Source of the DNA: Botryllus schlosseri
Lineage: Eukaryota
Reading direction: 5' to 3'
DNA length: 64,000 nucleotides
Assembly (NCBI GenBank): GCA_051294905.1
Contig: CM119371.1
Coordinates: forward strand, 39,744,001 to 39,808,000
Below are positions 1 through 64,000 of the stretch, piece after piece (within the stretch, counting starts at the first letter, position 1; each line of letters begins with the position of its first letter). The position numbers and the translations under genes are program-made. The notes beneath the pieces were generated by a model. It saw only the letters and a program-made list of their open reading frames with translations. It was not told where the DNA came from and did not search any database.

Positions 1-1381
1 TGAAGAGGTGAGTATCATCAGCAAATAGCGTTGTGCGGAATAAAGATGCATTAGCAATGTCGTTAATATAAATGAGGAAAAAAGTCGGTCCAAGGACTGA
101 GCCTTGTGGCACTCCACAAGTTATATCTCTGGTAGTCGTTCTTAATGTCCCCAGTTTAACAAATTGTTTGCGGTTTGCCAGGTAGCTTTCAAGTAGAGTT
201 GCTGCAATACCCCTGATCCCATAGTGTTCTAGCTTGTATCTTAAGATTTTGTGGTTAACAGTGTCGAAAGCTTTGCGGAGATCGATAAAAATGCTGCAGC
301 CACTTTCTTTTTGCTTGATGGTTTTGTAATAGTCCGTTACAATTGATAGTATTGCATGGTTGGTGTTGTGGTTGGATCTGAATCCATGCTGAGTCGGAGA
401 CAGTACTGCATTCAATTCAAAAAAGTTCTTAAGTCGGCAGTCAATCAGTTTCTCAAAAACCGTGGCAAGATTTGGCAAAACAGATATTGGTCGGTAGTTA
501 GAAATTAGCTTTTTACAGCCTTTCTTAAACACTGGCATTACTCTGGCAGTTTTCAGTGCATCTGGGAAAATGCCTAGACGTATCGACTCATTAAAGAAAA
601 TGCATATAACATCACCAATAATATTAAAGACTAGCTTCAGAAAGTGAGTTGGGATGAGATCGGGTCCTACTGCTTTGTTACTTTTCATTTCAGATAATAC
701 GATCGCAACTTCTCCTTTGCTTGTCGGCTCAAGAAAAATGGATTTCTGAGGGCCAGGACTCAAGTACGAGAGAAAGTCATCGGAGGAGTTTGGTATTGAA
801 GCTGCAAGATCCGGACCAATGTTGCAAAAATACTGATTGAACTTTTCTGCTACTGCAAGCTGGTCTTTGATAACGCTGCCATTCTCGAGTAGCTGGATGT
901 CATCAGTACTCTTGGGAGCATTACCTTTAGTTAGGTTGATAATTTCTCCAATGGTTTTCCATGTGTTCTTGGGATCTTTGGAGCACTCTTCGAATCTTTT
1001 TTGGAAGTATGCTTTTTTGGCATTTTCTTTCATATGCGTCACTTGGTTTGCATATTTTTTGTACACTTTTTTGCCTTCGATGGTGCCTTGCAGATAGTAG
1101 TGCTTATGCATCCAATCCCTTGTTTTGATCGCAACCAGTATGTCATAACCAATCCAGGGTTTCGATTTCAAGCGCCTTGCATTGCGGTTGACTTTCCTAA
1201 TTGGGAAAGATGTGTCGAGGGCTGCCCGCAGTTCCTCAATAAATTTTTCAAAATGGCAGTTGTAGTTGTCAGTTGTGAGTGGAGGAATTTTGTAATTGTT
1301 GAAGGTATTGCTGACAATTTCAATATACTCCTCTATAGGAATGTTGAGGTTAATAGAAAAGCAGTTCAATGCTTGACTCAT
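1..1381 (-). mobile_element. 5'-truncated non-LTR retrotransposon (CR1/L2/Jockey-type) ORF2: linker and reverse transcriptase; continues beyond the window start
   Basis: Minus-strand frame reads ...LKSKPWIGYD...SKDPKNTWKTI...NYRPISVL...FIDLRKAFDTVNH...VPQGSVLGPTFFLIYINDIANASLFRTTLFADDTHLF. These are LINE RT motifs (DxxKAFD, PQGSVLGP, FADD at 14-25). KPWI (1151) and FADD are in the same frame. No endonuclease domain is visible upstream. Confidence 0.92.
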
Positions 1382-1536
1382 CCCAGCCCGCGGGGTGGAA
1401 ATGATCATATGTAACAAATTTTCTTTACACCTGAAATTTGACCTGAAGGTCAAAACCCATGTCGTGAGGCGTCACTCAGAGGTTCTCAAACTTTCTAGAG
1501 CGTCACACAAATCGGACTGTTACAATATCTCACGGC

Positions 1537-2031
1537 TAGGGCTGGGCAAAATCGAGTACCTGAGTGATTCGATTCTGAATCACGTAATATATGCTTCGAG
1601 TCGACACGTCATTACAGAATGTAAAACGTCTAGGTTCAAATACGTACCTTTTATGCGACCACAAATAATGTAATGCCTGCTTTCCATCACATTTAAGATA
1701 CTTTGGTATTAATTCGACCATATCGATTTCATTGCACTTGGTGACAATGTTGTGGGATGATCATGACTGCGGAAATGTGCAACTCTCAGCAACGTACATA
1801 CATATCTTTGTACTATATATTTCGTATGTTACGATACGTACAATCAAGGTTTCAGAGCTTCAACAGTGAAAATCTGTTTCGAAAATATCATTTTCCTTGC
1901 TAATTTATCTTTCTGTGGCGAGGAGCGTACAATTTCAGTACTCGAGAAATCACATTTTACTACTCGACTCTAATCATTAAAGTTAATACTGAATTCAGAT
2001 TCGAGTACTCGAATCGTTGTGCCCAGCCCTA
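1537..2031. mobile_element. non-autonomous hAT-like MITE, TAGGGCTGGGCA family
   Basis: Termini TAGGGCTGGGCA...TGCCCAGCCCTA; TCGAGTA/GAATC subterminal motifs; inverted relative of 3763-4282; flanks CTCACGGC/CTTGCGAC match only 5/8. Confidence 0.8.
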
Positions 2032-2681
2032 CTTGCGACCTAAGCCTCGCATTTCTCATTTTTTGTTGTTATTGTTTTTTATTGTTGCGATCAAAGCTCT
2101 GTGGCTGCTTTAGTCTTTTCCAAATCCACTGTGTTTGGTATCATAGCCAATTCAGCACCGTAACTGCCGCACCCCAAACCCCCCAATTGGAGGGGGCGAG
2201 CTAGAAGAGGGCCCAGAATTATTTCATGAATTAGCATTAATTAATAAGTTTTTTTTTTAATTTATGCAACTTTTTCAAAAAATTTTCGCGCTGCGCGCGG
2301 TGTCAGGCTGCCAACTATGTTCAATATTTGTACTCATCCTCCAAGAAAAAACACGCAAGATTTATAGAAATAGACATATCGGCGTGGGCCATTACCGCGC
2401 CACGACGCACCAAGACATATAACGATTTAGGACATATTACATGCGACTCCAAGAAGTGTGCCAGAACGATCGGCAGCGCGAAAACTTTGGCCGAAAAGGA
2501 CTGCCCTTACACTCTTCGAAAACTTCGTTATATATACAAATACTTATAGGTTTATTTGCCAATAGGCACCTATATGAACCTCAGAAGACAAACACCATCC
2601 CGCAGGGAAAAATTATATGCCAGTGAAGAAATACCAATTTGAAATCGTCTGCGTCTTTTAGTTTAGTACGTTTGGGCTATC

Positions 2682-3547
2682 CAGGGGTCGCCAACTCAAA
2701 ACGGGTCGCGGGCCACTTTTCAAATTTAGTACAGGCCGCGGGCCGCATTCGATATCGATGTAAAATAGGCAACCACGTTCAAAAACTCTACGTCAGTATG
2801 ACGGTGAGCTATTTTGAACTGTGAGCCGTACACGATACGTCGATATTGGGACTTGTGAGATCCGTTACTAGATGAAAGACCATCTCCACGTAACGCTTGA
2901 TCTTGTGCGAAAACCCTAGGCCAGTGGTTCTCAAACTTTTTTAGACACGCCCCCCTTTATGATACTGAAAAATCGTCGTATCACAAAATGCAACCAGAAA
3001 GCTAGCAATCCCAACGGCTAGTTTGATGACATGGAAGGTTATGACTGTTGATGAGAGAGTTCTATAAGATGAATTCCGGACCATACACAGAGCAATAACT
3101 ATGAAATAGAGGTAAATCGCGCGAATCGCAAAAACAATTTTCAGTTGAGCGCAGCTCCGCCTCCCTTTCAGATGCTTTCGTGCCCCCACAAGGAGCGCGC
3201 GCTCCCCAGTTTGGGAACCACTGCCCTGAGCCGTTTTCTAAGCGTCTTGGTCTTGGCAGTGTTTGGGCCATTACAGGTCAACGCAATATGCCCATCCCAT
3301 TCATAACAACCGATTATCCCTCGATGGAATGCTGTTGCCATCACCAGAGCCGTTCTAGCTAGTGTCGAATAGTGATGTTGGGCACAGGAGAATAGCTTAT
3401 TTTGAAACAACACAAAAACATGTAAAGACTGTAGTCAATTTCAGCATTTCAAATTGGTTTTCTCAGCTTTCTTACGAAATCTCAATCAGGTCGCGGGCCG
3501 CAGAATATGACTTGGCGGGCCGCATGGCCACATGTTGGTGACTCCTG
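2682..3547. mobile_element. hAT (Charlie/Buster-like) MITE containing a nested MITE
   Basis: Termini CAGGGGTCGCCAAC...GTTGGTGACTCCTG; GCGGGCCGC subterminal motifs; a reverse partial copy lies at ~62720-62993. Confidence 0.7.
2922..3223. mobile_element. hAT Charlie-like MITE (CAGTGGTTC termini), nested
   Basis: CAGTGGTTCTCAAAC...GTTTGGGAACCACTG; flanks CCCTAGGC/CCCTGAGC (6/8). Related ends occur near 7608, 42385 and 51197. Confidence 0.75.
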
Positions 3548-3762
3548 GCTATTCTATATTTTTGATATAGCAGACAGGAGGTCACGTCACGTCACATCAT
3601 GTAACGAAGTCATACCAACGGGTCCACCCGCCCGAAGATGTTTCATTATTATTTACGGACCCTACAGTTTCCGGTAAACCTGATAACGTGAGCAGAGAGG
3701 ACAAGAAATTGATAGCAATATATATGCAATTCCCGATCTTTATTGGCCGCTTTTATCATGAA

Positions 3763-4282
3763 TAGGGCTGGGACACAATGATTCGAGTACTCGAATCAGA
3801 AACGTGTATTAATTTTAATGATTCGAGTCGAGTAGTAAAGGACGATTTTTTCGAGTACTGAAATCGTACTCTTCTCGCCACTGAATGTTAATTTATCAAC
3901 GAGAATTACAGTTTCGATACTATAATTTTCACTGTAGAAGCTCTCGACCTTGATTGGCGGTATCGTAGCATACGAAACATATGGTACAAAGCTACGAATG
4001 TTACTGGATGTAGCACATTTCCGAAGTCATGATTATCCCACAATATCATCACCCAGTGAAATGGAATCGGTATGGTCGAAAAAAATACCAAAGTATCATT
4101 TATGAGACGGATAGCAGGCATTTAATTATTTGTGGTGACATAAGATTTAGATATTTGAACTTTGACGTACTATATTATGTCATGGCGTCATAATGGGTGA
4201 TACTAGATTACTCGACTCGACTCGAAGCATATTACGTGATTCAGAATCGAATCACTCAGGTAGTCGATTTTGCCCAGCCCTA
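3763..4282. mobile_element. non-autonomous hAT-like MITE, TAGGGCTGGG family
   Basis: Termini TAGGGCTGGG...CCCAGCCCTA; perfect 8-bp TSD ATCATGAA (3755-3762 and 4283-4290); an empty site exists in a paralogous host repeat at 13455-13462. Confidence 0.92.
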
Positions 4283-5461
4283 ATCATGAATTATCGAAAG
4301 TTTTCGCGCTTAGTGCTAGCTCACGAGACAGTACGACTAATTTCGTGACAAAAGCGAACAACATGATGGAGGAGAGGGCGGGTTATCACCCAAAGAGCCA
4401 AAGACCCAATTTTTTGGGCGGGCTGACGAAGTGCTGTTTCATTTCTGCCAACGGGTGTACGACTGTACGCCCGATAATATTGACCGGTTCAATCATAACT
4501 TGTATAAATTTTTCGCGCTTCGCGCGGCCAGGCTGGAATATCCGGCTCACTAAACGGACACCCAATGTAGATGACAAGTAGCGGCAAATATCTGATTGCC
4601 AAAGGGGGGTCTGGGGGGCGAAGCCCCCCATAAGTTCGGCTTATCACCGTATGCGGGGCTCGAAACCAACATTTTGGGGGGGGGCCTGACGAAGTGCTGT
4701 TACGGCCCTGAGCCAATTGATGAAACGCGCCTCAAAGTTGTTACGACCATATGGCCGGTAAATTCTGTTACGATCGAGTGATTGTACGACTGCACGCTTT
4801 ACTATTCGCACACATGAATTATACCCCTTTCGTATCATTTGTTCTCAGGTCAGCATTGATTCCGCAATGTGTGTTCAGTTTAGCACCAGTACGATATCCA
4901 ACTGCCGGCTAAGATAGTGTTGCAGTCTTGTTGTGTTGAGACGGTGGAGACTAATAAACGATCGAGGGCGTCCGCTACATTAGTAAATACGTGTAGCGGT
5001 GTAACCCCTCTTAAGGCTTTTATACGAAACAGTATTCCCTAGTGCAGGCTGACCACACGACAATGAATGGAGAGTATGCGCCGTTCCGCAAACACATAGC
5101 GCGTCTGGCAGCAGGTTTGTTTAGCCGAGTTGCGTGCATAAGCAACAATTTTCAGTATCAATAGTACTCGCTATTATAATATGGACAGACTTGTACACAC
5201 TACCCATTTAGTTAGTTGAATGCCAACTAACTAACGATTGTTGAGTACTACTTATAGTTTTAGTTCTACTCGCGGATTTCGAAAACTGAGTAGTTTTAGT
5301 TGTAGGTCTAGTCGTGAATTTATAAAAAATGAGAAGTTCTGGTTCTAGCTCCAGTTGCAGTTTCTGAAATGTCATTCGTTTTAGTTCTTGTATGTGTACC
5401 CAGAACGATTGATTGGAGAAATTGAACTTTTTTTGACCTCGAAATTGTTCTACACTACAAC

Positions 5462-5774
5462 TAGGGTTACCATAGTTTGGGAATCTGAAAAGATGGCGAT
5501 TTTTCAAAATTTTCAGACTCACAATGACGGAGGAAAATCCGGAAAAAAAATTTTCCCCAGTTTGTGGCTAGTTGACTAAAAATGGTCATTTTTCTGGCTC
5601 ATGTCACGAAAAAACCGCCAGACCGTCACTCGAACGCTGATTTCATATATCTCAGTCCAATTTCCACGAACATTTAACCACAATTTTCAAAAAAATAGAC
5701 AAATTATCAATCAGGAGGACGCTTAGGCGTCTCCTGAGGACACTTTAAAAAAGAGGACGTATATGGTAACCGTT
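5462..5774. mobile_element. hAT-like MITE, TAGG(G/C)TTACCATA family, degraded
   Basis: TAGGGTTACCATA...TATGGTAACCGTT with GAGGAC motifs; reverse-orientation relative of 14474-14894. Confidence 0.65.
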
Positions 5775-6157
5775 ACTACGGGCGTATGGTACCCCTGGCT
5801 ACAATGTACTTAGCTGCTCAAATATTTCATGCCTGGAAACTTCACAAAGTGGATTGATTATCCGGTGAAGAATTTCTAATTGGAACATATCCTGGAACCA
5901 AATCATCCATCCTCGTGTAATTTTGCGAGATGATTGATTTATGTTTGTCCATCAAAATCAGGTATTTGAGTTGAACCGGTAGCTCAAAGCAAACTTTAGA
6001 ATTCGACGTGTCGCAATATTCCGGTGAATTATCACTGACTTGTCAACATCTACGGTCAGTGTCATGTTCACGTTTATAAGGTTTCATACGACCTTCAAGT
6101 AGGAGTCATGCCATTTCTTGCAACCAGAACGCCGTGTTGAAGGCCGCGGTTACAGCG

Positions 6158-7066
6158 CAGTGTTGGGATGACTCGAGTCAGACTCGAGTCACCTTTTTCG
6201 TATGACTTGACTTGACTCGAGTCACCTTGCTAAAATGACTTGACTTGACTTGACTCGGCGTATCAGAAATATGGATTGACTCGTGACTCGGAGCAAAATT
6301 CACGAGTCAATTTCAGGTCATGCAGTAATCGGTGTCGATAAAAATCAATGTATCTTGCTTATGGTCGGAATGTTCACGATACGCTGGTGTAACCCGTGGG
6401 AGTGAGCAATCATCAATGATCGTGCGTTTTACTGAGCCTCCATTGTTCTCTCACAAATAAATTGACCGGAAACGAAGGGATCGAAGCTTACAGCTTACGT
6501 TGTCGTAAACCATAGCAAAATAATTTAACGTCAAAATGTCTATTTCTGTTCTCACCTTAACCAAACCTCTTGATTTATTGAAATTGAAGTCGAATATAGT
6601 TTATATAGTTCTCAACCCTTGGCGTATACTCAAATTGTATCATATCAATTTAAAAGCGGGTAATGTATTGCATCTTATCAATACGTTTCTCTATTCTCTA
6701 TTCTGCTGCGAACTATAAACTGAGGCTATTCAAGTACTTACGTAGTTTAACAGTTTTGCATATATACCAGCGATACGCTACAACACCTTCTTACGTGTAT
6801 AACTCTAGATTCGTTCATCGGTTCAGAATCAATGACCACTCAATCTGTATTTCAGACCGCTAGCAAAATACAATGACGTAATCATGCCACATGATTTGAG
6901 AAGGCAACTTGACTTGAATTGTGACTTGACTCGTGACTTGACTTGACTTGACTCGACTTGACTCGAGTCACCGCCAAAATAGGGTGACTTGACTTGACTC
7001 GAGTCAAAATGTGCAATGACTCGAAATGACTTGTGACTCGACGTTAGTGACTTGATCCCAACACTG
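6158..7066. mobile_element. non-autonomous hAT-like element, CAGTGTTGGGA family
   Basis: TIR CAGTGTTGGGAT...ATCCCAACACTG; perfect TSD TTACAGCG (6150-6157 and 7067-7074); dense GACTT/GACTCGAGTC subterminal arrays. Confidence 0.93.
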
Positions 7067-8584
7067 TTACAGCGCTGTTGAAAATCCACGATCTTTTGAA
7101 ACAGATAATAAAATCATACAAGACAATTTCTCTTAAAAAGCCATCACATCTTGCAGTGAGCAATAACTGCTCAAATACACTTCGTAGTACTCACAGCAGC
7201 ACACAATGAATCACGCTTTTCGGGGATGCTGCCGACTGCTAAATGAGTCCATTGACGAGAAGGAATAGCATCGACGAGTAATAATGGACTTTTCGGTACA
7301 GCTGAATAAATAGACGGACGACCCTAAATTGCCCTGACTGAATCTAGTATGCATTTTACTGCCAATCTAGCCTCTTTATTGATGAATATTTACTGCGAAT
7401 CTAGCCTCATTATTAATCAATCGTTTCAGCACTATACGCAGCAGTTGACTTATAAACCTACACCACCGGCATTTGCTCTCATTCCCCCCCTACCGCCACA
7501 TTTTCAAGCCAGTGCCCCCCCCCCCCAATCACCCATTTCATGGCCAGCGTCCCCTTCACGCTCGCGAACGCCCCAAGGGGGCGCTGGCGCCCACTTTGGG
7601 AACCACTGAATTAGATGATAATTATTATTTTTCGAGCGATAAAGGTGTGCACTGCAAAGTATATTTAGAAGCAAAATATGGAAAACAATCGCATTCATTT
7701 TCTTCAGAAAGCCACCGCACTCGAACTGCAGCCAAAACACCCTCAAAATATGCACCACACAACACGTGCGATATCCATGATGTCGAGGTATATCGCGATT
7801 TCAGGTGAATGCTTCTTAGCCCTCTGCGACACCACAGATTCGAACGTGTAATATGGTGCATATCCCGAAAATATTTCAGCAGAAGCCCTAACGCGACGGC
7901 TTTCTGAAAAAAATGCCCTAAATGGCTTAATTTCAAGTTGAGACCACATCATGTTTAGAGCGTAGTTCCCCATCTTTACTCATAATAAAACAAAATGTAA
8001 ATGCTGTATTTTGATTCTATCAAGGAATCATTTGACTCGAATGGATACACGCACGTCTGGTGTTACGCACAGATCCGTAACTGCCGCACCCCAAAACCCA
8101 AATTGGGCGGCCGGAGCTCGAAGGGTAACTTAACATATTCCGTGAATAAACATATATCAAGGAGCAATATTCAACTTTTTCAAAGAAGAAATAACAATTT
8201 GAAATCGGGTATCGATATCTTTTGACACAGCAGACAGGAGGACACGAAATAGCATCATATACCGAAGTCATTACCGACGGGTACGCCCGAAGATATTTGA
8301 TTATTATTTAGAGGTCCTACCTTTTCTAGCAAACCTTACTCGATCAGCTCTACCGGTAAATCTGGTTACGTGAGCAGAGAAAGGATAAAAATTGATAGCA
8401 ATATATACGCAATTCTCGAACATATTGACCGATTCAATCATATATTATACAAATTTTGCGCGCTTCGCGCGTACAGGCCAAACACCCGCTAAACGGACAG
8501 CCAATATAGTTGATAAGGAGCGATAAAACCGTGAGGTCCGAGGGGGTTCTGGGGGCGAATGCCCCCATAAATTAGGCTTATTAC

Positions 8585-9878
8585 TAGGGTTGGATTATCC
8601 GGATAACGGTTAACCGGTTAACCGGTTAACCGCAGGTATTTTCACTATCTGATATCCGGATATTTTTCTGCCGGTTAACCGGATAAAAAAGAATCGTTGC
8701 TAATGCATTTTACACGTTTTAGTAAGCTTCAATAAGTCGTATTCAGTGTTGGCACGGCCGATTAACGAGAAGCGTGTTGCCAATTAGCGAGATGCGTCTG
8801 TACACATTGCACAATGTAATGTGACGCGATCTCCTGCTGAGAAGATCGTTAAATTAGGTCATTGATTGCCACGCGCTCGGCTATCGTCTCTGGCCTGATT
8901 TATCGCGTCTTAAACAAGCCGATAGTTCCACTGGATTGAAGAATCGCATCTGCAATAGGCCATGTGCAGTGTACACTGTACACACTATTCCATCGCTGGC
9001 CTGCACAATCGCATCTTCATTGGCTTGGTGCTCACGATATTATCGTTGACCTGCACAATCGCATCTGCAATAGGCCTATGAACGATATAATCGCTGGCCT
9101 AACCATCTCGGACCCAGCACGCATTGGCTCCTATCTCTCGATGGCTTGTTGACGATATGCCGTTAAGTGTATTCTAATTAGTGATTCTGAGAGTGACACC
9201 GCGAAACTGAATGACATCGAATGTTCGCAAAAATGTGCGTGCGTGCAAGCGTAATTGATTTCCGCTGATGATTAATTCGAAAAAAAAATCGAAACCCCCT
9301 GATTTTATTTCAGTCCCCCTACATTTTCGGCTGGCTGCGTGCCTGATCACGTGAATTAGAGCGAGGTATGATGTCGGCATCAATTCCAGTATCAGCTAGT
9401 CGTCCTTCTAGTACTAACCTAAACATAAGGATGGTCAAAAGGATGCAAAGCCGTTGAAGTTTCCGGCGTACGACCTGCCAACCTTTTGACTCTCTACGAA
9501 GCGCTGCTTTCTATTCAGCCCACTTATGTGGAAGCTGAAAAAGCATTCAATGAACGTGGACTCTTTGTTACAAAATTCCGGTCCCGGCTACAGGATCCCA
9601 CAATTGATGCATCTGTGCTTTATAAAGAGGGCATTGCAGAAGCAGTGAACATTAAATTTGCGTGGTTTTTCTCGTATTCGCTCATACTGCGCGCGTAGGT
9701 AGGTACTCTACAATAACACTGTGTAATGATTTTGCGATCCGTTTTACATGCAGACCTGATGAAATCGATTGTCTCACTTAGCAGTTATTATCCGGTTAAC
9801 CGGTTAGATAAATTCCAAAATATCCGGATATATCCGTTATCCGGATAGTGAAAATTATTGATATCCGAACTAACCCTA
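8585..9878 (+). mobile_element. internally deleted hAT transposon retaining a transposase C-terminal remnant
   Basis: Termini TAGGGTT...AACCCTA; perfect TSD CTTATTAC (8577-8584 and 9879-9886); TATCCGG/GGTTAACC subterminal motifs; hAT dimerization-like peptide inside. Confidence 0.9.
9486..9625 (+). pseudogene. hAT transposase C-terminal dimerization domain remnant
   Basis: LYEALLSIQPTYVEAEKAFNERGLFVTKFRSRLQDPTIDA resembles the hATC pattern LxIPxTSxxxERxFSxxgxxxtxxRsRL. Confidence 0.8.
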
Positions 9879-12800
9879 CTTATTACCTTATGGGGGGGCC
9901 TTGTTGCGCACTGTTGTCTATGAGCCTGCGCAGTGAGTTGGCGTGTTTGCGCAGACTCTTCAATAATTAGAGAGAACATTGGTCATCAGTGCGTACGCAA
10001 GATTTCCGAAGTCATCACTGTCATCATGTCAAACAATAAATAAGATCACATGGACAAAAATTTAGTGTCCACAGCAAAACTAAGAATGGTTGAGGCTTCG
10101 CCAAACAATATGGGCACCGGGCAGTCGAATTGCATATGAGGATGATGGTAGGCCTAATAACGGAAGTTTAGTCATGAATCCGTGGCGTGACCACAATGCG
10201 TCATGCCAAATTTTTGGCATAGAGATTCAACTTCATTTGCGATTAAGTCGAACTAAAAATATATTATTTGTATTATAATTTGGAATGAACAGTACACATT
10301 TAAACTTTTATTTTTTGATGTATATGTCGTCATAATGAACTACACTAGATGCATAAAACTTGATTCGCAATAGAATCCTACTAATTGTATTTTGCTCACA
10401 CAACCCAGCAGCACGAACAGCCCTACATACCCTGTTGATATGTAAATAAGACAGATGGGTGCGTTTCTACTTAATAAGAGTTACATTCGGCCATAAAAAT
10501 ACATAACTATGCGCTTGGAATATTTTTGGCTATAATATGAATTTCAAAAATGTTATGAGCACATTATACTGAACATCTGACTTCGATAGAAGATTACTCA
10601 AACAACTGACATGCATGTTCAGGTTTATTGTTCATGCTCATTATCATCCCTCATTCAACACATCGGTTATATAAGCATGGGACGAAGAATCCGCGATACA
10701 GCAATGGTGGCGTAAGGGCATTGTAGCAAAGGATCCTTACTCCTTACTATAGCAAGAGCCGGAGTAGTCAACTGGCCGGAGTAGTCAACTGATTCCCAAG
10801 TGTTACCCCGTTTCCTTGCTTTTCACTTGAACGCTATATTATCCAGCATATAGATAATACACGGATCACAGGGTTTCTAATCCAGAAAGTCGCAACACCT
10901 TTATTCACGAATAATTGTACAATACGATGATTGTCCGGTTAAATTTAGTTAAGAGCCGATAAAATAGTAGCGCTAACGATGATATAAGTCGGCATATTTC
11001 TAAGCTTCCTTTGCTGTAGCCGTAATCTGCCGTTAGCACAAGATATTTAACTGTAAACGCGGGCGCAAGAATTTGGGTTATTATTGTTAAATCGCAAGTC
11101 GGGGTCCTATATTGGATAGGAAGTGACACAGCAGTGCGATGCAGTCATATATATTTGTGTGACTAATATATTTCCATGTAAATTGCATATAACTAGTTCC
11201 GCATTGGCGTTTTCACTTCTGCGAATAGGCTATAATCTGGCCTATGAACATGCTCGGCATTTGCTGCCTTAATGAAAATATTTCCTGCAAGAAATCTAAA
11301 TATTTGTTACATACAATAATCTCTCAATCTACTCAGAATTGCTTCGCGGGTCGGATGATCGTCTAGCGGGCCGTATGTTTGACACCCCTAATCTAGAGTA
11401 GGCTATGCTTTGATTAGAGTAGGACTGCTAATTCAACAGTATATTCAATACAAATACATTGGCGCAAAATTGGGTTCCGAACAGAATCGACCGACTCTAC
11501 CTAAAATAGATGCTACACAAGGTACTAACAATTATTATTATAGCCTACTGAATATCCACAAAGCATGATCAAAACCTAATCGTTTTTAAAATTAAGTTTC
11601 GATGTGATGTTACGCTGCTCGTATTTTCATTTCACCATGATAATAACATCAGACACATTGACCGTTGAAATGCTGTCTGGTTGTGATACTAGACTAAAGA
11701 TTAAGTGACCAATATACATGTGCGGACATGACTCAAAGTCTATTGACAAACGGGGATTATTTAACACAGTGAACGTACTTAGGGATGGTGTAAACGTGAG
11801 GTACAGGTTCGCTTTCTGTGTGAGAACCTTGTATATTTGTAGGTTGACCTTGACAAACGCACATTTGGCAGGATCTGCACTGTGAGCCATTTCCATACGC
11901 TACAATGTTTAATTGAAATTCTTCGCATGTCAACGTCGGACCACACTACGAGAGGTGCTGGAACCTTATAAAAATCATCACTAATTGAGCATGCACCCTT
12001 GCTTATCTCAAAATTTTTGCATGCGCCCTCGCAGAATTTTACTTGAAATAATCAGCTTTCCGTTCGTGAATACTTAATGCTGTGAGCCTGGTCCGCAATC
12101 ACACAACATCATGGAAAAATTACACTACTATATCAGTAATCAGGGAATGATACTTATTTAACCAATCAATGAAACTGGAATAAAATCAAGAAGACGTACG
12201 TGATCCATCTTGATTTGATATGTTCGATTTGAAATACAGGGTTGAAATTAGCAATATGACGTCGCGTGACGTCATAGCTACACATTCGCGTTCACACAGA
12301 ACCTAACGAAAATTTTCGCGTACACATCAACCTCAACTTTCCAGGGGTACGCGCCATCCTTGAAAGTACGCATCAAAATAATCTGGACTTTTAACGTAAC
12401 TGATTGCTATATTCTATTCGTATCTTTACGATAAACGGTGTAGGCGTACCTAGATAAACTATACTTATATCTATAGCACATATGCACTGCGCTAGTTAAT
12501 AGCCCTTTCACGAAATGCGAATACGACAATAGTAGACGCCGGCTATTGAATGAATGGTGACACCTGACACGCGAGAAATACAACAATGGATGCACGCTTA
12601 GGTGACGCTGCCAACTATTGTTCGTTCCGTCGCTATCGGAGATTGAGATAGAAATGAAAAACTAAACATTATCGAGTGACATAGGCAATGAGATACACTT
12701 ACACTATTAGTATCAATATCAAAATATAATATGGCGATACAGGGTAAATTAGGCGTTGCTTTCATTTTCAGTGCGGGATAGGGTACCAAGCAAGAAATCG

Positions 12801-13110
12801 CGTGACAATGAAACACGCGAAGCGTGAAGAGAAAATTTCGCTACTATTTTAGTTTATTGTAATGTACGACGATTTACTGAAAATGTGACAGGACCCTGGA
12901 TCTGCGAATGCGTCGGAACTGATATTTTAGTCATCAACATCCCAAGTGTCGCAGCCAGAATTGTAATTTTTGGTTGGCACTGCAAGTTCACAATCTGAGC
13001 AATTCATTTTCGATAATATAATAGGAAATTAACTCGCGGGCCACGCAAAACCCTCTCGCGGGCCACATTTGCGGGCCACCCCTGATACGAACAGGACCAT
13101 TCGATAATTT

Positions 13111-13250
13111 CAGAGCCGGAGCCGGAGCTGGAGCCGGAGCAGTGGTTATAATGCGGCTCCGGAGCTGGAGCCGGAGCTAATGTATATTTAAAAGAGAGCT
13201 CCGGAGCCGGAGCTGGAGCAGTTTAAATTTACGGCTGCTCCAAAGCCCTG
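13111..13250. mobile_element. terminal fragment of a hAT-like MITE with GGAGCC/GGAGCT subterminal array
   Basis: Clustered GGAGCCGGAGCT repeats ending GCTCCAAAGCCCTG (a CAGGGC-type terminus); the opposite end was not found. Confidence 0.55.
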
Positions 13251-14473
13251 TACAAGAGGTCCCAAAATAACAACATATAACGAAGTCATACTAAGGGGTG
13301 GGCCTGCTCGAAGATGTTCAATTATTATTTACAGGACCTGCAGTTTCCAAGATACCCCGCTCAACTCTACCGGTAAATATGATTACGTGAGCAGAGAGCA
13401 CAAGACATTGATAGCAATATATATATGCAATCCCCGATCTTATTTACCGATTTCATCATGAATTATCGCAAACTTTTGCGCTCCGCCTGAATGAATGGTA
13501 CAGCTAATTTCATGGCAAGAGCTAGTAACGTCATTGGGAAGGTTGGTTTATCGCCCTATGGGAGCCCAAGACACAAGTTTTGGGGGTTTGACGAACTGCT
13601 GTTTCATTCCTGCCAACGCGTATACGCCTGAAGATGTTAAATTATTATTATCGAGGGGTCCTACCTTCTCAAACTCACCTCACTCAGGTCTAGGCTACTT
13701 GGTAAATCTCATCACGTGAGCAGGGAGAGCGGATACAAATTGATAGCAATATATATGCAATTTCCGATGATATTGGCCGATTCAATAATATTTAATTATT
13801 GGAATTTTTCGCGCTTGGCGCGTCTAGGCTAGAATAGCCGGCTCACTAAACGGACACTCAACGTAGATGACAATTGGTGACAAAGAGCGGATACTCGAAT
13901 GGTGTCTGGACGTCCAAATGTTCTCGTTTCTTGGGAATTTGTCCTCTTTTTTCCAAACTAAGTAATGAAATACGATCAAAAATCGGACTCAGACGCATCA
14001 AACGGTAGAGTTGGCAAAATAATTAACGAAAGATATGACCCGTTGGGAGTATATTTGCGAGAGAGAGAGATCTGAAAAATGAACTTACTAATCAACACCG
14101 ATATTGCAAGGCAAAAGCGGGTATTTCGGGAGTCGAATGGGGAAGCTCAATACTACTATTCAAAGAAATTCCAAATCACCTATTTACTTTCCACTATGAT
14201 AGCTTTAGGAATTATTGATTCGAGATTTACATAGAAACTGTGCGAAGAAGCCGATATGTTACAGCAAATGCCTTTAATTTAGAAATCCCGCCTATTTCGA
14301 GTGTCAAAAATCTGCTTTAGTGCCTATTCGGAACAGTTACGCTCAAACAACTATACTTAAAATATGCCACTCCTCGACTAAGTATAACATTACAAACAAC
14401 TTACTCCAAAACTTTCCAGTCGCTACTTTCTTCTTTTTCGCGTGTCTTTGACATCGTTATAGCTACTTGTAGT

Positions 14474-14894
14474 TAGGCTTACCATACGTCCTCTTTTAAG
14501 AGGTTTTGTCCTCTTTTTTGAAAGTGTCCTCGGAGGACGCCCTTCTGTCCTCTTTTCTGAGATTTTGTCCTCTTTTTTGAAAATTTAGGTCAGATTTAGA
14601 GCAAATTGCGAGTGATATAACGCAAATTAGCACAGAATTGAAGCTCCGGCGGGTATTTCGGAGTGAAAAACGGTGAATTTAGCTCTGAGCGAAGAGATGA
14701 CCTTTTTTTAGTCATCCACCTGGCAATGTGGAAAGAAAAATGGTATTTTGAGCTCTGAGCGGAAGAGATGACCTTTTTTTCTTAGTCAACCAATCACAGA
14801 GTGGGAGAAATTTGAGAATTCTACTCCGGTTTTGCAAGTTGCAAATTTCTGAAAAAGTGTCCTCTGTTTAGATTTCAAAAATATGGTAAGCCTA
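14474..14894. mobile_element. non-autonomous hAT-like MITE
   Basis: Perfect 13-bp TIR TAGGCTTACCATA...TATGGTAAGCCTA; perfect TSD CTTGTAGT (14466-14473 and 14895-14902); GTCCTC subterminal motifs. Confidence 0.93.
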
Positions 14895-15116
14895 CTTGTA
14901 GTGGACTCGAAACCAAAGACGTTATGCTTATTCTCGTCTACTAACGATGCATCATAGGCAGCACTCTAAACTAACGTAAGTTCCACACTAATGAATAGCA
15001 GCGGGGTCTGTATTGCACCAAATCCACAAGTTTTATTTGTGATGATCGCGTTAAAATAATAAGATATCAGGCAGCGGTTCTAATTTCCGAGTTCGGTTCA
15101 AATCAGATTTAACCAT

Positions 15117-17340
15117 TCATACACTTTCCCAGTCAGAATCACTCGAATATACACCATACGGACTGAACGATCTGTCGGGATCAACTTGTGAAAAGACGCC
15201 AGACGTGATTTCATCATCAGAGTGAAAGCTGCTATCATCTGTGCTGTTCACATTTTCCTAACCTTCACCTTCATCTTCTTCAATCATCATGCTGAATTCA
15301 TAGATCTGACACTCATGCACGGACGATTTGTCCGGCATTCGGCGTTTCCATAACAGCTACTTTCCGGCCCCAATCGTCCAAAGCGAGAGCGCACACTTGT
15401 TGTTTTACAGAGATAGAACCCAACGGTTCGTAATTCGACGAGTCGAAAGTGCGGATAGATGACGTCAAACCTAGCCGCTCTTCGGTGTCAATCTACGTGG
15501 CGTACATAACACCCCAGTTACGATTGAATATCAATAGGCATTGATCGACAGCAGGCACCGACTAAATCAATTTAAAATCTTTCGTATCCTAAACTTCAGC
15601 GTTTATGATCACTTCAAAACCGTTCGGGTGGAACACTCCGCTGACTGCATGGTTGAACTTATCAAATCATTGTATAGGCAATGTCTGGAGCTTTCGGACA
15701 TCCCAGAAACACCCGTCGCTTAGGACTAACCGGTCGTCGTACGAAAACGTGGCGTGATTTTTTTTGGTAGCAACATGACTGGTTGTCCTCTATATAGGCA
15801 TCAGCACTCACGTCATTTCCGTAGGTGTTGAAAGCCTTACCGGCGTTGAGGTCGTAGATAATTGCTTGGGTTGAGACACTCGTGGCGACTATTTTGTCTT
15901 GCACGGTCGTGGAAAATTCGACATTATCTATACTGTCAAAAGTTACCTTCAAGTCGAACGTATTGTCCATAGCTAAAAAAAAAAACCCGGTTGTGGGAAC
16001 ACCAGTTGAACGATAGGGTCAGCATCACGTCTCCGGCGTACGAGTGTTCGATGCTAATGATGGCCGATGCGATTGCTAATGATGCGATCTTCGAAGTTTG
16101 GCGCTTTGTGGAAGTGAAAATATCCAGCACTATCTCCTAGAACCAGCCCACAATCATCGCTGTGACTGAACGCAATGGATGAGAAGCGCTAATTTCGATC
16201 CCTGGTAGGCCGGATCTCCCCGGCAGGTCTGAATCGCCGGTAAATCATTCTACATCTGCGCCGCATACCGCCCCATTCAGGACAAACCCGATGTCGACAG
16301 TGTCGTTTTTGGATGTTGATCGATGCTCCAATTTTGTTCATGGGCTTGGAGCAACGGCGATGAGTGGAAAGAGAAAACGGAGGTATAGGTACTACCAGTT
16401 TTCTACACTCGAAGTGTTCGTGATTGCTGCATTCCTCGATGAGAGAATTGAGAGTAACACGTCGCGCTATATGATTACTTTCACTGAATTCCGACTTTTC
16501 CGCAATAAAAACTTTTGCTTGTTTCCAATTTTTTCACATATTGATGCGCGACAAAAAAGTTATCATCTGTATCTGGGAAAGTCCCAACCTCCAGTGTCCA
16601 GTATGGATCCGACAAAAACAGAAAAATCCAAATAATCAAGAGATATTCCGCATTATTATACCGCATGCGAGTCTTCTAGGCAACATTACTTGTCATTATT
16701 GCCTTTCAGTCAGCGTGTGTAATTGCTTTCTCGTTACGATTCTTTTCAAGAGTAAGTTCACATTGTTGCAAAACTTAACCTTGACGTGTAGCTGTTTCTT
16801 GTCTTCGGGATAGCTTCATGTAATTTGCTGGTCAAGACGTGAAGCTTTTATAAGATCTCACGTACTGGACGGTATTCGGCAAGACCTACGAGCGCCTTAC
16901 AAGCTAAGTAACGGGTTTTGTCTGCCGTACGTGCCGGCTTGGTGACACCTAACAAAGATAGCAGGGTGTGTATGCCGTGCGCCTATACCGAACGATTTTC
17001 CACAATGATTCTTTAACTTCACGTTTCTTGTTTTTATACCATGGTGCGGCGTGCACTTTCAAAGGTTCAGTGACACCTCTGTTTTCAGTACCAGTAAATT
17101 CAGTACAATTTACGAAAACAGCAATGGTTGAATTTACAGAAACCCATCCGTGTAGCTGGCGTCATTAATGTTAAGAAAAGTTTCAATCAAGTTTAGTACG
17201 ACATTGATTCCGATCACATCCAATCCAAAATCAGGGTAACATTCCGTAAGTGTGCTTTGACAACATAATACATAATTCTACGCATACAGAAAACGAATCT
17301 ACCTAAGACACGCGCGGATTTTTTATAAGCCCATCACTGA
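15117..17340 (-). pseudogene. DCAF1: DCAF1/VprBP-like pseudogene (C-terminal ~700 codons: LisH region, WD40 repeats, acidic tail), intronless, many stops and frameshifts
   Basis: Colinear minus-strand peptides match my recollection of animal DCAF1: [131 protein letters not shown], then an acidic tail ending TGA at 15119-15117. Minus-strand AATAAA at 15037-15032. Confidence 0.88.
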
Positions 17341-17351
17341 AATAATTTAAA

Positions 17352-17585
17352 CAGGAGTGGCCAATCTGAAATCACACTCGTGATCCGAATTATGTCAATC
17401 TCATTTAGGACTTCTGTGTTTAGCAGATGAAACCTTTCAAACTGCGTGGGCCTTGTGATCGGAAATTGAACATAAAAAACATAGAAAGTATTTACCTCAG
17501 AACAGTTTCTTTAGACTCTCGCGGGCCGCACAGAACGGTGTTGCAGGCCGCATGCGGCCCGCAGGCCGTAGTTTGCCCACCCCTG
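17352..17585. mobile_element. hAT Charlie/Buster-like MITE
   Basis: CAGGAGTGGCCAA...TTGCCCACCCCTG with GCGGGCCGC motifs; no clear TSD; abuts the upstream end of the DCAF1 remnant. Confidence 0.6.
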
Positions 17586-17599
17586 CTCCAGACGCTAGG

Positions 17600-19213
17600 C
17601 TAGACTAGACCTACCTCGCAGCAGGATAATAATCGCCGCTCTGCTTAGTTTCAAATAGTAGATTATGTATTGATAGATGTCTGGTTATGATTGGTTAAAC
17701 GCTGCTTGACCGCTGTTCCTTGGTGTGCGGTAGGTCTATGTACGTACGTATGTACACCGGGCAAAGATTTGAAACTTTGTACTCGTCAAAGAAGAAACAT
17801 TACGATTTACACAATGAAGCATTACAATCAGCAGCTTCTGATATATATCACAACCGAGCCGTTGTTTGCCGTTTATCGCAACGGCAGCGTGGAGTATACT
17901 GTGTATCTGTATTAAGTGGAAGGCAGAATTTTATGCTCACTATATCTTTTTCCCGTACGACTCTGGAACGGGCGGCAATCGTTAATTCACAATTCATTAC
18001 CCAAAATTTGGACCTGCCGCCAAAGCCATCCGCTCATACACATGTTAGCTTGTATTGTAGTTGGAATCAGCTCCAAAACAGCACCCCCCCCCCCACACAC
18101 ACACACACATGTAGGCCTTGGGACCCATAGGTTGGTCAATTTTCAGGTTGATGACTGAATTTCGTCAGAATATTCGTAATTGCAATTTATCACTATTCAT
18201 TTATAATCCTCTCTCTCAATCCCCCTCCCCCCGATGGTCAGATTTACCGGTAGAGCGGCTAGACTAGAGGCGCGTAACTTATATTTATAACAGCTGGTTT
18301 GTTGTTGTAATTACCTTATTGTATGTTGTTAATTCGTGACCTCCCGTCTGTTATTATATCAATAAAATATGTGGCAGACTAAAGTTTCGTGAGACTCCCT
18401 CGCAAATTGTCATGTATTCATTCCTCTGTGCGTTCCCCGGTAGCATTTGTATTGTGGGGCTCAGATTGGAAGGACAGGACGATTTGCTACGCCTATCCAG
18501 CGCGGTTATTGACAATGGACACATACCCGAAGTTTCGGCCTAGATCTTTCTTTGGTAGCACACTTCGTGGAGTAGCATGTTGGCCGAAGCATGCATTGGT
18601 CTTTTGGTGTGTCGTGGTGCGGTAATAATGACCAGCACCGAAATACCCATTCATATAAATTAGGCATGCTTTTTTTCATGAGGGAGTGACGTATGCATTA
18701 CAGAATCAAGTTATCTAGAGACATTAAATCACGAAGCTCGAAGAAAATTTTCAAGTTAATCAAATCTCGCGAAACTATCCTATAATTTATGTTGATCTAT
18801 ACGAAATACTTTTGAGCCCCCTTCGGACTCGCTCCCCACCCTATTGGGGAGTTAGGGTGCGGCACTTACGGACCTGGCAAGAATGCAAATCGGCGGGTGC
18901 GATAAATCGTACCCTATAAAGTGGGACATTGGATAGATTATGACGTAACAAGCAAATTACGTATTATCTGTAAGGAAAGTTGTTATCTCATTACGCCTTT
19001 TCATCGCAATCCTGATATTGTCTTCCAATATATCTTGGAAGATTAGTTCTAAGAGGCTAACTAAATGTAATCGCGAGTAATCGTGATTACTTTTCCAATG
19101 TAATCGTAATCGACTACCTCCTGATTTTGCTGCAATCGTAATCGCAATCGCGTGATTCGGAAGTAATCGTAATCGCAATCGATTACATTCATGAGGTAAT
19201 CACCCCATGTCTG
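17600..19213. mobile_element. truncated copy (right part) of the CAGACATGGGG element at 41328-44429
   Basis: Colinear similarity to ~42390-44429, including the GTAATC array and the CCCCATGTCTG terminus; lacks the SINE found in the other copy. Confidence 0.8.
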
Positions 19214-20387
19214 GTTAGCTATCGTCTTCCCTTATATGCGATATTATGTCAAGCAATGAAAGATGAGACTGAAAGCCGCCATTTCAACAAAATTTGAAGC
19301 GGTAAATCGGTATTTTTTGTTTGTGGTGAGCACCGAGAAGGACTTCGAATTCAAGGAATATAATTTGAGTCGGCATTATGAAAAAATTCATGCTGTGAAT
19401 ATGCACACTTGACTGATGCTAGCCTAATAGGAAAGCCAGCAAAACAGCAAGGCACTTCCCCAAGCCACACAGAGCTAGGAACGCAGCCACTAATAATACA
19501 TCCACTTAGCAGAATGTACCAACACACTAATCCACTGCTATCAATTTAGAAAGTTAGTTAAGGTTATGTTAGTTAAGGTTATGTTGTACTGCACGCCGCA
19601 CAACATAACCTTAACTTTTTTTCAGGGTCCGCATTTTCGTCTTCATATCTGCCCCGCCGCGAAAAATAATTCCATCATCGAAGAGAGTGGCTGCAGAACC
19701 TACCAAGATTCGTTTGTTACCGTGAACCTCTAAATCTATGAGGTTCACACACAGAACGCGAACGTGAACCTCACGTTCATACCTTACCTAGAAAATTATC
19801 CTTCCCCGAGAATTGCCATTTATACATCCTTTCTATGCCATAACGTGGGAAAGGTAAATCGCGTAATGTATACCAAAGCCTGCTTGTCACTATAATTATC
19901 AAGTACTTGATGAATACGAGGTAATATTCGTCACAAAAGGTTGTTAATGCCGATGCCGATCCAATCGTAGAAAAGAAAGGGATTTTCTGGAAAGGAGACA
20001 TTGTTTTCGTCGTACTCCCTACTCGATTTCATGTAAATAGATATCTTTTATATGTATAAGGCTAAACATCATTAGTTCGGCAGTTAAATTACTTTTGCAA
20101 GGCTTGTGGCCTCATCCTAAAAAGCCCAGCATTACAAGATAGGTGAAAACGATGGCTGCCCTGAGTTTAACATATAGTTAGTCTGTAACAGAAATAGTGT
20201 AAAATATATGTTTCTCACGTCAAATCAAATCCCATCTCATGTCAAACAAATTAGTTGTATGCAAGTGAGTGCAATGGTAATTTATATGGATCAATATCAG
20301 TGAATAACAGTGAATACTTGACGCCGCGATGTTTTGTTTCGGTACAATTACAGGAAGATCTAACTTAAACCGCAGACAGGATGGAAG

Positions 20388-21666
20388 CAGAGGTGGTCAG
20401 TAGCGAAGTACTTTTACTTTTTTGAAGTACTCAAGTAGTTTTCCTCTACTTCTGGTACTTACTCAAGTACAACTGAATTTCATTACTTCTACTTCTAATT
20501 CATAATATTTTGTGATCTGCTTACTTACTTTACGCTATTTTCAGTTTGTCTATTTTCAGTTTGTCAAGTAAAAGTAGCTTAATCCTCCAATCAGGAAGAA
20601 AGCCTGATAAATTTCGGGGCTGTTTTCATGGAGTATCGAGTTTAATTTTCATGAAAGTTGAGTTAAGCCCACTTCACGCGCGGAGTATCCAGTATGATTT
20701 CACGAAAGTATTGCTGAATATAATTTAGCGAGCGGGTTGGCGTGGTTCCGTTCACACCGTATTGTAACCCTTCGCCTTATCGAATATTTCCTCACAGTAT
20801 AGATGGCTTATCATAACGTTTGAAACTGATGTTTCGTAATCTAGCATTTACTTATCATACCGTAATCTAGCTGTCCATGGCGTGTCCTAATCTGGAAAAG
20901 TGGACTCTGACTTTTTTACCTTTAGAACTGTTTTAGCATACCAACTTTCGAAACTTTTTTGATTAAAGACATTAAATACATGTTCGGTTTTTACATTGAT
21001 ATTTTACTTTCAATTCCCAGTATCATATATTTTGATTTCGAATTAATGTCAGTTCTTTTGTCTGCATAACGTACACCTTGAAGTATAAAAATAAGTGTGG
21101 TAATTCCTTCAATTTCCAGAAATAAAGCGACACAATACAGCATTTTTACGGTTCACCATATTTTTTTATTAACGTTTACTAATCGCACAAAGTGTTTACA
21201 CCGCATCCAACACAACATCTCCGTATTGCTCTTCGACTAAACTAAAGGCCTTATAATATGGGGGAGTGCGCAATACAATGATATTTTCTAAAACGTGCTG
21301 TTTGAGTAAACATAGGATTATTATCGCATTTCCATATCAATACTATCATTTTCATCCCATGATGTGGACGAATGCTTATGCTATCGAAAATTTGATACCT
21401 GCTGATATGCATCAATATGAATCAAGCTCGTCAACTTTCGCATAGCTCAATTTGCACCTTTTTATATTCCATGTGAACGAATTAGGATCGTTTTCATAAC
21501 TACTTACTTACTTGAGTACTTTAAAGTCAGTCAATTCGACTTCTACTTCAATTAGTTTTAGGTTGTTCATGGAAGAAGTACTTCTACTCGTACTTGACTA
21601 GATTTTTTTTCGTTGCTACTTGTACTTCTACTCGAGTAGCTTTCTTGACTACTTTGAACACCTCTG
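20388..21666. mobile_element. non-autonomous hAT-like element, CAGAGGTG family
   Basis: CAGAGGTGGTCA...TGAACACCTCTG; TSD GATGGAAG/AATGGAAG (7/8); TACTT/AAGTA subterminal arrays. Degraded relatives occur near 45355, 46420 and 63340-63487. Confidence 0.85.
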
Positions 21667-22899
21667 AATGGAAGCAAGCTAATTTCGTGAAATATACGCT
21701 GAGACACATTGTCAAGTTTTCTACAAGCTTATGAGGGTTCCGTTTGAAGATTCCATTGACGAAAGAACTGCTGCATATCTCTAATTTACTATTTTAGCTC
21801 ACATATTTGAAATAACATGAATTTATGTAGGTCATATTACGCGCAGCTTCAGTTTGTTCACAAACCGTTCTTTGCCGTCCCTATGTTCCGGAGAATAGCA
21901 TATATATTATCCAATCTAGCGGGCACCCTACCAACTCACCGAAGTGCTACTACATGTCAGTGTATTCCTAATATCTTATACGGTTTCCTACGTGACGTTC
22001 GGGTGTACAGGTCGATATTTTGAATCGGTGTGTTGCGTGACTCAGCTTGCAATTGCTTTCGTAGTAAAAGTAAACTGGACGTTTCGCGAACTGAGCAATT
22101 TTGTTGCATTAGTTTTTATTCACTGTGAACATGCGACGCGTAAAGCATGTTTAGGCCAGCTAAAATATCCTTGAACTGCATCAATGACACTATGTCTTAA
22201 TTCACATTATGAACGTTGCAACGTAATGACATAACGATCCACCGACACATTGGTAAAATAGAAAGTAAAGCCCACACCAGTGGCATGCGCGGATTATATT
22301 CGTAAAAGCAATTTACTGGATAATCAGTATTTCAGATTAACCTTTGCATTCTTAAAAGCTGGATAATCAGTTATTTGCAACATGGCTATTGCCTTACCAA
22401 TGCGATCATTTTACACGCTTACGGTCTTATTATGGACATATATATGCGATTTTCGTCATTACATCATGTTTCAATCATCAACCAAATTACGACATCGGTG
22501 GCCGTGGCAAATGCTGATCAAGAACAACACTGCTCTGCTGGTATCCGAACATTTGGACATTGCAGATAGCATCGTTTATTTCGCTTTATAAATAGTATCG
22601 TTTGAGACATCAAGGTATGGCAATGGTAGCATGCCAAGCATATCTGGTATATTATGTAGTTCTATTGCAAGTATGAGCTTTTGTGTAATTATCTGCTGGG
22701 CCAGATCTGCCACTATTGTAAAAACTTTAATGCAGTGGTTCCCAGCTTTTTTCCACTCACGTATTATTTCGAGTTTTTATGCAGAGCTCGCGTACCACCT
22801 GCATAAGTTACGCTTGCCGAAGGCAATCAAATACTTATTCAGCAATGATGCCGTCATATTTACGTATCCGACCTATGCGAGGCGTAATAACCGTATCCG

Positions 22900-23040
22900 G
22901 TCAATACCGAGAATGCTATTACTGAGAAGGATAATACCGAGAATGGACATAACCGAGAATGGACAATACCGACAATGGACATTACCGAGAACAGACAATA
23001 CCGAGAATGCTATTACCGAGAATGGCTATTAACGAGAATA
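22900..23040. repeat. short tandem array of ~16-17-bp ACCGAGAATG(GACA/CTA)T units
   Basis: About eight degenerate units; the same motif, starting TCAATACCGAGAA, recurs at ~25622-25684 and ~26034-26080, and inverted at ~25795-25856. Confidence 0.75.
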
Positions 23041-23154
23041 CTATCACTGTTTGCTCCAGTTGATACATTTGGACATTTGGTGACGCTTAAAAAGTCAATA
23101 TGTACTTCATCATGGTGGACCGAGTCGTCGCCAGGTATCGTGTACACTGGAATG

Positions 23155-23280
23155 TAGGGTTAGAATTGGCAATATGACGTCACGTGATGCCATGGGTTCA
23201 CAATCACGTTCACACAGAACCTTTCAAAAAGGTTCGCGTTCATACGAAACTGAAATTTTGAAAGGTTCGCTCTATCCCTA
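23155..23280. mobile_element. short MITE-like repeat (TAGGG...CCCTA)
   Basis: Similar copy at ~12237-12361 (GCAATATGACGTC..GTGA..GTTCACACAGAACC); no convincing TSD. Confidence 0.5.
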
Positions 23281-24714
23281 CTTTATTCAACCACTAGGCA
23301 GCTGCAATAACATATTACGGCACAATATGCCAATACCGACGGACACATAACCTTATGACAAAACTGCGACAAATTGATAACGCCTTACAAAGCCTAATTA
23401 TAGCCTATATAATCGGAAAAAATGGATATGTCTACTTATGTTCCCCACTCCTGTCAACAACGCCAGAAAATAAATATCGCAATTCCTCAAAATTATCACG
23501 ATTTTCTCTCAGCTAGAGTTCTGCACGAATATTTCGAAACGAGTCCCTCGTGGCGCTTGTTGTATTCTCATTCAAGCTACTAATAAATTGACACGCATTG
23601 CGAAGTCAACCTTACTATAAGCAACTTGCTGCAACGGTGTCCTCATCACTGTATTGCTTATCCTCATACTGCATCGACCAAGTAATAGTGTTCTTAATCC
23701 AGAATTTTACGCCCTATGCGTTAGAATAGCTATCGGTAACGTTGCTACGATCGCTGCATATAATTCTAACGCGGTATCCGTCACAATCCAGGAAGTTAGT
23801 CTAGCGTGCAAATCCTTAGTTTATATTGAGGATAGAATCATCGGTATATTTGCTTGGCACGCCCGAGTACGAGATATTGCACTGGTTCTCTGAGAATCAA
23901 GACGCTGGAAAGGCGTTACGCACATTGGTATTCACTGAAACGTGTCGACAAGCTAGTTCAAGTATATATAGTATATAGTATATATACTTCAAAAATGTTA
24001 ATCGCTCCTAATTCGTGAACAATAGCATAAAGAAATTTCGATCTCGTCTCGATCCCAACATCGAAAGTGCCTTAAATGATTAATTTGCTCATCCCATTAC
24101 GTTACATTTTTAACTCCCCTCTAAAGGCATCACGTTTATGAGTAAAAAAGTTGTAATATGCGCACATGTGTAAATATCTGTATTTCCTGATAACTGAATA
24201 TATTCCTAAAATTTCTTGTGGATGCTTACAAATCGAGGAAATTCTATTTCAAATCTATTTGCTATAGTTCTTTTCGGGTCCGGCCCTTCTGTATCCACTT
24301 GAGGTTTTGAAATGTCATGGAAATCGTTACTTGTACTTGTGGTTTGCTACACTATGTCGCTACTTTCACATCTATTCGACCAGGAACGATGGCTATTTCG
24401 ACCACCTTTGCTTGTAATGCTTGCGACAAGTATGTAGTCATTATAAGCTAAATATCATATGCGCTGTCACCCGACTATGGGTTTTGAAGAGACTGCATGC
24501 GCAAATTTGGTCGTGCTTCAGGCGTTCTAGCCGTGAACTATCGCCACCGCAATTAACTGCAATTAACTGCAATTCTACTGTATTAGAGCGTTTGTTTTGT
24601 ATCGTTACTACCGTATCTTACCCGTCTACTAGTTGTTTGTTTCTGTTATTATTACGTCATAGACACAAAATAGTTTTTACATTTCGAATTTGATCCACTC
24701 CATCACTGACTTTC

Positions 24715-24748
24715 GCTACTGATGAGAGTCGGTCGAAAGGCTTTTAGC
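24715..24748 (+). ncRNA. minimal type I hammerhead ribozyme motif (Penelope-like pLTR type)
   Basis: GCTA-CTGATGA-GAGTCGGTC-GAAA-GGCT-TT-TAGC: stem I GCTA/TAGC, cores CUGAUGA and GAAA, 2-bp stem II GA/TC, followed by AATAAA. Confidence 0.65.
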
Positions 24749-25401
24749 AAATAAATTAACATTATGAAGTTATTGTTTCGCGTTAAACCAAAATCATTGA
24801 GCACCATTCTTTGATCTGCGTTGACCCAAGACGTTGGAAGCAACGAGGTAATTGTTGATGGTGAACGGATGTCAAAGCGTCTGCGGCCAATGTCTTACTT
24901 GGAGCGGCGTCACACCATCGCAGTGATAAGACATATGATGTGATCTGCGAACGCTCTATCCTACAACAGATCAAGACGCATGTCACTCCGTGTTTGTGGT
25001 GGTGTTTAAATTTGCGCGCGACTTTCAATTCGCCATCACTGACATGAGAGAAATATGTTAGATGGACTTTCACGAAGCTGTGCAGCATATCACGAGCGAC
25101 TGCGTGGAACGACTTCATCGCCACATTTCAGCCCCCCCCCCCCCAAAAAAAAAAAACATGTTTCATGTTGAGTCGCGTGAATAGCGTACTAGATGCGGCA
25201 TAAAATTGTAGCATTCACACTCTTATCACCATGAAACTCGCGCTCGCTCGCTCTAGTATCATTAAAATCGCAAATACCGTTCCGTAAGTTACGAACAAGT
25301 GACGATAGGATGATGCGTTGGGTTGTGGAATCACTATTTTGTTCATCGGATCTATAACGTAAGAACCAGAAGACTTTAATTGTATAGTAGATAATTTTGA
25401 T

Positions 25402-26584
25402 GAGCTTCTTGGAGGTACAGAACTACAATATACAATTGAATACTATATTCATATTAAAATGAACCCGAGTATTTTCGGCTGACACTCGTCAGGGGTAATC
25501 GTCAGCATGCTGGTGACGTCATATTTTGTTTTCTGTTGATATACAACAGGGGCGGGCAACATACGGCCCGCCGACAGTTTCCCGTCGTAGGTGATAATGT
25601 GGCCCGCCGGCCGGTGTCCCGTCAATACCGAGAAAACCATTACCGAGAATGGACATCACGAAGAATGGACATTACCGAGAATGCAATGTAGGCATGTTAT
25701 GCATATATACAGGTCGTGTGCATGTGCATGGCGGCATTGCCACATTCGGTGTCGATTCTCAGATATAAATTTTTCAACAACGCCTTTTCAGTAAGTTATT
25801 CTTGGCATTGGCCGTTCTCGGCAATGTCCATTCTCGGTACTGGTTTTCTTGGCATTGCTATAGAATCGTAAATGCTACTAATGCAAGTCTACTCGCTTCT
25901 ACTGACTTACGCGTAAGCTCCACTCTCACACGCTGCGCACACACGCAAATAATACCATACAGTCACTAAAATTTGACGAAGGAAGCAAGTATAGTGGGGA
26001 CTCTCGGCAGACTAGGGCCGCGGGGGTTCTATATCAATACCGAGAAAACCATTACCGAGAAAGGACATGACCGAGAATGCGTGCGAGAGTGGAGCTTATG
26101 CGTAAGTTCGTCGAAGTGAGAAGACTTGCATTATCGGCATTTACGATGTATTCAACCCTACTGAATTGATATCTTCGTAAGTTTTGGGTACCGGGCTTAT
26201 CGAACGCCTTAAAATCTTAATTAAGGATCGCACCATGTGTTGATTGAAAATGGCGGCGCCTGTATGACAATGGCGTTCTCAAATCCACATTGTCTTCGTC
26301 ATTATCGACAAGAAATGGCTTCGAAATGACATTGCTATCGTTACAATACATTCATTACATGCGATTTGTTCCTTGTATATGTCGATGAATGGGCGAATAA
26401 TGTATCGATTCAGCTATTCGGCCCGCAAAGTACTTAATTTCCCCACATCCGGCCCGCCGACTGGAGAAGTTGCACGCCCCTGATATACAATGTTCTTTCC
26501 AATTCTCTACCAGTTGCTGACGATTACCCTGACGAGTGTCAGCCGAAAATATTGGGGTTCATTTCAATATGAATATACTATTCA
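25402..26584. mobile_element. palindromic hammerhead-bearing element, copy A (putative non-autonomous Penelope-like), expanded by a nested hAT MITE
   Basis: Inverted arms with hammerhead motifs at 25463-25496 (-) and 26526-26558 (+); one-sided tail GAGCTTCTTGGAGGTACAGAACT; flanking direct repeats ATAATTTTGAT/ATCATTTTGAT. Confidence 0.65.
25547..26482. mobile_element. hAT Buster/Charlie-like MITE nested in copy A
   Basis: CAGGGGCGGGCAAC...GTTGCACGCCCCTG; perfect TSD ATATACAA with central TA (25539-25546 and 26483-26490); GGCCCGC motifs. Confidence 0.88.
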
Positions 26585-26814
26585 ATCATTTTGATTTTAT
26601 AGTAGATCAACGTAATCACTTGAACGAGTGCTACAAGTGTGCAAATCTACTTGAATACTTTGAAAAGCAGAAGTACTTAAATACTGACCCGCTCTGTATA
26701 CCATATACTACCTATACAAGATTGTCATTGACAATGTGGTCACAGTTATGGATGATTGAGTTAGTGACCCGCTTTCCTACGCAGTGATACTACCTGTTCT
26801 GTGATGTGTGCAAC

Positions 26815-27024
26815 TGTGACGGGGTGCCATCTATGGCGACTGATGACGTCACGCCTGTAGACAATGCGCTCGCCTGAGATAACCGCAACCTTCTGGGATA
26901 TTCTGTTTTCTGTCCGTGCTGTGTGGTACACGCTTTGTCGTCAATATAACTGTTACGGTATCTGTCTGGCTGTGAACTGATTTACACTTGAAGAGTATAA
27001 AGAACTAGTAGCGACACCGTTACA
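26815..27024 (+). repeat. 5' LTR
   Basis: TGTGACGGGG...CCGTTACA; differs from the 3' LTR by one substitution and one 5-bp indel as read by eye. Confidence 0.97.
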
Positions 27025-27026
27025 AT

Positions 27027-27041
27027 TGGCGAGAACACCAG
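27027..27041 (+). promoter_or_regulatory. putative primer-binding site
   Basis: TGGCGAGAACACCAG starts 2 nt after the LTR end; TGG complements the tRNA CCA end. The cognate tRNA was not determined (TGGCGAG is compatible with an Arg tRNA end). Confidence 0.7.
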
Positions 27042-27093
27042 TCTTCAAGTCAACAACCAGCGATCAGTGCTACAAGACTATACCGGTATCGAT

Positions 27094-28614
27094 ATGGATT
27101 CATTGCGTGAAGAGAATGAGTATCTGCGAGCAGAGTTGGAGCGGGTTCATCGCCGGATCGACGATATGGTGGAAGCCCAAAACAGTACCCTCAGTCGTGT
27201 ATTAACCATTGTACAAAGTTTGGGAGGTGAGAGTATGTCTGCAGCCCCGAATGCGGATGGATGTGTGTTTGACAGTAATGATAATGGTGACATGGGGGGA
27301 TTTGTTGATATGACTGACAGTAAAACTGGTGTGATGTCTCCAGAACCACAGTATGTAAATGATAAAGTGCGTGTTACTCGTAACAATTCTGTACACCCCA
27401 CTCCATCTAGTCATAGCATGCTCAAACCCGCTGTTGGTGTTATTAAACTGGAACCATTTGATGGTGTGAATATGCCCATTAGCGATTATTTGTGTCATTT
27501 TGATGCGGTGACATTGGCCAACGGATGGGACGAACAAACTGCTTGTGCTAGGCTTAATGCTAGCTTACGTGGTAACGCTTTGCAAGTGCTTGCACAAATG
27601 TCGGCTGATTGCCGTCGGGATATTGATCGTGTAATTGCCCAATTGCAGAAGCGCTACATTCCATGGGGTATGGAAACCTTGAGCCGTACTGAATTTAACA
27701 AACGTAAAATGAAATTGGGAGAATCCCCAACAGAATTCGCATCAGTTCTGGCTACGCTTAGCTTGAAGGCTTTTCCACGTATGAATTCTGCGGCTCGTGA
27801 TGAGTTTGTGTGTCAACAGTTTATCAATGGTCTTGGTGATATTAACCTTCGCCGACAGCTAACATTGATGAAAACAAGTAACCTTGATGAACTAGTTGCT
27901 TCTGCGGATTTGTATTTCTCTGTCGATGGACCGCCTAACAGTCAATTGTTCGAAACTAGTAAACCAGTTGTGGCTCCTGTAGGTCTGAAACCAAAAAATG
28001 GCGCTGAAAGTCTTGCAGTAGGCAAGCGTGATAATGAGATGGAATCGAAAATTGACAAGCTGATTGACCTAGTTAGCAACCTAGTGACTGCCAGAAATCA
28101 AGCACCGATGAGTAGGCCTAGAAGCCCTCCCTATCGAAGAAGAGTAACATTTGGGTATGGACCTTGCCATAACTGTGGAGTGACTGGACACATTCACAAA
28201 AACTGCCCAAACTCCCATTGTGCTAACTGTGGCCAGTTGGGCCACCTTCTAGTTGCCTGTCCCAATAGGAATGGAGATGGTGTTCCACCAGTCACCCGTG
28301 AACATGATGCCCCACCAATCAGGCAATTCTTTAAACATGCCATAGCAGACCATGGGTCCGATGGCGCTGCTCTTATGGATATGGACCAGGATTTGGAAAG
28401 ACTTATGAATTTTGTTTGTGCGCTTCGGCTCACATCTAGCTGGTACACCGTTGCATCGGTGAATGGCAGTCTGTCAGCTAAACTTTTGGTAGACTCAGGC
28501 AGTCCCCGTACCTTCCTAGACTATGATTTGTACACTCGACTGTATGATATAACTGATTTGAAACCATGTGATATCCCATTTGTTACTGCTTCTGGTGGTC
28601 CCTTGGAGCTATAA
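27094..28614 (+). CDS. gag: Gag (capsid-like region, two CCHC zinc knuckles) plus N-terminal half of the aspartic protease
   Basis: First ATG at 27094; CHNCGVTGHIHKNC and CANCGQLGHLLVAC at 28165-28260; protease active site LVDSGS (DSG 28492-28500); ends at an in-frame TAA within the protease. Confidence 0.93.
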   Translation: MDSLREENEYLRAELERVHRRIDDMVEAQNSTLSRVLTIVQSLGGESMSAAPNADGCVFDSNDNGDMGGFVDMTDSKTGVMSPEPQYVNDKVRVTRNNSVHPTPSSHSMLKPAVGVIKLEPFDGVNMPISDYLCHFDAVTLANGWDEQTACARLNASLRGNALQVLAQMSADCRRDIDRVIAQLQKRYIPWGMETLSRTEFNKRKMKLGESPTEFASVLATLSLKAFPRMNSAARDEFVCQQFINGLGDINLRRQLTLMKTSNLDELVASADLYFSVDGPPNSQLFETSKPVVAPVGLKPKNGAESLAVGKRDNEMESKIDKLIDLVSNLVTARNQAPMSRPRSPPYRRRVTFGYGPCHNCGVTGHIHKNCPNSHCANCGQLGHLLVACPNRNGDGVPPVTREHDAPPIRQFFKHAIADHGSDGAALMDMDQDLERLMNFVCALRLTSSWYTVASVNGSLSAKLLVDSGSPRTFLDYDLYTRLYDITDLKPCDIPFVTASGGPLEL

Positions 28615-31600
28615 GGCACAGTGGTGTTGACCCTACGTATTGGTGAATTTTGTGCACAACAAGAGGTTGTGATTGCTCGTCTGGGTGCGCCATATGGCTT
28701 GTTAGGGTGTGATTTTATGGAGAAGCATGATGCTGTTTTGTACATGGGTAAAGGAATGATGAGTTTGCATGGACAAAATGTTATATTGCAACAGCTGTCG
28801 GTGTCTTGTTGTGGTGTTATAACTCAGAAACAGATAATAGTTCCTAAGTGGAGTGAAAGAGCTGTCATGGGTGCTGTGAGTGGGCCTTGGTTGCCGTCCG
28901 TTTCACAGTATGGTGTGGTTGAATCTTCGCCTGTGTTTGAGTGCCAGTATGATAATCGTGGTTTGCGTGTGTTGTCCGGTTTGGTCGATCCTACATGTAA
29001 TGAGGTCCCTGTAATGTTTATAAACCTATCTCAAAATGATATTGTAATCCCTGCTGGGGAACGAGTAGGCTCTTTAGAGCCCCTTGCGACTTGTGGATCT
29101 GTGGCGGCGCGTGACACCGTGGAAGTTGAACCGTGCTTGGATCTGCCAGACCATCTGCGACACCTCGTAGAAGAACCAGACCACTTGAATGTACAACAGC
29201 GACAACAGTTAAGAGATCTTCTCATCAAGTATCAGGACATATTCACGGGGCCTGATGGGAAATTGGGATATACCACTTTGATTGAGCACAATATTATGCT
29301 ATCTTCTACAGTACCAGTTAAGGTGCCTCCGCGACGTTTGAGTTGGAAGGCACGAGAAATTGTGGGTGAGCAGATCAAAAAGATGGAAAAACTGGGCGTT
29401 ATCGAGAAGGCCCAAAGCCCGTACAACGCGCCGATTGTTCTGGTTCCAAAGCGGGATAACACGTACCGTTTCTGCACCGACTTCCGGAAATTGAATACAA
29501 TCACGGTAAAGGATGCCCATCCTCTGCCCCGCATTGATGATATCCTGGATTCTCTGGGTGGGGCAAAATGGTATTGTACTCTTGATCTTGAATCCGGTTT
29601 TTGGCAAGTTCCCCTGAATCCAAGTGACCGAGACAAAACTGCATTCAGCGTACCTGGGCATTCGCAATTTCGATGGACAGTCCTTTGCTTTGGCTTGTGT
29701 AATGCGCCCGCCACGTTCATGGCAATGATTGAGAAGTTACTTGATGGACTCTTGTGGAAGAAATGCCTTGCCTTCATGGACGACATTTTGGCGTATGGGG
29801 AGAACTTTGACCAAACACTCTGCAATCTGGAAGATGTTTTCAAGCGAATTCGTGACGCTGGTCTTAAGCTTAAGCCTAAAAAATGCAAACTGTTTTACCA
29901 GGAGGTGGAGTACCTGGGACATGTGATTTGCCCAGATGGTCTCAAGTGTAGTGATGACAAAGTTTCTGCTGTAAAGGATTGGCCAGTGCCGAAAAATCTC
30001 AAGGATGTTCAAGCGTTCCTCGGCACGGCAAACTATTATCGAAGATTCATTGACCAGTTTTCAACCATTGCAGAGCCATTGGTGAAACTCACTCGGAAGA
30101 AAGCTACCTTTGAATGGTCCGATGATTGTCAAGCGGCATTCCGCTCTCTTAAACAGAAATTAACAAGTACACCAATATTGGCTTATCCGCTTGAGACTGC
30201 AGGAGAGTTTGTTCTCGATACTGATTGCTCTGGCTTTGGTGCAGGAGCAGTCCTCTCCCAATTACAGGGAAATGAAGAAAGGGTTATTGCGTATGCCAGC
30301 AAGACGCTAAACAAGCAACAGAGACGATATTGTGCCACCTTCCGGGAATTATATGCTGTACAGTGGGCCGTGAATCATTTCAGGTCCTATTTGTGGGGAA
30401 GGCCATTCCGGCTGAGAGTGGATCACAGCTCTTTACAGTGGTTGTACAACTTCCGGAACCTAGAAGGCATTACGGCGAGATGGGTCAGCATGTTGGATAC
30501 GTTCAACTTCAAAATTGAACATAGAGCGGGGGCAAAGCATGGCAACGCAGATGGACTTTCCCGCATCAGACGTAAATGTGAAAGGGATTGCTGTGTTACA
30601 TGCGGAGACAAGCCGGACATTGAACCAACATGTTTCCTACCCGGATTGGAAGTGACTGCTATTCTACCAGGTCCTGTAAGCAGCGCTGATGAGAGAATGT
30701 GCTCTTGGCTGGAATCATATAGTCCAAGTCAACTTAGAGAACTGCAGAGAAAGGATGAATGCATATCAGTCGTACTGAACTGGAAGGAGACGAGAGATGA
30801 TGCTCCTAAAGGCATTGAACTTTTACCATATCCAAGGGATGTCCGCACCCTATGTATGCAATGGAATGTCTTGCGAGTTTTGGATGGCGTCTTGCACCGA
30901 GAATTTTTGTCACAAAAACCGGGCAATGTTGAGCTCTTTCAAATTGTGATGCCATCGAGCTTGCGTAAGGATATCTACCGGTTACTCCATGAATCGAGAA
31001 CAGGCGGCCATCTTGGCAAAGAGAAAACTTACAAAAAAATTCGATCAAGATTTTACTGGCCAAATATGCATAGACAAATTGCTGATTGGACCAGGTTATG
31101 TAAACCGTGCTTTGCTGCAAAAACGCCATTACGACAACATCAGGCCTACTTGCGCAAAATGCCATGTGCAGAAATCATGGACAGAGTTGGCATTGATCAC
31201 ATTGGACCATTACCATTGTCTGAGAACGGCAATGAGTATATATTATGTGTTACGGACTATTTTAGTAAATTTGTGGAAGCATACCCTGTCAAAGATGTTA
31301 AAGCTGTAACTACCGCGGAGGCGCTGGTCAATCAATTTTTCACAAGATATGGTGTTCCATTCACCATTCATTCTGATCGTGGATCCGCATTTGAATCTGA
31401 GCTGTTTCGTCATCTCATGAAATTGTTCGAAATTGACAAGACTCGAACAACATCGTACCATCCACGTAGTGATGGTCTGGTCGAGAAATTTAATGGGACT
31501 TTGCAAAAAATGATAAAAACGTTTTTGGGGAATGGAAATCGCAATGATTGGGAGGACTACATCCCTTATCTGTTGATGGCATACAGATCCACGGTTCATG

Positions 31601-32130
31601 AGAGTACAGGGTACACGCCCAACCGACTCATGTTTGGGAGAGAAATTTCCCTTCCCACAGACTTGATGTTTGGAAAACCATCTAACGAACTGTCGTTCGA
31701 GTTTTATCATGAATATGTACAATGGGTCGAATCAACAACATCTGATGCCTTTACGTTTGCAAGACAGCAGCTGTCGAGATCTGCTGAGAAACAGGAGCGC
31801 AACTTTAACCTCTCTGTTAAACCAGCCACATACTGTGTCGGCGATTTAGTCTGGTTCTTCTATCAACCCTTGGTGAAGAAATTGTCCAATGGGTGGGTTG
31901 GACCATTCAAGGTCATTGAAGTGAAATCGCCATACCTGTACCGAATCGAGAACTTGGACAATGGGCAGTGCAGACTTTCGCATGCTGATCATATCAGACC
32001 TTATCTGCTGGAGACGCGGGAATCATCGCCCTCTACATCAGATCCTGCTGCTGACGATACGACGCCAACCACCACTCGTGCGGGCCGACAGATCAACAGA
32101 CCTGGTCGTCTGCAAGACTACATAACGTGA
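28615..32130 (+). CDS. pol: Pol, same frame after the TAA: rest of protease, RT, RNase H, integrase
   Basis: GLLGCDF (protease end); RFCTDFRKLN, LDLESGFWQV, FGLCNAPATF, FMDD (RT); LDTDCS, RELYAV, HGNADGLSR (RNase H); H..H..C..C, GIDHIGP, IHSDRG, GLVEKFN, GPF (integrase). No env or chromodomain seen. Confidence 0.97.
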   Translation, partial: GTVVLTLRIGEFCAQQEVVIARLGAPYGLLGCDFMEKHDAVLYMGKGMMSLHGQNVILQQLSVSCCGVITQKQIIVPKWSERAVMGAVSGPWLPSVSQYGVVESSPVFECQYDNRGLRVLSGLVDPTCNEVPVMFINLSQNDIVIPAGERVGSLEPLATCGSVAARDTVEVEPCLDLPDHLRHLVEEPDHLNVQQRQQLRDLLIKYQDIFTGPDGKLGYTTLIEHNIMLSSTVPVKVPPRRLSWKAREIVGEQIKKMEKLGVIEKAQSPYNAPIVLVPKRDNTYRFCTDFRKLNTITVKDAHPLPRIDDILDSLGGAKWYCTLDLESGFWQVPLNPSDRDKTAFSVPGHSQFRWTVLCFGLCNAPATFMAMIEKLLDGLLWKKCLAFMDDILAYGENFDQTLCNLEDVFKRIRDAGLKLKPKKCKLFYQEVEYLGHVICPDGLKCSDDKVSAVKDWPVPKNLKDVQAFLGTANYYRRFIDQFSTIAEPLVKLTRKKATFEWSDDCQAAFRSLKQKLTSTPILAYPLETAGEFVLDTDCSGFGAGAVLSQLQGNEERVIAYASKTLNKQQRRYCATFRELYAVQWAVNHFRSYLWGRPFRLRVDHSSLQWLYNFRNLEGITARWVSMLDTFNFKIEHRAGAKHGNADGLSRIRRKCERDCCVTCGDKPDIEPTCFLPGLEVTAILPGPVSSADERMCSWLESYSPSQLRELQRKDECISVVLNWKETRDDAPKGIELLPYPRDVRTLCMQWNVLRVLDGVLHREFLSQKPGNVELFQIVMPSSLRKDIYRLLHESRTGGHLGKEKTYKKIRSRFYWPNMHRQIADWTRLCKPCFAAKTPLRQHQAYLRKMPCAEIMDRVGIDHIGPLPLSENGNEYILCVTDYFSKFVEAYPVKDVKAVTTAEALVNQFFTRYGVPFTIHSDRGSAFESELFRHLMKLFEIDKTRTTSYHPRSDGLVEKFNGTLQKMIKTFLGNGNRNDWEDYIPYLLMAYRSTVHESTGYTPNRLMFGREISLPTDLMFGKPSNELSFEFYHEYVQWVESTTSDAFTFARQQLSRSAEKQERNFNLSVKPATYCVGDLVWFFYQPLVKKLSNGWVGPFKVIEVKSPYLYRIENLDNGQCRLSHADHIRPYLLETRESSPSTSDPAADDTTPTTTRAGRQINRPGRLQDYIT

Positions 32131-32287
32131 CATATTTTCATCATTTTGTCGTTCGATTTTCACAATCCGTTGTCCTAACCATTTGTATTTTCGTTGCTTT
32201 TTGAGCTTTTACGCCGAAGTATTTTTGGTGTATCGTTGCTTTTTGTTTTAAGGTAGATATTTTCTCATGTACCATTCGAAAAAATTT

Positions 32288-32298
32288 GGAGGGGGGAG
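32288..32298 (+). promoter_or_regulatory. polypurine tract
   Basis: GGAGGGGGGAG just upstream of the 3' LTR. Confidence 0.88.
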
Positions 32299-32300
32299 TA

Positions 32301-32515
32301 TGTGACGGGGCGCCATCTATGGCGACTGATGACGTCACGCCTGTAGACAATGCGCTCGCCTGAGATAACCGCAACCTTCTGGGATATTCTGTTTTCTGTC
32401 CGTGCTGTGTGGTACACGCTTTCTACTGTCGTCAATATAACTGTTACGGTATCTGTCTGGCTGTGAACTGATTTACACTTGAAGAGTATAAAGAACTAGT
32501 AGCGACACCGTTACA
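32301..32515 (+). repeat. 3' LTR
   Basis: Direct repeat of 26815-27024. Confidence 0.97.
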
Positions 32516-34476
32516 CAACGAGGTGTCGCTCCACCTGCGCGCCCATCCCAGTGAATATGCGGCGATATTGATACACATTACCATGTGGATAAAAACGACA
32601 TAATGCATTTCGACGGGCGCGCAATTTCGATCGTCATCATCTTCAATTAAAACTGGATGTAGGTATTTCACTTCATTATCAAATCTATTTTTAGAATTTA
32701 CATACTTTAATGCTTCTCATACCTGTCATTCTACTGACCATTTCCCATAGCAGCCGGAATCGGTGACGGCGCCACAGAAAACTCACGAATAATAATAAAA
32801 AGTTACTGCCATCCGAGTTACTTTTGACGTTGTCTTGAATCACCACCATATCAAATTGTATTTGAGTGGAAATATTGGCATTTGTTAATTTATATTCGAG
32901 TAGCTACGGCGATTATTTTGAAATATATATATATGTTGTTTTGACTGTAAAGGTGGTTTGTTGTCGCATTTTGCCACCTTGGACTCGTGCGTCTAGCGCA
33001 GTTCTTCATGGTCGGATTATGAGCGTACATTTTAACAGATATCAAGGTTATCGCTTCTTACTTGCAAACGGACGAATGCTCTTTATAAACACATAATCTT
33101 ACACAAACTAAGCTATCTTACCAAAACTTGACCTCGACACGAGCTGTTCCCGTTTGTGTGGGATTGGCCAAAACCAAAGTCTTACAACGTCTTCTAATTC
33201 AGTTATGGAACGTATTTACATTTAGGCAATTTTTGATAAAGGTTTCAGTAAAAGCTTGCAAGAAAAATAGAAAAATTTGCGATATAAAACTCTTACAAGC
33301 AGCTCAAAACATCATACTACATAAATTAGCAGTATTGAGGAAGCTGCCGGAAGCTGTTAAAATGTTGCATAAGTTGCATTAAGCTTGCCCTAGTGATCAC
33401 TGAAAGAACAGGGATACGTTACCTAAGATTACTTTACTAGCCTACTAGTTAACAACGTGCGCTGTAAGCCCTGATGACTTCGATTGCGAAAAATTCATCT
33501 TTACCTTTATTGTTACCTCGTCTGTTTCAAAAGTTGTTTTACAAAGCTAAATTCATTAGGGTTTATTTGTGAGGCGAATCAGTGTTTTGAAACATGAAAT
33601 TTATAAGAATATTAACTGAAACTTTCACCACTGCCTTCGACTCGCCCTCGCCACTTTAGAACCAAGTGGCATTCGATACAAAATCTCAATTCCTTCACTA
33701 TATAGGCATATCTGTGACTAACAGAACAGTAAATACGTTTCGCTTATTGCTTTTGGCAATACCTGTTTAGAATGTTTTGTAAATAGGTATTCTGTATTAC
33801 ATTTCAATGATGGCAAATTATTTGATGAGAGTTATAGCGAATCGAAGCAAATATGAAACGTTTGTAACGGGACATTCGCTAAAAATAATTGATCATATCT
33901 GGCGTCTATACTATATGCCTGGAACTGAAAACTGACAATAACTAGCATACCTTGTCTGCCGACATCCTCATTCAAAAGCACTAGCATTACACTTATACAT
34001 TCAAACAGCAGCAAAGCAGGATGGTGCTAATAACAATCTATCTTCCGTGGATATGCGTCTAATCAGTCTCAATAATTACCTACGCGTGTATAGTGGTTTG
34101 ACAGAACCGTCGTGGTGTGGTTCATAGCAATTGAGGGATAAAATCCACATTTAATAGTAGTAAAAATTTAAAGATGCCTATAGAGCAGGCCTGTATCGAT
34201 ATTTCTACGAAGGGTCATATTCTTTTTCGCCGGCAGACCGGTAAGACCGTCGTATATCAATATGGGATTGTTGGAACCCTCAAAATAGTCGGTTCAACAA
34301 CCATAGTACAATGTTAATCGACTATCGGCTCACAATCCAATATTTGTGACGTCATGGATTCAAAACAAAAAAATACATGTTTTAAACAAGGGCCATGATT
34401 TATACATGTTTTTTAATTTGATCTTTGTTTTAAATGCAACCCTACTAGTACAAATGCGACTAGTATCGCAATTTTT

Positions 34477-34964
34477 CAGAGATGAGCGGATTCGGAATTT
34501 CTATGTCCTAATCCAATCCAAATCCGAAGCATCAAATCCTAATCCAAATCCTAATCAAGATCTTTTGTATGTTCAAGTCCATGTCCAATCATAATCCGAT
34601 ACCAACTTGAAATTCGGAAAAAAATGCTAATTTATGCAAGAGAGGAATTGGGAATATTTCATTCACAATCAGCAATTCTCTTGAGTTACGATAACTTGTC
34701 ATAGGGCTGCCCTTCTCATGCTCATTGGCACCAACCGCCATCAAGTGTATCATGGTGTGGTGTGCCATAAGTACATTAATAACTGATCTGAATAAAGTTT
34801 GTCGCCATTCACTACAGAACATCAATATCCCAGAAAATCGGTAAGTTCAATCCAAATCCTAATCCGTTCAGAAATAAATCTCTAATCCTAACCCAATCCA
34901 AATCCGACGAAATTTCACAAATCCTGCTTTTTCAAATCCTAATTCTAATCCATGCTCATCTCTG
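34477..34964. mobile_element. non-autonomous hAT-like MITE, CAGAGATGAGC family
   Basis: TIR CAGAGATGAGC...GCTCATCTCTG; TSD CAATTTTT/CAATTTAT (7/8); AATCC subterminal arrays. Confidence 0.87.
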
Positions 34965-36913
34965 CAATTTATATTACCCCTATTTGAAATCGCGTGCGTC
35001 AGACATGTCTCGTGATGGATAAAATTGTAGTGGCAAGACCTGACCACTCAAGCACAATTAGACGTTCTTGAACAAAACTCGTTCAACTTGTTCGGCTGAG
35101 AACGGTTTCAGTGAAATAGTTGAAATCAAAACAAGGGAAAAGAATCGCTTTTTTAATGATACACTTGAAGGCCTAAGTAATAGTAGCCATATTTGTTGCA
35201 CATCTGAACAAAATATTTTCAAGTAACTTCATCTACTTTTTGTAAAACTATTTTCGGTTGATTTGTGGAAATGAAATTTATTTCCAATAGAAGTGCGAAT
35301 AGAGCCGAAAAAGGTTGAAGCGCACTTTTGTTGCTTTAGATTTTAAAAAGCATAACGTAGTAACTGTTAAATATATAAATAATTGTCGATATGATGACAC
35401 CTATTGCTACTTCCAACAGTCATTTTGAATTAGTCGCGTGGCAAAATATTTCAGTTTTTAATTATACTTCTCATTTGGATTTTACTTTTGTGCAAGTAAG
35501 TCTATCCATAAATGACAAGACGGAATAAAAGCAAATTTCTACTCAATAACAAGTAGAAGCAACAATTTTCGTCTGTGTCAAAACTACCTCAAGAGGAGGT
35601 GGTATATAAAAAATCAGGTAATTACTGAAGTAGTTTCAAATGTAGGTTTGTTTAAAGCGTGACATAGTTTTTGCAGGTAATTCTTGATTGCTACTCTTGA
35701 AATTGGAAGATGCATCTTCAGAACTAACAGAAAATCATGAATGACGCTGCAAGTTTCGCAAAGATATTCAGTTAGCCTGATACACGGGCTATTTGACGAC
35801 ACTCACACACGTGATGAAAATATTTCCATTAATTACTCATCACTACTTATCAAACTGCAAGTTGAATAAGGTAAGAAATTTTGTTTAGAAATAATTCGAT
35901 AGAAGTGTAGAGAGTATGAATATCGTAGGCCCCGCTTCAACACATACCTCGGCGCTGCGCTCGTCTTCTGGAATCTATAACGTTTACTATGTAAGGCAAA
36001 ATATACCTTTATTGAAACCCGACCGATTAGTTTGCCGATAACATCGAGGCAATTTAAGGAAACAAAATATAGGTAATTTTTCTGATGTCACAGTATGATA
36101 GTAAGGAGTCAGATAACTGTGATTACTGTCATTGGGAGATTGGGATATTCCTTTATTTCTTATTGCTTACAGGCAGAAGTTGGCAAAGTAGTCACCGTTG
36201 GTACTCGAGAATACTAGATGTAACGTCAGAATTTTATACTCAAGTACAAACAGAACAGCTATTTCAAAGTTTCAGTTTGCGACCATGCAACTTTATATAG
36301 AAATTTCACTGTCAGACCCTACATTGGATATGACAAAACGAACGAAAGGGGGATTCAGCTCACAATTAGTTGTTGTTGCTGTTTTGTTGTATTCATGGTG
36401 TTTTTCCACTGCGATGGTAATTTACACCGCATGCCGGTCGTCTTTATTTTCACTCCGTAGCTGCCGACTTGTAGCACGGCCTATTTCTTGACATTTCAAG
36501 ACAATACTTATGTGGATGAGATTGCGAGCATAGGAGCTTATGTATAGATATACCTTCAATATGGAGTCGACCTCGATCGGACTCGAACCCGCAACCACAT
36601 TGGTGTTGGAGCTGTGAATGACAACGCTGTCTCGACACGCACAATGCGTGGTATGAGTAACGAGTTAAACTGGATCCTGGCAAGTTGCGCTATATTTCCG
36701 TAGTATGGGTGTATGGAGCAAACAAGAATAATACACGTAGCAGATGACTACAGACGAGAAAGCGCGTATCTTTTACGCTGAACTCAACGAGCTTCTGACT
36801 AGCTTGCGTCGCGACAATTTTCTCAGTTCATCATAAATATATTTATTATATCGGAACACTTGAGTATATTTATCTACTTGCATTACTTACTGAAGTGGTT
36901 GGTATGTGTATGC

Positions 36914-38326
36914 CAGTGTTGGGAACAAGTATCACTACCATCGAGTCATGCATGAATCATTTCGAGTCATTGCACATTTTGACTTGAGTCAAGTCAAGTC
37001 AATCGATTTTCGAAGATGACTCGAGTCAAGTCAGCTCACGCGTTTTTTGGAGGTGACTCGAGTCAAGTCAAGTCACGAGTCAAATCACAATTCAAGTCAA
37101 ATTCAATTTTCGAAGTATGAGTGATGATTCAAAGTCATGACATTTTCTGGATGTGTAAAAGACAGACGTATTGGTCATATATCTCGAATCAAGTACCAAG
37201 TATACAGCAGGGTTGTAACCAAGTTACAATAAGGTTCCGAGTCACAAGTCAATTTCAATTTTCTAGTTTTGACTCGAGTCGTTTTCAACTCACCACCGAG
37301 TCCAAGTCCGCGAGCAGAGGGTCGAGTCCGAGCATGGTATTATGACTCGAGTCCGAGCCCAAGTCAATGTGTTGACTGCTCAGCTTCCAGTTGAAATCTT
37401 GTTAAACTTACTTTTTTATAATTCAATTGGTGATATCGAATGGTTCGCATTTGTAATATACTAATTTTCCTCACTTTCAGCAGTATCTGATTTCATTTTC
37501 AAGTATTCGTACCAATAGACGAAATCCCAGTCGGGTGGTTACGTTACTATTCTTCGAAATTACGATGAAATATCGGTCTTGGCTGTTTATATCTCGTGTC
37601 ATAAGACTTGGTTCAAAGTCTAGCCAATAGGGCCTACACAGATTGACTCGACTCGAGTAATTTCCGTATTTTGGGAGTCGAGTCATTACAAACCTGGTAT
37701 AAAGTCCAATATGCAAAAAAGGCGTTGTTTCGCTCACGCAGACGTAGATCAGCTAATAAAATACGTGAGCCAAAACAGAGGATCGAATACGAAGCGTCGA
37801 GAAGTTGAAACAAATTGATATGATACACTGCCCATCCACATATCCGTGAGAATAGCCTACTAACGCATATACTATATTCGTTCTATTCAAATCATACAAG
37901 GTGAGGATTTCGGTCGAGGTGGGCAGGGCACTGCGCGAGGTAAGCACTCAGCCGTCCAAGAAACAGATACGTGGCTATTAGATTATTCTACTGCTAGAAC
38001 ATAAACGTCAGCTGCTGTCATCATTTCGTTTGCGGTCAATTTATTTGTGGTGTGACAATGAGGATCAGTGAAAGGTACAATCAGTGTATGACTTGTTTCT
38101 CTCAGAAGTCACGCCGGTAGGCCTATATCGCGAATAATCCCAACATAAATAAGATACAGATATTTAATCGACACTGTTTACTTGGTGAGTTGAAATTGAC
38201 TCGTAAATTAGGCTCCGAGTCAATCCACGTTTCTGAAGCGCCGAGTCAAGTCAAGTCATTTTTGCAAAGTGACTCGAGTCACGTCAAGTCATACGAAAAA
38301 CTTGACTCGAGTCACTCCCAACCTCC
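36914..38326. mobile_element. reverse-orientation copy of the CAGTGTTGGGA family, with a nested element
   Basis: CAGTGTTGGGA start, degenerate TCCCAAC end; GAGTC/AAGTC arrays; internal sequence matches the reverse complement of 6158-7066. Confidence 0.8.
37208..37696. mobile_element. hAT-like MITE, CAGGGTTGTAA family, nested
   Basis: CAGGGTTGTAA...TTACAAACCTG; TSD GTATACAG/GTATAAAG (7/8). Confidence 0.82.
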
Positions 38327-41300
38327 GGTGGCCTTCTACGTTCTAAGAATAATAAAAATCTGCTCACAATACGGAATTGTTAATCTCAAACGATTGATTA
38401 ATGTATTTTAAATTCAATACTACACATTTCATAGCATGAAAATGCTGTCAATAAACTACAATAAATCACCAAGATATCTACTACATTGTTCCACGGTAAA
38501 ATGTAGTTAATAGTCATTAACAATATTCTACTTGATCATGATGAGCTGTTGATAATGCTGAGAGTTATTTCAGATCAATCACAAGGTATCTGTCAACAAC
38601 ACCGATGTATGAACTGCCATTAGTGAATCATTATATTTCAGTGGAGAGAGAACAACGAATCAAATTCATACGATTATTTATCAGAAAGTTTGATCGTTAT
38701 GTGTTGAGATTCGGCCGTATTGTGGGTTAACTCTAGTATATCATGTTATTGAGATTTCAAATAAAGAGACTTTTTGGGGTACAGAACTTTAATATACATT
38801 TTAATAATATATTCATATTAGAAATATATCAAAACCCGAAGCTTTTCGAGCGAACACTCATCATGGGTAATCGTCGGCATAATGAGAATTTCAAAAACTT
38901 GCATATAACTACATTGCATACAGCCAATTGTGAGGTCATAGAAACAAAACATCAAGTGCAGACAAACCGCGAGCGCAGCTAGTGGCCGATTTTTAGCTAA
39001 AGCAAACGTTCCTTCTGCTGGCATAAGCGTGGTTGATGGATCTTAATGAATGTCCATTCCAGCGCGGACAAGTGTGCGGCCTTTACCCAAAATTGAGAAT
39101 CTGTCGTCACTATAGTTATTGGCGCAAGTAGCATGCTCAGCTAAATGCCTGCCAAATATTACCGAGACCATAAGACAGCTCAAAATGTGGGGAAGCACAA
39201 CTATGTAGGTATAGGTCGCATATAGAATCCTAAATTGACTTTGACATTGGAATTCAAAACCTACCTGAAACCGCAATATATTTTGCATTTTTTTACATAT
39301 CATATTTTTTTTATTTCATTTCAAATGGAATTTCTATTTCAATCCATCACACCAAATATAGAGACATCATACACTAAACATTCAAAATATTCAATTTTTC
39401 TCTTATTTTCAGTTTGTTTTTTGCTTATATGTACATTTTAATGTATTCAATTATCTCGAAGCTATAAACAGCAAAAAAGCACTAACACATATTAAGATTT
39501 TGATATGTATATGCACGTGACTTCTTACTACAACAATGATGAAAGATTGCATAAACGGTAAAGTGAGATCGAGGAAGTAACATCACGAAAATACGAGGTC
39601 GTACCAGCTAATATAAAAGTTGGTCAATAGCACTGGTTGACATTTTTCAACATTTTTGTTGCGAAAGATTAATTGAGTTTACCTAATTTGACGTTGCTGA
39701 TTCCAAATTTGCCATCTGAATTCACTCATCATGTCACAATTTTTCGCAAATCAAAGAAAAATTCTACTCAAAAACGGGGGCGTTATGCCCGTTTAGGTCC
39801 GTATTGTTATGTTCGTGCATTTACGTTCAGTGTTGTTTCACTCCTAATTTCTATAGGACTAGTAATTACCGCCAATCATTATTTCCTCGTGTGTCGTGCT
39901 TGTATTTATACCCTTTGTTCTGTTGTCTCGTGGTCTTTCATTTAACTGAACTCTGGATCGTGTCGCCTGTCTTAAAGTTATACTGCTGATAATATACTGA
40001 TTTCTTATTGCAACCTCGTCGCATTGAGTTATTGTTCAAACAAGATCAAGAACATAACACGTATATGATACAAAACACATCTTACAAAGCTCTCAACTTA
40101 CTTTATTGGATTTACAAAAGAATGAAATCATGCATCATAAAGGCTCCAACTGTACTGTAGCGAAACATCGGTTACGTTTGAATCGGTTAAATTAAGTTTC
40201 CCGGAACGGCAATGCTATTTGTCGAATGGTTAAGCTTTGCGCAACGTTTTGCTATGCAATTCAAAAATGCACAATATAAATAGTATGGTAGAATGAATCA
40301 CATGTTCATTTCATCAATGGAGCGCAGAATAGTCAGTTCGAGCTTCTAAATACAACGTATTTTTTCTGTTCTTCGCATCTCAGATTGGTTGATGGGAAAT
40401 TGTACGTTCTTGTGAGGCATAGGCCTTGTCGGTGTCAACATAGGCATCGTCGGTTTCGGATTCGCTGGTATCGCTGTCTTCGGTTTCGGATTCCGATTTC
40501 CAAGCCTGTCTGAAAAACAAATAACACTGAATATATATCTTTATTAAATAGACTTGTCTGCAAAATATTTGGACGCTCGAGATGGACCGGGCAACAGGGC
40601 CAACTCGCCCCATGCACTCTTCCCGAAAAGACTGAAGAGCATGAATCCACACCTGAAAAGCCCAAACGAAGGGTACATGAAAACATAACCTAACTATCGT
40701 GTCCATAGATTCCAAGTGCCTACGTGCATATCTTCCTATGTTCATATTTGTATGTATAATTTTGGTTAAGCTGCTGTAGTCGATTTATACTGCGGTATAA
40801 GTCTGAGGTAGGTTAGGTTTTCGTGTACGTCATCTACAAGTATATTAGAGCTTTCTTATGTGATATCAAACTAGATGCAATAACATTTTTTAATTGGTTT
40901 TCGCAGTTTCGCATCATCATCCCGTCATGTATCAGAATAGAAAACGATTGTGTCATTGAGTACAACATTAGGTCGATTTTGATGTAGAGCCCTCTCCTGG
41001 ATTTATACTAACGCAGAATAGTTCCCAATTATCTTTGGCACACCATCAATTTAATTGAATCATTTTATTCGTTTTATTCGGTTTAAGCATTTACCAACAC
41101 ATCGTACCTCAGAAAGCGACACTGACAGCCGGGCAGGAGTACTGGTTAGAGAATTCTATTGACAGTTTACATTTCGTGAAGGCAAATTGCCGTGTAGTTG
41201 ACAATATCGAGTACCGATGACACTTGGAAAAGTAGCTCAACACTTTCTTCCTTTGAAAGTGTCTTTTTCATGCAATAGCATTATCTGTATGAGTGGAAAC

Positions 41301-41327
41301 GCCATAAAATGGGACGTGTATTTCATC

Positions 41328-44300
41328 CAGACATGGGGTAATCGCGATTAGTAATCGTAATCGATTACGACGATTACAGCATTTTCAAGTAATCGTAATC
41401 GCAATCGATTACATTCGAAAAAATTCCGAAGTAATCGTAATCGTAATCGACTACTTCCCTTATTTAATCGATTTCTTTGTGAAAGAACGATTACTTTTTA
41501 TTTGTACAAGGACTGTGTCATAAACTGAACATTCGTGAACAAGAAAGAGGTAATACACCCGTTATTGAGAGCACAAACGTCTGATTTTCAAATGCCACTG
41601 TTCATTATTACGTCAGAAGTAGCCTATTAGCTTTCCTCGTCTTTGCGTAAGAAGTATCCACACATAGTAATTAGATATCCGATGTACATTTGTGTGATTG
41701 TAAGAACACCCACCGTGCTGTAAATCGGGTTATCAATATACATTTTCCCCCCACCCCACCCCAAAGAAAAAGTTGCATGTGACCAAAAAACGGTGCTTTA
41801 TAACGCACAACCATTTGTTGACTGATCAATATGGCCAAACATATTCGGATATGTCCGAACTATGTCGAATGCGGACTGCACTACAACTTTTGTAAAGTAC
41901 AGCTAAATTTGACCTGTTTTTACCGGTCGGGTAGCCGCTGACGAAAAATATATCACTAAGTCCGCTTGCTATGACCTTGAGTAGAATCGATGAATTTGGT
42001 ATGTTTTTCACGTTAGCTCATATGTTGGCTTAAAAAGGCAAACATTTTCGCCAGCGGCCTTGTTTTGAATTCAGCTTGACTTGTTCCTGCTCACTAGCAA
42101 TTTGGCCGAAAGGCTGTCACGGGCTTAACGAAATCCTCTCGTGAGCCTCACTTTATCAGGGGGTGTAATATGTACGGAAGACATTTAAACATCCACCTAG
42201 CTTAAAATCCGCCAAAGAAACATACATTTGTAAAGAACTATAGTTTCATACTTGACAGTTTAACCATAAAAATTTAAAAACCTTGTTAACCCAGTGGATC
42301 TTGCGATACAACCCTGAAGCCAGATTCTATCCTAAAAATTTCAAAATTCCCCCAAGGGGGAATTCCCCCCGGTTGGGAACCACTGACCTAGTTTAAAATA
42401 GCAGCTTTTGTATTAGTGTTTGATTATGCTTAGTTAAACGCAGTTTGACCGTTGCTGCTTGGCGAGCAGTAGGCCCACGTGGTACGAACGTACACAAGAC
42501 AGAGGTAAAAATTTTTGTAGGCCAACCCGTCAAATAAAACATTACTGTTTCCACAACAAAGCATTAAAAATCAACAGCTGCTGATATATATCATAACCGA
42601 GCCGTTTGTTTTTGCCGTTTCTCGTAATGGCACTTTGCATTGCATTATCTTAACGAGATAGTGTAATGGTTATGCGTCCGGCTTCTCGAGCGGTAGGTCG
42701 TGGGTTCTCGATCCCCGGCCAGGTCATACCAAAGACTCGAAAAATGGTATCCGCAGCTATCCTGCTAGGCGCTCAGCAATCACGGATAGCATGGAGGAGA
42801 AAAAAAACGGGGGCGCAGACTAGATGACCTCATGGGGCCGTATCGCAACTCCGTCGCCAAAGCATCTCGATGGTGCAGGCGAGAAAGAATATCATATCTC
42901 TCTCTCTCTCTGTATTAAGTTGAAGGCAGAATTTTATGTCCACCTTTTCTTATTCTCGTATTATTCTCCTCAAAACGGACGCCAATCGCTATTTCACAAT
43001 TCTTTACTGAACATTTGGACCTGCCGTCATAGCAATCGGCTTATATCATGTCATGAAAGTTGAGTTCACCACATATAACCTTCTCGTACGACCAGAACTT
43101 CTCTCGCCTCTCGTCGAGTTCGTCCTGGCAAGCAATGTTTTGATTTGAACAAATTTTCGTTAAGGTACACGACTTGCAAAAGTACACGACTTGTGACTGG
43201 TAATACAACATTTCTGTCGTGGCGCACCAGACCGATGAGGTGACAAGCGCCACAATGTCCCATTTTCAAAATTAATAATAATAATAATAATATACCATGT
43301 CAGCGACAAAACAGCAAAATAGTACCCCACTCTAAACGTTGGTCTTGGTCCCCCATTGGGTAGTCAATTTTCAAGTTGAAGATTTAATTTCGTCAATAAT
43401 ATTGGTAATTGCATTATATGGCATTTTAACTCCTATCTCAACCCCCGATGGTTAGATTTACCTGAAGAGCAGGAGGCGCGCAATTCATAATTATAACGTC
43501 TGGTATCTTGCAATAATTACTTTATTATATGTTGTTAATTCGTGACCTCCGGTCTGTTGTATAGTCAAACGATATTGTAGTGGCCTAAACGTAGCAGACT
43601 AAAAGGTAAACTTGCGTGAGACGCACACACAAATTGTCATGTCTAATGCTCTGAGGGTGTCCGAGTGGCATTTGCATCGTCGGCTCAGATTGGAAGAACA
43701 GGACTGTTAGTCACGCCCACCCAGCGCGGCTATTGACAATGGACACATATACCCTAAGTTTTGGCTAATGTAGTACTCTTCGTGGAGTCGCATGCTGGCC
43801 GAAACTGCATATGTCTTTTGGTGCTACGGGGCGCGGTATTGACTGGCACAAAAAATGCGTATTACTATGAATTATGCATGCTTTATTTCCTGAGGGGGAC
43901 ACATATGCATTTCAAAATCAAGCTATCTAGAGACATTTAAATCGCAAAACTCAAAGAGAATTTTTAAGTCAATGAAATCTCTCGAAAATACTCTATAATT
44001 TATGCTGGTTTACGAAATAATTTTGAGTCCCCTCCGAGCACGCTCCCAACCATAGGCTATTAAGGAATTTGGGGTGCGGGAGTTGCGGACCTAGCAAGAA
44101 TGCAAATCGTTGGGTGCGATAAATCGTCCTTTATAAAATGGGCAATGGGTACATTATGACGTAACAAGCAGATGTCGCATCTTTCTAAAATAAAGTTGTT
44201 TTCTCATTAGGCGTTTTCAGCGCAATCCAGGTATTGTCTTCCAATATAACTACTAAGATGCAAAATAAATGTAATCGTGAGTAATCGTGATTACTTTTCC

Positions 44301-44429
44301 AATGTAATCGTAATCGTAATCGACTACTTCCTGGTTTTGCTGTAATCGTAATCGCAATCGTAATCACGTGATTCAGAAGCAATCGTAATCGCAATCGATT
44401 ACATTCATGAAGTAATCACCCCATGTCTG
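41328..44429. mobile_element. 3.1-kb composite non-autonomous hAT-like element
   Basis: TIR CAGACATGGGGT...ACCCCATGTCTG; perfect TSD ATTTCATC (41320-41327 and 44430-44437); GTAATC subterminal arrays; contains other repeats and a SINE; no transposase ORF. Confidence 0.92.
42653..42911 (+). mobile_element. tRNA-derived SINE (central domain resembles Meta/MESC-type SINEs)
   Basis: A box TAGTGTAATGG (42659-42669); B-box-like GGTTCTCGATCC (42703-42714); body GGTCATACCAAAGACT..AAAAATGGTA..CCTGCTAGGCGCTCAGCA; (TC)n tail; absent from the paralogous site near 17900. The Meta-domain assignment is from memory. Confidence 0.8.
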
Positions 44430-44479
44430 ATTTCATCATCCAGGTAAACCGAACTTGGCGATGATAAACGTTCTGGTGA

Positions 44480-44843
44480 CAGACTTGGACAACTAGATAA
44501 TAATAGTAGTCTAATTTGAGCGAAATGCCGGTAATATAATTCTAGTTAAATTTGTGGATTGTTTCTATGCTCCCATTCTAGTTCTTATCTAATTTCTGGT
44601 TTCCCTGTTAATGCTACTGATAGAACTGTATAGAACGAAACGAACAAAGCTTGCTGTACAGATATTTGCTATTCTCGTGCTCATAAGAAGGAACCGACAT
44701 ATGAACGGGTGTTCATTACATGTCCAATGACTCACGAATTCAGCAATTCTAATTGTGATCTACTTTTAACATAGATGTGCAACTATCACTTTAATTCCAC
44801 TCAAATTTGGAAAAGTTGATCATTTTATAGTTGTCCAAGTCTG
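44480..44843. mobile_element. MITE, CAGACTTGGACAAC family
   Basis: 16-bp perfect TIR CAGACTTGGACAACTA...TAGTTGTCCAAGTCTG; TSD not convincing. Confidence 0.75.
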
Positions 44844-47800
44844 ACTGTTATCAATTCAGGAATCGAGTCAATTGGCGGCACAATTCTTGACAACACGTTC
44901 TTCATTACGATATGTACGGAACATTCGTAAGTTGCCACTTGCGATTACCTAATAAAAGTATGCGACACACGTCTCAGTAATCATATTTTAAATCCACAGA
45001 CGTCTTTAATTTTGAAACCTTCATTTAAAATACCTTTATTTGTAACCCGATTTAATAAATGGACTCCAACTTCTGTACGAGTCGAATCAATAACTATTTC
45101 GATAGTTTGTACAAATGATGAGACCACATATTCCGAACATCAACTCTATTTTTCACTTCCAGCCGCTGACCAGTGCGGACGGATTGTTTTTCGACTTTTG
45201 CCGTGTCTATAACGCGAGCCTCTCGTCAAATGTCAGTTTTTATTTTCCGATATTTCTCACAGGAAAATGAGATCCACGGCAGCTGAATGCAGCAAGTAAC
45301 CATGCATTGAAGTGACGCATTACTGCCGAAGCTCAACTATAGTGCTATACATTGACAGAGGTTGTCAGTAAGCAAGTACTTCTACTTTTTCCAATTATTA
45401 AAGTAATTTTGCCCAATTTCACTACTAACTGGGATGTATCACATCGCAAATTTGCAGAATAAACAAAGTTTGTTTTCAACGACGCTTCATTTGATGTACC
45501 GTGTGATATCGTTTTATCGTTATGACGTCACTATTCGACACCACGTTAACAATGAATCTATATAAATTTGTTTCATTTACAGCATGGGCCATTCCAAACC
45601 TGGACAACAAAACCAACGGTCTAGCATATTCCAAACTTACACATTTTCATGCACAAATGCAGTGTACTCTCAAGACTGCAATTTCACAACCGTACAGTAA
45701 AAAAAATGAATGAATCAGCTATGAAAAATTGCCCTTGAAGCCAGCTTTCACAAGATACTCTACACGCTTGACATTATAAATTTTGTAACGCTTGACCGAT
45801 TTCATACCATCAATTAAGTTTCGCGTCAATTTAACCTTTATCCCTACACCGCATGGCATTTATTGCCACATGGGAATAACGGTCAAGAAACTAGCTTTCC
45901 AGAAAACCGAGTGTCAAATCTTAACTGTAATCTAACATCTGCTCACACCTTTTCGAATATTACATTAATAAAACCTGAATGTCGCAGATCTGAAATGTGC
46001 CGAAAATCGTGAATTTTCAAAATGTCGCAACTTTTGACCCCGCAGTTCAATTTTCCTCAAATGAAGTTTATCGCGTTTGTAATTATCTCATCTGTGAATG
46101 TACCAATTTTCAGAAGATTTGGGAATGTGATGGCTCCAACTTTTGTCGTCCAGGTTTAGAATGGCCCGCATATGAGTATGGATCGAGCATGGAGGGGAGG
46201 GCTAAATTACAACTCTCGTTCTTAGAACGGTCAAACTTCGCGACTTCTACTCACCTGTTATAAAATCTGAGGTCGAGTAGCGGCCAGGTGTCTGCTTCTC
46301 GAGCCACTGAAATGAGAAATAATTTACAAATATACCAAATAATTGTTAGTAAAAGATGTCCAAATCCAAATCCCGTCATTAAATAAAATTTCGAATCGAA
46401 ATCGATTATTGATTTTGTATCGGTGGTCAGTAACGAAGTTCTCCTATTTTATCTACTTGGGCCGCTTAATCAAGTGGTTACAAGTTTAGACTACTTCCAT
46501 TTCGACTTGGTGTAACAGTTGTTGGAAAAAAATACTTACTTCATACAATTTGGATTTTGAAAAGTAGCAAGTAGTTTCGGGATGAATTTTCGTCATTTTT
46601 GTTCCGTGAAAGTGTCGTACGAGTAGCGTGAAATAGCCCATGTATCGCGGTAACCGAACATATTTTACAATATTTCGTTCACTTGCTGCGTATAGTCATT
46701 TTGAATTAACCGCGATGATAGATCTGGCAATTTAGAAACTAGATATCTCCTGTTAATTGCTAAAAGTAAGCATCCCTGCAACTAAATCTGCTTATGAAAC
46801 TACTCGCTTGAACGCACATCCGATCATTATGGAACCAGTGTTAGCAACTTTCAGAACCGATGGGTGTCAGTATGCTCACCAGATATCCATATAGAGCACT
46901 GTATTTTCTCCTGTGGTTACGAAAATATACGAGTCTCAAAACTTTTTTGACTCGTCGCCCCCTCATTAAGCTCTATATATCTTTACCACAACCCTAGAAG
47001 CTAGGGTATCATCAACTACTTTTCTCTACTACTTAACTAGTTTATAGCGACTCGTACACTTACTCAAGTAGTTTGATTTGAATACTACTTCTGCGTCAGT
47101 TTCTAGTGCTGAAATACTGATTTTTGCATTTTTGATATTGTCAAGCAAAAAGTAGTTTTTTAGACGCTTAGACGTCTTACTTTGAAATTGACACACTTCA
47201 TAAACAAGTTAATGATCAGCAACGTATGGGAAGTCATGCGTAAAACAATGATTCGCATTAAACATAGGATCTCGAATTATATTACTACTCACTACTACCG
47301 TGCGTTATCAGGTAACTGTGGTAACGACACTACATCACGCCACAAGATTTCTAGTCTGGTTAGTAACTCATTAGGCACGTAACGTGAAAGGAGCATTTCA
47401 TGCAAAATCATCACACTTCCTTCTTATATCTAAAAAATTACATATACCCAATAATACACTTATCCTAACAATGACTCACATTTTAAAACTTCCATTTCAG
47501 TATTGATATTATTTGCAATCTTCTGGGCTTTCTTCAATTCGTCTCCATTCAACATGTCATCTTCATACACGTATATCAATGTTACTTTCTTCAAAGTAGA
47601 GTTGTTAACGAGAGACAAAAAGTCATCGACTGAAACACGACATCCACCGTTGCATATGCATCTGATATATTCGATCTGTGGCGGGAGAATATCGCTATTA
47701 ATATTGTGTATCATAATGATGCTTCATGGTGTTGCTAACATTTTCACCAGGGGCTACGATTTGTTACAAAGTACTTTGGATCAGCAGTGTCCAACCTTTT

Positions 47801-48915
47801 TGCCATTCACGACCACATTTCGATTACTGATGTCGCCCATAGGACCTCATTATACGACATATTCGTAACGAACTAATTGGATGCCAAGTATCCATGTTAA
47901 ACTGGCCATGTCCATTTCTGCTGAACTCCGGACTAATCTATTTATTCATTCCGGCATACTATGAGTAATTTCTGGGACCTGCCATAGTCGCGCAAGTCGC
48001 GAAATTTTTTTCACATTCTGGCATGACTTTCATTACTATTATTAGTTGTTTCACATATTACTATCAAACATTTGAATAGTATATTCATTAAGGTTGTCGA
48101 AAATTTGAAAAATCTTGAAAATACTCCGTGACTGTGTCTCATTCTATAGATTATTGATAAAAACAACAATGAGGATACTGTAAAAATCTCACAGGAAAGC
48201 GGTTAAGATTTCGATCAAAGCGTTTGAAAGTAGCTGCCTAAGAATGGGCTTGCCACCGATCATAGAACGGCGAGAAGACAAGTAATTATATAACCAGGTC
48301 TCGTGATTGGCTAATCGGCTACGCTTCAATGATCATGACAGCAGCAGCTTACTGATCAGGTGTTCTACTCTTACGAGAATGAAATCTGATTACAATTTTG
48401 AATGATATCTAGATCGGATATAAAACGAAATTTGATTTTTGTTGTACATCCTCGGCATCTAATTCTATTATTTATTTGCAATTCAGTAATTTTAACTACA
48501 ATCTAATTTGGAAAAATTTGTCTAGCTAGAACAATTGAAACCCGATTTATAAAAGCTGAAAGTTTTCTAAAGTCTAACGATAAGATTCAGTTCGAAGCGA
48601 GTTTAAGGCTACAAGTTAAGTCAAGTATTCTAGTAGATAAGATTAGTAACGAAGTACTCCTAAAATTTCCGAGTACTAGGGGAGATTTTGCTTACTTACT
48701 CTGCTTACTCGAGTGGCCATGTTTCCACTTGCACTTCTGCTCAAGTTTTCAAGGCAAAACAACTCACTTTCGCAATCTCAATATCGTACAAAGTGGTTTG
48801 GTGATGTTTGCATCAGTTTTACATAGGACATTTTGGTAAGAAAGGCTTGAAACAGCCTCTGTATCACGGTAAATGAATATGTATTCAAAGACTGACCTAT
48901 TTTTAGGCTCATTAG

Positions 48916-49327
48916 CAAGGTTGAATAACTAGAGTCGCGATTATTTGGTGACTAGACTTGGCTTTGAAGAATAGTAAAGTCCCAAATTAATGGGATTTCG
49001 TCTATTAGTCCTGATACTTGGAAAATAGGGCCAGAAACTGTTAATACTGCGGAAAATTACGATATTTTGAATGCGAGCCATTCTATATCACTCGAGCAGA
49101 GTTAAAAAAAGTGGGTTGAGTCGGATTGAACTCAGAACTGAACAGTAAACACAATGAGTTGGACTCTGACTCGAGTCAAAACACCATGACTCGAATTCGA
49201 CCATCTATTGGCTGACTTGGAGTTGACTCGGTGAAGAATTGAAAATGACTCGACTTGACTCGAGTAATAACTATAAAGAGTGTGATCGTCTTGTGACTCG
49301 GAACCTTGCGACTTGGTTACAAACCTG
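48916..49327. mobile_element. CAGGGTTGTAA-family MITE, degraded
   Basis: Ends GGTTACAAACCTG; internal similarity to 37208-37696 and 54374-54930; flanks CTCATTAG/GTCATTCG. Confidence 0.72.
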
Positions 49328-49468
49328 GTCATTCGTCATTTTGAGATGTCCGCGAATATGATCCTTGCCATTTCTAAAGCAGACACCTTACATGGGCCAC
49401 AATGTAGCGAATTCTCAGCCAGATCTACTTTCAAAACAAATTCCTAGAGTGCTTTATGAAGCTTCATT

Positions 49469-49804
49469 AGAATAGTATATTCAAATTGAAATGAACCCGT
49501 ATATTTTCAGCTGACACTCGTCAGGGGTGATCGTCAGCAACTAGTAGAGAATTGGAAAGAACGTTGTATATCAACAATTTGTGTACCATCTAAAAACAGT
49601 ACATTGAGCTCGAGCGCTCTCTCCGCCCGATTAGTAACAATTTCATGAAGGTGACCTCATATTTTGTGATATGATTGCTGATATATGATGTTCTTTCCAA
49701 TTCTCTACTACTTGCTGATGATTCCCCCTGACTGAGTCAGCCAAAAATATCCTGGTTCATTTCAATATAAATACACTATTCAATTGTATTGAAGTGCTAG
49801 ACAT
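49469..49804. mobile_element. palindromic hammerhead-bearing element, copy B (tail on the right)
   Basis: Inverted arms; hammerhead motif at 49495-49528 (-); degraded motif in the right arm; tail CAATTGTATTGAAGT...; CTTCATT repeated on both flanks. Confidence 0.6.
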
Positions 49805-51829
49805 CTTCATTCCCTACTTTCAAGTCTTCAAAATTGCTCATTCTACTTGTAATTGACTAGAAATGTACAGCGTTAGTCCTGCTTTACACTAGTACTTATA
49901 CAGACCGACAAGATCACATCTGGATGCATAATAGTGCAGATAACAAGATACGATATCTCACATATCCTTCACAGTCATATCTTTCAAAATCTGGCAGTAG
50001 CCCACATTCCAGACAGCTGATCGTCCCACACTTAGGAAGACAAGAGAATAGCCCCTGAACACAAAATCCACCAAATTACCAGCTATAAATAGTCAATCAA
50101 ATGGACCAAGTTATCAGCTCTACGGTCAATCCCTGCATCATATTTGAATATTTGAAAGCAAAAATCGTGATATGGAGAATATATAACGAAACATATTCTC
50201 ATTCATAGTATATTGCCAAGGTGTAAAGACCATGCCTGCACAAACTACAATGTAGTTCAGTTGAAGGTTAACTAAATACTGTTTTTAAGTGGTCCTAGTT
50301 TCAGTGGCGTGTTTTGAATGAGATTTGTTCTAGTTCTTGTTCTTTAAAAAAATGAATTAGTACTAGAAAGCGCGTGCCATCGTTAGGCATATAATCAGTA
50401 GCGCGATTTTCTTTACATGTCATAAAAATTCAAAATTAGGTCAAAATTGTGACATTAGGTTAGGTTTACTATATTTCTGTCACCCAAATTACAGACACTC
50501 TTTAGCGTTCACTAGTGGATTTCGAAATGAGTTATGAGCACATTGTCTGTCAATATGACGTCACACTTGCAAAGATAAGCTTATAGACCTGAAACGGTCA
50601 CGACCCGGTTCAGAATATGTGGCTGTGTGTTGTGTAACCGGGACCGAAACCACATTTTTTCAGCCCTCTCCCGCCCAAATAAACAATGATTTTAGGCACA
50701 TCATAGGGTAATCGATGCAACTTCTGCGGGGCTTGCTATATGCATCTGGTCATTACATTTTTTGAATGAATTCTGTCAATGATATTGTTTCCTATATGTA
50801 TGACTATTGGTGACTACTGGTTCGTCTCTCCGCCCACATGATCAGGGTTAGAGGCAGAATTGGTAGAGGACGATGACTTCGAAAATACAGGGAGCATAAT
50901 TGTACATCGATAAGTCAAGTTCATGTCACACCGACAAGATTTTATCAGCGTTATGCCGGTGCGCACCACACAGCTTTATAAACACCCCACATCAAGTGGT
51001 TTCCAACCTTTTATGATCGCGCCGTCATCCAATTTGAAAATGTTACTTGGCCCAGATCATAATTTGACGAGCTGATGACTAAAACAAATCAGCACCTTTA
51101 CCCAGACTTAGACCTGGGTTATTTTGAAATCTGATTACGCTCAACATGTTTGCGAAGCCCAGAATAAAAACAAACGACCCCCATGTTTGGAACCACTCTC
51201 TTTGAATAAAGCATTTTATCGGTCTTAACCATGTCTATGAATATACCGTTCTCCTATAATTGTGATTACAATTAGGCTTATTTCAGTAAATGAAGGTCGT
51301 TTTTAGTTCTATTTTATTGCATTTTTTTCGAGAGTGGCAGTCCCTTTAATTAAAATCAATTATTGTGATAGTAAATCGCGCGCAGTGCGAAGGAAAATGT
51401 CATGTAGCATAAATATCCTCCAAAATAACATTCATATGTTGATTTATGATAAAATTATGAGCCTACGTCAAGCCTTCAAAATTGCGGATATTTAGGCGGA
51501 TTTCAGAAATTCCTTCCGGACGCAAGTTTGAACAGTGAAATGCCGGACATGTTCCGGGAAATTCCGGACGTGTGGCAACCCTACGTTAGGGCAACAAATG
51601 AACTTCCTTTCTCTATTCTTGACAAGCTACTTGATTAGGGCATACACTTTCTACCCGAGAATGTAGCAAAGTATCTTTCGTTGTGTTACAAATATTTTCA
51701 TCATTTCTACCATAATGCGTAATGTAACTGCTGGAATTCTTCATAGGGCTAGATTTCGTTTAAATGAAACTACTTCGTTAGGACAGACAGTTCCAACCAG
51801 AAATGAAGATAAGTAGTACAATTCTAACA

Positions 51830-52156
51830 TTTGAAGAGCTTCTTGGAGGTACAGAACTTCAATATACAATTGCATAGTATATTCATTTTGAAATGAACCC
51901 GGATATTTTCGGCTGACACTCGTCAGGGGTAATCGTCAGCAACTAGTAGAGAATTGGAAAGAACATTGTATATCAACAATCGTATCACAAAATATGACGT
52001 CACCGGCATGAAAGAGAGAGCATTCAATGTAGGCTACTATTTTCAGGTGGTACACGAACACGCTCTCTTTTCCAATTCTCTACTAGGTGCTGACGATTAC
52101 CCCTGACGAGTGTCAGCCGAAAATATCCGGGTTCATTTCAATATGAAAATACTATT
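51830..52156. mobile_element. palindromic hammerhead-bearing element, copy C
   Basis: Near-perfect ~90-bp inverted arms; motifs at 51897-51930 (-) and 52099-52132 (+); ~40-bp left tail; 11-bp direct repeat CAATTCTAACA (51819-51829 and 52157-52167). Confidence 0.72.
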
Positions 52157-52189
52157 CAATTCTAACACTATGTGGGAAAACACCTAATT

Positions 52190-54230
52190 TGCATATCTTA
52201 GGTCAAAAATGTCAAATTTCTGATTTTAGGTAAAAAAAATTGCCCTACCAATGACTATCATGCAGTTAACGAGTGCACCTACCTAGTACGATACGCTTCC
52301 AGTTCCCAGGACATGAAATAATCCCCGCGTATGTTAACAACCTTTCCAAATAAACCTGTAAAGAGGAAGAATCAGGTTACTAATGGCACCCATAATCCAT
52401 ACAAAGATCATTAGCAACGTACCGAGAAGCAATCGATACAATCAAGAGGTGATTTGAAGTTTGAAATATATAAAAAAAAAACGGTGTATCGGATTGGAAT
52501 ATCGACCCATATATATTGATATGCATAGTTTTTTGCCGATGACAATATTTTACGGTTAAATGGATGTGGACTGAGGAATATAAATACAACAATATGAGAG
52601 AATGTCATTTTAATATACTGGCGTGTCACTCATTCTTGATGAAGTAGCGGTGTGCTCATTAGGAATATTCAAAAATAAGATTATTTTCAAATTTTACGGC
52701 CTACTTAATAAAATTGTTTGATTGCCTGAAAAATAAACGCTGCGAACAAATTTTGGCACAATTCCAATCCAACCAATAGAAGGATTGCTATATAAGAAAA
52801 AATACTGTTTTGGATATATTTAATAAAAATCAATATAAAAATTTTGCTTGTTACCCCATAAAATTTGAAGGTTGTATGAAGAAACGATGCACAACAAATT
52901 TGGCTCAATTGCAAACAGTAGAAGCAAAGTTATTGGGGTGAAAAAATTTGGATGAGAATAAAATAGTATTTACGGTGACTAACTCTTTAATTATTTACTA
53001 TAAAATCATGGAATTAGAAATTTTTCTACCGCGATAACTTCTCTTCTACTGGTTGGAATTGAGCTAAATTTGGTTTGCATCATCTCTACTGACAGCCTAA
53101 CAATTTCGTGGGGTAGGCAGAAAAATTTGAAATTTTATTTTTTATATTATAGGCCTAAATTCAAAACTTTCTACTGCAAGAATCTCGTTTCCACTGGTTG
53201 GAATTGTGCCAAATGTGTAGCGCAGCGTTGTTTTAACCGACCTAACAATTTTATCACATAGCCAGTGAAATAGGAATAAAAATTTTTTTTTGAACATCTC
53301 TAATGAGCACTGTGCAGTTACACAGACATACAATTGGGACAAGCAGGCATAAGCTGTTTGAGGACTCAAAAAACTACCGTGTTACTGTGTTAATTTGCCT
53401 ACATTAGGTCAAAATTAAGATTTTAAAGGTAAAAAATGTTCAAATTCTTATTTTTTAGGTAAAAAATGGCCGTAGTAATGACAATCATGCAATTAACGAG
53501 TTCACCTACCTAGTACGATACGCTTCCAGTTCCCAGGACATGAAATAATCTCCGCAGTTGTTAATAACCTCTCCAAATAAACCTGAAATCAGAAGCAACC
53601 AAGTTACTAATGGCACCAACAATCCGTTCAATGTTCATTGATAGCGTACGAAGATGCAATCGATACAATCAAAAACTGATTTGAAGTTCAAAATATTTTT
53701 TTAAATGTACCGGATTAGGATATCGACGCATGTATATATTGATGTACCGGTATATAGTTTTTCCGCCGATGACAATATTTACCGGTTAAATGGATGTGGA
53801 CTGAGGAATATAATTACAACAATATTAGGGAAAATCATTTTAATATACTGGCGTGTCCCTCATTCTTCATGAAGCATCGGTGTGCTCATTAGGACTATTC
53901 AAAAATAACATTTTTTCAAATTTTACGGCTTACCTGATAAAATTGTGTGATTGCCTGAAAAGAAAAACGCTGCGAGCCAATTTTGACACAATTCCAACCA
54001 ATAGAAGCATTGCTATATAAGAAAAAATACGGTATTGGATATATTTAATAAAAATCAATATAAAAATTTTGCTGTCTACCCCATGAAATTTGAAGGTTGT
54101 ATGAAGAAACGATGCTCAAAAAATTTGGTCCAATTCCAAACAGTAGAATCAAAGTTATTTGAGTACAAAATTTCTGGACTTGTAAAAAATAGTATTTACA
54201 TTAGAAAACTCTTCAATTGTTTACTACGGT
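52190..54230. repeat. two diverged direct copies (~0.8 kb) of an unclassified repeat
   Basis: ~52190-53000 and ~53395-54230 share long blocks, e.g. CACCTACCTAGTACGATACGCTTCCAGTTCCCAGGACATGAAATAATC; related CCAAATTTGGCTCAATTCCA motifs also occur at 62415-62700 and 63525-63720. Confidence 0.8.
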
Positions 54231-54373
54231 ATGGATCCACCCCCTTGTAAATACTATGTTTTGAAATCCAAAATTTTGACCATCAAAAACTTCGCTGCTA
54301 CTGGTTGGAGTGTAGCCAAATTTGTTGAGGTTTTGCTTTTTTAGACAAACTGACAATTTTCTGACGTAGCCAG

Positions 54374-54930
54374 CAGGGTTATAATGAATCGAGTCACGAT
54401 TTTCTGATGACTCAAATTGACTCAAGTCATTTTCTCTAAATACGGAAATGACTCAACTCGAGTCAATTTGTGTATTGACTCGACTTAGAATCGAGTCAAT
54501 GCGCACGACTTAACCAAGTCATAAGAATCGAGACACAGATGGCCAAGAGTGACATTTCATTTTAATATTGAAGAATGTACCGTACTGTACAAAAAGTAAA
54601 CACACTATTGGGATTTCCTCTGTTGGTACTGGTGGTAGCCTTCTTGAAAATGTGACCGGAAAATGCTAAAAGTGAGGAAATTGGTATACTATAATTGCGA
54701 ACCATTTGATATCACCAAACAGAGTTATAAAAAATGGGTTTACCAAGACTTTAACCGGAAACTGAACAGTCAACACAATGACTTGGACTCGAGACAAAAT
54801 ACCATGACTCGGACTTGACCCTCTGCTCTCTGACTTGGACTCGAACTTGACTCAGTGGTGAATTGAAAATGACTCAACTCGAGTCAAAACTATAAAAGTG
54901 AGATTGACTTGTGACTTGGTTACAACCCTG
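54374..54930. mobile_element. CAGGGTT-family hAT-like MITE
   Basis: CAGGGTTATAA...TTACAACCCTG; TSD GTAGCCAG/GTAGCCGG (7/8); GACTC/GAGTC motifs. Confidence 0.83.
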
Positions 54931-55338
54931 GTAGCCGGTAAAATTTGAAAAAACTCAGGGTTGTTTTTCCACAGCTTTCTTCTTATATAGCAATGCTTCC
55001 ATGGGTTGAAATAGAGCCAAAATTGGACCTCAATTTTCATCAAGCAGACAGTAAAATTAAAGAAAATTTAAACCGCCTCATTGGAACATGTCTTAGAAAT
55101 CAATACTACATAAAATGTACGGCCTTACTTCTACTTTTACCGGAGAAACGCTTTTCATCACTTTCAAGTGTTTCACGAATGCAATTTTATCGGTAATCGA
55201 TGACAAAACGAATCAACCTTACAACGTGTTCTGTCATGGGGATCGGGCGGTAACGTAGAACAAACAAAGCAGTCTTCCAGGAATTACAACTATTAGATCT
55301 GCTATCGCATGATCATTGATCAGCGGTCTGATAGAAAT

Positions 55339-55596
55339 TTGAACAATATATTCATACTGGAATAAAGCCAAGTATTTTTTTGACTGACACTCGCCAGGGG
55401 TAATCGTTACGAACTAGTAGAGATTTAAAAAGAAGTTTGTACGGTAGTTTATATCAACAATCGTGACGTCATATTTAGCGATACAATCGTTGATACACAA
55501 TGCTCTTTCCAATTCTCTACTAGTTGCTGACGATTACCCCTGACGAGTGTCAGCCGAAAATGTTCGGGTTCGTATTAATATGAACATACCATTCAA
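55339..55596. mobile_element. palindromic hammerhead-bearing element, copy D (no tail seen)
   Basis: Inverted arms homologous to copies A-C; left arm degraded, right arm with a complete hammerhead core. Confidence 0.62.
55536..55569 (+). ncRNA. minimal type I hammerhead ribozyme motif
   Basis: ACCC-CTGACGA-GTGTCAGCC-GAAA-ATGT-TC-GGGT: stem I ACCC/GGGT, all core nucleotides, UUC triplet (predicted cut after 55565), quasi-palindromic stem III AATGTT. Confidence 0.6.
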
Positions 55597-55936
55597 GAAA
55601 AGAAAATCCTCACCAAATTAACTATTGCACATTCCGCAGTCAACAGCACCGCTCTAAATAACGTCCTGATGAAGCGATAAATATGCCGATGCTCAGGCTC
55701 TCGCTTGTCGTAATCCGACGGCACACGATCGCGCTGAAATGGAGATCGAAGTAAGTCTTGTAAGTCTCGTTATCGTAGCGACAAATCGAACCTTGGCAGG
55801 TTACTCGCAAACATTGTCCGGCATCAAAATACAGCACAGACTTGAGCAACAAATTTTCAGATTTTCTATATCAGATAGAATAATTGCTGTACAGTGTTTA
55901 TCCAAACTAGACTCGAATTAGAATTATGGCCACACA

Positions 55937-56106
55937 CAGGCCCGTAGCAAGAGAGGGCGTTTCGGGGTCGTCAACACGAGAAGATTCTATAATCGTCATT
56001 TACGCATGTACTTAACCCTAATCAATTGACGCTATATTAGTAAATTCGAAACACCTCCCTTTCATTTCAAAACCACCTCCTTATTTTTGGGCTGGCTAAG
56101 CGCCTG
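55937..56106. mobile_element. short hAT-like MITE
   Basis: CAGGCCCGTAGC...GCTAAGCGCCTG; TSD GCCACACA/GCCAGACA (7/8); inserted into a degenerate first satellite unit. Confidence 0.7.
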
Positions 56107-59100
56107 GCCAGACAGTTTATTGCAAATTAGATTAAAATTAGAATAATAGCTACACACTTTTTTTCCAAATAAGATTAGGATTATATTTAGAGCTACACAG
56201 TTTTTTTCCAAATAAAATTATAATTAGAGCTACACAGTTTTTTTCCAAATAAGAATAGGATTATATTTAGAGCTACACAGTTTTTTTCCAAATAAAATTA
56301 TAACTAGAGCTACACAGTTTTTTTCCAAATTAGATTAGGATTAGAATTAGAGCTACACAGTTTTTTTCCAAATAAAATTATAATTAGAGCTACACAGTTT
56401 TTTTTTCCAAATAAGATTAGGATTATATTTAGAGCTACACAGTTTTTTTCCAAATAAAATTATAACTAGAGCTACACAGTTTTTTTCCAAATTAGATTAG
56501 GATTAGAATTAGAGCTACACAGTTTTTTTTCCAAATAAAATTATAACTAGAGCTACACAGTTTTTTTCCAAATAAAATTATAACTAAAGCTACACAGTTT
56601 TTTTCCAAATTAGATTAGGATTAGAATTAGAGCTACACAGTTTTTTTCCAAATAAAATTATAATTAGAGCTACACAGTTTTTTTTCCAAATAAGATTAGG
56701 ATTATATTTAGAGCTACACAGTTTTTTTTCCAAATTAGATTAGGATTAGAATTAGAGCTACAGTTTTTTTCCAAATAAAATTATAATTAGAGCTACACAG
56801 TTTTTTTTTCCAAATTAGATTAGGATTATATTTAGAGCTACACAGTTTTTTTCCAAATAAAATTATAACTAGAGCTACACAGTTTTTTTCCAAATTAGAT
56901 TAGGATTAGAATTAGAGCTACAGTTTTTTTCCAAATAAAATTATAATTAGAGCTACACAGTTTTTTTTCCAAATAAGATTAGGATTATATTTAGAGCTAC
57001 ACAGTTTTTTTCCAAATAAAATTATAATTAGAGCTACACAGTTTTTTTTCCAAATAAGATTCGGATTAGAATTAGAGCTACACAGTTTTTTTCCAAATAA
57101 AATTATAATTAGAGCTACACAGTTTTTTTCCAAATTAGATTAGGATTAGAATTAGAGCTACTCAGTTTTTTTCCAAATAAAATTATAATTAGAGCTACAC
57201 AGTTTTTTTCCAAATAAAATTATAATCAGAGCTACACAGTTTTTTTTCCAAATAAGATTAGGATTATATTTAGAGCTACACAGTTTTTTTTCCAAATAAA
57301 ATTATAATTAGAGCTACACAGTTTTTTTCCAAATAAAATTATAATTAGAGCTACACAGTTTTTTTTCCAAATAAAATAATAACTAGAGCTACACAGTTTT
57401 TTTCCAAATTAGATTCGGATTAGAATTAGAGCTACACAGTTTTTTTCCAAATAAAATTATAATTAGAACTACACAGTTTTTTTTCCAAATAAGATTAGGA
57501 TTATATTTAGAGCTACACAGTTTTTTTCCAAATAAAATTATAACTAGAGCTACACAGTTTTTTTCCAAATAAAATTTTAATTAGAGCTACACAGTTTTTT
57601 TTTCCAAATTAGATTAGGATTATATTTAGAGCTACATAGTTTTTTTCCAAATAAAATTATAACTAGAGCTACACAGTTTTTTCCAAATAAAATTATAATT
57701 AGAGCTACACAGTTTTTTTTTCAAATTAGATTAGGATTATATTTAGAGCTACACAGTTTTTTTCCAAATAAAATTATAACTAGAGCTACACAGTTTTTTT
57801 CCAAATTAGATTAGGATTAGAATTAGAGCTACACAGTTTTTTTTCCAGATAAAATGATAACTAGAGCTACACAGTTTTTTTCCAAATAAAATTATAATTA
57901 GAGCTACACAGTTTTTTTCCAAATAAAATTATAATTAGAGCTACACAGTTTTTTTCCAAATAAGATTAGGATTATATTTAAAACTACACAGTTTTTTTCC
58001 AAATTAGATTCGGATTAGAATTAGAGCTACACAGTTTTTTTCCAAATAAAATTATAACTAAAGCTACACAGTTTTTTTCCAAATAAGATTAGGATTATAT
58101 TTAGAGCTACACAGTTTTTTTCCAAATAAGATTAGGATTATATTTAGAGCTACACAGTTTTTTTCCAATAAGATTGGAATTAGAGCTACACAGTTTTTTC
58201 CAAATAAAATTATAATTAGAGCTACACAGTTTTTTTCCAAATTAGATTCGGATTAGAATTGGAGCTACACAGTTTTTTTCCAAATAAAATTATAATTAGA
58301 GCTACACAGTTTTTTTCCAAATAAAATTATAATTAGAGCTACACAGTTTTTTTCCAAATAAGATTAGGATTATATTTAGAGCTACACAGTTTTTTTTCCA
58401 AATAAAATTATAATTAGAGCTACACAGTTTTTTTCCAAATAAAATTATAATTAGAGCTACACATTTTTTTTTCCAAATAAGATTAGGATTATATTTAGAG
58501 CTACACAGTTTTTTTCCAAATAAAATTATAACTAGAGCTACACAGTTTTTTTCCAAATTAGATTAGGATTAGAATTAGAGCTACACAGTTTTTTTCCAAA
58601 TAAAATTATAACTAGAGCTACACAGTTTTTTTCCAAATAAAATTATAACTAAAGCTACACAGTTTTTTTCCAAATTAGATTCGGATTAGAATTAGAGCTA
58701 CACAGTTTTTTTCCAAATAAAATTATAATTAGAGCTACACAGTTTTTTTCCAAATAAAATTATAATTAGAACTACACAGTTTTTTTTCCAAATAAGATTA
58801 GGATTATATTTAGAGCTACACAGTTTTTTTCCAATTAAAATTATAATTAGAGCTACACAGTTTTTTTTTCCAAATTAGATTAGAATTATATTTAGAGCTA
58901 CACAGTTTTTTTCCAAATAAAATTATAACTAGAGCTACACAGTTTTTTTCCAAATAAAATTATAATTAGAGCTACACAGTTTTTTTCCAAATAAGATTAT
59001 AATTAGAGCTGCACAGTTGTTTTTCCAAATAAGATTAGGATTATATTTAGAGCTACACAGTTTTTTTCCAAATAAAATTATAACTAGAGCTACACAGTTT

Positions 59101-62100
59101 TTTTCCAAATAAGATTAGGATTATATTTAGAGCTACACAGTTTTTTTCGAAATAAAATTATAACTAGAGCTACACAGTTTTTTTCCAAATAAGATTAGGA
59201 TTATATTTAGAGCTACACAGTTTTTTTCCAAATAAAATTATAATTAGAGCTACACAGTTTTTTTCCAAATAAGAATAGGATTATATTTAGAGCTACACAG
59301 TTTTTTTCCAAATAAAATTATAACTAGAGCTACACAGTTTTTTTCCAAATTAGATTAGGATTAGAATTAGAGCTACACAGTTTTTTTCCAAATAAAATTA
59401 TAATTAGAGCTACACAGTTTTTTTTTCCAAATAAGATTAGGATTATATTTAGAGCTACACAGTTTTTTTCCAAATAAAATTATAACTAGAGCTACACAGT
59501 TTTTTTCCAAATTAGATTAGGATTAGAATTAGAGCTACACAGTTTTTTTTCCAAATAAAATTATAACTAGAGCTACACAGTTTTTTTCCAAATAAAATTA
59601 TAACTAAAGCTACACAGTTTTTTTCCAAATTAGATTAGGATTAGAATTAGAGCTACACAGTTTTTTTCCAAATAAAATTATAATTAGAGCTACACAGTTT
59701 TTTTTCCAAATAAGATTAGGATTATATTTAGAGCTACACAGTTTTTTTCCACATAAAATTATAATTAGAGCTACACAGTTTTTTTTTCAAATTAGATTAG
59801 GATTATATTTAGAGCTACACAGTTTTTTTCCAAATAAAATTATAACTAGAGCTACACAGTTTTTTTCCAAATTAGATTAGGATTAGAATTAGAGCTACAC
59901 AGTTTTTTTTCCAGATAAAATGATAACTAGAGCTACACAGTTTTTTTCCAAATAAAATTATAATTAGAGCTACACAGTTTTTTTCCAAATAAAATTATAA
60001 TTAGAGCTACACAGTTTTTTTCCAAATAAGATTAGGATTATATTTAAAACTACACAGTTTTTTTCCAAATTAGATTCGGATTAGAATTAGAGCTACACAG
60101 TTTTTTTCCAAATAAAATTATAATTAGAGCTACACAGTTTTTTTCCAAATAAAATTATAATTAGAGCTACACAGTTTTTTTTTCAAATTAGATTAGGATT
60201 ATATTTAGAGCTACACAGTTTTTTTCCAAATAAAATTATAACTAGAGCTACACAGTTTTTTTCCAAATTAGATTAGGATTAGAATTAGAGCTACACAGTT
60301 TTTTTTCCAGATAAAATGATAACTAGAGCTACACAGTTTTTTTCCAAATAAAATTATAATTAGAGCTACACAGTTTTTTTCCAAATAAAATTATAATTAG
60401 AGCTACACAGTTTTTTTTCCAAATAAGATTAGGATTATATTTAAAACTACACAGTTTTTTTCCAAATTAGATTCGGATTAGAATTAGAGCTACACAGTTT
60501 TTTTCCAAATAAAATTATAATTAGAGCTACACAGTTTTTTTCCAAATAAGATTAGGATTATATTTAAAACTACACAGTTTTTTTCCAAATTAGATTCGGA
60601 TTAGAATTAGAGCTACACAGTTTTTTTCCAAATAAAATTATAATTAGAGCTACACAGTTTTTTTCCAAATAAAATTATAATTAGAGCTACACAGTTTTTT
60701 TTCCAAATAAGATTAGGATTATATTTAAAACTACACAGTTTTTTTCCAAATTAGATTCGGATTAGAATTAGAGCTACACAGTTTTTTTCCAAATAAAATT
60801 ATAATTAGAGCTACACAGTTTTTTTCCAAATAAAATTATAATTAGAGCTACACAGTTTTTTTCCAAATTAGATTCGGATTAGAATTAGAGCTACACAGTT
60901 TTTTTCCAAATAAAATTATAATTAGAGCTACACAGTTTTTTTCCAAATAAAATTATAATTAGAGCTACACAGTTTTTTTCCAAATAAAATTATAATTAGA
61001 GCTACACAGTTTTTTTTTTCAAATTAGATTAGGATTATATTTAGAGCTACACAGTTTTTTTCCAAATAAAATTATAACTAGAGCTACACAGTTTTTTTCC
61101 AAATTAGATTAGGATTAGAATTAGAGCTACACAGTTTTTTTTCCAGATAAAATGATAACTAGAGCTACACAGTTTTTTTCCAAATAAAATTATAATTAGA
61201 GCTACACAGTTTTTTTCCAAATAAAATGATAATTAGAGCTACACAGTTTTTTTCCAAATAAAATGATAATTAGAGCTACACAGTTTTTTCCAAATAAGAT
61301 TAGGATTATATTTAGAGCTACACAGTTTTTTTCCAAATAAAATTATAACTAGAGCTACACAGTTTTTTTCCAAATTAGATTAGGATTAGAATTAGAGCTA
61401 CAGTTTTTTTTCCAGATAAAATGATAACTAAAGCTACACAGTTTTTTTCCAAATAAGATTAGGATTATATTTAGAGCTACACAGTTTTTTTCCAATAAGA
61501 TTGGAATTAGAGCTACACAGTTTTTTCCAAATAAAATTATATTTGGAGCTACACAGATTTTTTTCCAAATTAGATTAGGGTTAGAATTAGAGCTACACAG
61601 TTTTTTTTCCAAATAAAATTATAATTAGAGCTACACAATTTTTTTCAAATAAAATTATAATTAGAGCTACACAGTTTTTTTCCAAATAAAATTATATTTC
61701 AAGCTACACAGTTTTTTTCCAAATAAAATTATAATTAGAGCTACACAGTTTTTTACAAATAAAATTATAATTAGAGCTACACAGTTTTTTTTTCAAATAA
61801 AATTATAATTAGAGCTACACAGTTTTTTTCTAAATAAGATTAGGATTAGAATTAGAGCTACACAGTTTTTTCCAAATAAAATTATAATTAGGGCTACACA
61901 GTTTTTTTCCAAATTAGATTAGGATTATAATTAGAGCTACACAGTTTTTTTTCCAAATAAAATTATAATTACAGCTACACAGTTTTTTCCCAATAAGATT
62001 AGAATTAGAGCTACACAGTTTTTTTCCAAATTAGATCAGGATTATAATTAGAGCTACACAGTTTTTTTTCCAAATAAAATTATAATTACAGCTACACAGT

Positions 62101-62411
62101 TTTTTCCCAATAAGATTAGAATTAGAGCTACACAGTTTTTTCCAAATAAAATTATAATTAGAGCTACACAGTTTTTCCCGAATTAGATTGGAATTGGAAA
62201 TAGAGCTAAATAGTTTTTTACGAATTAGATTGAAATTAGAATTAGAGCTAATGTTTTTTCCAAATTAGATTGGAATTAGACTTATACAGTTTTCCAAAAT
62301 TATGGTATATTAGAATCAGAATTAGAGCTAGTTTTTTTTCCGAATTAGATTAGAATTAGAATTTGAGCTACGAAGCTTTTTCCAAATTAGATTAGAATTA
62401 GCGCTACACAG
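56107..62411. repeat. tandem satellite, ~6.3 kb, mixed 37-bp and 43-bp monomers
   Basis: Constant AGAGCTACACAG-T(6-10)-CCAAAT followed by AAAATTATAA(T/C)T (37 bp), AAGATTAGGATTATATTT or TAGATT(A/C)GGATTAGAATT (43 bp); roughly 155-160 units; degenerate at both edges. Confidence 0.97.
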
Positions 62412-63766
62412 TAGGGGTGCCCAAAAATGACTTTTTTTCCAAATTCTATTGGCTGTTAGATAAAATTGATAGGTTACCTAATTGAAGCCTGCACACAAAG
62501 TTTGGTTCAATTCCAGCCAGTAGCCGCATTGCTACTGGAGGAGAATGTTTTTTCATTTATTATATAAAATAAATTAAAAAAATTAAAATGAATTCAAAAT
62601 TTTCTGTTCATCCCATGAAATTGTTCGGTTTTCTATAGAAACGATGTTCACCAAATTTGGCTCAATTCCAACCAGCGGAAGCGGAGTTATTGAGTATAAG
62701 TATATTGCCTTGACGTGCAATGGTTCAGACACTGACAAGACCGAGACGCTTAGGAAACGGCGTAGGGCGTCCTAGAGCTTTGTGAGGTATCGTGCGCAGC
62801 TCAAACTGTTTAAAATAAAATGAAATTTATGATCATGATATTTCTTGTGCACAGCGTTTTACTAATATAAAGTTTTAATGCGTGGCTGCTCAACTGCGTA
62901 GTCTATTTTGTCTCGATATTGCATTCTTGCGGCCCGCGGCCTCTACGAATTTTGAAAAGTGGCCAGCGACCCGTTTTGAGTTGACGACATCTGCACTATA
63001 CAGTTCTCCTGAATGACTGCACGGTGTACGCAATGCGATGGCGACTTGGCACAGGATCTCCCTGCAAAATGCCGTGTACAAATAAATATTTTCAGGAAAA
63101 CAATAAACTAGATTAGAATTAGAATTAGAGCATAAGAACAATTTACAAATCACATTAGAATTAGAATTAGAGCATAGAAGCATCACACAAATTAGAGTAG
63201 AAGTAGATTACTGGCATTTCGTTCTAAATTAATGAAACTAGACAACTAGAATTATCTCATTGTCCAAGTCTGATGGTCTGATTCCATTCTGACGTGATTC
63301 AGAATGGAATCACTCAGGTACTCAATCTTGCCCAGGCAAACTTATAGGATATTACATTTTCCACTTTCCCTTGAAGTAGTTTTATTAAGTCTTTAAAGGG
63401 TCAGTTCTACTTGTAATCGCGTATATATTCAACAAGTTACGTCTACTTCTACTTGATTAGCAAGGTTGAGTACTCTGACCAGCTCTGCGTACACTTAAGA
63501 CTCGACTCGCAATATTGAAGACGAGGGGTGTTAAATTTTTTTTTCAAATTTCATCGGCTTAATTGTCAAATAGCCAGGTTACCTAAAAAAACGTTGCACA
63601 CCAAATATGACTCAATTCCAAACAGTATATCCCGAGGTCGCTCAAATTGAAATTTCGGTCGTTTATGCAATAATAGCATTTACGGTGACCAATTTCGTCA
63701 CACCGACATGACCAAAAATCGTGTTCCAGGTTTTGATCTTAACAAGGGCATATGGTGGAGTTTGGA

Positions 63767-64000
63767 CAGGGTTGTAATGACTCGTGCCAAGTCATACGAC
63801 TCCAGACAGACGGTCAAGACCGACATTTCATTGTAATTTTGAAGAATAGTAAAGTAACCACACTATTAGGATTTCGTCTATTGGTACTGGTACTTTGAAA
63901 TATGACCAGAAACTGCTAAAAGGGAGGAAAATTGGTATAAGATAAATGTGAACCAATAGATATCATCAAACAGAGTTATAAAATGTGGGTTTAACAAGAT
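63767..64000. mobile_element. CAGGGTTGTAA-family MITE, cut by the window end
   Basis: Starts CAGGGTTGTAATGA; colinear with ~54510-54750. Confidence 0.78.

Follow-up and report, generated by a model that had tools for sequence, protein, structure and literature searches.

Head-to-head insertions of a Penelope/Poseidon-type retroelement in Botryllus schlosseri: arm geometry, target site and a proposed paired priming

Insertions present in the window

The window analyzed here is a stretch of 64,000 nucleotides of the B. schlosseri contig CM119371.1. The original prediction described four palindromic copies with inverted arms, each bearing a hammerhead motif; on re-examination these four were found in their places (A to D), and a fifth, decayed copy (E) was added. 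In the following list, signed positions refer to the ATG of the ORF described in the next section, arms ending at about +55 are called long-end and those ending at about +18 short-end, and TSD stands for target-site duplication.

25391..25401, +: left TSD of copy A, ATAATTTTGAT, 11 bp with 1 mismatch to the right TSD
25402..25507, -: copy A long-end arm, about -54 to +55, tail included; hammerhead core 25492-25472
25506..25546, +: copy A short-end arm, part 1, -123 to -79
25547..26482, no strand: hAT-like non-autonomous element nested in copy A, ends CAGGGGCG...CGCCCCTG
25539-25546 and 26483-26490: 8-bp duplication ATATACAA flanking the nested element
26483..26584, +: copy A short-end arm, part 2, to about +18; core 26529-26549, position 17 = G
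26585..26595, +: right TSD of copy A, ATCATTTTGAT
38764..38906, -: copy E, decayed solo long-end fragment, 78% identity to the young family
49466..49578, -: copy B short-end arm, -93 to +18; core 49524-49504, U16.1 lost
49578..49798, +: copy B second arm, about -171 to +31; 80% identity, core broken, tail partly recognisable
51819..51829, +: left TSD of copy C, CAATTCTAACA
51830..52059, -: copy C long-end arm, -175 to +57, with ORF end, 3' UTR, core, ATG and tail
51926-51906, -: hammerhead core of the copy C long-end arm, U16.1 = C
52069..52156, +: copy C short-end arm, -73 to about +14/+19; core 52103-52123, U16.1 = C
52157..52167, +: right TSD of copy C, CAATTCTAACA
55339..55464, -: copy D left arm, 74-75% identity, core broken, without tail
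55463..55596, +: copy D right arm, -116 to +17, 90% identity; core 55540-55560

Copy A is unusually long because its right arm is split by an element of ~936 bp with an 8-bp duplication, which we take to be hAT-like from its end sequence and TSD length. The left arm of copy C reaches the final codons of the ORF (FVYHLKIV). The direct repeats reported outside the tail of copies A and C are present. The decayed tail that had been ascribed to copy B is partly visible, but its match extends only to about +31, and no clear TSD was found at the flanks of this copy. Inspection of the window flanks of copy D revealed no tail at either end and no clear TSD. With respect to the rule of one long and one short end presented below, the exceptions in the window are copy D, with two short ends, and copy B, which is ambiguous.

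The arms derive from an autonomous element

The four palindromic inserts each join, head to head, two 3' ends of an autonomous Penelope/Poseidon-type element, both truncated on the 5' side to a variable extent. The search for arms joined to an RT plus GIY-YIG ORF retrieved from the same genome a 2.69-kb unit with an intact ORF of 845 aa, encoding an RT followed by a C-terminal GIY-YIG-type endonuclease (EN). The end of the arms and the tail correspond to the first codons of this ORF, the tail covering codons ~7-19, so that arms and tail are contiguous with UTR and coding sequence of an RT element. The suspected Penelope-like origin is thereby borne out, and the same holds for the inverted pair of pseudo-LTRs (pLTRs) with a one-sided tail inside the TSD. 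The arms, moreover, are not those of a MITE, since they are RT-element sequence and the tail lies between arm and TSD.

The 845-aa protein matches RVT_1 of Pfam (E=7.7e-9). Pfam gave no direct GIY-YIG hit for it; a homolog at 60% identity carries a precomputed one (PF01541), and the motifs VYEY..C.C..YVGRT, R, H, H and E are conserved in an alignment of 19 proteins. A PDB search with the protein returned weak RT matches only. According to the available part of PMC8557442, linker and EN position delimit the Penelope/Poseidon clade. Here the alignment shows an RT-EN linker lacking a CxxC motif, hence no Zn-finger-like linker, unlike Neptune/Nematis, and the EN is not N-terminal, unlike Naiad/Chlamys. 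In addition, the insertions present the hallmarks of EN+ Penelope-like elements (PLEs): partial tandems acting as pLTRs, an inverted 5'-truncated copy, a tail of 30-40 bp and a TSD. The clade assignment is thus one by domain order, linker, motifs and insertion layout, the protein homolog hits carrying no family names. The inverted layout and the opposed minimal hammerheads are already published, and the element and its layout are ordinary for PLEs.

Arm lengths vary continuously, from a few tens of nucleotides to more than 2,700 nt, that is, over one unit, and some arms enter the ORF. The truncation points differ in every pair except in segmental duplicates. These observations contradict the separate non-autonomous family proposed originally: the arms are random-length 3' fragments of an element whose intact ORFs reside in the same genome.

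The hammerhead motif and its predicted cut

Young copies read ACCC CUGACGA G..C GAAA AUAU UC GGGU. As had been proposed, this motif fits a putative minimal type I hammerhead, with CUGANGA and GAAA cores, A15.1-U16.1, H17, stem I and a palindromic stem III. The exact 26-nt core has 4,410 matches in the genome versus 0 for a reversed control. U16.1 is present in four of the eight window arms, as originally counted, and none of the eight matches the family motif fully; the concern raised about a missing cleavage-site U (NUH) does not apply to the family, where UC occupies positions 16.1/17 in 88 of 96 sampled arms. The possibility that long arms favour a ribozyme-dead U16.1-to-C change was rejected, the change having been noted among the best tail hits but being found in only 1/96 hammerhead-selected arms.

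Stem I and the stem III palindrome vary coherently across related elements, and stem II consists of 1 bp with a loop able to pair with the upstream strand. The ribozyme has a pseudoknot that covaries, a covariation resting on metagenome loci, and self-cleavage is predicted. An Rfam scan of the window detected no hammerhead at E<=5 (five unrelated weak hits), and the minimum-energy single-strand fold of the junction is not a hammerhead (z -1.11). Small hammerhead variants of PLEs were reportedly described by Lunse et al., whose set may already include the form with a 1-bp stem II. Such pseudoknots and 1-bp stems II are known in other hammerheads, as the accessible text of PMC3088659 indicates. 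The minimal hammerheads of PLE pLTRs, as presented in the available parts of PMC4209133 and PMC6765202, share with ours type I, a 4-bp stem I, a palindromic stem III, G10.1-C11.1, thousands of dispersed copies, and dual motifs on opposite strands of units of ~100-700 bp. On the other hand, their stem II has 6-8 bp in the corresponding part of PMC4209133, versus 1 bp with an upstream-pairing loop here.

The predicted cut lies 14 nt before the ATG, between the body of the element and both cDNA starts; therefore, the integrated cDNAs would have been copied across an uncut or re-ligated site. A clustering of 5' ends at the cut was rejected: positions -13/-14 were the end of 0/59 long arms and 0/27 partners in a tail-selected sample. 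The term "ribozyme-processed", which had been applied to these copies, finds no counterpart in a pile-up of genomic 5' ends. In four raw RNA-seq runs, of which 3-6% each was read, the ends at the cut that had been suggested as a check were not found; the reads were mostly read-through of dispersed copies, 66-98% of the element reads continuing into unlike sequence, and depth over the 5' ORF was near zero. No RNA-type record appeared among the listed sequences carrying the element. As a separate observation, the individual loci L147, L130 and L127 do end at -13/-14.

Long and short ends, shared haplotypes and target sites

The ends of the insertions were counted in four samples: hammerhead-selected (positional), RT-selected, best-hit and a new tail-selected one. 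One long and one short end were observed in 34/34 complete hammerhead-selected pairs (33 independent) and in all 14 complete RT-selected pairs, while the tail-selected sample gave 27 such pairs (25 independent) against 1 with two long ends. If each arm chose its end independently, the respective probabilities would be 1e-10, 6e-5 and 4e-7. The single exception, L247, lacks a TSD, and its arms are 91% and 83% identical. The counts exclude pairs in which the partner's end lies upstream of +5 (hammerhead-selected sample, 7; RT-selected, 5; best-hit, 3; tail-selected, 4), and also 2 from the RT-selected sample in which an end continues into the ORF. Solo copies split evenly, with 29 long and 29 short.

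Both arms carry one source haplotype in 12/12 pairs with at least 400 nt of overlap. The short arm extends further upstream in 29/56 pairs (by more than 50 nt in 17) and the long arm in 25/56. The fact that either arm can be the longer one argues against a simple fold-back. The 5' ends of the two arms lie within 30 nt of each other in 19/56 pairs, compared with a null mean of 5.5, some of them at -1,200 to -2,200, and near-symmetric pairs with centres of 5-30 nt occur. At six loci (L107, L032, L244, L257, L268 and L298), tail-only stubs of 11-55 nt stand opposite long tail-less arms.

Regarding the target site, a TSD was identified in 48/58 pairs and measured 12 bp in 20 of them; TSDs of at least 12 bp occurred in 0/300 mismatched-flank controls. 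In the tail-selected sample, 12/28 had a 12-bp TSD. The duplications of ~11 bp originally described hold for copies A and C, but the genome-wide mode is 12. A C immediately precedes the TSD in 19/36 cases (p about 1e-5) and a G immediately follows it in 20/36 (p about 2e-6); duplication lengths thus cluster around 12 bp, and the site is a symmetric C-N12-G. Among solo copies, at most 26/78 have a TSD, some of these being spurious internal repeats. Microhomology averaged 2.1 and 1.5, versus 0.57 and 0.46 expected, an excess that is inflated because TSDs were extended maximally and that includes one misparsed short junction.

Two insertions with 12-bp TSDs (L230, which has the 359-nt unit, and L242) repeat a unit of 325 nt or 359 nt in both arms. 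The junctions of these units appear nowhere else in the assembly, with one locus each, and contigs from four other RNA runs neither bridged nor excluded the 359-nt junction. One insertion holds 3.56 full units that differ by 0-3 bases. The pair-specific truncations and the single-locus mini-unit junctions distinguish the insertions from a non-autonomous family or a non-LTR retrozyme.

Discussion

We consider, with a probability of about 70%, that the two 3' ends left by a staggered cut of ~12 nt both serve as primers for reverse transcription of one and the same element RNA, each at one start (~+55 and ~+18). An RT-endonuclease dimer would bind the first ~200 nt of the ORF and nick the two strands at a distance of 12 nt; the resulting 3' overhangs could each anchor at one of the two start sites by pairing of 1-5 nt. 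Both cDNAs would proceed upstream over the uncut or re-ligated hammerhead and stop at a random point or at a broken 5' end of the RNA, after which a head-to-head junction, mostly via 1-4 shared bases, and fill-in may follow. Abortion of one cDNA would leave either a solo copy or a stub a few bases long. A circular RNA, or a jump of the enzyme from the RNA's 5' end to its 3' end, could account for arms of more than one unit. The opposed hammerheads would be a by-product of this insertion geometry, never co-transcribed as active motifs, since they lie on opposite strands and both cannot be active in one transcript.

The closest competitor, which we regard as unlikely, is a twin priming in which each nick copies its own RNA, two transcripts of the same active locus, the protein dimer setting the long/short asymmetry. 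Provided that each cell expresses a single locus, it accounts just as well for the long and short ends, the TSD and the shared haplotype; nor does it require strand displacement on a shared template. In fact, the shared haplotype alone would also follow from one active source locus per germ cell or from later homogenisation of the arms. However, two RNAs fit poorly with the 19/56 pairs of nearly coincident 5' ends, some of them far upstream, and with locus-unique junctions repeated in both arms.

Improbable, in our opinion, is the fold-back of a single cDNA or the self-priming of an antisense RNA (proposed in the available part of PMC3846280), with the one-sided tail produced by endonuclease trimming (likewise PMC8557442). 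Identical haplotypes and near-symmetric pairs with short centres agree with it, and the D. virilis endonuclease requires the tail for recognition, as cited in the accessible part of PMC11167929. Nevertheless, a copy made by fold-back can contain nothing that the first strand lacks, and in 29/56 pairs the tail-less arm holds extra upstream sequence while the tailed arm holds the tail; the tail-only stubs facing long tail-less arms also speak against it. A scheme that begins at the long start and then trims one arm or the other retains a slight chance. Far less credible is the separate, ribozyme-processed non-autonomous family of inverted pLTRs, mobilised in trans: short, non-coding copies form the majority, the motif of the ribozyme is conserved and the two mini-unit insertions resemble incipient retrozymes, but arm lengths are continuous and copy-specific, arms enter the ORF and mini-unit junctions are single-locus. 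A cut-and-paste MITE beside an unrelated host repeat, suggested by the inverted arms and the fairly fixed duplication length, can be practically dismissed given arms and tail that are contiguous coding/UTR sequence, a TSD outside the tail and solos as frequent as pairs.

Returning to paired priming on one RNA, a broader and more tentative formulation, to which we give somewhat less than even odds, is that Penelope-type insertion proceeds by twin priming, obligately asymmetric, with one RNA, often a circle, as the template for both cDNAs. The dimer would cut C-N12-G, with one nick per fixed start, and both cDNAs would roll round the template. Inverted pLTRs, one-sided tails, partial tandems and multimers would all follow from this; small circles of 325 and 359 nt, closed at sites other than that of the ribozyme, would be copied likewise, seeding retrozyme-like arrays. 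The mini-unit repeats and the multimer are what rolling-circle copying would be expected to give; the mini-unit repeats could instead derive from a tandem source absent from the assembly. A circular template has been proposed for more-than-unit PLE copies in the available text of PMC4209133 and PMC6765202. Non-LTR retrozymes, in the accessible part of 10.64898/2026.07.22.740005, are tandem short units with a type I hammerhead from PLE pLTRs, and L230 and L242 look like their birth; unlike them, each mini-unit is single-locus and unspread, and the window copies are not tandem.

For canonical EN+ PLEs, the portions available of PMC8557442, PMC3846280 (Pen2a_Av) and PMC2377424 (D. virilis Penelope) treat the tail as optional and explain it by endonuclease resolution, with self-priming invoked for the inversion. 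Here, in contrast, the long and short ends were counted and are near-obligate, TSD length clusters around 12 bp in a symmetric site, and the geometry speaks against simple fold-back. No published statement of the long-and-short rule or of circle-derived insertions was found in the titles, abstract openings and passages covered by the literature search. The quantified near-obligate pairing, the TSD site, the shared haplotype of the arms, the arm geometry and the repeated locus-unique units are an addition to the known layout.

The lizard Poseidon PAc (Anolis carolinensis) has been studied in vitro (PMC11167929, available part). Two internal RT starts in its ORF bound the tail, both strands are cut and extended, and a dimer is predicted; PAc depends on the ORF's initial 172 nt, can dispense with hammerhead cleavage, and showed no RNA-seq ends at the cut. 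In that part of PMC11167929, start-site choice did not differ between top and bottom strands, and primer and RNA showed no homology; this speaks against our reading, since the genomic insertions analyzed here point to a separate start for each nick and to short homology. Furthermore, the preferred cut is ATT in PAc and C-N12-G here, and cleavage by the hammerhead falls within the ORF in PAc, at 26 nt, and 14 nt before the ATG here (same source).

Endonuclease resolution, self-priming of an antisense RNA and a circular template have been put forward in print for the inverted pLTRs, one-sided tails and tandems of PLEs, which are telomerase-related; thousands of young insertions in this genome discriminate among them by geometry. 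For the existing in vitro system, our reading predicts that each target molecule will carry one long and one short start, that the 3' overhang will measure 12 nt, that each insertion will use a single RNA, and that circles will give copies of more than one unit. On the practical side, inverted copies mimic MITEs and will be misannotated.

In L1 twin priming, both target strands prime on one RNA, leaving an inversion inside the TSD; the arms lie side by side without overlap, with the poly(A) used by the first primer. Unlike L1, both arms here start near one 3' junction and duplicate it. An L1-like form, with an internal second primer, is observed at L140, L150 and L250.

Results and discussion

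The four palindromic inserts of the window (A-D) and a further solo copy, in forward-strand coordinates, are:

25402-26584, copy A
38764-38906, a fifth, decayed copy
49469-49804, copy B
51830-52156, copy C
55339-55596, copy D

Copies A-D have the inverted arms that had been described; the extension (tail) on one side only and the direct repeats of A and C are likewise present, the repeats lying outside the tail, and U16.1 is indeed found in 4/8 arms. The decayed tail attributed to copy B could be followed only in part, as its match reaches only ~+31 (positions are relative to the ATG of the ORF described below), and copy D presents in the window sequence neither a tail nor a clear duplication. 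Copy A is split by an element of ~936 bp bearing an 8-bp duplication (25547-26482), which we take to be a hAT-like non-autonomous element with an 8-bp target-site duplication (TSD). This nested element contains TACCGAGAA-type repeat arrays, which are also found at 22893-23039. In the 495-Mb genome, the 26-nt hammerhead core has 4,410 exact matches and the 29-nt tail 1,564, while the reversed controls of both gave none genome-wide.

Among genomic matches to copy C, the best 30 all continue inwards, to variable degrees, into one common sequence, which on translation matches the C-terminus of a reverse transcriptase (RT)-endonuclease protein. Intact ORFs were recovered from longer copies: locus L031 contains an 845-aa ORF from its ATG within a 2,683-bp unit, the arm end plus the tail being its first codons (MNILF-NCILKFCTSKKLF) and its last codons lying within copy C itself. 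RVT_1 is the sole Pfam match of the L031 protein; its C-terminus has a GIY-YIG-type pattern conserved across 19 aligned proteins, an alignment from which the CxxC linker is absent, and PF01541 is present in a homolog 60% identical to it. Judged by its sequence, and by the criteria in PMC8557442, the element is of the canonical Penelope/Poseidon type. Since the arms are sequence of this element, with varied inward reach and with ORF codons in copy C, they are neither MITEs nor a defined non-autonomous family. The original prediction was right in its overall direction, but the term "non-autonomous" is unsupported, the arms deriving from an element with an intact ORF. We consider the window inserts to be truncated inverted insertions of a Penelope-like element (PLE), a real feature of a known kind, with a probability of about 0.97.

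Already described in PMC8557442, PMC3846280, PMC2377424 and PMC4209133 are this layout, a tail that occurs on one side and overlaps the first codons, and minimal hammerheads facing each other at distances of 100-700 bp. The counted end rule and the putative circle-derived insertions presented below were not found in the literature searched, outside which lay key subscription papers and supplements.

The 3' ends fall into two classes, +14 to +23 (short) and +46 to +57 (long), in a set of 40 sites that includes one outlier at +28 and one misparsed site. In the hammerhead-selected sample (the first 100 core matches on contig C1) there were 41 head-to-head pairs; both ends were complete in 34, and all 34 were long+short (33 independent, one segmental duplicate removed), the partner ending upstream of +5 in the other 7. 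Solo arms were 29 long vs 29 short. Loci selected by RT gave long+short in 14/14 complete pairs, with 7 further pairs set aside, and the tail-selected sample (59 new loci) comprised 27 solos and, among the pairs, 27 long+short (25 of them independent), a single long+long and 4 of other types. Under independent end choice, P is 1e-10, 6e-5 and 4e-7, respectively. Identical insertions at different places (L124/L129/L249, L251/L252 and L007/L018), indicating segmental duplications, were dropped before counting. The exceptions are L247 and window copy D, copy B being unclear; L247 is long+long without a TSD and possibly represents two events. In PMC11167929, two RT starts bound the tail in vitro without strand asymmetry, in contrast to the genomic pairs, which are almost always long+short.

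A TSD was present in 48/58 long+short pairs (12 bp in 20, 13 in 12, 11 in 5, 14 in 4, other lengths in 7), whereas 0/300 mismatched-flank controls attained 12 bp; in the tail-selected sample, 12/28 had 12 bp. In the 12-bp frame, C precedes the TSD in 19/36 and G follows it in 20/36, against a background of 20%; the site is symmetric, as would be expected of a nuclease that acts as a dimer and leaves 3' overhangs of 12 nt. The match between primer end and RNA at the junction (means 2.1 and 1.5 nt vs 0.57 and 0.46 in permutations) is inflated by maximal TSD extension and is therefore only suggestive of pairing, chiefly at the long end.

In 12/12 pairs with at least 400 nt of overlap, the two arms share one of the several haplotypes that the genome contains. 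In 29/56 pairs it is the tail-less arm that goes further upstream (by >50 nt in 17), and in 25/56 the tailed one. Where the tail-less arm is longer, neither arm is a subset of its partner, which simple fold-back cannot yield; tail-only stubs facing long tail-less arms point against it too. The 5' ends lie ≤30 nt apart in 19/56 pairs (null mean 5.5, maximum 16 in 20,000), a closeness that fold-back likewise produces and that would follow if the two cDNAs had both come to the end of a single broken RNA. The probable origin of the pairs is asymmetric twin priming on one RNA. An L1-like internal second primer was found in L140, L150 and L250; an internal start of the second arm was seen in these loci as well as in L038 and L050. 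As in L1 twin priming, the second arm of L140 (432-1208) begins exactly at the stop of the first.

Some insertions contain more than one unit. At L230:1008-2550 (G000:C1:37767507-37769049), the arms of a single short+long insertion with a 12-bp TSD go round a 359-nt unit 2.16 and 2.14 times; the unit joins ORF +208 to -151, a junction present 4 times at L230 and absent from the rest of the assembly. The unit is internally deleted, retains the hammerhead and both start sites, and looks like a retrozyme at birth. A second mini-unit insertion (L242:4098-4974, G000:C9; 325-nt unit, +196 to -129) has three junctions, all at this locus, and sits within a short copy of the same PLE that predates it. 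Both mini-unit junctions are off the ribozyme cut position. On contig C16 (L237:2369 to L238:5758), one arm of an insertion with one 12-bp TSD consists of 3.56 full units in tandem, with 0-3 differences per 2,686 bases, and the other arm is split by a 1.4-kb element whose termini are CAGTGGTT. Near-exact internal junctions number only 18 genome-wide. In 7/8 multi-unit loci (those with comparable segments or haplotype rows), the units of a locus agree wholly or almost wholly in haplotype; units differ by up to 20 per kb at the C12 locus and at a few sites at C17. These copies fit repeated template jumps or rolling-circle copying, the latter proposed in PMC4209133; alternatively, they may stem from a tandem source that has since been lost or from subsequent unequal exchange. 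That a circular template served in addition to asymmetric twin priming on one RNA is a tentative reading, somewhat less probable than its opposite.

As regards the hammerhead, young copies have UC at 16.1/17 in 88/96 arms. From 31 3' UTRs of metagenome loci, the 7 most closely related ones that have the motif were picked by eye; in these, the 1-bp G-C stem II is retained and stem I varies coherently. Between loop II and the strand that precedes stem I, 5-7 bases could pair, a predicted pseudoknot in which both sides change between four sequence groups, 0.2-3% of random 16-mers matching equally well; 5 of the 7 loci fall into a single group, in which positions 3 and 17 are both U. The 3' UTRs of a related PLE group (L156, L164, L167, L185 and L186) have the same pseudoknotted hammerhead with 1-bp stem II, U3 and U17, and its copies end at the short or long point within the first codons. 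Both features, a pseudoknot and a stem II of a single base pair, have precedents among active hammerheads (PMC3088659). Speaking against the hammerhead, the Rfam scan of the window gave no hammerhead match, and the minimum-energy fold differs from a hammerhead. Neither the RNA reads, mostly read-through of dispersed copies, nor the genomic copies of the tail-selected sample have ends at the predicted cut, leaving "ribozyme-processed" without support. Because this cut, 14 nt before the ATG, has the body on one side and the two start sites on the other, the RNAs copied would have been uncut or re-ligated there, in agreement with PMC11167929, where hammerhead cleavage is dispensable in vitro.

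Further features were observed in the window and at other loci. Beside PLE copies, L003:443-1300 presumably holds a hAT-dimerisation-like transposase fragment and L004, beyond 2240, a 297-aa frame that we take, also from its motifs, to be kinase-like. Long inverted and direct repeats (70-89%) at 1520-4299 and 52200-54327 of the window are probably older DNA-transposon derivatives, and 56112-62412 is an AT-rich (~25% GC) tandem satellite array of ~6.3 kb. An intact-looking Gypsy/Ty3-type LTR retrotransposon occupies 26815-32515, with ~210-bp LTRs 97% identical and 537-aa gag-like and 1,171-aa pol frames in the same phase, parted by one stop codon at ~28612-28614.
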